NCBI GenBank assembly: GCA_965226795.1
Contig: CBDDDZ010000005.1
Span: 1-64,000 of the forward strand
Reading direction: 5' to 3'
From: Candidatus Latescibacterota bacterium
Lineage (GTDB): Bacteria > Latescibacterota > UBA2968 > GCA-2709665
DNA length: 64,000 bases
Part shown: positions 1 to 64,000 of the stretch, one piece after another
Layout: the number at the start of each line of letters is the position of its first letter
Numbering within the stretch: position 1 is the stretch's first letter
Translations under genes and position numbers: made by a program
The notes under the pieces: model-generated
What the model saw: the letters and a program-made list of their open reading frames with translations, nothing else
What the model was told of the DNA's origin: nothing
Database searches by the model: none

Positions 1-241
1 CCACCCTGCGGATGCGGTGTGTGCCGGTATCGGCAATGTAGACGTGGCCCTGGGCATCCGTGGCGGCCCCCAGGGGGATGCTTAGAGCAAGTTCGGTTGC
101 CGGTATGTTCTCGCCTTCCCGGTCACCACCGCCTGCAATGGTGATCAGCGTGCCGCGATTCTGAGCGAATGACGCATTCGCGAGTGCGAGCAGGACAACA
201 AGGAGGAACAGAGTCCGGTTATATGTTCGGATGGAGTGCAT
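1..241 (-). CDS. Secreted NHL-repeat protein, N-terminal part (runs off window)
   Basis: Manual translation, not in ORF track: MHSIRTYNRTLFLLVVLLALANASFAQNRGTLITIAGGG...GHVYIADTGTHRIRRV; signal peptide plus NHL motif VYIADTGxHRIRRV. Confidence 0.8.
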   Translation of the reverse strand, partial: MHSIRTYNRTLFLLVVLLALANASFAQNRGTLITIAGGGDREGENIPATELALSIPLGAATDAQGHVYIADTGTHRIRRV

Positions 242-293
242 AGTCTGGAATCGGGCGAAAACGCGCTGCGCGACGCCCTGAAGGCCGGCCGGT

Positions 294-1295
294 TCAACGC
301 CCTTCGTAGAGGTCCCGCCCCCTGACGAGGGCTTCGATCTTGCGGTCGGCGACGCTTCGCTGGAGCATCCAGAAGCCGCAGTCGGGATGGATGTAGGCGA
401 TTCGATCCGGCCCGAGGCGGCGGGCCGCGCTTTCGATGTCCGAGGCGATTTCGTCCGGGGTCTCCACGATATTGTTTTTGATGTCGATTACACCGATGCC
501 AATTCGGACGGATTCCGGAAGATCCTTCAGGGTTGCGGCGTGTTCGATTCCCATGCGTTTGAATTCGAGGACCAGATGGTCTGCTCTCAGGGCGGCGAGA
601 AAAGGGATCAGGTCCTGCCATGTTCCGCGCTGAACGGTTTGGCCGCCGTAGTTCCCGAAGCAGACGTGTACGGCCTTTTCGCACTGAATCGCATCGAGTA
701 CGGTATTTATCGCCCTGGCGGCCCACGTGGCTTCTTCAGGGTGTCCCGGGATATTCGCTTCGTCGACCTGGATCACGTCCGCGTCGACGTCCGTAACCTG
801 CCTGGCAAGGAGTTCGCCGAGGGTCATGGCCACGGCCTCGGGGTCTCCGTAGTGCCGGTCCATCAGGACTTTGCTGAGCATGTGCGGCCCGGTGAGCGTG
901 AACTTGAGCTTCGACCGGGTCAGAGGCCGGACCATCCGGAAGTCGGCCGGCAGATTGAGCGCGCCTTCGTCCAGCCCGCGTTCGATCATGCCTGCGGGCT
1001 CCGCTCGATAAGAGAGACCGGCTTCCGTGGCAAATGCGTTCATGTCCTCACGCCCGAACCGGGTGGTGACACCGCCCAGCCTTTGCGCGAAATAGTCAAT
1101 CATGCCGTTTGTTTCGGGATGATTGACGTCGAACCGGTAGAGTTCGCCGTCGACGACGACGTCGATCCCCGCCTCTTCCTGGGTTTTGAAAACGACCCGT
1201 ATGGCATCGATCAATGTCTGTCGGGAGGGTGAAGCTCGCAGCCAGTCCGGTACGGGATAGCTTCCAACGACGGTGGTGAGAATGCGGTGGGGCAT
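294..1295 (-). CDS. Cobalamin-independent methionine synthase II family protein (MetE C-terminal-domain type)
   Basis: TTVVGSYP start, DGE, QVDEA, HVC and PDCG Zn-ligand motifs; start taken at MPHR (1295). Confidence 0.85.
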   Translation of the reverse strand: MPHRILTTVVGSYPVPDWLRASPSRQTLIDAIRVVFKTQEEAGIDVVVDGELYRFDVNHPETNGMIDYFAQRLGGVTTRFGREDMNAFATEAGLSYRAEPAGMIERGLDEGALNLPADFRMVRPLTRSKLKFTLTGPHMLSKVLMDRHYGDPEAVAMTLGELLARQVTDVDADVIQVDEANIPGHPEEATWAARAINTVLDAIQCEKAVHVCFGNYGGQTVQRGTWQDLIPFLAALRADHLVLEFKRMGIEHAATLKDLPESVRIGIGVIDIKNNIVETPDEIASDIESAARRLGPDRIAYIHPDCGFWMLQRSVADRKIEALVRGRDLYEGR

Positions 1296-1339
1296 GGCTG
1301 AGGTTTTCGCGGGGAATCCCGGCATCCTGTTGATCGGGT

Positions 1340-2539
1340 TCACTGTTGCCGGGTCTTCCCGGATCTCAACTCCTGGCGGATCGCCTCCAGCCTGCTGCGG
1401 TTGCCGGGGTCGGGGCTTTTCAGGGCGTCCAACAGGAAAGCGACCAGGATGCTCAGGAGCAGGCTGAGACCCGCGGCGGTGCCAACGATCAGCACGCGCC
1501 GGGGGCGGCTTCGGAAGTCGGGTGGCACGGCAGGGTCCAGAACCACGACCAGGGACGTTTCCTTTTTTTCTTCGAAGCTGCTTTTTTCGTATTCCTGAAG
1601 TACGAATTGATAGATGAGGTTTCGGATTTCCATTTCCCGCATCAATCGCAGTGCCTGAAGTCCAAGGTCGGGGATCTGATCCATCGGAAGCATGATGCCG
1701 GGCAAATTGTGAACCGCGCGGCCGCTGCTGTCCGGGTCCGATCCCGAAATGATGCCGTCCAGCGCCTCTTTCGCGCCCTCGATTTCGATATCGAGTTGCC
1801 GGACTCTGCTGTTGTCGGGGTTCATCTGGAGGGCGGCGATTTCCCGCCTGATAAACATTTCGCCCAGCGTTGAGGTGATGAGGGAGGAGTAGGCGTCAAT
1901 CTGTGCCTTGGTCTGGGTTTCGATGTCGATGGCCGAATGCTCCTTTTGGAACGCATTGTAGGCCTGTTCGGCTTCGGTCATTCGTTGCTCGGCCTGCGCG
2001 AGGCGTTTTTCCAGGTAGTTGCGAAGGTCGCGCGCCTGTTGTTCGCGCCGGTGCCTGAGCGCAAGGTCGAGTTCTACGACGAAGGCATTGGCGATTTCGG
2101 CGGCTTGTTGAGGGGTTTCCGCTTCGTAGGACACGGTCAGGAATTGCTCGCGGGAGAGTTCCACTTCCAGCCGGTCGTCGACCATCTGCAGGAGTTCCTC
2201 GCGGGTTTCGGCCTCGTATGCTTCCTGAAGTTTGAAACGGCGTATGATGGCTTCGGCCACCCGCTGGCTCTTGAGGATGGGCACGAATTCGGTAGCCGAA
2301 ACGCCGTTTTCCCCCAGGCCCAGCATGCCCACCGGCAGCTTTTCAAGAATGGCGGAGATTCCAAGCGATCCCTGGCTCTCGCTGGGTGGAAATAAAACGG
2401 CGCTCGCGCGGTAGACCGGGGTGATGATCAGACTGACGCCCGCTGTCAATACCGATACGGTGAAGCAGGTGACGAGTATCATTCGCCGCCAGCGGACAAG
2501 GACGGCCAGATGGTCGAGGAAATTCTTTTCGGGTTCCAT
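1340..2539 (-). CDS. Wzz/GumC-family polysaccharide chain-length determinant
   Basis: N- and C-terminal TM segments, PVYRASA, coiled-coil centre, VLDPAVPP...PRR motif. Confidence 0.85.
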   Translation of the reverse strand: MEPEKNFLDHLAVLVRWRRMILVTCFTVSVLTAGVSLIITPVYRASAVLFPPSESQGSLGISAILEKLPVGMLGLGENGVSATEFVPILKSQRVAEAIIRRFKLQEAYEAETREELLQMVDDRLEVELSREQFLTVSYEAETPQQAAEIANAFVVELDLALRHRREQQARDLRNYLEKRLAQAEQRMTEAEQAYNAFQKEHSAIDIETQTKAQIDAYSSLITSTLGEMFIRREIAALQMNPDNSRVRQLDIEIEGAKEALDGIISGSDPDSSGRAVHNLPGIMLPMDQIPDLGLQALRLMREMEIRNLIYQFVLQEYEKSSFEEKKETSLVVVLDPAVPPDFRSRPRRVLIVGTAAGLSLLLSILVAFLLDALKSPDPGNRSRLEAIRQELRSGKTRQQ

Positions 2540-4221
2540 TAACGGCTGATGCTCCGTACCGCAATGACCAGAGCGGCCACCTGTGAAAGCACGACCAGCG
2601 TCTCACGAAAGAGCCGCCAGCCGTGCACGGGTTTTTTGCCCATGATAAAAATGGTGTCTCCAGGATCGACGCGCTGAATTCTGGAGGCTTTCGTCCAGTT
2701 TCCGGTGCTGCCCTGTATCACGTATATTTCGCCTCTTTCCGCCTGTTCGTTCAATCCGCCCGCCCTGTTGATGTAGTCCTGGACGCCGAGATCCGGTTCG
2801 TAGGGAATTGCGCCCGGGGTGATGACGTATCCATTGACCGCAACCGAGGGTACAAGCCTGGGTATCCTGACGATATCCCCTTCTCTTAGCAGGAGGTTCT
2901 GCGAGTCGTCCTTTTTCTCAAAAAGAGCGACAAAGTCCACCGGCAGGCGGCCGGACATCTGCTGTTTTTGCATGGCCAGGAAGGTCCGCTGGGCGTCGGT
3001 CAGACTGATGGGTCCAACGCCCTGCAGTTGCTTCGGACCGGCCACCCCTTTCGGAAACTCGACGCGGCGGACCACGATGGATTGGGCGAGAGAGGCTTTG
3101 GGCGTGAATCCTCCGGCCTTCCGGATCAGTTCTTTCAGCGTCATCCCGGAGCCGATGAAATAGGATCCGGGGAAGTAGACCTCGCCTTCGACGTTGACCC
3201 GCCGCTCCTTCACGGCCACGTGCAGTTTATCCCCGGCTCGCAGCGGCAGGTTCGCATCCGCGTCGCCATCCAGTGCCTGCGAAAGTCGGACGGCGTGCCG
3301 CTCTTCGCGTTCTTCCGCGAAAAAAGAACGGAGCAGTTCAGCGCTTGCGGTGGTTGCCTCGCCGTTCAACCCCCCGGCAAGAGCAATCAGATCGGAAACG
3401 CGATCACCGGTCATGAATTCGTAACTTCCGGGTCTATAGACCGCGCCGGAAATACGCACGGAGTCCGTGAGCGCCGGGACGAAAATCTGATCTCCGTCCA
3501 GCAGGAAGGGGTTGTGGGAGATATCGCCCGAGAGCCGCCACAGGGCGAGATCCGCCCCGCGCTCGGCATCCATCGGTGCGCCGCTTTCGGATAGCCGCTG
3601 AATCTGAATGTTCCGTTGAGAAGCCCTGCCATCCGGCGGTTTCAGTACCCCGCCCGCCTGGCTGATGAGTTCGGAAACCTGCTCGGTCCCTTCGACCATG
3701 TAGGTGCCGGGATGGACCACCTGTCCGACGACGTTGACCGGAAAACTGCGTAGCCGGGCGAGCGAGATCCGGATGTCGAGACTTCGCAGGTTGTCACTGA
3801 CCGCGTCCTGGATTCTCTTTCGGCTTTCTCCCAGGTTGAGTCCCGCAAGCTGAATGGCGCCGACATAGGGAATATCCAGTTTGCCTTCCGCACCCACGAG
3901 AACCGGGAGCGTGATGGGTTCCTCTCCGGCTTCGATATGGATGCTGAAGGTATCACCGGGACCGACGATGTAGCGCTCGGAACGAATGATGGCGTCGTAG
4001 GCGATTTTGCCGATCCATTTCACGTCCAGGCCCCGCATCTCGTCCGGTTGGAGCGTTGAACCGATGGATCTGCGATCCGATCTCCGCCGACTGGATTCCG
4101 GTCGGCCCGATCCGGATTGCGCGAAGAGCATGACGGGCTCCGAGATCAGCCCGACGGCAAGCAGGATCGCAAGAAGACGGCAAGCGGGAGATGGTTTACG
4201 ATAAGAGAAAAACCCTGTCAT
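2539..4221 (-). CDS. SLBB-domain polysaccharide export protein (Wza/KpsD-like)
   Basis: YIVGPGD poly_export motif and repeated VxGxVxxPGxY...AGG SLBB units. Confidence 0.85.
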   Translation of the reverse strand: MTGFFSYRKPSPACRLLAILLAVGLISEPVMLFAQSGSGRPESSRRRSDRRSIGSTLQPDEMRGLDVKWIGKIAYDAIIRSERYIVGPGDTFSIHIEAGEEPITLPVLVGAEGKLDIPYVGAIQLAGLNLGESRKRIQDAVSDNLRSLDIRISLARLRSFPVNVVGQVVHPGTYMVEGTEQVSELISQAGGVLKPPDGRASQRNIQIQRLSESGAPMDAERGADLALWRLSGDISHNPFLLDGDQIFVPALTDSVRISGAVYRPGSYEFMTGDRVSDLIALAGGLNGEATTASAELLRSFFAEEREERHAVRLSQALDGDADANLPLRAGDKLHVAVKERRVNVEGEVYFPGSYFIGSGMTLKELIRKAGGFTPKASLAQSIVVRRVEFPKGVAGPKQLQGVGPISLTDAQRTFLAMQKQQMSGRLPVDFVALFEKKDDSQNLLLREGDIVRIPRLVPSVAVNGYVITPGAIPYEPDLGVQDYINRAGGLNEQAERGEIYVIQGSTGNWTKASRIQRVDPGDTIFIMGKKPVHGWRLFRETLVVLSQVAALVIAVRSISR

Positions 4222-5117
4222 TCGGTGGTTGCCCCGTCTCGATCGACGCGCAGAACGTCAGTGTCGGCCTGGATTTCCTGTTGCGCCCATGCGTTTTTCA
4301 TGGCGGCCGCTATGTCCGGCGCGTCATCGGTCGCAAAAGCCAGCAACGTCGGACCGGCGCCGCTGAGGCAGGCGCCCAGGGCTCCCGCTTCTTCGGCCGC
4401 ATCGAGCACGTGGTCGATTCCCGGCACGAGTGACGCCCTGTAGGGCTGGTGGAGGCGGTCGCGCATCGCGGATTTCAGAGCGAGGAGGTTCCCGCTCATC
4501 AGCGCTGCCGTAACCAGGCATGCGCGGCCCACGTTAAATACCGCATCCCGGTGCGGTACCTGTTCCGGCAGAGCTGCGCGCGCGGCTTCCGTTTTGAGTT
4601 CAAAGCGGGGAACCGCGACAACCGCGCGAAGTTCCGGTGGCGGCAGCGCCCGTATCGATTCAACCCGACCGTCTTCATAGGAGCAGATTACCAGACCGCC
4701 CAGCAGGCAGGGCGCTACGTTGTCGGCGTGGCCCTCCAATTCGGTGGCGAGATCGAGCAGGGCGGATTCGGAAAGGGGTTCACCCATGAGCAGGTTGGCC
4801 GCATAAACGCCGGCCACGATGGCGGTGGAACTGCTTCCCAGCCCGCGAGACAGCGGAATCCCGTTGTGCATCTCCACTTCCAGCCCCGGCAGGGATCGGC
4901 CGGCGCGTCGCGCGGCCGTGTCGGCCGATCGGAAGAAAAGGTTGGTTTCGTCCACCGGAAGTTGCCCTGCGCCTTCCCCTGTGACGCGCATCCGCCGATG
5001 CGCGCCGGATACCGTCCGGACAAGAATCCGGTTGTAGACGGTCAATGCAAGGCCCAGGGCGTCGAATCCGGGACCCAGGTTGGAGGTGGAGCCAGGTGCT
5101 CTCAGGCGGATTTCCAT
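4218..5117 (-). CDS. thrB: Homoserine kinase
   Basis: SNLGPGFDALG, PLSRGLGSSS, EGHADN, LSGAGPT. Confidence 0.95.
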   Translation of the reverse strand: MEIRLRAPGSTSNLGPGFDALGLALTVYNRILVRTVSGAHRRMRVTGEGAGQLPVDETNLFFRSADTAARRAGRSLPGLEVEMHNGIPLSRGLGSSSTAIVAGVYAANLLMGEPLSESALLDLATELEGHADNVAPCLLGGLVICSYEDGRVESIRALPPPELRAVVAVPRFELKTEAARAALPEQVPHRDAVFNVGRACLVTAALMSGNLLALKSAMRDRLHQPYRASLVPGIDHVLDAAEEAGALGACLSGAGPTLLAFATDDAPDIAAAMKNAWAQQEIQADTDVLRVDRDGATTE

Positions 5118-6220
5118 TCCATCTCCCTGACCAGTTCCGCACAGACCACATCCGCCAGCAGAAGTCCGCGGCGGGTGAGCCGGATCCGTCCGCCTCCGCG
5201 TTCGAGAAGGTGATCCGGAATGCAGGAGGTCGATCTGCCGCGTGTGCCCAACAATGTTTCGGGTATACCATTGGCACGGCGGAGACCGAGCATCACCTGT
5301 TCCACGAGCCTGTCCCTGGAAGAGATAACCTCTTCCCCGTCAACGGCGACGCCTGAAGATTCCACACTCCTTATATACGCCATGAGGGGGCGGATGTTCC
5401 AGGCGCGGCGGTCCCTGAAAAAGGAATGGGCTGAAAGACCGATCCCGAGATAGGGGCGCCGGTCCCAGCAGGCGATATTTTGGCGGCAGGCAAAACCGGG
5501 TTGTGCGAAGTTCGAGACTTCGTACTGGATATAACCGGCCGCGCACAGCTTCTCCTGCGCGATCTCGTACATTTCGGCCTGGGCATCTTCGGGAGGCAGC
5601 GGCAGGCGGTTCTCTTTCATCCTGCGGTCAAACGCGGTGCCGGGCTCGATGGTCAGCCCGTAGACGGAGACGTGCTCCGGACGGAGGTCCACGGCGCGGT
5701 CCAGGGTTCCCCGCCACGCGGTTGTCGTCTGCCGGGGCGCGGAGAAGATAAGGTCGATGTTAAGGTTTTCGAAGCCGGCCCGGCGCGCGGCGCCGACGGC
5801 TGCCTCGCCATCGGCAGAAGTGTGCCCCCTGCCCAGGGCACGGAGCGTGGGATTGTCCAGGGCCTGTACGCCCAGGCTGATCCGGTTGATGCCCATGGCC
5901 GCCAGGTCGGCGAATCGCGAGCGATCTTCCGGGTTGGCTTCGGCGGAAATCTCCGCATCCGGGGCGATCCGCGAAAACGTTCGGGCGGCATCCAGAATCC
6001 GATTCAGCGAGTCCGGTGGAATTTCCGAAGGCGTGCCGCCGCCGAAATAGACCGTGTCGAAAACCGTGCGGCTGCCCACGTGCGGGAGGCGGGTTTGAAA
6101 CTCACGGATGATCGCACCCGTGTACCGTTCCGCCAGGTGCGTCTTGCCTACGTCGAAAGCGAAGTCGCAATAGGGACACCTGGATTTACAGAACGGAATG
6201 TGGATGTAAAGACCGGACAT
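5102..6220 (-). CDS. hemW: Radical SAM heme chaperone HemW
   Basis: LYIHIPFC..RCPYCDF, YFGGGTPS, YEVSNF; next to lepA. Confidence 0.9.
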   Translation of the reverse strand: MSGLYIHIPFCKSRCPYCDFAFDVGKTHLAERYTGAIIREFQTRLPHVGSRTVFDTVYFGGGTPSEIPPDSLNRILDAARTFSRIAPDAEISAEANPEDRSRFADLAAMGINRISLGVQALDNPTLRALGRGHTSADGEAAVGAARRAGFENLNIDLIFSAPRQTTTAWRGTLDRAVDLRPEHVSVYGLTIEPGTAFDRRMKENRLPLPPEDAQAEMYEIAQEKLCAAGYIQYEVSNFAQPGFACRQNIACWDRRPYLGIGLSAHSFFRDRRAWNIRPLMAYIRSVESSGVAVDGEEVISSRDRLVEQVMLGLRRANGIPETLLGTRGRSTSCIPDHLLERGGGRIRLTRRGLLLADVVCAELVREMEWKSA

Positions 6221-6254
6221 AAGCGCCAGGATTTAATGGAACAGCGAGACGTCT

Positions 6255-7016
6255 TTATTTAACCATCCGGCCGATTCGGCCCCACCGTGCGCGCCCGAAT
6301 CCGTGTAGAAGGTTATAGATGGCCATCCTGGGTATTGAAAGGATGTTTTTGAACTCCGGAGCCCCCGGATCCGGCGCCCACGACCAGTAGATGATGTTCG
6401 CCTGCGCCCGGATGCGCTTTTTCTCCAGGAATCCCCAGTAGCGGCTGTCCTCGCTGTTGTCCCTGTTGTCTCCCATGACGAAATAGTGGCCTTCGGGAAC
6501 CCTCGCGAGTTGCATGTTGTCGCGAACGCCGCTGGGAGACGAGACGGGCAGAATCACCGGATCCGCGTATTTGGAAAGCGGCGGATCCACGGTGCGCTTT
6601 CCATCCACGTATAGTATCTTGTCGCGAATTTCGACGTTCTGGCCCGGGCCGGCCACCACACGTTTGATGAAGTCCCGATCCGGATCTCTCGGATACTCGA
6701 AAATAACGATATCGCCCGGTCCCGGATTTCTGAAACCGGGGAGCCGGGCGTCCGTGAATGGAATTCTGGCGCCGTATATGAATTTGTTGGCCAGCAGAAA
6801 GTCGCCTACCTGAAGCGTGTTTTCCATAGAGCCCGAGGGAATGCTGAAGGCCTGAGCCACAAAGGTTCGCATAAAAAGCGCCAGGGCAACGGCCATCAGA
6901 ATGGCTTCGAGATATTCTCTGGCCACGGACTTTTTCCCTCGCCCGGTTTTTCCCTTCCGGGCTTTCCGGGCCGGGGCCTTTTTGCCGGCCCTCTTGCGTC
7001 GCACAGATTTGACCAT
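6255..7016 (-). CDS. lepB: Signal peptidase I
   Basis: IPSGSMENTL, FIKRV, MGDNRDNSEDSRYWG; start taken at MVKSV, downstream of lepA. Confidence 0.93.
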   Translation of the reverse strand: MVKSVRRKRAGKKAPARKARKGKTGRGKKSVAREYLEAILMAVALALFMRTFVAQAFSIPSGSMENTLQVGDFLLANKFIYGARIPFTDARLPGFRNPGPGDIVIFEYPRDPDRDFIKRVVAGPGQNVEIRDKILYVDGKRTVDPPLSKYADPVILPVSSPSGVRDNMQLARVPEGHYFVMGDNRDNSEDSRYWGFLEKKRIRAQANIIYWSWAPDPGAPEFKNILSIPRMAIYNLLHGFGRARWGRIGRMVK

Positions 7017-7063
7017 TTGTCTGGTTTTAAGGCTCGGGCCCGCGGAGATCCGGACCCGCAACG

Positions 7064-8863
7064 TTACTTTTCCATACGCAGGACGGCGAGGAATGCTTCC
7101 TGGGGAATCTCGATGTTTCCCACCTGCTTCATCCGTCGTTTTCCTTCCTTCTGTCTTTCCAGAAGTTTCCGTTTTCTGGTAACGTCTCCACCGTAGCACT
7201 TGGCAGTAACGTTCTTCCGGTACGGACGTACGGATGTCCTGGAGATTATTTTCTTGCCGATGGCGGACTGGATGACAACCTCGAACATCTGTCGCGGGAT
7301 GAGTTCCTTGAGCTTGGAGCAGATCGCCCGACCCCATTCGTAGGCTTTGTCCCGATGCACAACGGCGGACAGAGCGTCGACGGGGTCGTCATTGATGAGC
7401 AGGTCGAGTTTGACCAGATCGGCGGACCGATGTTCTTTGTAATCGTAGTCGAACGAGGCATAACCGCGGCTGACGGATTTGAGGCGGTCATAAAAATCGA
7501 GTACGATTTCGGAGAGGGGAAGTTCGTAACGCAGCAGGGCGCGCGCGGGATCCACGTATTCGGTGGTTATGTAGTTTCCTCGACGTTCCTGGGCAACCTG
7601 CATGACCGCGCCGATGTACTCGGACGGAACCAGGATCTGCGCGTTGAGAACGGGTTCTGCGATTTCTTCGATCTTAATGGCGGGGGGCATCTCGGCGGGA
7701 TTGTGCACGATTTCGACGTCCCCGTTGGTGAGCAGGACTTCGTACTCCACGTTGGGTACGGTGGTGATAATTTCCATGTCGAATTCGCGGGCGAGGCGCT
7801 CCTGTACGATTTCCATGTGAAGCAGGCCCAGGAAACCGCAACGGAAACCGAACCCCAGGGCGGTGGAGGTCTCCGGCTCGAAACGGAGCGACGCGTCGTT
7901 CAGACGCAGTTTCTCCAGGGCCGTTCGAAGGCCCGTATATTCTTCCGCGTCTACGGGATAGACGCCGGAAAAGACCATGGGTTTGACTTCCCGGTACCCG
8001 GGTAACGGTTCCCCGGCGGGTCGGTTGCACCCGGTAACGGTGTCGCCCATGTGTAGATCTTCAAGGTCCTTCACGCCCGCGATGAGATAACCGACTTCTC
8101 CGGCCCGGAGCGTCTGCGTCTTTACGCGTTTCAGTTTGAGGACGCCGATTTCTTCGGCTTCGAATTGACGCCCGGTGAAAAAAAACCGGATGGGCATGTC
8201 GGTCTGAAGGCTGCCCTGGAAAACGCGGATCGAGGCGACGGCGCCGCGGTAGCGGTCGAAGATGGAATCGAAGATCAGGGCCTGGAGAGCCGCGTCGGGA
8301 TCGCCCGTCGGCGGGGGTATCCGTTCGATGATCGTCCCAAGCAGGCCGTCGACGCCCACGCCCTGTTTGGCGCTTATTTTGTGGATTTCGGATTCTTCAA
8401 CACCCAGGAGGTCGTGGATCTGCATAACCACCCGGTCCACGTCGACGTTGGGCAGATCAATCTTATTAATGACCGGGATGATCTCAAGATCGTGTTCCAG
8501 CGCGAGAAGGACGTTGCTGATCGTCTGGGCCTCCACACCCTGTGCGGCGTCGACCAGGAGGAGGGCGCCTTCGCAGGCGGCCAGGCTTCGGGAAACTTCG
8601 TATGAGAAATCGACGTGACCCGGCGTGTCGATAAGGTTGAGCACATATGTCTGACCATTGGAGCACCGGTAGTCCATCCGGACGGCGTGGGACTTGATGG
8701 TGATGCCGCGTTCCCGTTCCAGGTCCATGTCGTCCAGGACCTGGTCCACCATATCTTTCCGTGTCAGGGTTGAGGTCTTTTCAAGGAGACGGTCCGCCAG
8801 GGTCGATTTGCCGTGGTCGATGTGGGCAATGATGCAGAAGTTCCTGATATTCTGGGTACTCAT
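7064..8863 (-). CDS. lepA: Elongation factor 4 (LepA)
   Basis: [53 protein letters not shown] before ATG 8863. Confidence 0.98.
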
Positions 8864-9190
8864 CCTCCGGACGCTCTTTGACTGATGTCCTGTCCCGGAC
8901 ATGGATTGCCGAAATTCGGCCGACGAGACGGGATGAACCTGCGGAAGAATGCTGGGATATTTCGGGGACGGGACATTAATGGCAACTTCAAAAAATTCAA
9001 CCGTCTACACACACTTTATATTAAAGGCTAAAATATACTCTGTTCGAGGTTTGAAGTCAATCGCAGAAGGGGAATTGCCACGGGCTGGACGACCGTGAAG
9101 ACCGGATTCGGGTGAAAGGCCGAGAGACCGGACCCGATCCGTTGAGTTCGCGGCGACGGGTTAGTGGCCGGGTTTTGGGGCTCAAAGGGG

Positions 9191-9220
9191 TTGACATACC
9201 GGAAAACCGGTCGGTATATT
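9191..9220 (+). promoter_or_regulatory. Sigma70-like promoter overlapping an ATACCG...CGGTAT inverted repeat (possible operator)
   Basis: TTGACA-N18-TATATT upstream of the 9262 gene. Confidence 0.55.
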
Positions 9221-9261
9221 GAATAAAAACCGGAATCGGTTCTTGGGAGGATCCTGGCATT

Positions 9262-10473
9262 ATGGAAAGGCTTCGGATTGCGGTGATTGGTGTGGGCGTG
9301 GATCCGGGTTCCCGGGCGCGCCAGTATCTCAGTACAATCGTGCGGCTGAAGGATCATTTCGAACTGGTCGGGATCTGCGACCGCGGCGAAGGCGCGCTGG
9401 CCGAAGCGTCAGCGGGCGCTTCAACGGCCTGTTTCCGGGATATCCGATCCCTCTTTGCCTCGGCAAAACCCGACGTAGTACTGAGTATGACGCCCAAGGA
9501 CTCCCACGGCGTGATCGCGATGACGGCTGCACGGCACGGGGCCCACGTCATAACCGAAATTCCCGTAGGGCTCACCAGGAGATACGCACGGGCGGTCGCG
9601 CAGACCTGCCGCGAACATGGCGTGCTCTGGGAGGTCGCCGAGCAGGTATGGTTATGGCCCCGGGAGCGACTGAAGAGAAGAATCATCGAGGCCGGCCTGC
9701 TGGGCGAATTGACCCATTCCAGGCTATGGTACCTTACGGGTCAATATCACGGATTCAACGGAGTCCGCGCTTTGCTGGGCGAAGATGCGAAACGGGTGCT
9801 GGGTTATTGCGGTGAAGTGTCAACGGTCCCGTACGACGCGTACGGCGGGGAGCGAGAGACCACGGTGATGTGGGATCACGCGGTGGTGGAGTTCGAAAGC
9901 GGTATCGTGTGTCTCTTCGAAAAACCGCCTCGTGTCTTTCCCTCCGCGGCGCAGGGCTTCCCCACCGGATGGCACGTGGAAGGGACCAGGGGACACCTGG
10001 ACCAGAGTCAACTTGTACTGTACGGCGAAGAAACTTCGCGGTCTTACGATCTGCAAGAGCGGTACGAGTACGTCGACGGGCAATCCGTACTGGATGTTGC
10101 GCAGGTGGATACGGACCCGCCCGTCGTCTGGGAGAATCCGTACAGGAAGTGGCGCATCGGATCGGCCGACGACGTCGCCAAGGCAAGCATTCTGGTCAGT
10201 TTCCACGGTGCGATAACCGGTGGCGGCCGGCCGCAGTACGGGCATGAGAACGCGTTGAAAGACTGGGAGATCTGCCTGGCGGTTCGGGAAAGTGCCGATC
10301 GAGGGAATACCTGGGTCGACCTGCCCCTGGGCGAACCGACGGGGCTGGAGCGAAAAATCGAGGCGGAATTCGTGCGGCGCTACGGCCACGACCCCGTTGA
10401 AGAGACCGAACAGCTTCTGGACGCGCCGTTCAACCGGTCGGCCACGCTGTGGCCCTTTGCGCATTGGCTGTGA
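9262..10473 (+). CDS. Gfo/Idh/MocA-family oxidoreductase
   Basis: LRIAVIGVG Rossmann start, HVITEIP (EKP-equivalent). Confidence 0.8.
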   Translation: MERLRIAVIGVGVDPGSRARQYLSTIVRLKDHFELVGICDRGEGALAEASAGASTACFRDIRSLFASAKPDVVLSMTPKDSHGVIAMTAARHGAHVITEIPVGLTRRYARAVAQTCREHGVLWEVAEQVWLWPRERLKRRIIEAGLLGELTHSRLWYLTGQYHGFNGVRALLGEDAKRVLGYCGEVSTVPYDAYGGERETTVMWDHAVVEFESGIVCLFEKPPRVFPSAAQGFPTGWHVEGTRGHLDQSQLVLYGEETSRSYDLQERYEYVDGQSVLDVAQVDTDPPVVWENPYRKWRIGSADDVAKASILVSFHGAITGGGRPQYGHENALKDWEICLAVRESADRGNTWVDLPLGEPTGLERKIEAEFVRRYGHDPVEETEQLLDAPFNRSATLWPFAHWL

Positions 10474-10797
10474 GAGAGGAAGTGGTATCCAGAAGCTGTT
10501 TTTTTGCCGGACGTCGACGATCCACCCTTTCCTCCGGACACTTGGCTGTTGTAAAGGGCGGGCCGCTCGACATGCTGGCTCTGCGTGAGCGTTTGCAAAC
10601 CAGAATAAAAGCAAGATTTGAGTGACAAAGGCCTCTCGGAATTGGGGAAATTGGTTATCTTATGGACGCAATACCATCTGCACGGCATTAGATTCGATCG
10701 ACAAAAAGAATAAGGACGTTTAGGAGCCGGAATACCCGATTGAAAGGGCAAAGAGGTTTCTGAGCAGTGGGGCATGGTTGATAGAGGAGGCAAGGTT

Positions 10798-11016
10798 ATG
10801 GGTCTTGTTGATGGGACAATAAGGTTGATTGAGCGTGTTGTAAAGGGCGGGCGCTCAGACGATTCTGTCCAGAACGTTACGGATGACAAAGCCTGGGACG
10901 AGGTTCAGGCTGCGGATATAGACGAGGGCCTTCGCAGCGGCAGGATTAAGATGCTGTCTGCAGAGGAGTCCCAGGAAGCGATTGACGCTCTCAAGAAGAA
11001 GTGGGACATTTCTTGA
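10798..11016 (+). CDS. Small acidic protein, putative antitoxin of the downstream RelE-like gene
   Basis: GAGGAGG RBS; stop overlaps TTG start of the RelE-like ORF. Confidence 0.5.
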   Translation: MGLVDGTIRLIERVVKGGRSDDSVQNVTDDKAWDEVQAADIDEGLRSGRIKMLSAEESQEAIDALKKKWDIS

Positions 11017-11324
11017 GTCGACGGCGACGGAGAAGACCTGAGCGTGTGCAGACCGAGCCTGGGGTGCAGGGAGATCCCAAAGTTATTCTTTCCAACACGG
11101 CTCCCAAAATGCTGGAGACGTTTCATCCCAATACAGGGCGTTTGGCTCTGGATAGGATCGAGGCCCTGAAGAACCCTCAGAATCGACGGGGCTCAATCAA
11201 GATTCAGGGTCGGCCAGCCAATGATCCCATGTTTCGAATCGAGTCCGGAAATTACAGGATCTTTTATAAGAGAATCGGTCCTGACGTTCATGTAGTGGAT
11301 ATCCGCCACAGGCAGGGGGCCTGA
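11013..11324 (+). CDS. RelE/ParE-superfamily toxin-like protein
   Basis: KIQG....FRIESGNYRIFY....VHVVDIRHR matches the RelE pattern; start uncertain. Confidence 0.7.
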   Translation: MSRRRRRRPERVQTEPGVQGDPKVILSNTAPKMLETFHPNTGRLALDRIEALKNPQNRRGSIKIQGRPANDPMFRIESGNYRIFYKRIGPDVHVVDIRHRQGA

Positions 11325-11370
11325 TAGATAGTATGATTGTAGAACCAAGATAAACGCCGACGCCATCGGC

Positions 11371-11667
11371 TTATTCGGAAGCAGCAAAGACGCGGTCCCT
11401 CACGGATATGACACGGCCGTCATCGTCATTGATGCGAACGACCTTATAGGATCGCGCTGGGTGTCCTTCACCAAGCGCCGCGGTTAGAGGATTCTTATGG
11501 TCCCACGGGCGAGAGAAGCCGATGGTTATCTTCCAATTGTTAGACGCGTCGTCAAACTCGACCTCCTCAAGACCGACATGCGCGATTTCTTCGCCGTCGA
11601 AGAGATCAATCAAATATTCTTTTGCCGCTTGCGCGGCTTCCCTCACGTCCATATTCGTGTCGTCCAT
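11371..11667 (-). CDS. Hypothetical protein (~98 aa)
   Basis: Protein-like ORF MDVREAAQAAKEYL...LEEVEFD...WKITIGF...YKVVRI; function unknown. Confidence 0.7.
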   Translation of the reverse strand: MDDTNMDVREAAQAAKEYLIDLFDGEEIAHVGLEEVEFDDASNNWKITIGFSRPWDHKNPLTAALGEGHPARSYKVVRINDDDGRVISVRDRVFAASE

Positions 11668-11817
11668 TGGGGGTCTCCGTCGGTATAGCCCAGAGTGAAT
11701 TGCAGCATCACGGAACCATCGTCCAATATACCCAAAATTCCATCCTTGGGTAACTTGGCCGCTCTGTTGCACAGGTCAACAGCCAACAAACCTTAAGCAT
11801 CAGAAGAGGACCTCGTT

Positions 11818-12948
11818 GTGAAAATCGAGTCCGCTGAGATTAGATATGTGGAACTGCCGCTGATTTCACCGTGGCGGACGGCTTACGGCGAGGACGCGTC
11901 GATTCACTCCGTGATGGTCAAGCTGTCCGGCGGCGGGGCAGAAGCCTGGGGCGAGGCGGCGCCGTTCTACGCGCCGACCTATTCGCCCGAATCCGCGCGG
12001 TCGGTTTACGAGACCGCCCGGGAGTTTTTTCTGCCCCGGCTTGTGGGTCATACGTTGGATTCTGCGGAGGAAGTCCTGGAGCGGCTGTCGATTTACAAGG
12101 GGAATCCGTTCGCGAAAGCGGCGGTGGAAACGGCGTGGTGGGCGCTCGATAGCAGGTTGAAGGCCGTACCACTCTGGCGCGTGCTGGGAGCGGTTGAGCC
12201 GGTGGTGAGATGCGGCGCGGACTTCGGGATTCAGGATACGATCGATGAGCTGCTCGCCCTGATTCAGGGAGCCGTTGACGCGGGTTATCCGCGGATCAAG
12301 TTGAAAGTGAAACACGGATGGGACGTAGACATGCTCGCTGCCGTGCGGTCGGCCTTTCCCGATCCGGTGATTCACGCGGATTGCAACTCCGGATACGACC
12401 TGAAAACGGATTTCGATACACTCAAGGCATTCGACCGGTTCAACCTGGCGATGATCGAACAGCCTCTGGACCATACGGATCTCATCGAGCACGCGGAGTT
12501 GCAGCGTCAGATCGATACACCCGTGTGCCTGGATGAATCGGTAACGGGCCCCCGCGATTTCGAACTTGCGCTGAAGATCGACGCCTGCCGCGTGATCAAC
12601 GTGAAGCCGGGGCGCGTGGGCGGGCTGCGCAACGCGGTGCAGATTCACAATATGGCGCGGGACGCGGGGATGGCCGCCTGGGTAGGTGGCATGCTCGAAA
12701 GCGGCGTTGGCGCGGGCATCTGCGCCGCGTTGGGGACACTGCCGGGATTCAACTACCCGGCGGACGTGTTTCCTTCTTCGAGATTTTACGCTGAGGATAT
12801 TACGGACCGGTGGGTAGAGCAGGATGAGAAATGCAACGTCGTTCTGGATGACACGCCCGGCGTGGGATTCGATCCGGTGCCGGAAAGGTTGGATGCGGTG
12901 ACGACGATGCGGACTGTGATTAACTATGATGATCGTGATTTGCTGTGA
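11818..12948 (+). CDS. menC: o-succinylbenzoate synthase / N-acylamino acid racemase (enolase superfamily)
   Basis: RIKLK, DCN, IEQP, CLDES, NVKPGRVGG, GGMLESG, PS.RFY..D. Confidence 0.8.
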   Translation: MKIESAEIRYVELPLISPWRTAYGEDASIHSVMVKLSGGGAEAWGEAAPFYAPTYSPESARSVYETAREFFLPRLVGHTLDSAEEVLERLSIYKGNPFAKAAVETAWWALDSRLKAVPLWRVLGAVEPVVRCGADFGIQDTIDELLALIQGAVDAGYPRIKLKVKHGWDVDMLAAVRSAFPDPVIHADCNSGYDLKTDFDTLKAFDRFNLAMIEQPLDHTDLIEHAELQRQIDTPVCLDESVTGPRDFELALKIDACRVINVKPGRVGGLRNAVQIHNMARDAGMAAWVGGMLESGVGAGICAALGTLPGFNYPADVFPSSRFYAEDITDRWVEQDEKCNVVLDDTPGVGFDPVPERLDAVTTMRTVINYDDRDLL

Positions 12949-13059
12949 TTAAACCGCATGAAGAGACTGTAATTGATGTGGGATTGACCTGGATGGATTG
13001 ATGGCGATAAGAAGAGGTAGGATGTCCATCGATCGGCTGAATCCACGGATGGGCGCCTG

Positions 13060-13180
13060 CACCCTGAGCCTGTCGAAGGGTAGCGAAGCGCGGGCATTTC
13101 GACAAGCTTGCTTCGACAAGCGCAGCACAGGTAATGACCATTGCTTCGGTATGCGGTTTTCGACTGCGCTCTGAATGACA
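13060..13180. repeat. Decayed REP-like extragenic palindromic cluster
   Basis: CACCCTGAGCCTGTCGAAGGG followed by complementary TTCGACAAGC units (x2) and TTCGACTGCGCTCTGAATGACA, between convergent genes. Confidence 0.45.
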
Positions 13181-13249
13181 GGTCGGCCGATCGTCAGATT
13201 CGTTTGATGTGATCATCCCCGTCGCCGATTAAAAATGCGACGGTTTTTT

Positions 13250-14599
13250 TTAGGGAAAAAGCCGCGCCAGCAGGTCGCCCGCAAGGTTCTCCATGGCAGG
13301 GGCCGTTCCGCCGCCGCCCAGGGAGGAGTTGGCCGCCCAGGTTTCGTACCCGCCCTCCCGGGTAAGGGCTTCGTCGGTACAGATATAGCCGATGTATCCG
13401 TTGGCAAGGCTTACGATGAAGACGGGGGCGGCGGGCGTCCGGGATTTGATTTTGAGGCCTGATTCAACAAAAACCTCGCCCGGTAGGGCCGCGATGGCTG
13501 CGTCGCCGAGTCTGATGGCCTGTACCGTGGCGTTCATTCTGGAGGGGAGATTCGCCAGGCGCCGGCATTCCATGGCGTAGATGTCCACGATGGACCGCGG
13601 GATGGGTTGGCCCACAACCCAACTGAACGGACCCTGGTCGTATTCGGGCGGATTGTCCGGAGACGCGAGGATTTTTTCCGCCATTTCCAGGTCTTCGGGC
13701 GTGATGGTTCTGGGCGAGAAATCGAATGTACCGGTAGCTGCCCTGAGTTCGAGTGTGTCCTGCATTTCCATGAGTTGGATCTCGGTGAGCATGTGTCCGG
13801 CCAGGACGTTGGCCATTTTCTTTGCGTGGGCATGCCCCCGGTCCTTCCACCTGCGGCGGCCGCTGAAGTCGATATTGTTGATCTGGCCGGACGCGGCATT
13901 CCAGAGCAGTGGGACGCAGTCGCCTCCCAGGTAGCGGCGCATGAGGCGGAAGAAGTGGCCGAAGTAGTCCGCCGAGATGCCGCTGCCGGCGCCGATATAG
14001 TGAAGGGAATAGCAGGCAACGGCCGACAGAGGGTCGCCGTCGAGGTCTTCCACGTAGAACATTGCGAGTTCCGGGTCGGTTGGGCCCGCGGGTTCGATCA
14101 GGTCCGGATTGGCGATTCCCGGGTTCATTCGCACGGTGCCGTCTTTCATGCGCCAGCGGCGGTTGAATGCGATGCGGTCCTCCTGCACGCTGGCGAAGCC
14201 GATGCGGGCGGGGCGCAGACGCCGGCACGCAAGTTCGGCGGCGTCTGCGATCTTGAGGTGGAGCCATTCGATATAGTCGCCGTCGCCGTCCGTACCCAGC
14301 AGATCGGCGATGCCGCCCCCGCTGTGGGTGTGGGTGGCGTTGATCATCGTATTTTCGATCGGGATGCCGCATCGCCGGGCAACGCGTTGCCTGGCACGAT
14401 CCGCGATATTCTGCGGCATGCCAATGAGATCGCAGGTGATGAAGGCGAGGCGGGTATGGCCGTTATCCAGGACGAGGGCTTTGGCCAGGAGTTCGTCGTC
14501 CACGTCTTCGGCGTGCCTGGCGCGCACACTCCCGGGAATGGTGACGCCAAGCCAGGGGGTGATATTGGCCGTGGCGGCGCCTGCCTGTAAAGCGTCCAT
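13250..14599 (-). CDS. Neutral/alkaline ceramidase-like hydrolase
   Basis: ATHTHSG, FNRR, GPTDPEL, LPGEVF, LANGYIGYI...GGYE. Confidence 0.75.
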   Translation of the reverse strand: MDALQAGAATANITPWLGVTIPGSVRARHAEDVDDELLAKALVLDNGHTRLAFITCDLIGMPQNIADRARQRVARRCGIPIENTMINATHTHSGGGIADLLGTDGDGDYIEWLHLKIADAAELACRRLRPARIGFASVQEDRIAFNRRWRMKDGTVRMNPGIANPDLIEPAGPTDPELAMFYVEDLDGDPLSAVACYSLHYIGAGSGISADYFGHFFRLMRRYLGGDCVPLLWNAASGQINNIDFSGRRRWKDRGHAHAKKMANVLAGHMLTEIQLMEMQDTLELRAATGTFDFSPRTITPEDLEMAEKILASPDNPPEYDQGPFSWVVGQPIPRSIVDIYAMECRRLANLPSRMNATVQAIRLGDAAIAALPGEVFVESGLKIKSRTPAAPVFIVSLANGYIGYICTDEALTREGGYETWAANSSLGGGGTAPAMENLAGDLLARLFP

Positions 14600-14623
14600 A
14601 AGAAATCTCCTTACGTTCCGAGC

Positions 14624-15625
14624 CTACTCGATTCTCAGGAATTCGCCGCCCCTGCGGGCGGATTCTTCGGCCATAATGCAGGCCCTGGCGACACCCAGGA
14701 CGTCTGAGGTGGAGATGAAGTTTTCATTGTCGCGGGAGAATGCGTCGACCATGTTCTCCACGAAACTGCTGTTGCGTTCCGGCGGGAATTCGGGTTCGTA
14801 GGCCCCTTTGCCGTCGGTGACGATGCGTAGGCTGTCTCCCGCGTACGCCCGCAGATGGGCGGACCCCTTTGTGCCCATGATGATAAAGCGGGTGTCGCCG
14901 AAAGAGGGAGAGTCTTTGGGAGTCAGCCAATCCGCCGTGAGTATCGCGCATGCTCCCGTGCTCATCTGAAATGACGCCTGAATGTGGTCCATTTCCAGCT
15001 TTTGGGGGCCATCTGTGTGTTTTTTGCAGGCGCCGATGGCGTGGACGCCCACGCATTCCCCGCCTGTAAGCCATCGGACCTGGTCCACCCCGTGGCATGC
15101 AACGTCGCTGAAGGTGCCGGAGTAGATCCTCGGATCGAAATACCAGTCGGGAGCCCATTCTCCGAGCTTGTGGGGATGGGTGGAAATGAGGCTGACGATC
15201 TCGCCGAGTTCTCCGGCCAGAATGGCTTCTCTCAGTGCAATGAACGGTGGATAGCTCCGGGAGGTGTAGAACATCGTCAGGCGGATGTTGTGGTTTTGGA
15301 CCGCGGTTTGTATGCGATTCCAATCGTCCTGGGACCGGCACAGCGGTTTGTCCAGGAAGACATGCGCGCCGGCCGCGGCGCAGGTCTCGATCATGTCCAC
15401 CTTCTCGTGGTGGCCCACGCCTTCCATGACAGCGTCGGCGCGGGTTGCGCCCAGCATATCCTGGAGGGTGGGATACCGGGGCACGTCGACGTCGCGGGTA
15501 TACTGTTTGTAAAGTGTATCGTCGGGTTCCACGATGCCGACCAGCTCCGCGTTGGGAGCTTTCAAGGCCGACCGGAACATACCGCCGATATGTCCGTAGT
15601 GGACGCCCATGACTGCGATTTTCAT
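14624..15625 (-). CDS. Gfo/Idh/MocA-family oxidoreductase
   Basis: MKIAVMG, HVFLDKP, DVACHGVD. Confidence 0.85.
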   Translation of the reverse strand: MKIAVMGVHYGHIGGMFRSALKAPNAELVGIVEPDDTLYKQYTRDVDVPRYPTLQDMLGATRADAVMEGVGHHEKVDMIETCAAAGAHVFLDKPLCRSQDDWNRIQTAVQNHNIRLTMFYTSRSYPPFIALREAILAGELGEIVSLISTHPHKLGEWAPDWYFDPRIYSGTFSDVACHGVDQVRWLTGGECVGVHAIGACKKHTDGPQKLEMDHIQASFQMSTGACAILTADWLTPKDSPSFGDTRFIIMGTKGSAHLRAYAGDSLRIVTDGKGAYEPEFPPERNSSFVENMVDAFSRDNENFISTSDVLGVARACIMAEESARRGGEFLRIE

Positions 15626-15721
15626 TGCGTGGCTCCCTTTAGACCTTATGTATTGACGTGCCAGCCGGCCGACTCGGCGGCCGGATTTCGGCAATCTATC
15701 TCCGGGACAGATCACTCGCGC

Positions 15722-16840
15722 CTACCCGGAATATCGCTTGACTCTCTCGTGGTCCAGTTCTATTCCCAGTCCGGGCGCGGTGGGTATGGTAAGCAGGCCG
15801 TTGTCGTCGAGTTGGAAGGGTTCGGTCAGGATGTCTTCTATGTAGGGCGACGGGGTGATGTATTCCACCCATCGGGCCGTGGGGTGGGCCGCGGCAAGAT
15901 GGAGGTCGGCGGCGAGGCCGACTGCAGTGTTCCATCCGTGGGTGACCAGCAGGACGTTGTGGTTGCAGGCGTGCCAGAGGATTCGCCGGGTTTCCGATAG
16001 GCCGCCGACTTTGGTGGTGTCCGGCTGCACGATGTCCAAGGCGCCGCGCGCGATCCAGGAAAGGAAGCTCTGCCGGCGGGTCAGGACTTCGCCGCCGGCA
16101 ATGGGAACGGGGGCGTTCTGCCGGAGGGCGACGTGTCCCTCGATATCGTCGGGAGGCAGGGCTTCCTCGAACCAGACCACGTCGTAGTCGGCGAGCATCC
16201 GCGCGGTTTCGAGCGCCCATTTGTAGCCGTGGGGCCAGAACTGATCGCTCCCGCCTGCGTCGACCATGAGTTCAACGTCCGGACCCACGGTTTCACGGGC
16301 GAGTCTGACGAGTCGCTCATCGGTGTGCTTATCCACGCGGCCGAAGGGTCCCCAGCCGAGTTTGAGCGCGCGGAAGCCGCGGGAGATGGCCGACACCAGT
16401 GTCTGCTTGAACGCGTCGCCGTCGGCCTCGAAAAGGAGTGAGCCATAGGGTTTGATCTTGTGGCGGTAGTACCCGCCCAACAGGCGCCCCACGGGTTGCC
16501 CGCTGGCTTTTCCCAGAAGGTCCCACAGGGCGATGTCAATGCCCGAGATTGCGTGCGTGACCGAGCCGCCCCGGCCCTGCCAGAAGGTCGCCTGGTGGAG
16601 TTTTTCGGAGACGCGTTCCGGTTCGATGGCCGACTCGCCGACATAATGAGGTTTAAGGAGGTCGAGCGCGGCGTCGACCAGGGCCTTGCTCGTGGCGACG
16701 CTTCCCAGGCCGGTGAGGCCGCTGTCGGTATGCACTTCCACAAGGGTGTGCAGGTTTTCCGACGGCGGGGTTTCCGCCGCCCAGCCGGATTTCGGCGTTG
16801 CGCCCCGGAGGGCGATTGTCCGGATGCTGGTAATTCTCAC
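15722..16840 (-). CDS. Mandelate racemase/muconate lactonizing enzyme family protein
   Basis: SGIDIALWDL.GK, LMVDAG, WFEE, GGE, QPD..KVGG; GTG start at 16840. Confidence 0.88.
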   Translation of the reverse strand: MRITSIRTIALRGATPKSGWAAETPPSENLHTLVEVHTDSGLTGLGSVATSKALVDAALDLLKPHYVGESAIEPERVSEKLHQATFWQGRGGSVTHAISGIDIALWDLLGKASGQPVGRLLGGYYRHKIKPYGSLLFEADGDAFKQTLVSAISRGFRALKLGWGPFGRVDKHTDERLVRLARETVGPDVELMVDAGGSDQFWPHGYKWALETARMLADYDVVWFEEALPPDDIEGHVALRQNAPVPIAGGEVLTRRQSFLSWIARGALDIVQPDTTKVGGLSETRRILWHACNHNVLLVTHGWNTAVGLAADLHLAAAHPTARWVEYITPSPYIEDILTEPFQLDDNGLLTIPTAPGLGIELDHERVKRYSG

Positions 16841-17155
16841 GTCGAATAACCTGTGTTGGAAGGTGAGGACCGCGAAAGGCCGGACTACGGATAATTGCGG
16901 ATGCGGACCGAAACGGTGATGACTCCTCCAATAGTTCCCGACCCTGCAGGTCCTGGAACATCGCAATATATCGAATCCACGCTTTGGCTTCAACAGGAAA
17001 TATATACCTCCCGGCAGAACCGGCGCACCTGCGATATGCCAAAATGGCAGATCGAGGATTTCGATGTGGTCCAATTGCAATCGAAGCGGGTTACGGATTC
17101 GGATGTTTATTTGTAATATTATATATATCAATATGATATCGACAACGAACACTTT

Positions 17156-17172
17156 CGGGCATAATTGTTGCT
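17156..17172 (+). promoter_or_regulatory. Putative sigma54 (-24/-12) promoter of lon
   Basis: CGGGCATAATTGTTGCT = GG-N10-GC, preceded by an AT-rich tract at 17105-17140. Confidence 0.55.
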
Positions 17173-17246
17173 AATTCGAGAAGAGGTGATTACTTGACAA
17201 CGATTTTTCGAATCGGGACGATCGACATACATAAGGAGCGGACCGG

Positions 17247-19745
17247 ATGGCGGATGAGACAACGTCAAAAAGTATGGAAGTGATCGACCGTACGCACGTC
17301 CCCGGCGAGGTGCCCATGTTGAGAAGCAGGGACGTGGTGATTTTTCCCTACATGTTGTCGCCTTTGTTTATCGAAAGCGAACAGGCGATCCGGGCCGTGG
17401 ATACGGCCGTGAACGGCGGGCATCGGATCGTAGCTTTGTTCGGGCAGAAGCCGGTTCCGGAACAACGGGAGACCGGACCGAAGAACGACGTCGGTGAGGA
17501 GGAAGGCGAGATTCAGGCCGAAGACCTTTACCAGGTGGGCACGGCGGTCCAGGTGGTCCGGATGCAGCGAACGCCGGAAAACAAGCTGCAGGTGCTTGTC
17601 AACGGAATTGCCCGCGTGGGCCTGCAGGCGCTGGTTCAAACCACGCCCTATCCGCTGGCACAGGTCAAGGTGCTGGAGGGATGGGCGGAAAAGACGAACG
17701 AGTTGGAGGCGCTCTCCCAGAACGTGATGGGTCTGTTCAAGAAGGCCATGGAATTGGTGCCCAATGTGCCCAAAGAGCTGATTGCGGCGCTGGATTCTCT
17801 GACCGAAAAGGAACAGAAGGTGGATTTTATCGCTTCCCAGTTCAACCTGAGGTTTGAAGAGCGGCAGGAGGTGTTGTCTGAACTCAACCTCAGACTCAGG
17901 TTGGAACTGATTCACAAGTTTCTGACGCGGGAGGTCGAAATCCTGGAATTGCGGCAGAAAATCCAGAGCGATGCGGCCGGTTCCATGGATGAGGCGCAAC
18001 GGGAATATTTCCTGCGACAGCAACTGAAGGCCATACGCGAGGAACTGGGCGAAGGCGAGGACGAGGCCGAGGAGGTCGAGGAGTTAGCCGGAAAAATCGA
18101 AGCCGCGGGCATGCCGGGCGAGGCGCGAAAAGTCGCCGAGCGGGAGCTCTCGCGGATGGACAAGATGGCCCGCGAGTCCGGCGAATATACCGTGTCGCGG
18201 ACCTATCTGGACTGGCTGGTCGAACTGCCATGGAGTAAGTCGAGCGAAGATCGTATCGACGTGGACCGGGCGCAGAAGATTCTGGATGACGACCACTACG
18301 GGATAGAAAAACCGAAGGATCGAATTCTGGAGTATCTGGCGGTTCGGGGGCTGAAAAACGACATGCGGGGTCCGATCCTGTGCCTGGTGGGTCCGCCGGG
18401 TACGGGGAAAACGTCGCTGGGCCGTTCCGTGGCGCGTGCCCTGGACCGCACATTTGTCCGGATATCGCTGGGCGGCGTTAGGGACGAATCCGAGGTCAGG
18501 GGCCACCGGCGGACCTACGTCGGTGCGCTGCCGGGGCGGATTATCCAGGGTTTGCGAAGGGCGGGTACAAACAATCCGGTGTTCATGCTGGACGAGATCG
18601 ACAAATTGGGCGCCGATTTCCGGGGCGACCCATCCGCGGCGCTGCTGGAGGTGCTGGACCCCGAGCAGAATTGCGGATTCGAGGATCATTACCTGGACGT
18701 GCCGTTCGATCTCTCGCAGGTGATGTTTATTGCCACCGCGAACACGTTGCATACGATCCCGCCCGCGCTGCTGGACCGGATGGAGGTCCTGGAACTGCCG
18801 GGCTATACCGAGCAGGAGAAGATGCAGATCGCCCGCTGCTATCTGGTGCCCCGGCAGCTTGACGAGCACGGGTTGACGGCCAGGCGGCTGGAAATCGACA
18901 ACGAGGCGCTAACGGGATTGATCCGATACTATACCTGCGAGGCGGGGTTGCGGAACCTGGAGCGGGCGGTGGGAACGCTTTGCCGGAAGGTGGCGCGCCG
19001 GTTCGCACAGGGTCGGAAGCGAAAGGTGAAGGTGAAAAACGGGCAGTTGCACGAATACCTGGGGTCCCGGCAGTTCCAGCACGAAATCGCCGAGGCCAAT
19101 GACGAGGTCGGCGTTGCGGCGGGGCTGGCGGTGACGTCTGCGGGCGGGGACGTGATGTTCGTGGAGGCCACCCTGATGCCGGGCGCAGGGAATCTGAACC
19201 TGACCGGTCAGGTGGGCGACGTGATGAAGGAGTCCGTGCAGGCCGCGATGACGTACGTGCGCTCCCGGTGGGAGAGCTTGGGATTGCCGGAGAAGTTCAG
19301 CGAGGAAAAGGACGTGCACGTTCACGCACCCGCGGGAGCGGTGCCAAAGGACGGGCCGTCGGCGGGCATTACGATGGCGGCCGTGCTGGCGTCGGTTTTT
19401 ACGGGGCGGCCCGTTCGAAAGGACGTGGCGATGACCGGGGAAATTACGCTGCGCGGCAAGGTGCTGCCGGTTGGCGGCGTGCGGGACAAGATATTGGCCG
19501 CGCACCGCGCCGGCATCCGGACGGTGATCCTGCCTGACAAAAACCGAAAGGACCTGGAGGACGTGCCGGATGCGGTTCGGAAGGACGTAAAGCTGGTGTT
19601 CGCCGACCATATGGACAAGGTGCTGGATACCGCTTTGGTCAAAAAGCGGCGGGCGTCGGCCAAACGCCGACCCTCGGTGGCGGGGAAACGGTCATCCGTC
19701 CGCTCCGGCACCCACCCGCGGCCGGCCGTGACGGCGGACGGGTGA
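17247..19745 (+). CDS. lon: ATP-dependent protease La
   Basis: LON N-domain, GPPGTGKTS, RGHRRTYVGA, PKDGPSAG catalytic Ser, TGEITLRGKVLPVGG..K. Confidence 0.97.
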   Translation: MADETTSKSMEVIDRTHVPGEVPMLRSRDVVIFPYMLSPLFIESEQAIRAVDTAVNGGHRIVALFGQKPVPEQRETGPKNDVGEEEGEIQAEDLYQVGTAVQVVRMQRTPENKLQVLVNGIARVGLQALVQTTPYPLAQVKVLEGWAEKTNELEALSQNVMGLFKKAMELVPNVPKELIAALDSLTEKEQKVDFIASQFNLRFEERQEVLSELNLRLRLELIHKFLTREVEILELRQKIQSDAAGSMDEAQREYFLRQQLKAIREELGEGEDEAEEVEELAGKIEAAGMPGEARKVAERELSRMDKMARESGEYTVSRTYLDWLVELPWSKSSEDRIDVDRAQKILDDDHYGIEKPKDRILEYLAVRGLKNDMRGPILCLVGPPGTGKTSLGRSVARALDRTFVRISLGGVRDESEVRGHRRTYVGALPGRIIQGLRRAGTNNPVFMLDEIDKLGADFRGDPSAALLEVLDPEQNCGFEDHYLDVPFDLSQVMFIATANTLHTIPPALLDRMEVLELPGYTEQEKMQIARCYLVPRQLDEHGLTARRLEIDNEALTGLIRYYTCEAGLRNLERAVGTLCRKVARRFAQGRKRKVKVKNGQLHEYLGSRQFQHEIAEANDEVGVAAGLAVTSAGGDVMFVEATLMPGAGNLNLTGQVGDVMKESVQAAMTYVRSRWESLGLPEKFSEEKDVHVHAPAGAVPKDGPSAGITMAAVLASVFTGRPVRKDVAMTGEITLRGKVLPVGGVRDKILAAHRAGIRTVILPDKNRKDLEDVPDAVRKDVKLVFADHMDKVLDTALVKKRRASAKRRPSVAGKRSSVRSGTHPRPAVTADG

Positions 19746-19928
19746 GTGAGATTCGCAGGCGGAATATCGCAAGGAAGTATGGTGAACAGAGAAGGGTCGA
19801 GGCGCGCACGTGCGGCTTCGACCCTTCTCTTCGTTATACAATCGAGCAGATGCGATTAGAGATTTGGGACTGGATTACCTCGTATTTCGGCAAGGCTGGC
19901 ACGTTCTGTGGCACGGAACCGTGAGGAA
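19686..19928. repeat. Junction repeat R0 (lon 3' end, terminator, short selW 3' remnant)
   Basis: 19847-19890 matches selW 46273-46316 at 33/44 nt by hand; region before the hairpin aligns without gaps to R1. Confidence 0.8.
19788..19830. terminator. Hairpin terminator after lon (junction copy R0)
   Basis: AGAGAAGGGTCGAGGC-N11-GCTTCGACCCTTCTCT. Confidence 0.8.
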
Positions 19929-22604
19929 TCATTGGCGTATGGTACTAACAACACGTCCCTGCGGGTCAATCACGTAGATGGGTTCATTCATTAGCCCGGC
20001 GCCGCACGTCAGCTCGGGCTCCGCGTGAGCCGGCGAACCTTCGCCCCACGTCCGTTGGTTATCCGGGAGATCGAAAGTTACGCCACGGCCCCAGATGCGT
20101 TCGGCGTCTTCAAAACGACCCGTTCGGTCGTCTCCGAGAATGGAAGGCGCTGAAACGGCGATTTTCGCGACTGCCTTACCGGCGGCGCCCGGCAGGTTGT
20201 ATGCATCCGCCTGGGTGACATCCACGCCATAGCCGAGATCGGCCAGAGACTGAACCGTGATTGTGCTGAGCGCCCCTGTGCCGGTTGGCGTCATCAATTC
20301 GTCGCCGAACACGCCTCCCCTCCAATGCGACTCATCCTTTTGTAACGGCACTTTCGCATTCTTGTAGTCTCGTCCGCCCGCGTTGTCGAAAGCGGCAGTG
20401 GCCAACGGGCCGTTGAAGTGCGTGTCTCCATTTAGCGGATTCTGGTAGAAGCTGAACTCGTTCCATACGTTATTCACAAACCCAAGAACGTGCCCGATCT
20501 CGTGGAGTCCTGTAATCAGCAAATTGGCGTGGCTCAAATCGAACGCCATGCATCCAACGACGGGCAGATGAGACTCCTCGCGCAACAGAGATGGACCTCC
20601 ATGCCCTAAAATTCCTCCACCCTTGAAGGTGCTCACATAGATCCGCAGGTCGTCTATCCGCTCACCCGAGGGAATATTGAACGACTGTCCGCCGCACCTG
20701 CCCGACCAACCCTGAGTAAATTCATAGCCCGGCAAGTCCTCGACAATGACCGCCATCCAGCGTCTGGCCACGTACTCGAGCACTTTCTTATGGTTTCCCG
20801 TGAAGGAGTCCAGAAAAACGAGTTCAATGTCAAAGTCGCCGAGGGGGAACACTGTGTCGTAGTACAATGTAGACACGTTGCCCAGAAGGGCGGGAAGGTG
20901 TTCTTTCTTGGACGCGTCGTTCAGGGGATTGCCACGAAGATCCAATGACGCGAGGTTGGTAAGGCCTGTTAGTACTGAGATGTCTGCGATGCTGTTTGCA
21001 AAAAGATCCAGATTAATCAGATTGGTCAAGCCTGCCACTGCCGATATATCTTTGATGTCGTTACTTTTTAGATTGAGCAATTTGAGTTTGGTCAAACCCG
21101 CCAACTGCGAGATGTCCGTGATCTTGCAGCGTATAAGCTGCAGCGCTTCCAGATTGGTCAAGCCCGCCAGCGTCGATATGTCTGGTATGTTGGTGTCGGA
21201 AAACACAAGCTCTCTGAGTTCGGTGAAACCCGCCACCGGCGAAATGTCCGCGATGTTGTTACGGTAAAGCCACAGATTCCGCAGGTTGGCCAAGCCTGCC
21301 AGCGCGGAGATGTCCGTAATGCTGTTATCGGCAAGGTACAGGTCTTCTAGTTTAGTCAATCCTGCCAGAACCGAGATGTCTGTGATTTTGTTTCTGGCAA
21401 GCGTCAGCCATTTCAGATTGGTCAATCCTGCAAGCGCTGATATTTCCGTAATGCTGTTGACCGCAAGCCCAAGGTGTACCAGGTTGGTCAGTCCGGAAAG
21501 TGCCGATAAATCGGAATCCGACAGGTTGTTGCCGTTGAGAGACAGCTCCGTCAGATTGGTCAGACCCTCAACCACCGAGATGTCCTCGATCGCGTTTTGC
21601 CAAAGGATCAACGTTGTCAGGTTTCTGGCGTACTCCAGACCGGTCAGTTCGCGAATGCCGGGTTCATTCGTAAAGTTTGGAGCAACCAGGGAGTCCAAGG
21701 TCGCCATTTCGGCTTGTGTGATCGGCACGCCGTTGGCCTTGTCCAGGGCAGCCTCGATCGCCGCTCGCAGGTTGGCGTCGGGGATAACGACAGCCGGGGA
21801 GGGGGCAAAGGAAACACTCACGCCCCTGGCCTGGAGCGCGGGAATGTGCGTGCTTTGGGATGCGGCGTTCAGGGGGTTGTTTGTGACATCAACCTGACTT
21901 CCCCTGCCCAGTCCCGTGTTCGCCGACAGGGGGGCCAAATTAGATATATGGTTACTCTCAAGAATTAACACTGTCAGATTAGTCAAGCCAGAAAGCGCCG
22001 AGATGTCGGTGATGTTGTTGAGACCAAGACTCAGCCGTGTCAGCTTGGTCAAGCCGGAGAGCGCCGATACGTCAGTGATCTGGTTGGCCCAAAGGCTCAG
22101 GACTGTCAGGTTGGTGGCATACTCCAACCCGGTCAAATCGCTGATGCCCTTTGCACTGGCAAAGAGGCGATGCAATGTCGCCATTTCCGCCTGGGTGATC
22201 GGCACACCGCTGGCCTTGTCCAGGGCAGCCTCGATCGCCGCTCGCAGGTTGGCGTCGGGAATGGCGACGACCGGAGAAGGGACATCTTTACCGAAGTTCT
22301 GCGCGAAGATTACAAAGTCCGAAAAACCGATCTCACCATCGCCATTCAGATCGTGCCGGTCATCGTACTTCTCATCACCGTCACGTGACCCGAATACGCC
22401 CGCGAAGATCAGAAAATCGCCAAAGCCAATTGTCCCGTCGCCGTCGAAGTCAGAAAGAGACGCGTTATTATCTCCATTGGCGTCGACCGCAATCGCATGT
22501 GTTGCTGTACGATCATCATCTGAATTGGCACCGATAGCGGCGTGACAGACAAGCGCCAGTGAAAAAAGGGCGGCACTGAACATAATTCCATTACGCGATG
22601 GCAT
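19929..22604 (-). CDS. Secreted EF-hand/dockerin-like + internalin-type LRR + leishmanolysin(M8)-like Zn metalloprotease
   Basis: Signal peptide, DFDGDG..GFGDF/DLNGDGEIGFSDF, IPDANLR caps, 22-aa LRRs, HEIGHVLG, HW, ELM. Confidence 0.85.
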   Translation of the reverse strand: MPSRNGIMFSAALFSLALVCHAAIGANSDDDRTATHAIAVDANGDNNASLSDFDGDGTIGFGDFLIFAGVFGSRDGDEKYDDRHDLNGDGEIGFSDFVIFAQNFGKDVPSPVVAIPDANLRAAIEAALDKASGVPITQAEMATLHRLFASAKGISDLTGLEYATNLTVLSLWANQITDVSALSGLTKLTRLSLGLNNITDISALSGLTNLTVLILESNHISNLAPLSANTGLGRGSQVDVTNNPLNAASQSTHIPALQARGVSVSFAPSPAVVIPDANLRAAIEAALDKANGVPITQAEMATLDSLVAPNFTNEPGIRELTGLEYARNLTTLILWQNAIEDISVVEGLTNLTELSLNGNNLSDSDLSALSGLTNLVHLGLAVNSITEISALAGLTNLKWLTLARNKITDISVLAGLTKLEDLYLADNSITDISALAGLANLRNLWLYRNNIADISPVAGFTELRELVFSDTNIPDISTLAGLTNLEALQLIRCKITDISQLAGLTKLKLLNLKSNDIKDISAVAGLTNLINLDLFANSIADISVLTGLTNLASLDLRGNPLNDASKKEHLPALLGNVSTLYYDTVFPLGDFDIELVFLDSFTGNHKKVLEYVARRWMAVIVEDLPGYEFTQGWSGRCGGQSFNIPSGERIDDLRIYVSTFKGGGILGHGGPSLLREESHLPVVGCMAFDLSHANLLITGLHEIGHVLGFVNNVWNEFSFYQNPLNGDTHFNGPLATAAFDNAGGRDYKNAKVPLQKDESHWRGGVFGDELMTPTGTGALSTITVQSLADLGYGVDVTQADAYNLPGAAGKAVAKIAVSAPSILGDDRTGRFEDAERIWGRGVTFDLPDNQRTWGEGSPAHAEPELTCGAGLMNEPIYVIDPQGRVVSTIRQ

Positions 22605-23102
22605 ATTCCGGTCTCCTGGCTATCGGTGTTGACAGATCGCTCCTGCTATTCCGACTAAGAATAGTACCTGTCCTAAGCGCAATCTGATTTGTGTGATCCT
22701 CTAATGTGCGATATTTATCAAGAATGTATTACATGTTGCTGATGCCATTCGACACCCGAAATTTGTCCCGTTATCCTTTTTTTGACACGACCGCATTTGC
22801 CGTTGGGCACACGACCCTCAATTGGGTATGGGACTCGCCGCGGTCGGCTCGGCAGCGAATCGTTGAACGGTCTCGCATTCAGCCGGCAGGGGACCGTGAC
22901 CGACTACAAGGGCGGGTCGGGACGAGTGAGATTGTCAGGGGTAGCTGAGTGAGGAAGTCCGGGGAACAAAGAAGGGTCGAGGCGCGCGGCTTCGACCCTT
23001 CTTCAAGTTGTACGATACATCAGATGCGTTTTCCAGTTTTGGGCTGGATTGCTTCGTAATTCGAGGCGCTATCCGGATTTTGCGGTACGGAATCGCGTGG
23101 GG
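22605..23102. repeat. Junction/spacer repeat R1 (promoter block, lon-tail homolog, terminator 22969-23003, selW remnant ~23020-23060)
   Basis: Visual alignment with R0 and R2-R6. Confidence 0.85.
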
Positions 23103-26100
23103 TCATTGACCGATGGTACGAACAACACGTCCCTGCGGGTCAACCACGTAGATGGGTTCATTTATTAAGGCGGCGCCGCACGTCAGCTCGGGCTCCGCGG
23201 ATGCAGGTGGCGCTGCACCCCACATCCTTCGTTCATCCGCGAAATTAAAATTCATGCCAAGGCCCCAGACCCGTTCAGCGCTTTGCAGCCGACCTGTCTG
23301 GCCGTCGTCTCCGACGATCGACGGAAGGTTACTGACTATCCTACCTTGTCCGTACCGTTCGGCGCCGGGAAGGACGTCAGGATATGCCCAAGCGATATCG
23401 AAACCGGGAACGGTGACTGAGGGTTGCGCAAGCGCGATCTTTGCGCTTGCCTGAGTGGCACCGGGGAGGGTATAGGCATCCGCCTGTGCGACATCCACGC
23501 CGTAGCCGAGATCGGCCAGAGACTGAACCGTGATCGCGCTGAGCGCCCCTCCGCCGGAGCTCATGACGTCCCCCGTGCGGAACACAGATGACCTCCAGTG
23601 CCCCCCATCCTGAGACACCGGCACCTTCTTGCCCGTGTAGCCTCGTCCGCCCGCGTCGTCAAAGGCGGCAATCGCCAGCGGGCCGTTGAAGTGCGCGTCC
23701 GCATTCGGATCGTCCCGAGAAAAATTCTGAATGAGGCCGAGATCGTCCCAAATCGTCCCGAACCCCAGAACGTGCGCTGCCTCGTGGAGTGTCAGATACT
23801 GCACATCTTTCGCTTCCGAGTTGAACGCCATGCATCCGAGAACTGGCAGGTGCGTCTCCTCTCGCAACAGGGTGGGGCCACCCCACCCAGCAACTTCCAT
23901 TTCCTCGCGTATCACATAGATCCGCAGGTCGTCTATTCGCTCGCCGGAGGGAATCTCATACGACTGACCGCCGCAGCGTCCGGACCAGTTCTGAGTAAAT
24001 GTATAGTCCGGCAGATCCTTCGTAATAACCGCCATCCAGCGCCTGACCGCCCATTGGAGCTCTTCCTTCTGAGGTTCAGTGAAGGGGCTGAGGAGAACGA
24101 TTTCGATGTCGAAGTCGCCCACCACGCGCCAGAAGTCATACAGAACTGTAACACCGTTGCTCTTGAGGGCAGGAATATGATCGTTGATGGAGGAGTCGCT
24201 GAGGGGGTTTCCCCGAATCGTCAGCGTTGTCAGGCGAGTCAAGCCCACTAGCACCGAGATGTCCCTGATTCTGAAGTTGAACCCAAGATCCAACTCTATC
24301 AGGTGGTTAAAATCCTTCAGCACCGAGATATCCGTGATGTCGTTATCGTCAAGGAACAACCTTTCCAGGTTGGTCAAGCCTGCAAGCACCGAGATATCCG
24401 TGATGTCGTTAAATCTGAGATTCAGGTATGTCAGCTTGGTCAAACCACGAAGCGCCGATATATCCGTGAGGTTGGTATCGCCAAGGAACAAACTTTCCAG
24501 GTTGGTCAAGCCTGCAAGCACCGAGATATCCGTGATGTCGTTAAATCTGAGACTCAGGGATGTCAGCTTGGTCAAACCGCGAAGCGCCGAGATATCCGTG
24601 AGGTCGTTATTGCCAAGGAACAACCTTTCCAGGTTGGTCAAGCCTGCAAGCACCGAGATATCCGTGATGTCGTTATTTCCGAGATTCAGGTATGTCAGCT
24701 TGGTCAAACCACGAAGCGCCGATATATCCGTGAGGTCTGTGCTAATAATCTCCAGCCATGTCAGATCTGTTAAGCCGGAAAGCGCCGAGATGTCCGTGAT
24801 GGGGTTGCCCGATAGGAGCAGCCAGCTCAGATTGGTCAAGCCGGAAAGCGCCGACACGTCCGTGATGCCGTTATGACCAAGCGTCAGCTCTGTCAGGTTG
24901 GTGGCAAACTCCAGCCCGGTCAAATCGCGGATGCCCGCTCCCCACCCGGACAGGTTGGTCAACCTCTTCATGTCAGCCACAGTGATCGGCGCACCGCTGG
25001 CCTTACCTAAAGCCGCCGCGATCGCCGCCCGCAGGTTGGCGTCGGGGATAACGACAGCCGGGGAGGGGGCAAAGGAAACACTCACGCCCCGTGTCTGGAG
25101 CGCAGGAATGTGCATGCTTTCGGATGCAGCGTTCAGTGGGTTGTCAGTGACATCAACGGTAACACCCCTGCCCAGTCCCTTGTTCGCCGCCAGGGGGGCC
25201 AGATCAGATATATGGTTACTCTTAAGTATTAACATTGTCAGGTTAGTCAAGCGGGAAAGCGCCGCGATGTCTGTGATGTTGTTGCGACCAAGACTCAGCC
25301 GTGTCAGGTTGGTCAAGCCCGAAAGCGCCGAGATGTCCTCGATCTGGTTGTTCCAAAGCCACAGTTCTGTCAGGTTGGCCAATTTTGAAAGCGCCGAGAT
25401 GTCTTCAATCCTGTTGTTCGAAAGCCACAGCCGTTCCAGGTTGGTCGATTTCCCAAGTGCCGAGATGTTCGTGATGTTGTTGTCGTTGAGGCTCAGGTAT
25501 GTCAGGTTGACGGCAGACTCCAGTCCGGTTAAATCGTCGATGTCGGCATCGCTGGCTTCGAGACTGTCCATCGTCGCCATTTCGGCCCGGGTGATCGTCG
25601 CATCGCTGTCCTTACTCAGTGCCGTCTCGATCGCCGCGCGCAGGTTGGCGTCGGGGATGGTGACAGCAGGGGCTACAAAAGAGATACTGACCCCCCTGGC
25701 CCGGAGCGACGGAATGTGCGTGATCTGGGATGTGACGTTCAGGGGGTTGTCTGCGACATCAACTGTGTCTTCCCTGCCCAGACCCGTGTTCGCCACCAGG
25801 CTGGCCAGATCAGATATGTTGTTGCTTGAAAGGGCCAAGTGCGTCAGGTTCGTCAAGCCTTCCAGGATTGATATGTCAGTGATTTTGTTGGAAGATAGAT
25901 CCAGCCATTTCAGGTTGACGGCAAACTCCAGCCCGCTCAGATCGCTGATATCTGCATCATTTGCCTCGAGACTGTCCAACGTTGCCATGTCAGCCTGTGT
26001 GATCGGCGCGCCGGTAGCCTTGTCCAAGGCCGCCTCGATCGCCACTCGCAGGTTGGCGTCGGGGATGGTGACCTCCGGGGAGTGTACGTCTTTGCCGAAG

Positions 26101-26408
26101 TTTTGTGCGAAGATCACAAAGTCCGAAAACCCGATCTCGCCATCGCCATTCAGATCATGCGTGGCTTCGTACTTCTCGTCACCCTGTCGCGCTCCGAACA
26201 CCCCCGCGAAGATCACGAAATCGCCGAAGCCAATCGTCCCGTCGCCGTCAAAGTCCGGAATAGACGCGGTATCGTCGCCGTTGGCATCAACGGTGACAGC
26301 ATGTATTGCTGTGCGATCTCCGTCAGCGTCGGATCGGGTCGCGGCGTAACACACAAGCGCCAGCATTGCAAGGGTGGCGCCGAACATAATTCTATATCGC
26401 GATGGCAT
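23103..26408 (-). CDS. Secreted EF-hand/dockerin-like + LRR (three LRR blocks) + M8-like metalloprotease
   Basis: Same architecture as the 19929 gene; HEAAHVLG, GHW, DVM. Confidence 0.85.
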   Translation of the reverse strand: MPSRYRIMFGATLAMLALVCYAATRSDADGDRTAIHAVTVDANGDDTASIPDFDGDGTIGFGDFVIFAGVFGARQGDEKYEATHDLNGDGEIGFSDFVIFAQNFGKDVHSPEVTIPDANLRVAIEAALDKATGAPITQADMATLDSLEANDADISDLSGLEFAVNLKWLDLSSNKITDISILEGLTNLTHLALSSNNISDLASLVANTGLGREDTVDVADNPLNVTSQITHIPSLRARGVSISFVAPAVTIPDANLRAAIETALSKDSDATITRAEMATMDSLEASDADIDDLTGLESAVNLTYLSLNDNNITNISALGKSTNLERLWLSNNRIEDISALSKLANLTELWLWNNQIEDISALSGLTNLTRLSLGRNNITDIAALSRLTNLTMLILKSNHISDLAPLAANKGLGRGVTVDVTDNPLNAASESMHIPALQTRGVSVSFAPSPAVVIPDANLRAAIAAALGKASGAPITVADMKRLTNLSGWGAGIRDLTGLEFATNLTELTLGHNGITDVSALSGLTNLSWLLLSGNPITDISALSGLTDLTWLEIISTDLTDISALRGLTKLTYLNLGNNDITDISVLAGLTNLERLFLGNNDLTDISALRGLTKLTSLSLRFNDITDISVLAGLTNLESLFLGDTNLTDISALRGLTKLTYLNLRFNDITDISVLAGLTNLERLFLDDNDITDISVLKDFNHLIELDLGFNFRIRDISVLVGLTRLTTLTIRGNPLSDSSINDHIPALKSNGVTVLYDFWRVVGDFDIEIVLLSPFTEPQKEELQWAVRRWMAVITKDLPDYTFTQNWSGRCGGQSYEIPSGERIDDLRIYVIREEMEVAGWGGPTLLREETHLPVLGCMAFNSEAKDVQYLTLHEAAHVLGFGTIWDDLGLIQNFSRDDPNADAHFNGPLAIAAFDDAGGRGYTGKKVPVSQDGGHWRSSVFRTGDVMSSGGGALSAITVQSLADLGYGVDVAQADAYTLPGATQASAKIALAQPSVTVPGFDIAWAYPDVLPGAERYGQGRIVSNLPSIVGDDGQTGRLQSAERVWGLGMNFNFADERRMWGAAPPASAEPELTCGAALINEPIYVVDPQGRVVRTIGQ
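24320..24735. repeat. Near-identical 132-bp (two-LRR) tandem repeat, about 3 copies
   Basis: Units start near 24355, 24487 and 24619. Confidence 0.85.
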
Positions 26409-27082
26409 TTTTCCGCTCTCCCCGCTATTTCTGTTGGCAGATCACCTCTGCAATTTTAGTCAAAGACTGCACCTGCCCAAAGCGCAATCTGCTTTGTGGG
26501 ATTCTCTAATGTGCAATATCAATCCACAATGTATACATAATTGGAAATACCAGTCAAGACCGGAAATTTGTCCAAACTTCGTAATTCGTCCCTGTTTCCA
26601 CTTTTTCGCGACATGACCGCAATTGCCGTTGGGCGAACCACGCTCAATTGGGAATGGGACTCGACCGGGTTGCCAGGGTTTCGAATCGGAGAACGGTCAC
26701 GTATTCACCAGGCAGCGGACCGTGATCGACGATCACGGCGTGCGTGGACGAGTGAGACTGACAGGGGTAACTGAGTGAGGAAGTTTCGGAAGTAAAGAAA
26801 GGTCGGGGCGCGGGAGAGCAGCTTCGGCCCTTCATTTTTCTGTAGGGTCGTTCAGACGCGTTTGGAGATTTCGTGCTGAACCTTTTCGTACTCGGGAAGC
26901 GGCTTTCCTTGGGCTTGGAGAAGGCAAGTTCGCCGTCGATCGTGACATCACAACGTCCGCCGCCCAAGGGAATGAGTGTGAAGGTTTGAATATCCTGTTT
27001 GAATTCTCACGGGAATCCGTAGGCCCGCAGAATCTTCCTAACCTGGACGTCGCGAGAGGCAGACCTGCCATGGTGATCGCGC
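26409..27082. repeat. Junction/spacer repeat R2 (terminator 26797-26833)
   Basis: Nearly identical to R3 over ~26600-26850. Confidence 0.9.
26852..27082 (-). pseudogene. Decayed selW/Rdx copy
   Basis: Encodes EFKQDIQTFTLIPLGGGRCDVTIDGELAFSK, a 1-nt frameshift, then PEYEKVQHEISKRV*; homologous to 46272-46508. Confidence 0.85.
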
Positions 27083-30000
27083 TTATTGGCCAAAACTGCT
27101 TGCAAAGATCAGAAAATCACTAAACCCAACCGTGCCATTCCCATCCAGATCGAACCGCGCGTCATACCCCGTGTCGCCCTGGCTCAGCCCGAACTGCGCC
27201 GCGAATTTCAGAAAGTCAGAAAATCCGACGTTCCCGTCGCCGTCGAAGTCGGTAGTGGAGAATGGGGGTGTGATGTAAGGAGCAATGTCCCACTGCAACA
27301 TCGTGCCGTCGCGGCTGCCACTGAACAGGGTCATTCCATCCGGCGAAAACGCCACTGAATTGACGACATTCGAGTGCCCTTTGAGCGTGGCGACCTGTGT
27401 TCGCGAAGCCACGTCCCATAACCTGATCCTGCCGTTTGTCGCCCCGGAGGCCAGCGTGTTCCCATCCGGCGAAAACGCCACCGAATTCGGAAACGGCACC
27501 GAATAGACGCCATAATTCCGGTTTCCTTCGTTTCCTTCGAGCGTGGCGACCTGTGTTCGCGAAGCCACGTCCCATAACCTGATCCTGCCGTTTGTCGCCC
27601 CGGAGGCCAGCGTGTTCCCATCCGGCGAAAACGCCACCGAATTGACGCCAACCGTATGCCCGTCGAATGTGGCGACCTCCGATCGCGTGCCCACGTTCCA
27701 TAACCTGACCGTGCCATCCTTCGATCCTGAGGCCAGCGCCCCGTCGAGCGAAAACGCCACCGAATTCACTTCATCCGTATGTCCCTGAAGTACGGCGACC
27801 ACCGATCGCGTCGCCGCGTCCCACAGCCTTACCGTGCCATCCACGCCCCCTTCAGCCCACCCACCCGCCGTCGCCACCAGTGCCCCGTCGGGCGAAAACG
27901 CCACCGAATTGACCCAACCATTGTGCTCTCTGAGCGTGGCGATCTCTGCTCGCGTGGCCAGGTCCCACAGATGGAGCCGCCTATACGACCCGGCAGCCAG
28001 TGTGCCGCCGTCGGGCGAAAATGCCACCGACCTCAGCGAAAACGGAGCGGTAAACGAGGCATCCCACGAAAGTGTGACAATCCTCGAATGTGTGGATGGG
28101 TTCCATAGGGTAACCTGGCTGTTGCGCGATACGGTGGCGAGGATGGTGCCGTCCCGGGAGAGTGCCATCGAGTTTAGTGACGCATACCCGTAGAGCGTGG
28201 CGGTATTCTCCGTCTCTATATCCCGCAGTCGCACCGTGCCATCCCGCGTGCCCGCAGATGCAAGGGTCGCGCCGTCCGGCGAAAACGCCATTGACGAGAC
28301 TTCTTTCTGTCCTTCGATCAAGGCAAGCCGATCCTGGGTCGCCACGTCCCACAGAACAATTGCGCCATCAAAAGACCCGGTAGCCAAGATGGCGCCATCT
28401 GGCGAAAACACCACCGACTGATCCCAACGACCCGGGTTCTCCAGCGTAGCGATGGGTGATCGCGTGGCCACGTCCCACAGAATCACCGTGCCATCCCATT
28501 GCGCGCCCGCAGATGCAAGGTGTCCCCCTTTGGGCGAATACGCCACCGATGTGACCGGCTTGGTGTGCCCTTGGAGCGTGGCGATCTCGGTACGTGTGGC
28601 CACGTCCCACAGCCGCACCGTGCCATCCTGAAACCCCGATACCAGCCTTGACCCATCCGGCGAGAAAGCCAACTCGCTCAGGCTATATGCGCTATATCCG
28701 TCCCGCGGCACCTCCCACGTGGCAACCTGACGTCTTGTCGCTACCTCCCAAACCCTGATGACCTGATCAGTTGATCCCGATGCCAGAACCGTGCCGTCAG
28801 GCGAAAAGGCCAGCCCATACACAGCGGTCCCATGCCTTAGCGTACCGATGCGATCCCCGGTTTCCACCTCCCATAATTCGACCTCTCCACTGGCCGACCC
28901 CGCGGCAAGGATGCCGCCGGCTGAGAACGCTACTGCATTTACGAGGGAACTCGGCAGCAGCGACAATGCGCGGGCCGTAGCCACCTCGTACAGCCATACG
29001 CCGATGTTGCTGGCCACGGCCAGCGTTCGTCCATCCGGAGATAGGGCTACCGCCCGGTCACCCCATCCGATAGTTCCTTTACCCAGGCGCGCCCCTGCCC
29101 CGTCCGGCAGATGCCACGCCACGTAGTCTCCCTTTAGGACGGTGACTGCGGTTTCCACGCCATCGGCTTGAAAAGTCGCCAATTCTTCACTTCCGATGAA
29201 GACTCCTACGGTGTATGTTCCCGGACGCGGACCCAGCGTCAACGGAATGGCGGCGCGGCCGCTGGCATCGCTGATCACGTGCTGGGCCGTGTACTGGCCG
29301 CTGAGCCTGCCATCGCCACCGGTGACCGTGAAGGTCACCGACGCATCGGGAAGGGGATTGCCGTGTTGATCTTTGACGATCACAACGAGCGGTTGGGCAA
29401 GCACCGACCCCGGCGTGCCATGCTGACCGCCGCCGGAGATGATCTCCAGCGAAAAGGGACGGCGTCGCGTCCACTGGGACGTATCCCACAGATTGACCGT
29501 TTTGTCCCACGACCCCGCAGCCAGGGTGGTGCCATCGGAGGAAAATACCGCCGAAGACACGGGACCCGTATGCCCGGTCAGCGTTGCGATCCGTTCTCGG
29601 GTTCTCACGTCCCACAGATATACCGCTGCGTCTCCCGCACCGGCAGCCAGGATCGCACCGCCGGGGGAAAACGCAAGTGATTGCCACCCCCCGCATTGAA
29701 ATTCGAGCGCGGCGGTCGGAAGCCGCGTCGCCACATCCCACAGCCGCACCGTATTGTCTCCACTGGCACTGGCCAGGGTAGCGCCGTCGGGTGAAAACAC
29801 AACCGAGGCAACATTACGGGGATGTCCTTCAAGCGTGGCGACCTCGGTACGTGTAGCGACGTCCCACAGTCGCACCGTGCCATCGTAGGCCCCTGAGGCG
29901 AGCTTGCCACCATCCGGCGAAAACGACACCGATGTGACGCGATCCGTGTGCCCTTCGAGTGTGGCGACCTCGGTACGTGTAGCGACGTCCCACAGTTTGA

Positions 30001-31318
30001 TCTTTGCGTCTGAAGCACCGGAAACCAGGGTAGTGCCGTCCGGGGAAAACGACACTGAATTGGCCCCACCCGTATGTCCTTCGAGTGTGGCGATCTCGGT
30101 GCGCGTGGCCGTGTCCCACAGTTTGATCGTTGCGTCTGACGAACCGGAAGCCAGGGTAGTGCCGTCCGGCGAAAACGACACTGAGTTGGCCCTACTTGTA
30201 TGTCCTTCAAGCGTGCCGATTTGTTCAAGGGAAGTCCTCACAATACTAAACCAATAGTGACTCGTGTTTCCCCGGGTATCAACGGCAATGATCCGTATTG
30301 GTTGAGTGGGTTCGTCAATAAGCGTATTGCCGCCGTCACGATTATAGGTACTGCCGCGGAAGTCGAATTCAACGACGGCGTTTTCTTCGCCCTTCAATCC
30401 ACGACAAGCGTGAAATTCCCAGGATCTATAAAACAGGAGTACTTGATGAACCCCGTCGGTATCTCCGACTTCGACGCGGATAGGGACACTTAGAGATCCT
30501 GGAGGATACGTCAGCGGCGAAGCCACTGTGATGGTGGGAGGTGACGCCTGTTCAATCGGGATATCGGGATTGAAATAGGGATGTACCGCGAGGAATTCGG
30601 CATGACACGCAGATAGCCGAGTTTGTTCCGGGCCGTAGGACATGATGTAGGCAGGATCGCTAAAATCGTGTTGCAGGCCGAAGGCGTGTCCGATTTCGTG
30701 CCCTACGAGCACAGCGTCGAAAGCGCTGGTAAAGTACACAAACCCACCAACTTTCTCGACACGGCTTCCAATTGCCAACGCATACGGAACCTCGTCAGGA
30801 CTCTGACCAATTTGCCCTCCACTGTTGTCAACGAGGATAAGGTAAACGTTGGCCGCATAGTCGAACGTCGGTGCAAGCTCGTCATCCACAAGTGATCTAG
30901 TATCCTTGAAATAGTGCAAATCAGGGTGCTGACCATCCACGCGGTGAACCATCGGCTCACCCTGTGCATCGTTCTCAAAGCTGAAAGTTCTGTTGCCGTA
31001 GCCGTGCGCCTCCATCTGCTCTGCGTAAAAAGTCTGGACCTGACGAATCACAACTTTCATCGAATCCACCACTTCCTGGCGATAGGAGCGGTCGTTGGGC
31101 AGGAAATAGATCATCCGCACGGTGCGCGGTTCGCCGATGTTGAGATCCGCCGTGCGCTTGGCCGCTGGACGGGGATTCTCCCGCCGCCACTGCTCGTAAT
31201 CGAACGGCACGCAATAATGCACGCTGTCGGACACCGAGGACGACGCATGGCCGACCCCCGACCACAGCATCAGCGTGAGCACAGTCAAGACGGAAAACCG
31301 GAACAGAGTGGGGTTCAT
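27083..31318 (-). CDS. Secreted metzincin-like protease + WD40 propellers + Big_1-like Ig domain + C-terminal EF-hand/dockerin-like module
   Basis: Signal peptide MNPTLFRF..., HEIGHAFGLQH..IMSY, many GH..SVAFSPDG..LWD repeats, terminal DFDGDG pair; start at 31318 (RBS). Confidence 0.85.
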   Translation of the reverse strand: MNPTLFRFSVLTVLTLMLWSGVGHASSSVSDSVHYCVPFDYEQWRRENPRPAAKRTADLNIGEPRTVRMIYFLPNDRSYRQEVVDSMKVVIRQVQTFYAEQMEAHGYGNRTFSFENDAQGEPMVHRVDGQHPDLHYFKDTRSLVDDELAPTFDYAANVYLILVDNSGGQIGQSPDEVPYALAIGSRVEKVGGFVYFTSAFDAVLVGHEIGHAFGLQHDFSDPAYIMSYGPEQTRLSACHAEFLAVHPYFNPDIPIEQASPPTITVASPLTYPPGSLSVPIRVEVGDTDGVHQVLLFYRSWEFHACRGLKGEENAVVEFDFRGSTYNRDGGNTLIDEPTQPIRIIAVDTRGNTSHYWFSIVRTSLEQIGTLEGHTSRANSVSFSPDGTTLASGSSDATIKLWDTATRTEIATLEGHTGGANSVSFSPDGTTLVSGASDAKIKLWDVATRTEVATLEGHTDRVTSVSFSPDGGKLASGAYDGTVRLWDVATRTEVATLEGHPRNVASVVFSPDGATLASASGDNTVRLWDVATRLPTAALEFQCGGWQSLAFSPGGAILAAGAGDAAVYLWDVRTRERIATLTGHTGPVSSAVFSSDGTTLAAGSWDKTVNLWDTSQWTRRRPFSLEIISGGGQHGTPGSVLAQPLVVIVKDQHGNPLPDASVTFTVTGGDGRLSGQYTAQHVISDASGRAAIPLTLGPRPGTYTVGVFIGSEELATFQADGVETAVTVLKGDYVAWHLPDGAGARLGKGTIGWGDRAVALSPDGRTLAVASNIGVWLYEVATARALSLLPSSLVNAVAFSAGGILAAGSASGEVELWEVETGDRIGTLRHGTAVYGLAFSPDGTVLASGSTDQVIRVWEVATRRQVATWEVPRDGYSAYSLSELAFSPDGSRLVSGFQDGTVRLWDVATRTEIATLQGHTKPVTSVAYSPKGGHLASAGAQWDGTVILWDVATRSPIATLENPGRWDQSVVFSPDGAILATGSFDGAIVLWDVATQDRLALIEGQKEVSSMAFSPDGATLASAGTRDGTVRLRDIETENTATLYGYASLNSMALSRDGTILATVSRNSQVTLWNPSTHSRIVTLSWDASFTAPFSLRSVAFSPDGGTLAAGSYRRLHLWDLATRAEIATLREHNGWVNSVAFSPDGALVATAGGWAEGGVDGTVRLWDAATRSVVAVLQGHTDEVNSVAFSLDGALASGSKDGTVRLWNVGTRSEVATFDGHTVGVNSVAFSPDGNTLASGATNGRIRLWDVASRTQVATLEGNEGNRNYGVYSVPFPNSVAFSPDGNTLASGATNGRIRLWDVASRTQVATLKGHSNVVNSVAFSPDGMTLFSGSRDGTMLQWDIAPYITPPFSTTDFDGDGNVGFSDFLKFAAQFGLSQGDTGYDARFDLDGNGTVGFSDFLIFASSFGQ
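27383..27643. repeat. Exact 105-bp direct repeat inside the WD40 region
   Basis: 27383-27487 identical to 27539-27643. Confidence 0.9.
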
Positions 31319-31441
31319 GATCCTTCCCTCCCGTATTTGGAATATGCAACTACTGCGGCAGTGACCCGCACGTGACGCCACGCCGTAAGGATCGAATCAC
31401 TGCGTTACTCCTCTAAGGCCACCAGGCCCAGCACCGGTGCC

Positions 31442-31768
31442 TCATGCACCCTGGCCGAAGCTGCCGGCAAAGATCAGAAAATTACTGAGCCCGATGGCGC
31501 CGTCGCCGTCCAGATCGAACCGCCCGTCGTACCCCGCGTCTCCCTGGCTCAGCCCGAACTGCGCCGCGGACTGCACAAAGTCAGAAAAGCCGATCGTCCC
31601 ATCACCGTCAAAGTCTGGAATAGACGCGGTATCGCCCCCGTTGGCACCTACGGCGACAGCATGCGTTGCTGTGCGATCACCGGCAGCATCGGATCGCGTC
31701 GCGGCGTAACACACAAGTGCCAGCAGTGCAAGGGCCTTACTGAACATTATTCTATATCGCGATGGCAT
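31442..31768 (-). CDS. Signal peptide + EF-hand module only (chimeric mini-gene)
   Basis: MPSRYRIMF leader of the LRR genes fused to the AAQFGLSQGD.GYD.RFDLDGDG...FGQ tail of the WD40 genes. Confidence 0.7.
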   Translation of the reverse strand: MPSRYRIMFSKALALLALVCYAATRSDAAGDRTATHAVAVGANGGDTASIPDFDGDGTIGFSDFVQSAAQFGLSQGDAGYDGRFDLDGDGAIGLSNFLIFAGSFGQGA

Positions 31769-31886
31769 TTACCGGTCTCCTGGCTATCGGTGTTGACAGA
31801 TCGCTGCTGCTATTCCGACTAAGAATTGCACCTGCCCAAAACGTATTCTGTTTTGTGGGATGCTCTAATGTGCGATATTAATCCTG

Positions 31887-31916
31887 AATGTATACACAAT
31901 TGGAAATATCAGTCAA
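31887..31916 (-). promoter_or_regulatory. Conserved sigma70-like promoter of the cassette genes (also 22723-22752, 26528-26557, 36373-36402, 38723-38752)
   Basis: TTGACT/TTGACG/TTGCAT/TCGAAT-N18-TACATT at the same position in five spacers. Confidence 0.6.
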
Positions 31917-32211
31917 GACCGGAAATTTGCCCCACCGTTCACAATTTGTCCCGGTTTCCACTTTTTTGCGACATGACCGCAATTGCCGTTGGGTGAACCA
32001 CGCTCAATTGGGAATGGGACTCGACCGGGTTGCCAGGGTTTCGAATCGGAAAACGGTCACGTATTCACCAGGCAGCGGACCGTGATCGACGATCACGGCG
32101 TGCGTGGACGAGTGAGATTGACAGGGGTAACTGAGTGAGGAAGTTTCGGAAGTAAAGAAGGGTCGGGGCGCGGGAGAGCAGCTTCGGCCCTTCATTTTTC
32201 TGTAGGGTCGT

Positions 32212-32442
32212 TCAAATGCGTTTGGCGATTTGGGGCTGGATCTCTTCGTACTCGGGAAGCGGCTTTCCTTGGGCCTGGAGAGGGCAAGTTCGCCGTGGAT
32301 CGTGACATCACAACGTCCGCCGCCCAAAGGAATGAGTGTGAAGGCTTGGATATCCTGTTTGAATTCTTACGGGAATCGGTCGGTCCGCAGAGTCTTCCTG
32401 ACCTGGACGCCGCGAGAGGCAGACGTGCCATGTTGATCGGGC
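32212..32442 (-). pseudogene. Decayed selW/Rdx copy
   Basis: EFKQDIQAFTLIPLGGGRCDVTIHGELALS, same frameshift as in R2, then PEYEEIQPQIAKRI* identical to the selW C-terminus. Confidence 0.88.
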
Positions 32443-35400
32443 TTATTGGCCGAAGCTGCCCGCAAAGATCAGAAAATCGCTGAACCCGACGGCGTCGTCG
32501 CCGTCCAGATCGAACCGCGCGTCATACCCCGTGTCGCCCTGGCTCAGCCCGAACTGCGCCGCGAATTTCAGAAAGTCGGAAAATCCCACGGTACCATCGC
32601 CGTCGAAGTCGGTAGAGGGGAGTGGGGGCGAGATGTAACGCGCAATATCCCACAGCAGCACCGTGCCGTCCTCCGAGCCGGAGGAGAGCATGGTACCAAC
32701 CTGCGAAAACGACAGAGAATTGACCGAACCAGCATGCCCTTCCAGGGTGGCGACACTTTCTTTCTTCAACACGTCCCACAGTTTTATAACGCCGTAAAAC
32801 GAGCCGGTTGCCAGCAGTGTCCCATCGGGCGAAAACGCCCCAGACTTGATCTGACTCTCATGCTCTTCGAAGGTGGCGATGTTCTCTTTTGTAACCGCGT
32901 CCCACAGCTTGACCGAGCCTATAATGTGTCCAAGTTTAACATAGTCCGACCCGGTGGCGAGCATCGTACCATCGGGCGAAAACAACACAAAGCCACCGGC
33001 AATATCCACACTTGTGTGACCGATGGGTATCGTTGCGGTATTTTCCAGTGTCGCCACGTCCCACAGGTTGATGAAGCCATCGAAGGTTTTTGAAGCAAGC
33101 TGCTTTCCATCCACAGAAAACGACAGGGTGGTTGTGGAAGAAGCAACGGCGGTCTGTGCCTGCGTCGCCAGGTTCCAGAGAACGATCTCATAAGGTCCCC
33201 CCGAAGCGATCGTTGTTCCGTCCGGGGATGGTACGATACTGAAGATCCCACACCCGGGCCTGAAATAGTCGGCCATAAGCGAAAAAGCACTCGACCTCGG
33301 TGGAGCCTGCCACAGCTTGATTTCCTGGTTCGCACCCGAGGCGAGGGTGGTACCATCCGGTAAAAAAGCTAAGGAAGTGACCGCACTCGTATGCCCTTCC
33401 AGGGTGGCTACCTGTGCGCCTGTTTCCACGTCCCAAAGCCTGACCGTTTTATCGTCGTATCCCAGAGCGAGTATCGTTCCGTCGCCTGAAAACGCCACCG
33501 AAGAAACCGCGCCGCCTTTCACGAGCTCGTCCACAACTCCTCTCGCCGAAACATCCCACAGGTTGACCGAGCCATCGGAAAGACCCGAGGCGAGAACCCC
33601 ATCGCGTGAGAACGCGACGGACGTGACTCCAACAGTAGGTACTTCGAGGGTAGAGACATTCTCTCTTGTCGCCACGTCCCACAGCTTGATAGTGCCGTCG
33701 CTTGAAGCCGAAACGAGGGTTTTCTCATCGACTGAAAACGTCACGGAATTGACTCTGTCCGTATGCCCTTCGAGGGTGGCGACATTGTTCCTTGTCGTTA
33801 CGTCCCATAGCTTGATTGTCCAGTCCCAGGACCCGGAGGCAAGAATGGTGCCATCTGGTGAAAACGAAATGGATGCGACCGGGTACGTATGCCCCTCGAG
33901 CGTAGCGACCTGGGTGTCCGTGGTTACGTCCCACAGCTTGATCGTCCTGTCATGGGACCCTAAAGCGAGCAGCTTCCCGTCCGGCGAGAACGATACGGAG
34001 ATAGGATCATTGAGATAATTGGATGTGCGCCTTCCTTCATATGTGGCGACATTGCGTCCCGTCTCCGTGTCCCACAGCATGATGGTGTTATCCAGGGAAC
34101 CGGAAGCGAGCAGCTTCCCGTCCGGTGAAAAGGCCACGGACAAAACCCAGTTACCATATGCGGAAATAGTAGTGGTCAGTACGCCTGTCGCTACGTCCCA
34201 TAGCTTGATGTTGTCCTGGAAATAGTATCGCTCGGACCACGCGAGGTTGGAACCGTCCGGTGAGAAGGACATGGAGGTGATCTGCTTCTCGGCGGGCAAC
34301 AGGACGAGCGGCCGCGACTTCGCCACATCGTAAAGCCAGACGCCAATCTTTGTCGCCACAGCGAGCTGTTGGCCATCCGGCGAAAAGACAACCGCTCTCC
34401 CGTCCAGCGCAAGGCGGCCTTTTCCAAGTCGAGCAGTTGCACCATCCGGTAGATGCCATGTGCGGAATTCACGGCCCATGCTCGGGGGCATGACAGGCTC
34501 TCCATGGCCCACCGCATGAAATGTCTCGACTGCGAGTTCTTCCAGAGACACTTCAACGGCGTTCGCGCCTGGGTTGGGACCAAGGGTAAGGATACGCTCC
34601 GCCCGGCCACTGGCATCGGTCGTCACGTTTTTCAGCTTGAAGCGTCCACTGAGCCTGCCGTCGCCTGCAGTGACCGTAAAGGTGACCTGCGCACCCGGCA
34701 GCGGATTGCCGTACTGATCTCTCACTTCCACGACGATGGGAGTTGCCAATACAGAACCTGTCGCGCCCTGCTGGTCGTCACCGGAAATTATATCCAGCGT
34801 TTGAGGACGAGGGAGCGTCGATTCAGACGCAACTGCGGAAAGGACAAAATCCGTCTGGCTCACATTCCCCGCGGCATCGACGGCCCTGACCTGGATATCA
34901 TGCCTGGGTGGCGTGGAAAGACTCGTAAAATCACCCTCTATTACAGCACTCGGAATGACGCCGTTGTAATCGAAGGTGACGACAGCATTCTCATCACCCG
35001 CCAACCCTCGACACGCCCTCACTTCAGTCCCACGGGAATTTTCGAACAGGATCACTTGATAAAGTCCATCCGAATCGCTGACTTCGAGCTGCACGGAAAC
35101 GCTTTTTTCGCCCTCCGGATAGGTAAGCGGCGAGATCAGTTCGATAGCAGGGGCTCGCGCCGCTTCAATTGGTACACTCCGATTGAAATAGGGATGCACG
35201 GTAAGAAACTCGGCGTTGCACGCTGACACTCCGGACTCCTGGAGGTTACCGTACGACATGACGTACGCGTTGGCGCGGAAATCGTGCTGTAACCCGAAGG
35301 TGTGGCCCAATTCGTGGCTGACAACATTGTGGAAATTGAACGGATCCATTTCGTTGCTGGTAACCAGAGCCAATCCCCCTATTTTTCCAATTCGTGTTGC

Positions 35401-35931
35401 TTTCCCTCCCGCGAACCTGTCAATCACACCCGTGCTATTGTCGATGACGACAAGGTATATGTTTTGTTCCGGATCAAACGCGTTTTCAATCTCTTCTAAC
35501 ACCTTTCCGGTTGTGTCGTCAAGATAGTGACTGTCGGCGTGTTGCCCATCCACGCGATGCACAATCGGCGTTCCCTCTGCATCGGATTCAAAGCCGAAGG
35601 TTTTATCCCCGTAGCCGCGCGCCTGCAAGGATACGGTATAGAAGGTCTGAACCTCGCGGATCCTGTCTTTCATATCCTGAACGACCTCCGCGCTATAAGG
35701 GCGGTCATCAGGCAGGAAGTAGATCATCCGCACCGTGCGCGGTTCGCCCACGTTCAGATCCGCCGGCCGCTTGGCGGCAGGGCGGGGGTGATCCCGCCGC
35801 CATTCCTCGTAATCGAAAGGCGCGCAGAAATGCACGCTGTCGGGTGGTGAGGAAGAGGCGGAACTGATGGAAGCGCAATACAGCATTGCGAAAAAGCATA
35901 TCGCCACGTTTACTGCCGTCTTTTCATACAT
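32443..35931 (-). CDS. Secreted metzincin-like protease + Big_1-like + WD40 + C-terminal EF-hand/dockerin-like module
   Basis: HELGHTFGLQH..VMSY, WD40 repeats, terminal DFDGDG pair; paralog of the 27083 gene. Confidence 0.85.
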   Translation of the reverse strand: MYEKTAVNVAICFFAMLYCASISSASSSPPDSVHFCAPFDYEEWRRDHPRPAAKRPADLNVGEPRTVRMIYFLPDDRPYSAEVVQDMKDRIREVQTFYTVSLQARGYGDKTFGFESDAEGTPIVHRVDGQHADSHYLDDTTGKVLEEIENAFDPEQNIYLVVIDNSTGVIDRFAGGKATRIGKIGGLALVTSNEMDPFNFHNVVSHELGHTFGLQHDFRANAYVMSYGNLQESGVSACNAEFLTVHPYFNRSVPIEAARAPAIELISPLTYPEGEKSVSVQLEVSDSDGLYQVILFENSRGTEVRACRGLAGDENAVVTFDYNGVIPSAVIEGDFTSLSTPPRHDIQVRAVDAAGNVSQTDFVLSAVASESTLPRPQTLDIISGDDQQGATGSVLATPIVVEVRDQYGNPLPGAQVTFTVTAGDGRLSGRFKLKNVTTDASGRAERILTLGPNPGANAVEVSLEELAVETFHAVGHGEPVMPPSMGREFRTWHLPDGATARLGKGRLALDGRAVVFSPDGQQLAVATKIGVWLYDVAKSRPLVLLPAEKQITSMSFSPDGSNLAWSERYYFQDNIKLWDVATGVLTTTISAYGNWVLSVAFSPDGKLLASGSLDNTIMLWDTETGRNVATYEGRRTSNYLNDPISVSFSPDGKLLALGSHDRTIKLWDVTTDTQVATLEGHTYPVASISFSPDGTILASGSWDWTIKLWDVTTRNNVATLEGHTDRVNSVTFSVDEKTLVSASSDGTIKLWDVATRENVSTLEVPTVGVTSVAFSRDGVLASGLSDGSVNLWDVSARGVVDELVKGGAVSSVAFSGDGTILALGYDDKTVRLWDVETGAQVATLEGHTSAVTSLAFLPDGTTLASGANQEIKLWQAPPRSSAFSLMADYFRPGCGIFSIVPSPDGTTIASGGPYEIVLWNLATQAQTAVASSTTTLSFSVDGKQLASKTFDGFINLWDVATLENTATIPIGHTSVDIAGGFVLFSPDGTMLATGSDYVKLGHIIGSVKLWDAVTKENIATFEEHESQIKSGAFSPDGTLLATGSFYGVIKLWDVLKKESVATLEGHAGSVNSLSFSQVGTMLSSGSEDGTVLLWDIARYISPPLPSTDFDGDGTVGFSDFLKFAAQFGLSQGDTGYDARFDLDGDDAVGFSDFLIFAGSFGQ

Positions 35932-36022
35932 TTGTATGCCCTTTCTTTAGAGCGACAAGCAACCATGCGTTGCAATCGCCGGATGTGTCGGCGCTCGCCG
36001 CACCTCGTACACTGCAATTTCG

Positions 36023-36247
36023 TCATTGCAAGCGGAACTTCGCAGCGAACTTCACGAAATCGCCAAAGCCGATCGTCCCGTCGCCGTCAAAGTCTCGTAT
36101 GGACGCGGTATCGTCGCCGTTGGCATCGACGGCTACAGCATTGGTTGTTGTGGGATCAATGTTTGCATTGGAACCTGTCGCGGCGTGACATACGAATGCC
36201 AGCAGCGCCAGGGCGGCACTGAACATAATTCCATTTCGCGATTGCAA
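36023..36247 (-). pseudogene. Truncated leader + half EF-hand fragment
   Basis: MQSRNGIMFSAAL...DFDGDGTIGFGDFVKFAAKFRLQ*; 36043-36218 matches 40373-40548 with 5 mismatches. Confidence 0.75.
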
Positions 36248-36778
36248 TTTCCGCTCTCCTAGCTATCGGTGCTGACTGAACGCCCCGGCTACTTCGAAAA
36301 GATAAGCAAAACAGCACATGCCCAAAGCGCAATATGTTTTGTGTGGTCCTCTATTGCGCAATATTTATACTGAATGTATCACATGTCTCAGATGTCCGTC
36401 AAGATGCGAAAATTGCCCCTCCGTTCGCAATTTGTCCCGGTTGCAACTTTTTCCGGCATGACCTTATTTGCCGATAGGCACGGGACCCTCAATCGGGGAT
36501 GGGACTCGCGGGTGTCGCCTGGCAACGAATCGGAGAACGGACGCTTCTTCACCTGGCGCCGGACCGAGATCGCCTATTAGGGCGGGCCCGGACGAGTGTG
36601 ATTGACGAAGGTATCTGAGTGAGGAAGTTTGGGGAGCAAAGAGAATGGTAAAGGCGTGTACCAGCGGTTTCGACCCTTTCTTTCATTTATTTGCGCATAG
36701 ATGCAGTAGGCTAATTGGGACGGAGTTTCCTGTATTTCGGTACGGCTGGCGCGTTCTATGGCACGGAAACACGAGGAA
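36248..36778. repeat. Junction/spacer repeat R4 (degenerate terminator ~36638-36683)
   Basis: Homologous to R1-R3 and R5; cargo-proximal end resembles R0. Confidence 0.8.
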
Positions 36779-38605
36779 TCATCGATGTATGGTGCGGACG
36801 ATACGTCCCTGCTTGTCAACCACGTAGATAGGTTCATTCATCAGCCCGGCGCCGCACGTCAGCGTCGACTCCGGTACTAATGGCAGGCCCGGAAACGACT
36901 TCACTTGGTTATCATTGAACCCAGTGTAACCAGTCCAAACCCGTGCGAGGCTATTCAAACGCCCCGTCCGGCGGTCGTCTTCGAGAATCGCGGAAGGTCC
37001 ATCCCAAACGCTTCCCTGTCCGTACAGGTCTGCGTCGCGTGACGGAGTTATAGTGTGCCGCGTGAGATCGAGAACGGAGCCGGAGACCGAGGGCTGGTAT
37101 GAGGCGATCTTTGCGGCCATCTTGCCGGCGGTGGAAGTGGGAAGGGTATACGCATCGGCCTGTGCGACATCCACGCCGTAGCCGAGATCGGCCAGAGACT
37201 GAACCGTAATCGCGCTGAGCGCCCCTCCGCCGCCCGGCCCCATGAGTTCGCCCTCAAGCAAAGGTACCCTCCAGTGCGAATAACTCTTCTCCAACGGCAC
37301 TTTTGCACCCGTGTAGTCCCGTCCGCCGGCGTCGTCAAAGGCGGCGATCGCCAGCGGACCGTTGAAGTGTCTGTCGCCATTCGGCGGGTCCTGAAGGTAG
37401 CCGAACTCGTTCCATACATAACTAGAAAACCCCAGAACGTGCCCCGTCTCGTGGAGCCCGGTCACCAGCCAATAGAGGAATTTCGTATTGAACGTCATGC
37501 ATCCCACGATGGGTAGACGGGTGTCGCGTAACAGGCTTACCCCACCATACCCAGCTGGACCGTCGGCGTCTTCAAAGCGGCTCACATAGATCCGCAGGTC
37601 GTCTACCCGTTCCCCGGAGGGAATTTCAAATGAATGTTCGCCGCACGTACCCGACCAGTCCTGAGCAAATTCATAGTCCGGCAGATCCTCCGTAATGATT
37701 GACATCCAGCGCCGGCTCACCCATTGAAGCGCATGCTTCTGACCTTCAGTGTAGTCTTCAGTAATGTCGCCGAGCAAAACTAATTCGATGTCGAAGTCGC
37801 CCTTGTGGAACGAATCAAAGCGTACCGTAACCCCGCGGCTCTCAAGGACGGGAATATGATCGTTGATGGAGGAGTCGTTCAGGACGTTCCACAAAAGACC
37901 CAACTGAGTGAGGTTGGTCAAGCCCGAAAGTGCCGAGATATCCGTGATCGCGTTATGGCCAAGATCCAGGTTTGTCAGGTTGGTCAAGCCCCCCAGCGCC
38001 GACACATCCGAGATGTTGTTTCCGAAAAGGTTCAGGACTGTCAGGTTGGCCAGGCTCCCCAGCGCCGACACATCCGTGATGTTGTTTAATACAAGAACCA
38101 GCTGTGTCAGGTTGGTGGCATACTCCAGCCCGCTCAAATCGCTTATGTCCGCTGCTTCCGCCACAAGCGTGGTCAGAGTCTTCATTTCAGCCTGTGTGAT
38201 CTGCGTGCGGCTGGCCTTTCCCAGGGCCAACTCAATAGCCGCCCTCAGGTTTGCATCCGGAATCGCGACGACCGGAGAAGGCACCTCTTTGCCGAAGTTT
38301 TGTGCGAAGATGACAAAGTCCGAAAAACCGATCTCGCCATCGCCATCCAAATCAAGCCGGTCATCGTACTTCTCATCACTCTGGCGCGCTCCGAACACCC
38401 CAGCGAAGATCACAAAATCGCCAAAGCCGATGGTCCCGTCACCGTCAAAGTCTGGTATGGACGCGGTATCGTCGCCGTTGGCATCGACGCTGGTCGCAAG
38501 TGCTGACACATCGCCATCGCTTGCATCGGAACCCACAGCGGCGTGACATACAAATGCCAGAATTGCAAGGCTGGCGCCGATCATAATTCTATATCGTGAT
38601 GGCAT
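36779..38605 (-). CDS. Secreted EF-hand/dockerin-like + short LRR + M8-like metalloprotease
   Basis: HETGHVLG, SHW, ELMG; same C-terminal EPIYVVD.QGRIVRTI motif. Confidence 0.85.
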   Translation of the reverse strand: MPSRYRIMIGASLAILAFVCHAAVGSDASDGDVSALATSVDANGDDTASIPDFDGDGTIGFGDFVIFAGVFGARQSDEKYDDRLDLDGDGEIGFSDFVIFAQNFGKEVPSPVVAIPDANLRAAIELALGKASRTQITQAEMKTLTTLVAEAADISDLSGLEYATNLTQLVLVLNNITDVSALGSLANLTVLNLFGNNISDVSALGGLTNLTNLDLGHNAITDISALSGLTNLTQLGLLWNVLNDSSINDHIPVLESRGVTVRFDSFHKGDFDIELVLLGDITEDYTEGQKHALQWVSRRWMSIITEDLPDYEFAQDWSGTCGEHSFEIPSGERVDDLRIYVSRFEDADGPAGYGGVSLLRDTRLPIVGCMTFNTKFLYWLVTGLHETGHVLGFSSYVWNEFGYLQDPPNGDRHFNGPLAIAAFDDAGGRDYTGAKVPLEKSYSHWRVPLLEGELMGPGGGGALSAITVQSLADLGYGVDVAQADAYTLPTSTAGKMAAKIASYQPSVSGSVLDLTRHTITPSRDADLYGQGSVWDGPSAILEDDRRTGRLNSLARVWTGYTGFNDNQVKSFPGLPLVPESTLTCGAGLMNEPIYVVDKQGRIVRTIHR

Positions 38606-39098
38606 TTTTCGCTCTCCTGGCTACTTTTGTTGACAGATCGCCTCTGCGATTTAATCAAGAACTGCACCTGCCAAAAGCGCAATCTGGTTTGTGCGATGCT
38701 CTAATGTGCAATATCAATCAAGAATGTATCACATATTGCTGATGCCATGCAATACCCGAAATTTGCCCCACCGTTCGCAATTTGTCCCGGTTTCCACTTT
38801 TTTTTCGTATAACCTCATTTGCCGTTGGGCACGGCACTAAATCTGGGACGAGACTCGCCGGGGTCGGCTCGGCGATGAACTTGAAAATGGCCTCGTATTC
38901 ACCTGGTACAGGGCAGCGATCGACTATAACGGCGGGTTTGGACGAGTGTGACTGACACGGGTAACTAAGCGAGGAAGTTTGGGCAACAAAGAAGGGTAGA
39001 GGCGCGCGGCTTCGCCCCTTCTCGTCGTTATGCAATCGATCAGATGCGTCTGGCGACCTGGCGCTGGATTCCTTCGCTGCCCCGCAAAACGCCATCCA
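38606..39098. repeat. Junction/spacer repeat R5 (terminator ~38990-39022, selW remnant ~39040-39076)
   Basis: Homologous to R1-R4. Confidence 0.85.
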
Positions 39099-40580
39099 TC
39101 ACGGTTGTTCTGCTTCTGCCGAAATGTGTCTCGACGTCCTTTCGAGAACCTCGTGGCCGTTCCGAAATTCCAAGTGATCCTCAATTGGCGGTGGGGGCGT
39201 TCCAAATGAGCGCGGCACCACAATTTTTGCTCCAGAGCGGCGTCGAAGTTGTGCCAGACCGCCCATCGTGATTGTTCCCCGGCCGCCGGTTGCTTCGTGG
39301 AAGTTCCAAAGCAGCCAGCCACTCTTCTCCAGGTCGTCCTCACCCGCGTGGCTGAACCATAATGCGTCGTCGCTCACACTTTCCAGTATGTCTCGGGTCG
39401 CGGGGTAGTCCTCACTAACCAGCAGAATAACCGCGGCGCGAAAGTCCTTCTGGGATTGCAGGTGGTCGGGAGCGCGTGGTCCATGCTCGGCGATGATGTC
39501 GTCTATAGTGTATTTCTTTATCTCGCGTGCGGAAAAAATGCGATCCCCGTTTTCATCTCTGACAAGATCGCCCGCTTCGCCAAAAAGCCACTCCCCATCC
39601 ACTGCGGCCCACACATCAGGGACCTCCTCTGGCGGCACGAAACCTGCCAGGTACAGTTCGAGAGGAGGATAGGGATTTCGCTTAGGGTCGATTGGGTCTT
39701 TGGCACCAGTGTACCTGCCTCCACCAAGGTCAACTATCTCTTCAAAATCAGAACGAAAGGCACCACCGAGAGATCCACGGATATTGCTCTTCCCGTTCCA
39801 ATGTCCTCCATCTGATAGTGGCTCACCGAGGAAGGCTGCCCATCGATGCATCAACTCGTGCAGGAGGGTACCCTCACGAAAGTCGGAATACTCAAACACC
39901 GGGTGATATGGCTCATAGACAGAAAAGAAAATCACGCCCTGGAGTTTCCCTTCGGACCCCCACGTACTATTGTTGGAGAAAAGCGATAGTCCGATACCTC
40001 GCACATCGTTCTTCAGGTGTGCAAAAAAGCCTCCGTCCAACGAACCTGGTTCTAGCTGGGTCTCTCGACGCACGTTGGCGAAGAAAATCAGGAAATCGAA
40101 CTCATCGCGGAAGCGCCCATAGAATCGCGCCGCATAGTCTTCCAGTGGTGGCTCATTGCCGAAATCCGGCCAAAGGGCGGCGAGATTTTCTGCTACGGGA
40201 AGGACAAATACGTTGTCATTGTAAATCTGCGGCTCGGTAAAGTCGGTTGAAGGCACGTCTTTACCGAAGTTCTGCGCAAAGATCACGAAGTCAGAAAACC
40301 CGATTTCACCGTCGCCGTTCAGATCATACTTCGCTTCGTACTTCTCATCACTCTGGCGCGCCCCGAACACCCCAGCGAACTTCACGAAATCGCCAAAGCC
40401 GATCGTCCCGTCGCCGTCGAAGTCCGGAATGGAGGCGGTATCGTCGCCGTTGGCATCGACGGCTACAGCATTGGTTGTTGTGGGATCAATGTTTGCATTG
40501 GAACCTGTCGCGGCGTGACATACGAATGCCAGCAGCGCCAGGGCGGCAAGATAGATTGTGCCCTTCAAGGAAGTCATCAT
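39099..40580 (-). CDS. Secreted EF-hand/dockerin-like + HExxH metalloprotease-like domain (no LRR)
   Basis: DFDGDG pair, EFDFLIFF, LHELMHRW..GGHW, LELYLAG; start uncertain (40580-40625). Confidence 0.75.
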   Translation of the reverse strand: MMTSLKGTIYLAALALLAFVCHAATGSNANIDPTTTNAVAVDANGDDTASIPDFDGDGTIGFGDFVKFAGVFGARQSDEKYEAKYDLNGDGEIGFSDFVIFAQNFGKDVPSTDFTEPQIYNDNVFVLPVAENLAALWPDFGNEPPLEDYAARFYGRFRDEFDFLIFFANVRRETQLEPGSLDGGFFAHLKNDVRGIGLSLFSNNSTWGSEGKLQGVIFFSVYEPYHPVFEYSDFREGTLLHELMHRWAAFLGEPLSDGGHWNGKSNIRGSLGGAFRSDFEEIVDLGGGRYTGAKDPIDPKRNPYPPLELYLAGFVPPEEVPDVWAAVDGEWLFGEAGDLVRDENGDRIFSAREIKKYTIDDIIAEHGPRAPDHLQSQKDFRAAVILLVSEDYPATRDILESVSDDALWFSHAGEDDLEKSGWLLWNFHEATGGRGTITMGGLAQLRRRSGAKIVVPRSFGTPPPPIEDHLEFRNGHEVLERTSRHISAEAEQP

Positions 40581-40689
40581 TCGAACCATCCTGTTCATAA
40601 CTACCGGATTTCTACTCAGACCCATTCAATCTGGTGGAACCCGGATGCCGAGTTACATCACTGCAACCGCCTCAGTTACGGATGTCGAC

Positions 40690-41214
40690 CTCGTTATCGG
40701 GTATAATGCGTCCAGTAATGGTACGCAATGTGAAACCGGCGTTCAACGCAGTTTGTTTGTCGAATCGTCCGTAATTTGTCCTGGATTCCACCAATTACGA
40801 TATGTCGAATGGGAGGATAGATTCGATGGTGGGGACCCCCCACCGTCGCGTTTCGACGTGCGAACCGTAGCGGCAGGTTTCAAGCCTGCCCTAACTGTCC
40901 TATGTGCACGGATGCGAGGGACATCGGATACTGTCTGCTGGGTTTCGGCGGCGAGATCCTCTCTTGAGTGCCCATGCCGGCAGAACGACGTTGAGGCGGG
41001 CAGACAGGAATGTCCGCCCCACCTTCAGGCAAGTTTCCTTAGGGTGTTGGCGCAATGCTGAAAACGGTGCTTAGACAAACAAAAAGGGTCGAGGTGCTTG
41101 GCTTCGACTCTTTTATTTGATGGATGATCGGTTAGAAGCGTTTGGAGATTCCGGGCTGGATCTAAACGACCAGCGAGGCGGGATCCGGATAATCCTGCCC
41201 GGAATCTCTATGAA
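40690..41214. repeat. Degenerate junction repeat R6 (terminator ~41082-41114, selW remnant ~41132-41163), interrupted by REP-like palindromes
   Basis: AATTTGTCC box at ~40773; AAAAGGGTCGAGG...GCTTCGACTCTTTT; GCGTTTGGAGATTCCGGGCTGGATCT. Confidence 0.65.
40828..41022. repeat. REP-like palindromes
   Basis: GGTGGGGACCCCCCACC; GTAGCGGCAGGTTTCAAGCCTGCCC (GTAG-type); GGCAGACAGGAATGTCCGCC. Confidence 0.5.
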
Positions 41215-41274
41215 TCAAGGGCCAATCGTGCGGATGACACGACACTGGAGGTCAATCGCGTAGATTGGATTCAT
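41215..41274 (-). pseudogene. Orphan C-terminal remnant of an LRR-protease gene
   Basis: Translates MNPIYAIDLQCRVIRTIGP*, homologous to MNEPIYVIDPQGRVVSTIRQ*, at the expected position before R6. Confidence 0.75.
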
Positions 41275-42047
41275 CCGGTTTCGTGGACGATTTCTGTTGA
41301 CACCTTGCGGAGCCAGGCTCCTCTTCCCCCGTTGCTGTCAGTGGACGGATTCGAGCGATAATTGCCTCGACGGTCTCGGTGACCGCCGAGAGCAGCGTGT
41401 AGCGGTCTTCGATGACCACCTCTGCGTCTGCATAGCGGTATCGCACCGGGTATTCGGTCAGCCAAGCCAGCTTCTCGCCGGCCGAAGTGTCGATTTCGGC
41501 CGGACGCCGGCGCACGGTCTCCGCGAGCACCGTCAGGTCATGCGTATTGTGATAGTCGGTGTCGAGAGCAGAAATCCAGCCCTTCAGCGCGTTCTCAAGA
41601 GCCTGTTGGGCGGCAAACCCAATCAGTTCTTGCGAAGAACGGGGGTTTTCAATAAGAACGTCGAGATCTTCGAGACAACGCCTGGCATTGGCGATGCGCT
41701 GCCGTACGTCGGGCCAGTTGGTCGGTTCAGGGTTGTCGTAGCTTACTTTGTCGCCATTCGCATCGAATCCGTCGCGGACGGCCTGGCCTGCCACGTGGTT
41801 GCGCGCTCGGCGACCGTAATGGAATGCCCGTTCGCTCATGCGGACTAAATCGACGCTGGTCGAATCCCCGTACAGTTCCTCGACTTTGCGGTGAGCTGCG
41901 GCGCTCGTGCGTTGATACTTCCGGCGGTCCGTGGAATCGGAGTCGGTGATGATGAGCAGGTCGACGTCCGAATCCGGGCTGTAGTCGCCCCGGGCGCACG
42001 ATCCGAACAGAATGACACGGTCCGGGCGGACCGCCTCACCTACGGCG
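41252..42047 (-). pseudogene. MNT (nucleotidyltransferase)-HEPN fusion, 5'-truncated second copy
   Basis: VILFGSCARGD..DSDVDL, QQALENALKG, THDL, VRYRY; homology to the 45222 copy ends at ~42047 with no start codon before phoX. Confidence 0.75.
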
Positions 42048-42072
42048 CCAGGGACTTGACTGAGGCCTCGGC

Positions 42073-43440
42073 TCAGCCCGTCCAGGGCCCGGTGATGGCC
42101 AGGGTGATCCCGGGCGACTGGATGTTGGCGTAGAGCGTGCGGCCGTCGGGCGAGAACGTGGCGCCGGCGAACTCGGACTCGTTGAAGGCGTTGCGGCCGA
42201 GCTTGTAGATCCGCCCCTCCGGAGTGACCCCCACCAGGTGGTTGTCCCCGCCGCCGTCCTCGCAGAGCACGAGGTCGCCCCAGGGCGCCACCGTCAGGTT
42301 GTCGCAGTTCTCCACCAGGTTGCCGTCGTTGGGCTCGATGAACAGCTCCAGGGTCCCGGGCGAGGCCGTCTCGTCGGGCGTCCCCTCGCTGGGGCTTGGC
42401 TCGTAGCGCCACACCTGCCCCTTCTTCTCCTTGCCGCCGCTGGTGCATGCGAAGTAGACGGCCTCCCGGCCGTACCACATGCCCTCGCCGCGGGCGAAGC
42501 GGGCGGCGCCCTTGTCGAATCCCTGGTTGCGCAGGTCATCGTCCGGGGACTCCACGTCCTCCATATCGACCCAGGCCGCGGCCAGGCGGTCCCCGGGAGC
42601 GACGGTCTGCGACTTGTGGTTGGCCGTGTCCAGGCTCGGCCGGTCAAGGGCCATGAGCGCCTGCAGCTGGCCACCGGCCGCGAGACGTCCGGGCTCGTCG
42701 GGCAGGTAGCGGTAGATGAGACCGTCGCCGGCGTCCTCGGTCTGATAGACGATGCCCGTCGCCGGATGGACGGCCACGGCCTCGTGGTTGAAGCGGCCCA
42801 TCGCCTTCAGGGCCACCGGCTCCACCGGCCCCGTGGCCGGGCCCGCCGGGACCTCGAAGTTGTACCCGTGGTCCTGTTCGTGGTTGTCGTCGGCGTGCTG
42901 GGTCGTCTCCTCGCAGGTGATCCAGCTTCCCCAGGGGGTGAGGCCGCCCGCGCAGTTGCGCACGGTGCCGGCGAGGCTGAGGTAATGTTTCTCCAGCTCA
43001 CCGGCGGGGCCGAGCACGAAGGTCGTCGTCCCTCCCTGCGGCGGATCGCCGCGGCCCCAGTCGTAGAACCGTTCGCGCGGCAGCTTGCCGAGACGCTCGT
43101 TCTCATCGCCGAAGGCGCCGACCTTGCGGGCCCCCGCAGTGAGTTCGTGGTTGCAGACCAGCAGGGTCCGTCCCTCCGCCCCGGGAAAGGCGGCCATGGC
43201 GTCGGGCAGCCCCGGCACTCGCAGGCCATCGTCCATCTCGACGCCGATGCGGGAGATCACCCGGTAGGTGAAGCCCGCGGGCAGGTCGACGATCCCGCCC
43301 GGGTCCGGTCGCATGGGGCCGTAGCCCGCGGCGATCCCCTCCTCGGGGGCCTGCCCCCAGACCACGTGGAGCTGCAGCCCTTGGAATCCCAACGTGACGG
43401 CGGCCGCTGACTTCAGGAACTGTCTTCTGGTGACGGGCAT
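42073..43440 (-). CDS. phoX: PhoX-family (DUF839) alkaline phosphatase, Tat-exported
   Basis: TRRQFLK Tat motif, NHE, NCAGGLTPWGSWITCEE, MGRFNHEA, TED, CDNL, CEDG, EFAGATFSPDG..L..NIQ.PG. Confidence 0.88.
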   Translation of the reverse strand: MPVTRRQFLKSAAAVTLGFQGLQLHVVWGQAPEEGIAAGYGPMRPDPGGIVDLPAGFTYRVISRIGVEMDDGLRVPGLPDAMAAFPGAEGRTLLVCNHELTAGARKVGAFGDENERLGKLPRERFYDWGRGDPPQGGTTTFVLGPAGELEKHYLSLAGTVRNCAGGLTPWGSWITCEETTQHADDNHEQDHGYNFEVPAGPATGPVEPVALKAMGRFNHEAVAVHPATGIVYQTEDAGDGLIYRYLPDEPGRLAAGGQLQALMALDRPSLDTANHKSQTVAPGDRLAAAWVDMEDVESPDDDLRNQGFDKGAARFARGEGMWYGREAVYFACTSGGKEKKGQVWRYEPSPSEGTPDETASPGTLELFIEPNDGNLVENCDNLTVAPWGDLVLCEDGGGDNHLVGVTPEGRIYKLGRNAFNESEFAGATFSPDGRTLYANIQSPGITLAITGPWTG

Positions 43441-43540
43441 CTACTCGATCCTCCCTCAGTAGTGAACAATCAAAGATAAGCTTCCTTCCCACTCACGACG
43501 GCGAGACGAGGCGCAGACGCGGAGGCCGTGAACCTCGCCG

Positions 43541-43561
43541 ACTCCCCCTCAAGGGGGAAGT
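43541..43561. repeat. Short extragenic palindrome near the phoX boundary
   Basis: ACTCCCCCTCAAGGGGGAAGT. Confidence 0.4.
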
Positions 43562-43650
43562 AACGAGGGGAGATATGTGGTACTGTCAAGTTATCCTGGC
43601 GTCAAGTAGGACTTCAATAGGAGGATGTCTCTGTCCCAAGACTTTGGCCT

Positions 43651-44706
43651 TTATTGCTTCTTCACCGTTTCCGCATTTTCCCCGGTCCCTTGATCGGTCC
43701 TCGTCTGCTCGTCGAGCCGGCGTTTCCTTTCAACGCGTCTGTCCAATTCCAATATGGCATTCCGGTATTTTCCGCTGAACTTTCTGGCATTGGCTTCCTG
43801 CAATGCGGTTCGCGCCTGGTCGAACCGATCGGTATACATGTAGCTCAGTCCAAGATTGAAATAGGCCTTATGGACTTCGGTTGAATTGGAATAGGTCTGC
43901 GTTGACTCCTGAAAGATGTTGAGCGCGGCATCCCAGTTGCCCGCGTCGACCATTCTGAAGCCGCGTTCCAGTTCCGGCATTTCCTTGGCGGTTTCGAAAG
44001 AGACGTACACGCGCTCGGTATAGGGCACAATCATCCGCACAAGGGACTGCACAATATCCGCCGTGCACGCAGCGAAAAGCCGCCTGCGATCGGCATTGTC
44101 GATACTTGCCTCGCTTTGAGTCTTACCCGACGTTCTTACTGTCTCACGTTCGGAAAATTTCCTGCTGGCCAGAATCCTCGATGTCTGCAAATCCACGATT
44201 CGCAGTTGGACTTCCACACGCGCGGTGCCTCTGCGGTCGTATTTTCGATTGCTGGTTTTCTTGGTTGTCTTCTTGTCCTTTTGCTTGACATTCTCCCTGG
44301 TTTCCTCCTCGTCGTAGTCGTAGGCCAGGATACCGCCCGAAATGAGGGCGACGTTCCCTTCAACGTCGTTCCTGCCATGTCCGATCTTCAGGCTCTCATA
44401 GTCCAGGAGTTCAAATCGCCCGGATTGTGAAAGCGCCTGCGACATCTCAGCGGAGAATCTCCGGAGCCAGGTGTCTTTGGATTCCACACCCTGCAGAAAC
44501 TTACCCCAGTCGCTGAGTTTCGATACGAATCCGCTCCCCGATCCCTTTATTTCGCCAATTGCGATCTTGTCAAAATCCCGCAGGTTGATTTCAGCCGGAC
44601 GCGTTACCAGGATGGAGAGTCTCTTGCTGCCGCTGCAACCTGCAAACAGACCCGAGATCGATAAGAGTGACCAGAGGATAAGATTCAGCCAACACGTTTT
44701 TTTCAT
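43651..44706 (-). CDS. Lipoprotein with CsgG-like N-terminal region and C-terminal TPR
   Basis: LFAGC lipobox; VEVQLRIVDLQTSRIL; AYFNLGLSY TPR. Confidence 0.7.
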   Translation of the reverse strand: MKKTCWLNLILWSLLSISGLFAGCSGSKRLSILVTRPAEINLRDFDKIAIGEIKGSGSGFVSKLSDWGKFLQGVESKDTWLRRFSAEMSQALSQSGRFELLDYESLKIGHGRNDVEGNVALISGGILAYDYDEEETRENVKQKDKKTTKKTSNRKYDRRGTARVEVQLRIVDLQTSRILASRKFSERETVRTSGKTQSEASIDNADRRRLFAACTADIVQSLVRMIVPYTERVYVSFETAKEMPELERGFRMVDAGNWDAALNIFQESTQTYSNSTEVHKAYFNLGLSYMYTDRFDQARTALQEANARKFSGKYRNAILELDRRVERKRRLDEQTRTDQGTGENAETVKKQ

Positions 44707-45221
44707 ATCGTCGCACTCGAAGTGGGGTTTTGTCCACGTTATTTGGACCTAAGTGGATCCGATGCGGATTGGATGCTGCAAGCTGTGCGAAAAACGCCTT
44801 GTCCCGCGTTGAAAGGGGCTTGTGACGAGAAAAGTATTGCGAGACTCCACCGACGTCAAGTCGAACACGGATGCCGGTGAGATTTCCGGAGCGTGTTTCG
44901 CTTTTGTAAAAGTGAGACTGGATTGGGATCGGGAGGCGTTCCGAAAGTCAGGTGGCGGGCACGGGGACGAGGAAGGCGAGGCGATTACAGGGTCATCTAA
45001 CTCTTGTATGCGATGGCACGATCCATCTGGATGTTGTCTGAATATCCGAAACGGACAACGAACGGTCAGGCGGATAGAAACCAGCGGGAAACGTGGTACC
45101 CGCAATCTCGCCGAAACAGGAACGCTTTCTCGATAATATCGCCCTATTCAGGCGCCGGTTCATCAGGTCTCCCGGACGAATTCCGTTGAACTGTCCTGGA
45201 GCCGGGCTTCGTGAATGTCGT

Positions 45222-45989
45222 TTAAGTCAACGCGCGGATACGGACCATAATCGCTTCGACGGTTTCAGCTACCGCCGAGAGCAGCGTGTAGCGGTCTTCG
45301 ATTACCACCTCTGCGTCTGCATAGCGGTATCGCACAGCGTACTCGGTCAGCCACGCCAGCTTCTCGCCGGCCGGGGTGTCGTTTTCGGCCGGATGTCGGC
45401 GAACGGTCGCCGCGAGTATGGCCAGGTCATGCGTGTTGCGATAGTCGCCGTCGAGCGCGGATATCCAGCCCTTAAGTGCATTTTCAAGAGCCTGCTGCGC
45501 GTGAAACCCGATGGCTTCCTGAGCGGAATTGGCCTCTACGAGAATCTTTAGAACGCCGAGTTCCCGCTCAGCATTGGCGACACGCTGCCGTATGTCGGGC
45601 CAGTTGGTCGGGTCCGGGTTATCGTAGGACGCTTTGTTTCCATTCGCATCAAATCCATCGCGGACTGCCTGGCCTGCCACGTGGTTGCGCGCCCGGCGAC
45701 CGTAGTGGAACGCCCCTTCGCTCATGTGGACCAGATCGACGCTGATCGAATCGCCGTACAGTTCGTCGACCGTACAGTGGGCCGCCGCGCTCGTGCGTAG
45801 GTACTTCTGCCGGCCCAGGGGATCAGAGTCGGTGATGATGAGCAGGTCGATGTCCGAATTCGGGCTGAAGCCGCCACGGGCGCGCGAGCCGAACAGAATG
45901 ACCCGGTCTGGGCGGACCGCATCACCAACCGCCCGGGCGACGGCGCATGCTTTCGGGTCAGGAGACAGATGAGTTGGCGGTGTTGGCAT
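45222..45989 (-). CDS. MNT (nucleotidyltransferase)-HEPN fusion protein
   Basis: VILFGSRARG..NSDIDL; FHAQQALENALKG, THDL, YAVRYRY; start uncertain (45989-46028). Confidence 0.85.
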   Translation of the reverse strand: MPTPPTHLSPDPKACAVARAVGDAVRPDRVILFGSRARGGFSPNSDIDLLIITDSDPLGRQKYLRTSAAAHCTVDELYGDSISVDLVHMSEGAFHYGRRARNHVAGQAVRDGFDANGNKASYDNPDPTNWPDIRQRVANAERELGVLKILVEANSAQEAIGFHAQQALENALKGWISALDGDYRNTHDLAILAATVRRHPAENDTPAGEKLAWLTEYAVRYRYADAEVVIEDRYTLLSAVAETVEAIMVRIRALT

Positions 45990-46271
45990 GGTTAACTTTC
46001 GGCTTCCACTTTGCTGTGTACGGATCACGAGAACCTGCCGGTCAAACCCGGAAACCGGTGGTTATGCTGAATAATCGGCTGTTTTTCAATGACTTTAGCG
46101 TAGAATGTACCGACAACCTGTCAATTCGCGGATTCGGGTTGTTCAGAGTGAGGTTGCGCGCTCTATGGTGGATGGATTCATCGCTGTACCCGGAAAAGGG
46201 AGCATCATTCTCGGGTGTTGTCCTTTCGATCCTGTCCATCCATGCAGAATCCGGTTACTGAATTAAAAAGT

Positions 46272-46508
46272 TCAGATGCGTTTCGCTATTTGGGGCTGGA
46301 TCTCTTCGTACTCGGGAAAGCGGCCCTCTTTGAGTTTGGAGAAGGCGAGTTCGCCGTCGATGGTGACCTCGAATCGTCCGCCGCCGGAGGGAATGAGTGT
46401 GAAGCCTTCGATATCCTGCTTGAACTCTCTCAGGAGTCTGTCCGTCAAACTGACGGTCTGATCTTCGTAGCCTCAGGCCGCGCAGTATTCAATGTCGATT
46501 TTGGGCAT
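46272..46508 (-). CDS. SelW/Rdx-family selenoprotein (CxxU), 78 aa, missed by the ORF track
   Basis: AGGAGG RBS; MPKIDIEYCAA-UGA-GYEDQTVSLTDRLLREFKQDIEGFTLIPSGGGRFEVTIDGELAFSKLKEGRFPEYEEIQPQIAKRI*; UGA at 46473-46475. Confidence 0.9.
46442..46456 (-). promoter_or_regulatory. Putative bacterial SECIS element
   Basis: CCGUCA-GUU-UGACGG hairpin; loop G lies 23 nt after the UGA. Confidence 0.7.
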
Positions 46509-46720
46509 GTGGCGCCTCCTTGACGTCTTCGGGTGGAAACCGGTATTGGGGCGGATGGCGAGGTGCTTTCAAATGTCATCGCAATATATCTCGTCCGCGG
46601 ATGATTGTCAACACGGAGGTCGTGGCGTATATCGGGATTCCGCTTGACCGTCGCCAGTGAGAGGTTTAGATTGCGACGGCTTTCGACGCTGTTTTTGTTA
46701 CGTATGAAAGGGAGCATGTC

Positions 46721-48232
46721 ATGTCCACGCAGCGGGCTTACGAGGATCTCATCGGCCGGTGGAAGGAACTGCACTTGCTGGAATCCTGCGCGGCCGTGCT
46801 GGGGTGGGACGAACGCACCTATATGCCGCGTGGCGGCGCCGCACACCGCGCCGAACAGCATGCCCTCCTGGCCGGGATGGCGCACGAGCGGGCAACGGCG
46901 CCCGAGGTAGGGGAATTGCTGTCGTGCGTCGAGGAGGGTGATGTGGATTTCCAGCCGGAATCGGCGCGTGCCGTAAACGTCAGGGAAATCCGGCGGGAAT
47001 ACGACAGAAGGACGAAGTTGCCGAAGTCTCTGGTTGAGGCGCTTGCGAAGGCGACGACGCTGGCTGAACAGGCCTGGCAGGAGGCGCGGGAGGACTCGGC
47101 GTTCGAGCGTTTCCGGCCGCACCTGGAGGAGGTGGTGCGGCTCACGCGGGAGGTGGCCGCGGCGCTCAGGACCGGAGGGACTGCCTACGATGCGCTTCTG
47201 GATCGATTTGAGCCCGGAGAAACGTCTCACAATCTCAAAGGAATATTCGGCGCGCTCCGAGACGAACTGGCGCCGTTGGTGGCGGCGATCGTGGATTCGG
47301 GAAGGGCGCCCGAGGCGTCGATTCTGACCCGCGACTATCCCGTGCCGGAACAAACTGAGTTCGGCATCGCCGCAGCGAAGGCCGTCGGGTTCGACTTCGA
47401 GCGCGGGCGGCTGGACGAGACGGTGCATCCGTTCTGTACGGGAATCGGGCCGGGCGACACAAGGCTAACGACCCGGTACGACCGTAACCAGTTTGCGCAG
47501 GCTTTCTTCGGGACTCTGCACGAAGCGGGCCACGGCCTTTATGATCAGGGACTGGAGGCCGCGCATTCGGGGACGCCGATGGCCGAAGCCGTGTCCCTGG
47601 GCATTCACGAGTCCCAGTCCCGGATGTGGGAGAACTTCGTGGGACGCAGCCGGGCGTTCTGGACTCATTTCTTCCCGAAGGCGCGTGGTGTTTTTTCAAC
47701 CGCGCTGGCGGGCGTTTCGCTGGAGTCGTTTTATTTCGCGGTTAACGACGCGCGGCCGTCGTTCATCCGTGTCGAGGCGGACGAGACGACCTATAATCTG
47801 CACATTCTCCTGCGGTTCGCGCTGGAGGAGGCGCTCGTGGAGGGTGATCTTCCGGTAGCCGACGTCCCGGGTGCGTGGAACGAGCGGTTCGAGCAGGATT
47901 TCGGACTGAAACCGCCTGACGATGCGCACGGATGTCTGCAGGACGTTCACTGGAGCGCCGGATTGATCGGATACTTCCCGACCTATACGCTGGGCAACCT
48001 CTACGCCGCTCAGTTTTTCGAAGCCGCACGCAGGGATCTGGGCGACCTCGACAGACAGTTTGCCGAAGGCGAGTTCAGCCCGCTGTTGGGGTGGCTGAGG
48101 GACAGGATCCATCGGCAGGGGAAACGCTACACGGCTCCTGAACTGGTGGAGAAAGTCACGGGAAAGCCCCTGGGTCACAGGGCATTGATGGCGCATCTGA
48201 AGGCGAAATTCGGGCTGTTGTATGCGGTTTGA
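46721..48232 (+). CDS. Carboxypeptidase M32 (Taq-like)
   Basis: HPF, HEAGH..Y.QG, HESQSR, IRVEADE, QDVHW, YFPTY.LG. Confidence 0.95.
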   Translation: MSTQRAYEDLIGRWKELHLLESCAAVLGWDERTYMPRGGAAHRAEQHALLAGMAHERATAPEVGELLSCVEEGDVDFQPESARAVNVREIRREYDRRTKLPKSLVEALAKATTLAEQAWQEAREDSAFERFRPHLEEVVRLTREVAAALRTGGTAYDALLDRFEPGETSHNLKGIFGALRDELAPLVAAIVDSGRAPEASILTRDYPVPEQTEFGIAAAKAVGFDFERGRLDETVHPFCTGIGPGDTRLTTRYDRNQFAQAFFGTLHEAGHGLYDQGLEAAHSGTPMAEAVSLGIHESQSRMWENFVGRSRAFWTHFFPKARGVFSTALAGVSLESFYFAVNDARPSFIRVEADETTYNLHILLRFALEEALVEGDLPVADVPGAWNERFEQDFGLKPPDDAHGCLQDVHWSAGLIGYFPTYTLGNLYAAQFFEAARRDLGDLDRQFAEGEFSPLLGWLRDRIHRQGKRYTAPELVEKVTGKPLGHRALMAHLKAKFGLLYAV

Positions 48233-49202
48233 GCCAACGGACAGACGGCCGGTGATTCTGGACGCGGACCCGGGCGTGGACGACGCCCTGGCGATGATGT
48301 TGGCGCTGGGATCCCCCGAACTGGCGGTGCTGGGCGTCTGCACCGTAAGTGGCAACGTGCCGTTGGACATTGGAACCGGGAACGCACTGAAGGTGCTGGC
48401 ATTGCTGGAACGTAACGATGTCCCGGTTTACCCGGGCGCGGGCCGTCCCCTGAGGAGAGAAGCCGTATACGCCACAGAGGTGCACGGGCCCCGAGGATTG
48501 GGGGATGCCGCGTTGCCGCTGCCCGGCCGTTCGCCGTCGGGTGACGCGGTCTCGTTTATCGTTGAGACCCTCTCGAACCGGCCGGGGGAGGTGACGTTGA
48601 TCGCCGTGGGGCCGCTGACCAACCTGGCCCTGGCGGAAGCGCAGTCCCCCGGGGTGTTGAAAAAAGCCCGGGAGGTGTGTGTGATGGGCGGCGCGGTCGA
48701 TGAGCCCGGTAACGTGACGCCTGCGGCGGAGTTCAATTTCTTCGCCGATCCCCACGCCGCGAGGCAGGTCATGCGTTCCGGCGCAAGCATAACGCTGGCG
48801 CCTCTGGACGTGACCCATCGGGTGGCGTTGGAAGCGTCGCATCTTGCGGGAATACCGGCAACTCCGGCGGGTCGCTTTGTGAAAGACGCGGTGCGGCCGG
48901 CCATGGAACATTCCTTGCGGGTTCAGAACCGGTGTCATTTCTATCTGCACGATCCGTTGGCGGTGGGGCTGGCGATCGATCCATCTCTCTTCTGCATCAA
49001 GACGGTTTATGCGGACGTGGAGACAGAGGGAGATCTGACTTCGGGGCAGGTGGTTGTGGACCGGCGGCCGTTCTCGAGGGACGAATACCGGAAGGGTCTG
49101 CCGGTTAGATACGCGTTGGAGGTGGGCGCCGATCGGTTTCTGGCGTCTTTTTTCTCCCGAATTTTTCCGGCAGAGGTAACGCGGGAGGTGTTCAAACGTT
49201 GA
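48222..49202 (+). CDS. Inosine/uridine-preferring nucleoside hydrolase
   Basis: DADPGVDD, GPLTNLA, MGG..GNVT.AEFN..DP, HDP. Confidence 0.92.
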   Translation: MRFEPTDRRPVILDADPGVDDALAMMLALGSPELAVLGVCTVSGNVPLDIGTGNALKVLALLERNDVPVYPGAGRPLRREAVYATEVHGPRGLGDAALPLPGRSPSGDAVSFIVETLSNRPGEVTLIAVGPLTNLALAEAQSPGVLKKAREVCVMGGAVDEPGNVTPAAEFNFFADPHAARQVMRSGASITLAPLDVTHRVALEASHLAGIPATPAGRFVKDAVRPAMEHSLRVQNRCHFYLHDPLAVGLAIDPSLFCIKTVYADVETEGDLTSGQVVVDRRPFSRDEYRKGLPVRYALEVGADRFLASFFSRIFPAEVTREVFKR

Positions 49203-49945
49203 AAGCGATTATCATCGGTGCCGGTCGAGGAATGCGATTGATGCCCCACACGGAAAACGCGCCGAAATGTCTTGCCGAGGTGAAAGGCCGGCGCATTCTG
49301 GATTGGGGCCTCGACGCTTTACGTTCGGCGGGATTACACGATATCGTGTTTGTCGGCGGCTACCGCATCGAGCAGGTGCAGACCGAATATCCTGGCCTTA
49401 CGTATTGTCACAACGCAGACTGGCTCAACAACAATATCCTGATATCCCTGATGCACGCGGAGTTCCATATGGACGACGGTTTCGTCTGCGCGTATTCCGA
49501 TATCCTATACAGGCCTGAGATCGTCGTGAATCTGATGGATAGTGCGCACGAGATTACCCTGGTGTGCGACACGGCCTGGCGCGCGCGATATCGAAAACGG
49601 TCCGAGCATCCCGAGAACGATGCGGAAAAGATGGCCTCCGTGAGCAACCGGGTCGTTGCAATCGGCCGGAACGTACCCGGCGAGATCGCCCACGGCGAGT
49701 ATACGGGCATTGCCCGTTTCGGGAGAGAGGGGACCGTGCAGCTACGCGACGCCTTCCACTGTGCGAGGACCCTGTACGACGGCCGCCCGTTCCAATCGGC
49801 CCTCTCCTTTCAGAAAGCGTATCTGATCGACCTGTACCAGGAGATGCTGGATGCCAGGGTCCCGATGCATCTGATGGAGACGGAGGGCGGATATATGGAG
49901 ATCGATACGAATCAGGATTTCGAGATTGCGCGAAAGGAATGGTAA
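49199..49945 (+). CDS. NTP-transferase (phosphocholine cytidylyltransferase-like)
   Basis: IIGAGRG.RL...PKCL, YSDI, EID. Confidence 0.8.
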   Translation: MKAIIIGAGRGMRLMPHTENAPKCLAEVKGRRILDWGLDALRSAGLHDIVFVGGYRIEQVQTEYPGLTYCHNADWLNNNILISLMHAEFHMDDGFVCAYSDILYRPEIVVNLMDSAHEITLVCDTAWRARYRKRSEHPENDAEKMASVSNRVVAIGRNVPGEIAHGEYTGIARFGREGTVQLRDAFHCARTLYDGRPFQSALSFQKAYLIDLYQEMLDARVPMHLMETEGGYMEIDTNQDFEIARKEW

Positions 49946-49946
49946 T

Positions 49947-51008
49947 ATGGTCGGCAACCCCGTTCTCTTTCCGGCAGGCGTTGTGGGAAGTATGCCGCGG
50001 TCGCAGTTTGTGCGCGACCTGCTGGACCCAGACAAAGCGCCCGAAGATCCGTCCCGGTTTTCCATGCTGATGGATGCCGCGGTGGACTACGTTCTGGCGT
50101 TGCAGGAGGCCGCGGGGTTGGACATCGTTTCCGACGGCGAATATCGGCGCCGGTCCTATATCGGCATTATCGCGGATGTGGCGGACGGTTTCGTGCGGGA
50201 ACGGAAGGAAGGACTCTGGTGGCACACGGTGGTGGAACCTGTGGAGGCGAAAAGGACGGGTCTGGCCGCTGCCGAGGCGAAATATCTCCGGGCGCGGACC
50301 CATAAAGCGATCAAGGTGTGTCTGCCCTCTCCCTATCTCCTGGGGCAGAGAATGTGGCATCCGGAAAGATCCCGTAACGCGTATCCCACTCGCGAGGTGT
50401 TTATGCGCGCGCTGGTACCGATTCTGCGGGACGAACTGCTTCTGCTGCGGGACGCGGGCGCCGACGTGGTTCAGTTCGACGATCCGCATCTCTGTCTGTT
50501 TGTGGATTCCCGTGTGCGCGGAAGGTACGAAAATCCGGATCGGGAGATGGACCTCTGCGTGGATCTCCTGAACCAGATCGTGGATGGCGTTGAGGGATTG
50601 GCCGTGGCGTTGCATCTGTGCCGGAGAAACAAGGGCCGTGCCGGATGGGTTGGTCAGGGCGGATACGGACCGATTCTGCCCGCGTTGCTACGACTGAACG
50701 TTCATCAGTACGTGATGGAGTTCACCGTTCCCGCTGCGGGTGATCTGGACGTGTTGAAACAGATTCCGGAAGACAGGCAGGTGGGGCTGGGTTGTGTGGA
50801 CTGCAGGTCTCCGCAGATCGATCCCGTTGCGGCAATTGTCCAACGGGTTGAACAGGCTCTGGAATTTCTGCGTCCCGACCAGATCGTTCTGAACCCCGAC
50901 TGCGGCTTCGCGCCAGGTAACGCGGCCGAAATACCCGTTGAAGAGGCTTACGCAAAGCTGTGCAACGAGTCAAGGGCAGCGCGAATTCTGCGGGAGAGAT
51001 ATGGCTAG
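49947..51008 (+). CDS. Cobalamin-independent methionine synthase II family protein
   Basis: VVGSMPR, SDGEYRR, QFDDP, HLC, NPDCGF. Confidence 0.85.
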   Translation: MVGNPVLFPAGVVGSMPRSQFVRDLLDPDKAPEDPSRFSMLMDAAVDYVLALQEAAGLDIVSDGEYRRRSYIGIIADVADGFVRERKEGLWWHTVVEPVEAKRTGLAAAEAKYLRARTHKAIKVCLPSPYLLGQRMWHPERSRNAYPTREVFMRALVPILRDELLLLRDAGADVVQFDDPHLCLFVDSRVRGRYENPDREMDLCVDLLNQIVDGVEGLAVALHLCRRNKGRAGWVGQGGYGPILPALLRLNVHQYVMEFTVPAAGDLDVLKQIPEDRQVGLGCVDCRSPQIDPVAAIVQRVEQALEFLRPDQIVLNPDCGFAPGNAAEIPVEEAYAKLCNESRAARILRERYG

Positions 51009-51187
51009 TGTTCTGTCCCTTAAATAGATTGCCTGAATTCGGCCGCCGAGTCGCCCTGCTCGCAAGGCGCCAGAGCGAGTCGACCTGCGCAAGGTCGGCG
51101 TGCGATGGCAACGTAGCGAGATGGGATGAATCGGCGGATGAATGGTGACATATTTCTGGGACGGGACACCAGAGTCGAACCGCGGTT

Positions 51188-52147
51188 TCAGGGATTCTGA
51201 CGGAGTTGGAGGTAGGATTCGTACCGCTGGCGGGAGACAACGTCCCGATCCACTGCATCTTTGACAATGCAACCGGGCTCCCGGACGTGCGTGCAGTCTC
51301 GAAAGCGGCAGTGTCCGGGCAGGCTCCTGAATTCCGGAAAAAGCCCATGGATTTCTTCCGGGTCTATCTCCCACAGATGAAATTCCCTCACGCCGGGCAG
51401 GTCTCCGACCATGCCGCCGGCTTCGAGTGTGACGAGTTCCGTGTGGGTGGTCGTGTGCCGGCCTTCCCCCGTTCTTTCACTGATTTCGCGCGTCCGCAAC
51501 CCGAGGCCCGGCTGCAGCCAGTTGAGCAGGCTGGATTTGCCTACGCCCGAAGGTCCCATAAAGAGCGAAATCCGGCCTTTCAGGAGGCTGAGGAACTCCT
51601 TTTTGCCCCTGTCGGTAATGATGCTGGTGAACACAACCGGGTATCCGATTTGTCTGTAGATGGAAACCGACGTATCGAATGCGGCGGGGCAGGGCAGGTC
51701 CAGTTTGTTGAAGCAGATGGCGGTGGGTATCTCACACCATTCCGCAACAGCCAGCATACGGTCCAGCACATTCCAGTCCGGCGGCGGTTCTGCCACCGAG
51801 AAGACCGGAAGGAGCTGGTCGACGTTGGCGGCCAGGATCTGTTCTTTCCGTGAACTTCCCGACGCCCTGCGTGAGATCTTGTTCCGCCTCGGCAGAATTT
51901 CACGGATCAGACCGGTATTGCCTTCGCCGGTATCTATGCGGACGCGGTCACCAATGGCGACGGGGTCCACAACGCGCGCGCGGCGGACGGCCTGTACCCG
52001 TTTTCGGCGCGAACCGGGCGCCGCTTCGGGATACTGAAGCTGTTTTCGCAATCTGCTTGAGACGGCACAGTCGACCACCCGGTTTCCCGTGGCGACATGG
52101 TAGTGCCCCCGTTGTTCCCGGATGACAATGCCTTCGGTGTGATCCAT
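51188..52147 (-). CDS. rsgA: Ribosome small subunit-dependent GTPase A
   Basis: AANVD, NKLD, GPSGVGKSS, GRHTT, DLPG, C.F.DC.H..EPGC. Confidence 0.95.
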   Translation of the reverse strand: MDHTEGIVIREQRGHYHVATGNRVVDCAVSSRLRKQLQYPEAAPGSRRKRVQAVRRARVVDPVAIGDRVRIDTGEGNTGLIREILPRRNKISRRASGSSRKEQILAANVDQLLPVFSVAEPPPDWNVLDRMLAVAEWCEIPTAICFNKLDLPCPAAFDTSVSIYRQIGYPVVFTSIITDRGKKEFLSLLKGRISLFMGPSGVGKSSLLNWLQPGLGLRTREISERTGEGRHTTTHTELVTLEAGGMVGDLPGVREFHLWEIDPEEIHGLFPEFRSLPGHCRFRDCTHVREPGCIVKDAVDRDVVSRQRYESYLQLRQNP

Positions 52148-52455
52148 AACTGGCCCAGGAAGTCGACGATGTACGGAGACACTTCCGGCTCCGGGGGTTT
52201 CCGATTTTTCAACATGCTGAAAAAAAACAATTTACGGTCAATATTCGCCATCGATGGATGGCGTTCGCAAGGCGCGGAAAATACATAGCCGGGAATTCTT
52301 TGTCAAGAAAAAAGACACCATAACGCCGGTTCCGGACCGCGCCTGTCGGGAGCCTGGTTAATCGGGTTGACTTTCAACTGCCATTTGTATATTCTTCGAA
52401 GACGGCGCCTATCTGAAGCGATTCGTTATGCGCCTTGTTCGAACGGGAGTTTTCC

Positions 52456-53205
52456 ATGGAGCCGGATCTATTACCGATTTTCAAGCGCTGGATTTTCGAT
52501 CCTCAAAAAACCTGCGCCAGGAAGATCGTGGGAATCGACGGACGGGAGAAGCTGCAGGTCCGATTCGAACTGGGCCTCCTGCAGATGGAAATGACCGGTC
52601 GACCCGACGGCACCTCCCCGAGAGGATATGAGTCGGCGCTCGATGCGTACCTCGACCGCCTGGAAGCCCACCGCAGGCAGCACGGTTCAGACGAAGGATT
52701 CTGCCTGGATGAGTGTGCGTGCGATGTGTTGTGGACGGAGGGCGTCCAGTTCTATCAGCGGTTCATCTGTCTTCTGCACCTGGGCGATTATGAAGGCGTT
52801 CTCAGGGACACCACGCATAATCTGGCGTTGCTGGATCTGGTCAGGACCTTTTCCGGAAATGACGAGATCAAGTGTGAATTTGAGCGTTCCCGGACGTGTG
52901 TGCTCATGGTACACGCCAGATCCAAGGGAGAAATCTGTCTTCAGAACGGAGATTCCGAGGGAGCGCTCGAAGTTGTGCGGGAGGGAATCGAAGAGATCCG
53001 GTGCTTCTTGAATGGATCCGGAGACCCGGAGCTTCTCGAATCCACAGACGAGCTTCGTTCGCTGAAAGATTGGGAGGAAGAGATTCGGCGGCGATATCCC
53101 GCACCCGCCAGGAAAAGCCTTTTCGAACAGATTGAGACGGCGGTTGCCCAGGAGCGTTACGAACAGGCCGCGATATTGAGAAACCGTCTGCACGGATTGA
53201 ACTGA
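52456..53205 (+). CDS. UvrB/UvrC-motif-containing protein
   Basis: GLLQME..GRPDG N-terminal region; C-terminal AVAQERYEQAAILRN UVR motif. Confidence 0.75.
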   Translation: MEPDLLPIFKRWIFDPQKTCARKIVGIDGREKLQVRFELGLLQMEMTGRPDGTSPRGYESALDAYLDRLEAHRRQHGSDEGFCLDECACDVLWTEGVQFYQRFICLLHLGDYEGVLRDTTHNLALLDLVRTFSGNDEIKCEFERSRTCVLMVHARSKGEICLQNGDSEGALEVVREGIEEIRCFLNGSGDPELLESTDELRSLKDWEEEIRRRYPAPARKSLFEQIETAVAQERYEQAAILRNRLHGLN

Positions 53206-53277
53206 TTTCGTTGTCAACAGTTGAATGGGATGTCCACGAGGCGGCTGCGGCGCCGCGTGGGTGAAGAGCCTGTATAT

Positions 53278-53319
53278 TCCGATCCTGAAAAGCGATTCGT
53301 TTTCAGATCGGGATTTTTT
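53278..53319 (+). terminator. Putative intrinsic terminator
   Basis: TCCGATCCTGAAAA...TTTTCAGATCGGGA followed by a T-run. Confidence 0.5.
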
Positions 53320-53408
53320 GTATGTGGCGGCGGTACGGTTCCGACTGTTATCTATACCATGGCCGAAATCGTGCCGACGGGAATGGCCGCAGCCGGATGG
53401 AGGACCGG

Positions 53409-54668
53409 ATGAACCCGGAGTTCATGATCGCCCGCAGGCATTTCCGGTCTCTGCGCGCCCGGAGGGGCATCTCGTTTACGATATGTATCGCCGTGGTCGG
53501 CGTGGCGCTGGGTGTGTCATCGCTGGTGATCGTAATGTCCGTCATGAACGGTTATACAAATATGATCCGCCAGCGTCTGTTGGGCGTGAACGCGCACGTG
53601 ACCGTGCGCAAGTCCTATCGCAAGCCGATTGCGGATTATATGCCGGTCATGCGCACTCTGGAAGACCACACTGAAGTGCTTGCGGCGTCGCCTTATATCC
53701 ACGCGGAGGGGTTTGTTTTCCGGAAGCCTGCCGGAGAGGAGGCGGTGAAATCGGGCGTTCTCGTGCGTGGCGTGGATCCTGCGGGTTTTCTTCGCACCAG
53801 CGACATCGGGACCTATATCAGGGAAGGAAAAATAGATCTCGGTCCACGGGAGAAACAGGGTCCGCGGGCGGTACACGGGGTTTTGCTGGGCCAGGTCCTG
53901 GCGCAAAAGCTGGGTGCGCGCCCCGGGGCCGACGTGTTCCTGGGTCTGGTTCCGAAGGACGTTTTCGGCGGCCGGGCACGCCGGTGGCAGCGTTACCGGG
54001 TGACCGGGGTCTTCAATACGGGTTATTTCGAGTTCGATTCCAGGCTGATCTATATTTCTCTCGCGGCCGCAAGGCGAGATCTGGGTTGGCAGGACGTCGT
54101 AACGGGTATTCGCCTGCGATTGCAGGATCCGATGGAAGCCGACCGGCTCAGCGAGACGTTCAGGCAGGCTCTTCGTGAGACATATCCGGGGCTGTTTGCC
54201 TCTTCGTGGACGCGGAACTTCGGGAACTTTTACGTATTGATCCAGCTGCAGAAGTGGGCCTTCTTCCTGATTCTGAGTCTGATCGTGGTGGTGGCGGGAT
54301 TCAACATTATCAGTATTTTAACGATGAATGTGACCGATCGTCGCCGGGAGATCGGAATTCTGAAGGCAATGGGGATGATCCCGGCGCGGATCGGCCGGAT
54401 TTTTATCCTGGAGGGGCTGGTGGTGGGCCTGTCCGGTATCGCGATGGGTAATCTGCTGGGGTTTGCGCTCTGCTGGATTCAGAAGCGGTTCGAAGTGATT
54501 CGCGTACCGGGGGAGGTTTACTACGTCAGTTCGTTGCCGGTGGAGATGCGCCCCGAAGAATTCGGATTGGTTTCCCTGTGCGCGGTTCTGATCTGTTACC
54601 TCTTCAGCCTCTTTCCGTCCCGGGATGCGGCGGCGCTGGATCCGGTGGATGCAATACGCTATGAGTGA
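53409..54668 (+). CDS. LolC/E-family ABC permease
   Basis: IARR, GVALGV..L..VMSVMNG, VAGFNIIS.L.M.V..RR.EIGILKAMG, LDPVDAIRYE. Confidence 0.9.
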   Translation: MNPEFMIARRHFRSLRARRGISFTICIAVVGVALGVSSLVIVMSVMNGYTNMIRQRLLGVNAHVTVRKSYRKPIADYMPVMRTLEDHTEVLAASPYIHAEGFVFRKPAGEEAVKSGVLVRGVDPAGFLRTSDIGTYIREGKIDLGPREKQGPRAVHGVLLGQVLAQKLGARPGADVFLGLVPKDVFGGRARRWQRYRVTGVFNTGYFEFDSRLIYISLAAARRDLGWQDVVTGIRLRLQDPMEADRLSETFRQALRETYPGLFASSWTRNFGNFYVLIQLQKWAFFLILSLIVVVAGFNIISILTMNVTDRRREIGILKAMGMIPARIGRIFILEGLVVGLSGIAMGNLLGFALCWIQKRFEVIRVPGEVYYVSSLPVEMRPEEFGLVSLCAVLICYLFSLFPSRDAAALDPVDAIRYE

Positions 54669-54796
54669 TCGTTGGCGCGTGCCAGTCCCCCGGGCCCAGG
54701 GCGCCTGTCTGCGCGTTGAGGTCTCCTCGACAGGCAGGCAGAGGGACGCGCCCGTGGGTCTTGACAATGTCCGGCGGCCAGGACAGGGGACCGGCG

Positions 54797-56047
54797 ATGT
54801 ATGAATTGTTGATTGCGCGACGGTATCTGCGCTCGATGCGCCGCCGGAAACGGGTGTCGTTCACGGTGATGGTGGCGGTTATGGGCGTGGGCCTGGGCGT
54901 AGCGGCGCTGGTAATCGTCTTGTCGGTGTCGAACGGGTTTTCGACGCTGGTATGGGACCGGTTGCTGGGAGTGAATGCGCACGCGACGGTGAGGAAGGAA
55001 GGGGGGCAGAGGATAGAGGATCCACAGGCGCTACTTGCCGCCCTGGCCGCCCATCCCCTGGTTACCGCCGTTTCGCCGTTTGTGGCTTCGGAGGGTGCCG
55101 TATTGCACCGTTCCTTTGAAGACGAGGTATATAGCGCCGGTGTGATGGTGAGGGGCGTGACCCCGGACGGATTGAAGTCGGTAAGCGATCTGGCGGACCA
55201 TATCTGGGGAGGCGCCCTGGATCTGGGCACCCAGGAAACGGAAGGCCGCGGGGAGGTGTACGGGATCGTGGTCGGGCGCTATCTTGCCGATCAACTCGGC
55301 GTACGGGTGGGGTCGGAAGTGCATCTCTGGATCTTGCCGCATGAGGTTTTCGCCGTTCAGACGCGGTTTCGACGTTACATAGTCACCGGCATCTTCAGTT
55401 CGGGTAATCCCGAGTTCGATAGCGGACTGGCCTATGTTTCGCTTACGGCGGCCAGAAGGGATATGGGTTGGGGGCGCCAGATTACCGGTGTCCGCCTTCG
55501 GTTCGGTGATGCCTTTGGCGCGCAGGAAATCAGCACAGTCGTTGAGAAGGCGACCAGGCGGCTGGATCCTGCGCTTTCCGTGCATCCCTGGATGCGGGAC
55601 CACGGCAACCTGTATTTTTCTATTCATCTGGAGAAGTGGGCGAGTTTTCTGGGTCTGGGGCTGATCGTGGTGGTCGCGGGCTTCAACATCGTCAGCGTGC
55701 TTACCATGAACGTGGCCGAAAAGCGCCGCGAGATCGGCATTCTGAAGACCCTGGGGGTGCCGCCTCGAAGGATCGGCCGCATATTTACATGGCAGGGGCT
55801 GGCTGTCGGGCTGTCCGGCGTGTTGCTCGGCAATGTGCTGGGTTTTTCCATATGCTGGGCGCAGCAGCGGTTTGAACTTCTGAAGATTCCGGGAGATGTG
55901 TTGATCACCCAGGCACTGCCCGTGGAGATGCAGATGTCTGACTTTCTGGCGATCTCGGCTTCCGCGGCGTTGATCTGTTATCTGTTTACGCTTATCCCGG
56001 CTCGAGATGCCGCGGCGCTGGACCCGGTTGAGGCGATCAGGATGTAG
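54797..56047 (+). CDS. LolC/E-family ABC permease (paralog)
   Basis: MYELLIARRYL, same motifs as the upstream paralog. Confidence 0.9.
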   Translation: MYELLIARRYLRSMRRRKRVSFTVMVAVMGVGLGVAALVIVLSVSNGFSTLVWDRLLGVNAHATVRKEGGQRIEDPQALLAALAAHPLVTAVSPFVASEGAVLHRSFEDEVYSAGVMVRGVTPDGLKSVSDLADHIWGGALDLGTQETEGRGEVYGIVVGRYLADQLGVRVGSEVHLWILPHEVFAVQTRFRRYIVTGIFSSGNPEFDSGLAYVSLTAARRDMGWGRQITGVRLRFGDAFGAQEISTVVEKATRRLDPALSVHPWMRDHGNLYFSIHLEKWASFLGLGLIVVVAGFNIVSVLTMNVAEKRREIGILKTLGVPPRRIGRIFTWQGLAVGLSGVLLGNVLGFSICWAQQRFELLKIPGDVLITQALPVEMQMSDFLAISASAALICYLFTLIPARDAAALDPVEAIRM

Positions 56048-56140
56048 TCCCGACAATGCCTCTCGCTCCATCGGCGGTTTCCGGGTGTGGTGCGGGAGAC
56101 CTTCCGTCGCCGGAGCGAAACTGGAACCCGAAAGGGCGCA

Positions 56141-56305
56141 ATGGACCTCGATCCTTTCAGATCGTATCCGCCAGGCGACCCCAGGAGGCCGCCTTCGAGG
56201 ATTTTTCTGGTTCTTCTGGCGTTTGGTGTTGCGATTGTGGTTACTTTGTTTGCCGCTCTCATTGTCTATATGCGTGACGTCTGGACCGCACGACCGCTGG
56301 GGTAG
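56141..56305 (+). CDS. Small single-TM membrane protein
   Basis: 54 aa with one hydrophobic stretch, followed by a hairpin. Confidence 0.45.
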   Translation: MDLDPFRSYPPGDPRRPPSRIFLVLLAFGVAIVVTLFAALIVYMRDVWTARPLG

Positions 56306-56341
56306 CAAAGGGTGTGAAGACAGGCATAGGTTCAACACAGA

Positions 56342-56367
56342 AAGGCCCGGACATCTGTCCGGGCCTT
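56342..56367. terminator. Hairpin between convergent genes
   Basis: AAGGCCCGGACA-TC-TGTCCGGGCCTT. Confidence 0.7.
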
Positions 56368-56394
56368 CACTATTCTCCCATTTGGGAATTCCGT

Positions 56395-57132
56395 TTAATA
56401 CGTGGCGCGTCCGCCGCTGACGTCATAACACTGCCCCGTTGTAAAGGTGGCTTCATCGGAGGCCAGGAAGTGCACCAGTGCGGCGACCTCATCGGGTTTG
56501 CCGAGGCGGCCCATCGGTATTTTGGATGTCAGAAAGGCGGCTCTATCCGGATCCAGGCTCAGGGTCATCTCGGTTTCGATCAGCGCGGGCGCGACGCAAT
56601 TGACACGGATGTTGTTGTCCAGTACCTCCCTGGCCAACGCCTTGGTAAAACAGATAACACCGGCTTTGGAGACCGAGTATGCCGCCATGTTGGCGTTTCC
56701 TTCCTTGCCCGAGATTGAGGCGATGGATACAATTGTGCCCCGATTGCGTTCCTCCATGTGTCCGATGACCGCGCGCGAGCAGAGGAAGACACCCTTGAGG
56801 TTGGTGTTCATTACACGATCCCAGTCCGCTTCGCCCAGATCCCGCACCGGCGCCTCCGTGCCCACGATGCCGGCGTTATTGACCAGGATATCGATCTGTC
56901 CCAGGCGTTCCAGCACGGTATTTACCATGCGGGTGACGTCTTCGCTGCTGGAGACATCCGCCTTCAGGACCAGGCCGATGGTGGAAGATCCGGCGGTTGC
57001 CGGGTCGATGTCCGCGATAGCGACCGTTGCGCCTGCGGTCGCCAGACGTTCCGCGATGGCGGATCCGATACCCCTGGCGGCTCCGGTGACGAGGGCAACG
57101 CGGCCGGTAAGGTCCATAAACGTTTTTGGCAT
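56395..57132 (-). CDS. SDR-family oxidoreductase
   Basis: TGAARGIG, NNAG, YSVSK. Confidence 0.92.
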   Translation of the reverse strand: MPKTFMDLTGRVALVTGAARGIGSAIAERLATAGATVAIADIDPATAGSSTIGLVLKADVSSSEDVTRMVNTVLERLGQIDILVNNAGIVGTEAPVRDLGEADWDRVMNTNLKGVFLCSRAVIGHMEERNRGTIVSIASISGKEGNANMAAYSVSKAGVICFTKALAREVLDNNIRVNCVAPALIETEMTLSLDPDRAAFLTSKIPMGRLGKPDEVAALVHFLASDEATFTTGQCYDVSGGRATY

Positions 57133-57272
57133 GGTCGTTCTCTCGATTGGGGATTTAATGAGTCGCCGATTGTATCCGGGGGATTCATGTCGCTGGCATG
57201 GTGGCCGTTATAACACGGAGCAGTAAACAGTTGGCATTCGTTGCCCCTGCTACGGTGGAGTTTGATGTAAAC

Positions 57273-58361
57273 TCATAGGAGTTCCGTCCGGTCCATGTAT
57301 TCGATGAGTTTCCGGTTCGCCCGGGAGAAAGCATAGTCTCCGAGACCGTCGGGTGCGACCCAACTTACGTCCGAACAGTTGCGCGCTCGCGCTTTGCCGC
57401 CTCTGTATTCGCATTGAAAGGCATGCATGGTTACACTGAAGTGGGTGAAGGCGTGATTGACGGTCCTGAACCGGTTCCGGACGGCCGCGTCGACACCGGT
57501 TGCCTCACGTACCGCACGAATACAGGTGTCACTTAAGGGCTCGTCCTCCAACTGACGGGTTGAGGGAAATTCCCATAGCCCGCCCAGAAGGCCGTTTTCC
57601 GGCCGACGGGCGATCAGGACCCTTTCGTTCCGGGATACGATTCCCACGCCCAGAATGTGGTGGGGACGCGGTTTCTTCGGGGCTCTGACGGGGAGCGATT
57701 CCGCGGTGCCGGTTTGGAATGCGGCGCAATGTTCGTAGATCGGACATGAAGCGCAGCGGGGCGCTCGCGGGCGGCAGACCGTTGCGCCCAGTTCCATAAT
57801 CGCCTGGTTGTACTCGCCGGCGTCGCCGCTGTGCAGAAGGTTGTCGGCCAGTTTCTGGAGATGCGTTCTGGTACGGCTCTGTGCGATATCGTCATGAATA
57901 TCGAAAAGGCGACAGAGAACCCGGATGACGTTACCGTCGAGTACGGCGTAATCCCGGTCGTAGGCGATGCTCAGGACCGCGGCCGTGGTGTAGGGGCCGA
58001 AACCGGGCAGGGAGGAGAGATCGTCATAGACATCGGGCACGGTGCCGTTGAATCTGTCCACGATGTACTGAGCCGTTCTGTGCAGATTTCGGGCTCGGGC
58101 ATAGTATCCGAGGCCTTCCCAGGCCTTGAGAACGCGATCACGCTGCGTGCGGGCGAGGTCCTGCACAGTGGGGAAATCTCTCAGGAAACGCCTGTAATAC
58201 GGAATGACGGTTTCGACCTGTGTCTGCTGAAGCATGAACTCCGAGAGCAGAACGTGGTATGGATCGGTCGTATCACGCCATGGAAGATCCCGCTTTTCAC
58301 GTCGGTACCAGGCGAGCAGGCCTTGTTTGATCGCAGCACGTTTTGAAGGGTTGACATCCAT
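57273..58361 (-). CDS. mutY: A/G-specific adenine glycosylase
   Basis: LPWR, SEFMLQQT, GLGYYARARN, DGNV.RV, Fe-S cluster Cys motif, GGLWEFP. Confidence 0.96.
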   Translation of the reverse strand: MDVNPSKRAAIKQGLLAWYRREKRDLPWRDTTDPYHVLLSEFMLQQTQVETVIPYYRRFLRDFPTVQDLARTQRDRVLKAWEGLGYYARARNLHRTAQYIVDRFNGTVPDVYDDLSSLPGFGPYTTAAVLSIAYDRDYAVLDGNVIRVLCRLFDIHDDIAQSRTRTHLQKLADNLLHSGDAGEYNQAIMELGATVCRPRAPRCASCPIYEHCAAFQTGTAESLPVRAPKKPRPHHILGVGIVSRNERVLIARRPENGLLGGLWEFPSTRQLEDEPLSDTCIRAVREATGVDAAVRNRFRTVNHAFTHFSVTMHAFQCEYRGGKARARNCSDVSWVAPDGLGDYAFSRANRKLIEYMDRTELL

Positions 58362-58379
58362 GGATCTACCGGGTGAATA

Positions 58380-58697
58380 TCACTTCGCCGTGCCTGAACG
58401 GTTTTCTTTACGGCGACGTTTCTTTTCCGCAATATCACTGGCGTGCCCGGTGACGACATCCGGCGGGCTGCTTCTGATCAGTTGCTGGATCGCCAGCAGG
58501 AACAACAGGATATCTTCGCCATAGCCCAGGTGTGGGAACAACGCTTCCGGCAACAGATCCACCGGAGATATCCCATAGAGTATGATGAGAAAGACCAGCA
58601 GTTTGCTATACCATGGCACACGCGGGTCTTTCATCAGGCGCCAGGAGAGTCTGATGTATTGGGGCAGGCGAAATAGAATGGAGAAGATGCCGCGCAT
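58380..58697 (-). CDS. DUF1232/YkvA-family membrane protein
   Basis: DPRVPW..K....Y..SPVDLLPE...G..ED. Confidence 0.8.
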   Translation of the reverse strand: MRGIFSILFRLPQYIRLSWRLMKDPRVPWYSKLLVFLIILYGISPVDLLPEALFPHLGYGEDILLFLLAIQQLIRSSPPDVVTGHASDIAEKKRRRKENRSGTAK

Positions 58698-58897
58698 GGC
58701 AGTAGCGAGCGGGGTCAGGTGGACGCAATAGGCAAGGCAGGCGGCAGCAAAAGCGGTCAAACCCACCCGTATCTGTGATCGAGGCTGCGCGCCTCAAGCC
58801 TCTCATAGGCGGGTTCGCCCGCCTGGACCGACACGTTTTCGCTGGCGCTCGGGAACTCGTCGGAGATTTTAAAACAGCTTCCAAGTGACGATGTTGT

Positions 58898-59890
58898 CTA
58901 ACTTCTGCCAAGAAAAGATCTGACCCTGGGATGGCTCAACACGTCCGGATTGATGATGTGCGCAGGTTCCCGACCCTCCATGGCGTCGGTGAGTTGCCCG
59001 AAGGTCCTGTGATCCAGGCGTACAGCCGAAGCGTCAGTCATTCCGGCGTTGTGGTTGGTACAGATGATGCGTGGGTGCCCCTTGTGGATGGCTCGAGGGC
59101 CGTCTACAGGGTCGTCTACCACGTAGTACCAGAGGCGCCTTTCGACAATGGCGCGGTTGACGGCGATGTCGTCCACGAGGGTCCCCCGCGAGGGGTTGAT
59201 AAGTGAGGCATGGGGCTGCATGGCGCACAGGAGTTCGTATGTGACGATGGTGTCGGCTCCGGAAACGTGCAGCGAGACGGTGTCGCATTCTCTGAAGAGG
59301 TCTATGGGTTCGCCGACCGGTTCGGCCCCGAACCGGGACGCCAGTTCGGCAATGTCCGGCCGTACGTCGTATACGAGCAGGCGCCCCCTTTCACCCAGAA
59401 GAGGTTTCGCACGTTCGGCGACGGCCTGACCGATGCGGCCGAATCCGAACAGGCCAAGCGTGGTTTCAGCGGCTTCGTAGGTTCTGATGAGAGAGAAGTC
59501 GCCGCTGTGGGAGAGCTGGTTCAGGGTGTAGACCCTTTTCAGCGTTGCCATCCACTGGGCAATGGCGTATTCGGCTACCGTGACCATGTGCTCCGGGGAA
59601 ATGGTGACGATAACCCCGTGTCGGGTGGCCGCCTCCAGGTTGACTTTTTCGTAACCAACACCCCAGCGGGAAATGATGCGCAGGTCCGCAGCGGCTTCGT
59701 AGAAACTTTCGTGAATAAGCGAGGAACTCGCGATAACGCCAACCACGCCATCCGCATCGTTTTCCGTGAGTTCGCCCGTGTAGTAGTCCACACTGGCAAC
59801 GTCTGCCAGTCCCGCCAGTCCCTTCCGGCGGCTGTCTGAGTCGAATTCGGGGTTCCGCATGTTGGCGGACAACAGGATTCTTCGTGACAT
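58898..59890 (-). CDS. D-isomer-specific 2-hydroxyacid dehydrogenase family
   Basis: RWGVGYE, GFGRIG, LINPSRG..VD, HNAG. Confidence 0.85.
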   Translation of the reverse strand: MSRRILLSANMRNPEFDSDSRRKGLAGLADVASVDYYTGELTENDADGVVGVIASSSLIHESFYEAAADLRIISRWGVGYEKVNLEAATRHGVIVTISPEHMVTVAEYAIAQWMATLKRVYTLNQLSHSGDFSLIRTYEAAETTLGLFGFGRIGQAVAERAKPLLGERGRLLVYDVRPDIAELASRFGAEPVGEPIDLFRECDTVSLHVSGADTIVTYELLCAMQPHASLINPSRGTLVDDIAVNRAIVERRLWYYVVDDPVDGPRAIHKGHPRIICTNHNAGMTDASAVRLDHRTFGQLTDAMEGREPAHIINPDVLSHPRVRSFLGRS

Positions 59891-59997
59891 GCAATTCCTC
59901 TGTTAATGAAGTGATGCGGCAGGTTTATTGAACCGTTTCCGGCTGGAGTCCGGGGCCAGGCTGGCATCGACTAAACGGAAATATGGAGTTGGTCCAG

Positions 59998-61656
59998 TTA
60001 CGCCTTTGTCCGGTTCGCGATTTCCTGTACGATTCGGCGCAAGGCGCCGCGTTGAACCTTTCCCGTGGAAGTCATTGGCAGGCGGTCGGGGTTGAATGGT
60101 ATGGTCTTGCACGGCGCTTCGTAGGGGCTGAGGTTCGCTACGTTACCCGCGCGTCCCGCGTTCAGGATCCTTCCGGCGGCTTCTTCCTGCATTTCGGGAG
60201 CCATTCCGTTGCGGAAGACGAGCGCGGCGCAGACGTCCTGTCCCCAGCGTTCGTCGTCGAGGCCGGTAACGTAGGCCGCGGCAAGCTCGGGAAAGGCTTC
60301 TACAAGTGCGTTTTCAACCGCAATAGGTGAAATGTTGACGCCGCCCTTTATAACGATTTCTTTTTTGCGGCTGTGAACGAAGTAGTTATCGCGGCCGCCG
60401 ATGGCGCGCCGGTAGCCGATATCGCCCGTGTGGAACCAACCCTCCGTGAAGACTTCTTCGGTGGCGGCCTGCTGGTTGAGGTAGCCGCCCGATACGACCG
60501 GCCCGCGAACCAGGATTTCACCGAGTTCGCCAGGCGGCGGGTCGCCCTCGAGGCGGATGTTGTTGTTTTCGAGTTCCACGCCCGCGGCGTTCTGCAGAAG
60601 TGCCTCCCGATATTCGTCCTCGGGCAGGTCGGGTGGAACACCGGTTACCCGGAGGCTGACTTCGGTGGTGCCGTAGCCCTGGATCAGGCGCACGCCGAAT
60701 CGATCGTAGAACCGTACGGCAGGGCCCGCGGGAACGGGCGCGCTGCCGATCATTATCTTTTTCAGTGCGGAGATGTCGTGCCCGGCCGCGTCGAACGCGT
60801 CGGCGTCCGCAAGCAGGTCCCGCATGATTGTGGGGACAATGCTGCTGGAAGTGGCTTTCTCGTCTGCAATGACGGGCCAGAATCCGGAAGCGCTGTATCG
60901 GGAGTTGAGAATGAGCGTGCCGTCGGCCATGAGAAGTGCGATCGAGAAGACCGTTGAGTTGACGTGATGCAGCGGCAGGACCAGGCTGAGGCGTTCGTTC
61001 TCGTCGAGATGCAGCCAACGGCGAATGCCATCCGCATTGCTCACGATGCTCTGTCGTGTGAGCAAAACACCCTTGGGCTTACCGGTCGTTCCGGACGTAT
61101 ACAGAATGATCCCGGTGGCCTGTTCCTCGACGGGGTCGCCGCTCCACTCCGGTTCCGTGTCTGTGGGCTGATGTACCTCGCCCGCAAGAAGGCTGTCCGT
61201 GGCCGCAATTGGAAATTCCCGTGCGATTTTCCGTTCTGAGTCCAGATGATCCGGGAGGACACACAGCAATTTGACGCGGGAGTCTTCGAGTTTGTACCGT
61301 TTTCGTTCCGGCCCGTCGCGCCTGAGATCCAGCGGGACGGCGGTCGCGCCAAGACGGAAGAGGGCCTGGGTAATCAGAAGTATTTCGGGACAATTGGGCA
61401 TGGCCAGGGACACCCTGTCTCCTGGACCGATACCGTATTCACCTTGAAGTCGGCAGGCCAGCGCGGCCGTCCGCCGGTTCAGGTCGCCGTACGTGACAAC
61501 AGACCGTTTCTCCCGGTCCAGGTCGCGGAAAATGATGGCCGCGCGATCATCCCGATGAGCAGCCCGATGTTGAAGAAGGTGCGTAAAGTTCTTCCATGGG
61601 AAGCGATAGACGTGAGAGCGTCGGTTCTTTGTGCAGGTGAAAATCTGTGGATCCAT
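59998..61656 (-). CDS. Class I adenylate-forming enzyme (acyl-CoA synthetase/MenE-like)
   Basis: YTSGTTGKPKG, QGYGTTE, WFHTGDIG, TGKVQR; start uncertain. Confidence 0.88.
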   Translation of the reverse strand: MDPQIFTCTKNRRSHVYRFPWKNFTHLLQHRAAHRDDRAAIIFRDLDREKRSVVTYGDLNRRTAALACRLQGEYGIGPGDRVSLAMPNCPEILLITQALFRLGATAVPLDLRRDGPERKRYKLEDSRVKLLCVLPDHLDSERKIAREFPIAATDSLLAGEVHQPTDTEPEWSGDPVEEQATGIILYTSGTTGKPKGVLLTRQSIVSNADGIRRWLHLDENERLSLVLPLHHVNSTVFSIALLMADGTLILNSRYSASGFWPVIADEKATSSSIVPTIMRDLLADADAFDAAGHDISALKKIMIGSAPVPAGPAVRFYDRFGVRLIQGYGTTEVSLRVTGVPPDLPEDEYREALLQNAAGVELENNNIRLEGDPPPGELGEILVRGPVVSGGYLNQQAATEEVFTEGWFHTGDIGYRRAIGGRDNYFVHSRKKEIVIKGGVNISPIAVENALVEAFPELAAAYVTGLDDERWGQDVCAALVFRNGMAPEMQEEAAGRILNAGRAGNVANLSPYEAPCKTIPFNPDRLPMTSTGKVQRGALRRIVQEIANRTKA

Positions 61657-61720
61657 AGAGATTGAACCGTGTGCCTGCGACAACGAATGAGGCGCCGGGA
61701 ACCCCGATTCAGAGCCCGCT

Positions 61721-62800
61721 TTATCCACATCGGGCCTTGTGGAGGAGATGGTGGTCGGCCAGGACGAGCGCGATCATGGATTCGACCATCGGCACCGCGC
61801 GAGGCAGTACGCAGGGATCGTGGCGCCCGCGGCCCGCTAACGTGGCCGGGTTACCGTGAATATCCACGGTTTCCTGCGATTTGAGGATGGTTGCGGTCGG
61901 TTTGAAGGCGGCTCGGACAACGATGTTCTCGCCATTGGAGATGCCTCCCTGAATACCGCCGGAACGGTTGGTGCGTGTGCGTATCCTTTCCCCGTCGTTG
62001 AAGAATGGATCGTTGTGGCTGGAACCGGTGAGCGTTGTGCCGGCAAAACCGGAACCGATTTCAAATCCCTTGCAGGCTGGCAAAGAAAGGATGGCTTTGC
62101 CCAGGTCGGCTTCAAGTTTGTCGAATACGGGTTCCCCGAGGCCCGGCGGCACGTTGCGGGTCACGGCTTCCACGACGCCGCCGAGGGAGTCGCCGTCTTT
62201 GCGGGCCTGTTCGATCTGTTCGATCATTTGATCCGCAATACCGGAGTCGGGACAGCGCACAATATTGGATTCAATCTGATCCCGGGTGACGATGTCGGGG
62301 TCGACGTCGGCCGTCAGGTTGCGTACGCGTTTGACAAAGGCCAGGATCTCCATGCCAAGCGCCTGGTGCAGGATTTTGCGTGCAATCGCTCCGGCAGCCA
62401 CGCGACCTATGGTCTCGCGCGCGCTCGCCCGCCCGCCGCCTTGCCAGTCGCGGATACCGTATTTTGCCTGGTAGGTGTAGTCGGCGTGGGACGGACGGTA
62501 TTTTACGCGCATTTCCTCGTAGTCTTTGGAGCGGGCATCTTTGTTCCGGACAAGCAGCGAGATGGGCGTGCCTAGGGTCTTGCCTTCGAAGACACCGGAA
62601 AGGATTTCGACGCGGTCTTCTTCTTTTCGCTGGGTGGTGATTTTGCTCTGGCCGGGTCTGCGGCGATCCAGTTCGGTCTGAATCTCGCGGGACGTGATTT
62701 CGAGATTGGGTGGGCAGCCGTCAATAACGACGCCCACGCCGCCGCCGTGGGATTCGCCCCAGGTGGTGATGCGGAAGAGTTGACCGAAAGTGTTGCCCAT
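61721..62800 (-). CDS. aroC: Chorismate synthase
   Basis: [36 protein letters not shown]. Confidence 0.97.
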
Positions 62801-62980
62801 GCGGCGTTCGCTCCATAGCTGTATGCTGCCGGATTTCCCGTTCGTGAAGCCGTCGCCTCACCCCGCCGGAAACGGCCTCAAGTTACCGAATCCCCATATG
62901 CGGGTCAAGCAAAAGTCTGTGCGTGGGAGCGCTACTTTCCACGCGGCCAGCCGTTGTGGAAGCCCCTGATCCGCGATATC

Positions 62981-63009
62981 TTGACAGCGTCGGGTTGCGG
63001 GCCTATCTT
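62981..63009 (+). promoter_or_regulatory. Sigma70-like promoter
   Basis: TTGACA-N17-TATCTT, then AGGAGG RBS before ATG 63040. Confidence 0.65.
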
Positions 63010-63039
63010 GTGATCGCAAATTTTTTACAGGAGGTTCGC

Positions 63040-63822
63040 ATGGCTGAGAGTTACACAGGTATTCTCGAAGAAATGACCATCGACCAGGTTCGGGGGCTGA
63101 AGCCGGACGTTGCCGTGATTCCGATCGGGTCAACGGAACCGCACGGCCCTGCCCTGCCGTATGGTACCGATAGCTATCGGGCCGAGGCGATCGCCTGCGG
63201 CGCCACCCGGGAGGCAAACAGGCAGGGGGGCCGAGTGGTTTGTCTGCCCACCGTCCGCATCAGCCTGAACAACAATTTTCGCGCCTTTCCGTTCGCCTGC
63301 CGCATGCAGGTGTCTACGTTTATGGCCCTGCTGAAGGACCTGGTGAAAATGTGCGAGGCGGATGGCATCGAGAAGGTGGTATTCGTCAATGCCCACGGGG
63401 GCAATCCGGACGTGATCCGTGCGGCGATGCGCGACCTGGCTGGCGAGGACGGCGCATTCGTATGCCTGATCCAGGCATCTTCCTGCGCGTCGCTGGAGGC
63501 GCGGCAGGTTTGGGAGAAACCAAGCGACCACGCGGGCGAGGAAGAGACGTCTCAGATGCTCTACTTGCGACCCGACCTCGTCCATGCGGCCAAGATTGGC
63601 GACAATCCGCGCGTACAACCCGCGCTGGAAGTCCTCACGGAGTTTCAGGTGGATTTCGTCAGACCCTGGCATCTTTACATGCCGGCATCCGCCGGGGGAG
63701 ACGCAAGCCGGGCTTCCCGGGAAAAGGGAAAGATTGTTATCGATTCAAGCATCGACGGCACGGGCAGGTTTCTGGCCGAACTGTCCAGGGCCGACAGGAA
63801 TCGCAATTTCCCCTACCCGTAA
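63040..63822 (+). CDS. Creatininase-family amidohydrolase
   Basis: PIGSTEPHGPALP.GTD, NAHGGN, DHAGEEETS. Confidence 0.9.
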   Translation: MAESYTGILEEMTIDQVRGLKPDVAVIPIGSTEPHGPALPYGTDSYRAEAIACGATREANRQGGRVVCLPTVRISLNNNFRAFPFACRMQVSTFMALLKDLVKMCEADGIEKVVFVNAHGGNPDVIRAAMRDLAGEDGAFVCLIQASSCASLEARQVWEKPSDHAGEEETSQMLYLRPDLVHAAKIGDNPRVQPALEVLTEFQVDFVRPWHLYMPASAGGDASRASREKGKIVIDSSIDGTGRFLAELSRADRNRNFPYP

Positions 63823-64000
63823 GCCATCGGACATTCGGTCCTCGTTCCCACACGACGGGCGCCGTGCCCGGGGATGCCGCTTTTCACACCGTCAACACTC
63901 GTGTCCCGTCCCGGAAATATGCTACCATTCATCCACCGATTCATCCCGTCTGGCTGCGTTGCCCTCGCTCGCCGACCTTGCCCAGGTCCGCAGGCGCCTT

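Follow-up and report, generated by a model that had tools for sequence, protein, structure and literature searches.

An integron-like row of paralogous genes between lon and selW of an uncultured Latescibacterota bacterium, probably spaced by fossils of the lon-selW junction

Between the convergent genes lon and selW, an uncultured Latescibacterota bacterium (G000, the genome under study; 5.4 Mb in 5 contigs, 3.5% contamination) carries a row of co-oriented genes of about 26 kb. We analysed the whole stretch of 64,000 nucleotides around this row, hereafter the window, and compared it with relatives (G008, G009, G013 and others). A sequence-only reading had placed an intact lon at the left edge of the row and an intact selW at the right edge, and matches to Pfam Lon_C and Rdx bear this out (Table 1). 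The Lon protein shares 87–93% amino acid identity with its counterparts in 14 congeners, and selW, a gene of 237 nt, reads through when its TGA is taken as selenocysteine in a CxxU motif. No Rfam family reached its gathering score in 17000–48500. The interval between lon and selW contains seven hairpins, and behind each of them stands a decayed selW 3′ end; the hairpin cores were found within 3–8 nt of each of the seven positions proposed earlier. The spacers around them (R0 to R6) had been taken to delimit the cargo genes, which holds for 19.7–41.2 kb and does not extend to 41.3–46.2 kb, where an MNT-HEPN gene, phoX, a TPR lipoprotein gene and another MNT-HEPN gene follow each other free of spacers.

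Table 1. Features of the lon-selW interval, in positions of the window
Feature	Position	Strand	Remarks
lon	17247..19745	+	intact Lon protease, left boundary; Pfam Lon_C (E 8e-89), LON_substr_bdg, AAA
hairpin T0	19794..19824	.	lon-adjacent; A-rich left flank, T-rich right flank; -37 kcal/mol on +, -32 on -; z -6.3, -5.7
R0 decayed selW 3′ end	19846..19894	-	17.4 bits on selW profile (random best of 2000: 8.2); p 0.005
c1	19929..22604	-	leader + dockerin-like + LRR + HExxH (M8-like), 891 aa
spacer R1	22605..23102	.	shared promoter region, lon remnant ~22885-22945, hairpin, selW remnant ~23018-23063
hairpin core of R1	22974-22998
c2	23103..26408	-	leader + dockerin-like + LRR + HExxH, 1101 aa
spacer R2	26409..27082	.	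lon remnant ~26709-26776, hairpin, long selW remnant 26850-27020
R2 promoter-like element	26528-26557	-	TTGACT-N18-TACATT
hairpin core of R2	26800-26830
c3b	27083..31381	-	own signal-like N-terminus, HExxHxxGxxH + WD40 repeats + C-terminal dockerin-like
c3a	31442..31768	-	108-aa hybrid stub, N-terminal dockerin start + C-terminal dockerin end
spacer R3	31769..32442	.	lon remnant ~32069-32135, hairpin, long selW remnant 32210-32385
R3 promoter-like element	31887-31916	-
hairpin core of R3	32160-32190
c4	32443..35931	-	HExxHxxGxxH + WD40 + C-terminal dockerin-like, 1162 aa
stub before c4	35932..36228	-	broken leader + dockerin; in-frame stops; dockerin profile match
spacer R4	36229..36778	.	lon remnant ~36553-36618, degenerate hairpin, short selW remnant
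R4 promoter-like element	36373-36402	-
hairpin core of R4	36646-36676		degenerate
c5	36779..38605	-	leader + dockerin-like + short LRR + HExxH, 608 aa
spacer R5	38606..39098	.	promoter region, lon remnant ~38915-38973, hairpin, selW remnant ~39038-39098
hairpin core of R5	38994-39018
c6	39099..40625	-	leader + dockerin-like + uncharacterised HExxH domain, 508 aa
spacer R6	40626..41251	.	different upstream region without lon remnant, hairpin, selW remnant ~41131-41166
hairpin core of R6	41086-41110
c7	41336..42055	-	fused MNT-HEPN gene; 79% aa to c11
phoX	42073..43440	-	Tat signal; 92-99.5% nt in four congeners
TPR/CsgG-like lipoprotein	43651..44706	-	resident of the interval
c11	45222..46028	-	fused MNT-HEPN gene
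selW	46272..46508	-	intact selW/Rdx selenoprotein gene, right boundary; Rdx E 4e-21

The main cargo consists of six paralogous HExxH proteins with dockerin-like and LRR or WD40 parts, together with the MNT-HEPN copies. Both the HExxH motif and the dockerin-like pair occur in all of the large cargo proteins (6/6 each), which are predicted from their sequences to be secreted, dockerin-tagged zinc proteases. Their leaders are 65–85% alike; over about 100 residues, the leader and dockerin parts of c1, c2, c3a, c5 and c6 share 61–80% amino acid identity, and the dockerin-like repeat has 86 matches in the genome. The hybrid c3a carries the leader and dockerin start up to a joint near codon 57–61, where identity switches from the c2 type (0.80–0.90) to the C-terminal type of c4 and c3b (0.77–0.93), and its best PDB matches are cellulosomal dockerin-bearing chains. 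The broken stub before c4 matches the c6 leader at 97% over 176 nt. An Atlas search with the c6 domain returned hypothetical proteins only as neighbours. With such parts the cargo falls into the class of eukaryote-like repeats (LRR, WD40, ankyrin, NHL) that has been reported from sponge-associated Latescibacterota (PMC12993501). phoX is a long-standing resident of the lon-selW interval in the genus. For MNT-HEPN, PADLOC gave partial PDC-S09 matches, too little to assign it to a defence system.

Spacers R1 to R5 are 71–90% identical to each other over about 400–760 nt, with R3 90% identical to R2, and their promoter regions are 74–82% alike. All seven right flanks of the hairpins align to the selW 3′ end, as had been proposed, with identities of 0.58–0.92 against shuffle means of 0.42–0.43, each flank beating its own shuffles (p ≤ 0.01). 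For R2 and R3 a selW copy of near full length had been claimed: 172–177 of the 237 nt match significantly at 81–82%, the 5′ quarter has no significant alignment, and the gap of 256 nt from hairpin to cargo stop offers room for a whole decayed selW, so that by the sequence a copy near full length is plausible. Functional selW paralogs in these two spacers were rejected, the reading frames being frameshifted and interrupted by a stop. The lon-tail remnant said to precede R1 to R5 was recovered with a profile of 15 real lon ends from which the hairpin had been excluded: R1, R2, R3 and R5 score 8.5–11.2 bits and R4 7.4 bits, the best of 2000 random windows reaching 8.5 bits, and R6 gave no score. 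Besides these five spacers, only the copy of R1 in G013 and two copies in G016 are preceded by a lon tail, and the profile returned nothing for most other internal hairpins of relatives. Among the 49 copies tested, a selW remnant could be detected in 29 and not in 20. Its length, from about 30 to 177 nt, is specific to the cargo family, and the gap from hairpin to stop likewise measures 99–118 nt in 11 LRR-peptidase copies and 247–256 nt in 4 WD40 copies. Among six locally repeated intergenic regions inspected by eye elsewhere in the genome (a CRISPR array, an integron-like array, plain tandem paralogs and other repeats), we recognised no duplicated core-gene junction.

What is the hairpin itself? 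At most positions its stem letters are kept in about 46–53 of 56 copies, the flanks drift and the loops measure 5 to 12 nt. A G+C stem, an A-rich 5′ and a T-rich 3′ flank, convergent neighbouring genes and strand-matched folding are all found, and from these features T0 is likely a bidirectional intrinsic terminator. The better fold lies on the + strand in 9 of 12 lon-adjacent copies, on the - strand in all six selW-adjacent copies and is evenly split among the internal ones (18/36), where the selW side comprises 6 related copies only and the + excess could be mutational. On this reading of the stems, G-U wobbles would follow the transcribed strand and flip their polarity with the neighbouring transcript, as expected of a terminator. 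In G000, several internal hairpins form weak folds on the strand of the cargo (R2, z -1.2; R4, z -0.1; R5, z -1.5), and R5 is the only one of the internal hairpins picked up by a simple terminator scan. A hairpin profile run over the 5.4-Mb genome found no copy elsewhere above E 0.03. A REP element or a DNA uptake sequence was rejected: the 10-mers of the arms occur near expectation (19 vs 24.5; 25 vs 20.5) and the profile matches this locus only. Across the order, the exact hairpin pattern is present in 12 of 14 congeners, in one of 7 further members of the same family and in one of 31 genomes of the order's other family. In public collections it hits 99 metagenome and at least 127 genome loci; among the 226 pattern loci listed, the hairpin profile gives 35 bits or more to 12 and the selW profile matches 2, the rest being unrelated palindromes.

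The ancestral arrangement that had been proposed, lon and selW converging on a single hairpin, is preserved in related bacteria. Indeed, three genomes of two other genera (G018, G020 and G021) have an empty site of 80–136 bp, and in G018 and G021 one hairpin stands between the lon and selW stops. Within the genus, cassettes vary in number, content and order, which had been suggested as a check on the array: in the 12 of 15 congeners that have lon and selW on one contig, the interval spans 4.6–33.0 kb with 1–7 hairpins, and G008 and G009 each present an independent array of seven hairpins on a single contig. A 12-nt microhomology joins a selW remnant to the 5′ part of MNT-HEPN in G008 and G013, with c7 mostly deleted. 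In G013, a copy of R1 is 97.6% identical and lies between different gene bodies, and the tract 22566–23390, which runs from the leader of one gene into the 3′ part of the next, is 94.5% identical. Blocks bearing the junction also occur at other loci without lon or selW, including loci of two genomes where no lon was detected. An inverted phoX block was rejected, all BLAST matches being co-oriented.

Exchange reaches across genera. G016, a member of another genus whose M32 gene is only 67% identical, has a 3.8-kb copy of c4 plus R3 at 95% identity, and a c4 copy at 95% nucleotide identity is present in G013 as well, where phoX is 99.5% and M32 82% identical. The G016 block sits away from the selW of that genome; its selW remnant matches the selW of the G000 genus (78–81%) and not G016's own, and G020, of the same genus as G016, shares almost none of the site of the block. 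A decayed piece of selW thus acts as a tag of cassette origin, even at other loci. Open frames for recA, dprA and comEC were found in G000.

Where do the recombination tracts end? Only 2 of 53 sharp tract-end clusters fall at the hairpin (within 15 nt; a target of 1.3% of bases), 21 lie in coding sequence of the cargo paralogs, 15 of these in the leader/dockerin part, and roughly 10 fall within MNT-HEPN or on its border; the pairs and clusters behind these counts are not independent, and plain divergence at gene ends also makes tract ends. A switch of identity from 84% or more to 66% or less occurs across the hairpin in 13 of 38 informative pairs, in neighbouring spacer windows in 18 of 39 and 16 of 46, and beyond 150 nt in 0–6 of 52–68. 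Switches are thus about as frequent near the hairpin as at it but rare farther out than 150 nt, so that instability is a property of the entire spacer. Two intragenomic tracts stop 1–2 nt past the right arm of the hairpin and several pairs change sharply there, the exact position of such swaps within the conserved arms not being placeable. Spacers of one genome are mostly 60–80% alike, and R2/R3, at 90%, are alone a good substrate; present-day spacers are too diverged for frequent recombination. A core of 25–31 nt is short for RecA.

We consider it fairly probable, at roughly 0.7, that the array is an accordion of tandem paralogs of the kind described for the lpl genes of Staphylococcus aureus, with a fossil of the lon-hairpin-selW junction as its spacer, shuffled by homologous recombination and cross-species transfer with no dedicated recombinase. 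Comparison with the empty sites shows that lon and selW once faced each other across a single hairpin. A stretch of a few hundred bases with the lon end, the hairpin and much of selW may then have been duplicated in the genus's ancestor, and foreign genes may have lodged between the junction copies. Deletions at short homologies, of the kind seen at the microhomology joint, would have trimmed the selW copy and fixed the family-specific hairpin distances. The mosaic tracts suggest that the repeated parts (leader/dockerin, LRR, peptidase, MNT-HEPN and hairpin) undergo conversion and unequal crossover, by which the units are copied and permuted, and dockerin-by-dockerin crossovers likely import WD40 genes from other clusters. 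Blocks, whose sequences are found in other species and genera, move between these, likely via natural transformation. The hairpin may be kept for its terminator function, the lon and selW remnants being decaying passengers. Of the routes suggested earlier for the accumulation of units, tandem duplication with unequal crossover fits; the core-gene ends as the recombination anchor find no support, with the lon tail mostly missing, selW trimmed, the tract ends mostly in cargo, junction blocks at other loci as well, and a cargo of paralogs that have promoter, leader and dockerin-like domain in common.

In the part of the lpl account cited here, a tandem paralog cluster recombines by crossovers in a conserved intragenic stretch, so that gene number and order vary (Tsuru and Kobayashi 2008, PMC2568036). 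Our locus resembles it in its tandem surface-type paralogs and in a unit made of a 3′ part, the intergenic region and the next 5′ part, with no recombinase invoked; a conserved intragenic stretch in the paralogs, tract ends concentrated there and the hybrid c3a were all found, and one such unit is conserved across genomes, the G013 tract described above. Unlike lpl as described in that part, the intergenic unit here is a fossil of flanking core genes with its own promoter, several unrelated families share the spacer (LRR-peptidase, WD40-peptidase, c6 type, MNT-HEPN, TPR lipoprotein), and exchange crosses species and genera with leader/dockerin as the crossover island.

In its integrase-free, integron-like build with remnants of gene ends, the array also recalls the T6SS immunity and Rhs orphan arrays of Vibrio cholerae, which, in the portion of the source drawn on, arise by homologous and homology-facilitated illegitimate recombination, finished arrays moving by homologous recombination (PMC5361080). 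It differs from what is given there in lacking toxin-immunity pairs, in a unit that comprises a whole gene with promoter and terminator, and in remnants derived from housekeeping neighbours. In our literature search (subscription papers and supplements lay outside its scope), no account of an array spaced by a duplicated core-gene junction was found.

Could units instead integrate as circles, by a single RecA crossover through the duplicated lon-tail, hairpin and selW-tail homology? The order intact selW, hairpin, cargo, selW remnant, hairpin, lon is that of a single-crossover product. In 8 of 15 congeners a hairpin lies next to the intact selW (in G000 none does), lon-adjacent hairpins are interspersed with internal ones in the tree, and G016 holds a well-kept lon-tail/hairpin/selW block of 32 bits. 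However, most internal copies have no lon tail and many no detectable selW remnant, the remnants resemble the intact gene at 58–92%, blocks occur at loci without lon or selW, and tract ends are mostly in cargo. We thus regard such circles as an unlikely general explanation, which may account for the first duplication and some additions.

Integrons and CALIN consist of co-oriented cassettes, each followed by a palindromic attC site with a variable loop. The array shares the co-oriented row and a palindromic site with variable loop after each gene; it differs by having no R boxes and no unpaired central spacer, by promoter-bearing paralog cassettes and by the absence of IntI above the cut-off. 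A recombinase acting in trans on the hairpin, or on the selW 3′ end, would turn the array into a system like an integron or an additive island that lacks an integrase of its own, and a hairpin-directed enzyme stays a candidate because some flank swaps fall at the hairpin. The conservation of the stems amid drifting flanks, the sharp swaps and the loop-length differences in flank-sharing pairs (5 of 14 pairs sharing the left flank only, one of three sharing the right only) speak for it. The genome indeed holds four tyrosine recombinase genes (PF00589), found on a suggested search, but all lie more than 2 Mb from the array (the nearest at 2 Mb), and an integron-like array headed by an atypical tyrosine recombinase lies 2.3 Mb away; a link to it by attC identity or use was rejected, its repeats sharing no hairpin sequence. 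As stated earlier, there is no local integrase (none among the 23 window proteins), and none was found among 38 scanned proteins of relatives, which include one DUF772 transposase in G013. In the G000 genome no integron integrase reached the cut-off (best TIGR02249 score 106 bits vs 265) and no large serine recombinase was found. None of 56 hairpins carries both attC boxes (RYYYAAC and GTTRRRY) on the cargo strand; taken singly, the two boxes occur once and never there, and never and once on the other strand. Loop lengths range between 5 and 12 nt, the extent of the selW remnant is not fixed and follows cargo family, few tract ends fall at the hairpin, and the wobble polarity flips with the transcript. 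A recombinase in trans is therefore quite improbable, and so, in our judgement, is the related idea that a host terminator was domesticated as a recombination site at which units are cut and joined, the hairpin being folded in single-stranded DNA or bound by a recombinase in trans.

To additive flexible genomic islands and tandem tDNA islands (Alteromonas, PMC4898812; Islander, PMC4383910; Prochlorococcus tycheposons, 10.1101/2020.12.28.424599), within the parts of these accounts used here, the locus is similar in its fixed site with variable cassettes, in a target-gene repeat that marks additions (here an intact selW with seven same-strand displaced 3′ remnants) and in near-identical cassettes in different species. 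It departs from them in its target, a small protein gene with a terminator and not a tRNA, in having no integrase or remnant of one in the interval, and in remnants that are decayed and family-specific, of varying extent, and not att-cut.

An assembly chimera of repeated, strain-variable genes is scarcely credible: the assembly has 5 contigs and 3.5% contamination, the best run lacks a contig spanning the stretch and its depth falls from 15 at lon to 3–9 on exact array pieces, but the copies are 60–90% alike with none identical, G008 and G009 hold seven-hairpin arrays on single contigs, and contigs from a run of another study (X3) cover 19451–20023 (lon end, T0, selW remnant, c1 end) with 0 differences and 31995–35500 (R3 and c4) with 11. 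Zero depth of X3 at 36428–37091 was not counted as absence, and read joints at 90% likeness, dominated by other WD40 and LRR genes, were excluded.

If the hairpin were nevertheless a true recombination site, the locus would represent a new cassette system, one that carries promoters, serves dockerin-tagged proteases and crosses genera although it has neither an integrase nor attC boxes. On the paralog accordion that we favour, the empty ancestral site and the intermediates show how an integron-looking array can arise without a recombinase. A single duplication of a housekeeping junction would have become a portable terminator, and a dockerin-like tag the crossover point that feeds in new domains. 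The lon-selW interval thus offers a concrete place to study the shuffling of eukaryote-like repeat genes and their passage between genera.

Seven hairpins punctuate the 26.5 kb between the convergent genes lon and selW, and we read the interval best as a tandem-paralog array of the Staphylococcus aureus lpl type, in which the spacer is a copied lon-hairpin-selW junction and the contents are shuffled by homologous recombination. The array proposed by the sequence-only reading is real: right of all seven hairpins, the match to the selW 3' end beats its own shuffles (p <= 0.01). This remnant covers 172-177 matched nt in spacers R2 and R3 and ~30-60 nt in the other spacers. The lon-tail-like sequence claimed ahead of R1-R5 was likewise borne out, though it is weak: the last 50-60 nt of lon plus 3' flank score 7.4-11.2 bits, against a best of 8.5 and a top 1% of 1.4 bits in random windows. 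The same lon-end scoring gave no remnant before R6. Elsewhere in the genome (G000) the hairpin was not found at E < 0.03. Right of R6 follow MNT-HEPN, phoX, a TPR lipoprotein and a second MNT-HEPN, without spacers.

Located features of the array (window positions) and of loci outside the window
Feature	Position	Strand	Remark
lon	17247-19745	+	left boundary
seven hairpins	19794, 22974, 26800, 32160, 36646, 38994, 41086		
c6	39099-40625		
R6-type hairpin	41086-41110		
phoX	42073-43440		
selW/Rdx selenoprotein gene	46272-46508	-	right boundary
WD40-type clusters	G000:C5:322000-341000; C5:3092000-3112000		outside window
lipoprotein-like cluster	G000:C2:391000-405000		outside window
integron-like array	G000:C5:2316000-2362000		outside window
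second Rdx/selW paralog	G000:C5:3012813-3016071		outside window
NHL-repeat gene	G017, L016:1163-4540		relative
interrupted c6-type cassette	G013, L004:2580-4103		relative

The six large array genes are paralogs, not assorted cassettes. A common leader with a twin calcium-loop domain opens c1, c2, c5 and c6, and the same domain lies at the C-terminal end of c3b and c4; the PDB entries that it matches best are dockerin-bearing chains of cellulosomes (E 2e-5 to 1e-4), and the genome holds 86 matches to the dockerin-like domain as well as cohesin domains. HExxH is present in 6/6 of these proteins, alongside LRR or WD40 repeats, and all six are putatively secreted, judged by inspection of their N-termini. 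In c6 the HExxH domain of ~380 aa has no Pfam family, and its Atlas neighbours are unnamed. For Latescibacterota associated with sponges, LRR and WD40 proteins have been reported (PMC12993501). A promoter region is common to R1-R5 (74-82% identical), with TTGAC-N-TACATT in three of them; a scan returned 9 promoter-like sites vs 9.3 expected, and the weight of these three comes solely from their recurrence in register across spacers. Possible array donors are three tandem clusters outside the window, two with WD40-type proteins carrying C-terminal dockerin-like domains and one with short lipoprotein-like frames that recur at intervals of about 600 nt.

Is the array variable among relatives? lon is present in 14/14 congeners and 5/7 other genomes of the family. 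The empty allele that was sought exists in G018, G020 and G021, where lon and selW lie only 80-136 bp apart; G019 and G017 carry one insertion each, of 1.1 and 3.6 kb respectively, with the hairpin not duplicated. As anticipated, number and order vary: where both genes share a contig (12/15 genus genomes; the other three assemblies break inside the interval), it spans 4.6-33.0 kb with 1-7 hairpins, and cargo content differs. The order is lipoprotein, MNT-HEPN, phoX, MNT-HEPN in G012; G002 holds MNT-HEPN twice, phoX and lipoprotein; and G004 has 33 kb but only 3 hairpins, with extra ankyrin, CARDB and FGE-sulfatase domains. In 8/15 genomes intact selW keeps a hairpin next to it. Right of 56 hairpin copies stand MNT-HEPN or a piece of it (21), LRR-peptidase (11), intact selW (6), WD40 (4), c6 type (4), lipoprotein (2) or a gene without assignment (8). 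The G017 insertion, from another genus, is a lone NHL-repeat protein with a C-terminal dockerin-like domain, between lon and the hairpin, and records a separate entry of the array's protein class into the lon-selW site; the stem on its lon side differs from the hairpin. In G013 a DUF772 transposase gene interrupts a c6-type cassette. G015 and G016, single-contig and rated 97% complete, lack a full lon match that all other family genomes have, and their selW has different neighbours. Among the matches listed, database loci with the hairpin include four labelled Candidatus Latescibacterota and one Gemmatimonadota.

Flanked by A-rich sequence on the left and T-rich sequence on the right, the hairpin is the sole stem between the lon and selW stop codons in G018 and G021. 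On the + strand, lon-side copies have 8 G-T vs 1 A-C pair and 9/12 fold better there; selW-side copies have 0 G-T vs 15 A-C pairs and 6/6 fold better on the - strand, these six being kin. Internal copies are mixed (18/36), and several in G000 fold poorly on the cargo strand. Duplicated copies thus appear to lean to the strand transcribed into the hairpin, as expected of a terminator.

The sequence-only reading took the core-gene ends as the recombination anchor, which the comparisons do not support. In G016, of another genus and without detected lon, R3 plus c4 recur at 95% over 3.8 kb, far from its selW and beside a hybrid gene that combines a c1-type leader with a c6-type body; the M32 genes of G016 and G000 are 67% identical. 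The remnant there is 78-81% identical to the selW of our genus and does not match G016's own. Hairpin or selW remnants accompany cargo at further loci in G008, G012, G015 and G016. The junction is therefore a passenger, travelling with cargo and not needed as a landing site. Against G013, phoX is 99.5% and M32 82% identical, a contrast that shows patchwise exchange over the whole region within the genus; across the genus phoX (92-99.5% nt) exceeds both lon and M32 in conservation, suggesting that it has been exchanged repeatedly and recently. Outside the array, G000 has a second Rdx/selW paralog with CxxU; CRISPR arrays and a split MNT and HEPN match are close by.

We consider it improbable that a hairpin-directed recombination system generates the array. 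Identity switches across the hairpin in 13/38 informative pairs; two G003 copies share ~250 identical nt that run as far as the loop and then diverge, and two G008 copies agree at 97% across 973 nt, as far as the right arm. Switches are similarly frequent in the adjacent spacer windows (18/39, 16/46) and rare in distant ones, and, the windows being anchored on the hairpin, indels inflate these counts. Such swaps are compatible with conversion tracts that stop at the last well-preserved island of homology. Taking all tracts among intervals that reach 150 nt and 93% identity, with ends where identity falls from >=90% to <=72%, we obtained 103 sharp ends in 53 clusters, which are mutually non-independent and partly plain divergence at gene ends. 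Only 2/53 fall at a hairpin vs ~1 expected, since hairpins with 15 nt each side make up 1.3% of bases. By our own count, 21 clusters lie inside cargo paralog coding sequence (15 in leader/dockerin); MNT-HEPN or its margin accounts for ~10, and intergenic or unannotated sequence elsewhere for 20.

Three junctions are especially informative about where exchange took place. R1 is 97.6% identical in G013, within a tract that starts in the leader of one gene and ends in the 3' part of the following one, and stands there between different gene bodies. The 108-aa stub c3a changes near codon 57-61 from N-terminal to C-terminal dockerin type, a probable trace of a crossover that put a WD40 gene downstream of a cassette promoter. 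The selW remnant of G008 and G013 joins the MNT-HEPN start through 12-nt microhomology, and this trimmed join has since been copied, three times in G008 and once in G003. Hairpin-to-cargo-stop gaps differ in length by family, as if each family had joined the hairpin once and been copied afterwards. In the hairpin tree, lon-adjacent copies mix with internal ones, and selW-adjacent copies of this genus form one group. R6-type hairpins (G008, G013, G003) differ at 3-6/25 positions with flanks 90-98% alike, so this stem-loop seems to evolve more quickly than the sequence on either side.

An assembly artefact is unlikely. Among contigs of four sequencing runs none spans the array; exact pieces from X1 tile it at depth 3-9 vs 15 at lon, and one contig from X3, another study, departs from the reference within the R2 promoter region. 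Other X3 contigs cross the R0 junction (0 differences) and R3-c4 (11 differences), and these, with independent arrays in single-contig relatives, argue against an artefact; the exact order is putative for any one cell. The array is not an integron and its hairpin not an attC: both boxes occur in 0/56 hairpin copies, and no integron integrase scored above cut-off in the genome. No large serine recombinase was found there; recA, dprA and comEC are present. The genome's own integron-like array, 2.3 Mb distant, includes a 283-aa tyrosine recombinase frame; its repeats have TAAC and GTT at their ends and no sequence in common with the hairpin, and it was rejected as kin. Among the database matches listed, a 24-nt palindrome, in dozens of copies at many loci of one Anaerolineae assembly (L134, L137, L140 among them), fits the hairpin pattern but not its profile and is an unrelated REP-like repeat.

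How does the array compare with known systems? It works like the lpl cluster (PMC2568036), every testable lpl-type feature being found. It resembles additive islands with displaced target fragments (PMC4898812, PMC4383910, 10.1101/2020.12.28.424599) but lacks their integrase and fixed fragment, and it is reminiscent of T6SS immunity arrays (PMC5361080), which are also integrase-free. A spacer built from flanking housekeeping genes plus terminator, common to unrelated cargo families and carried across genera, was not found described in the literature searched.
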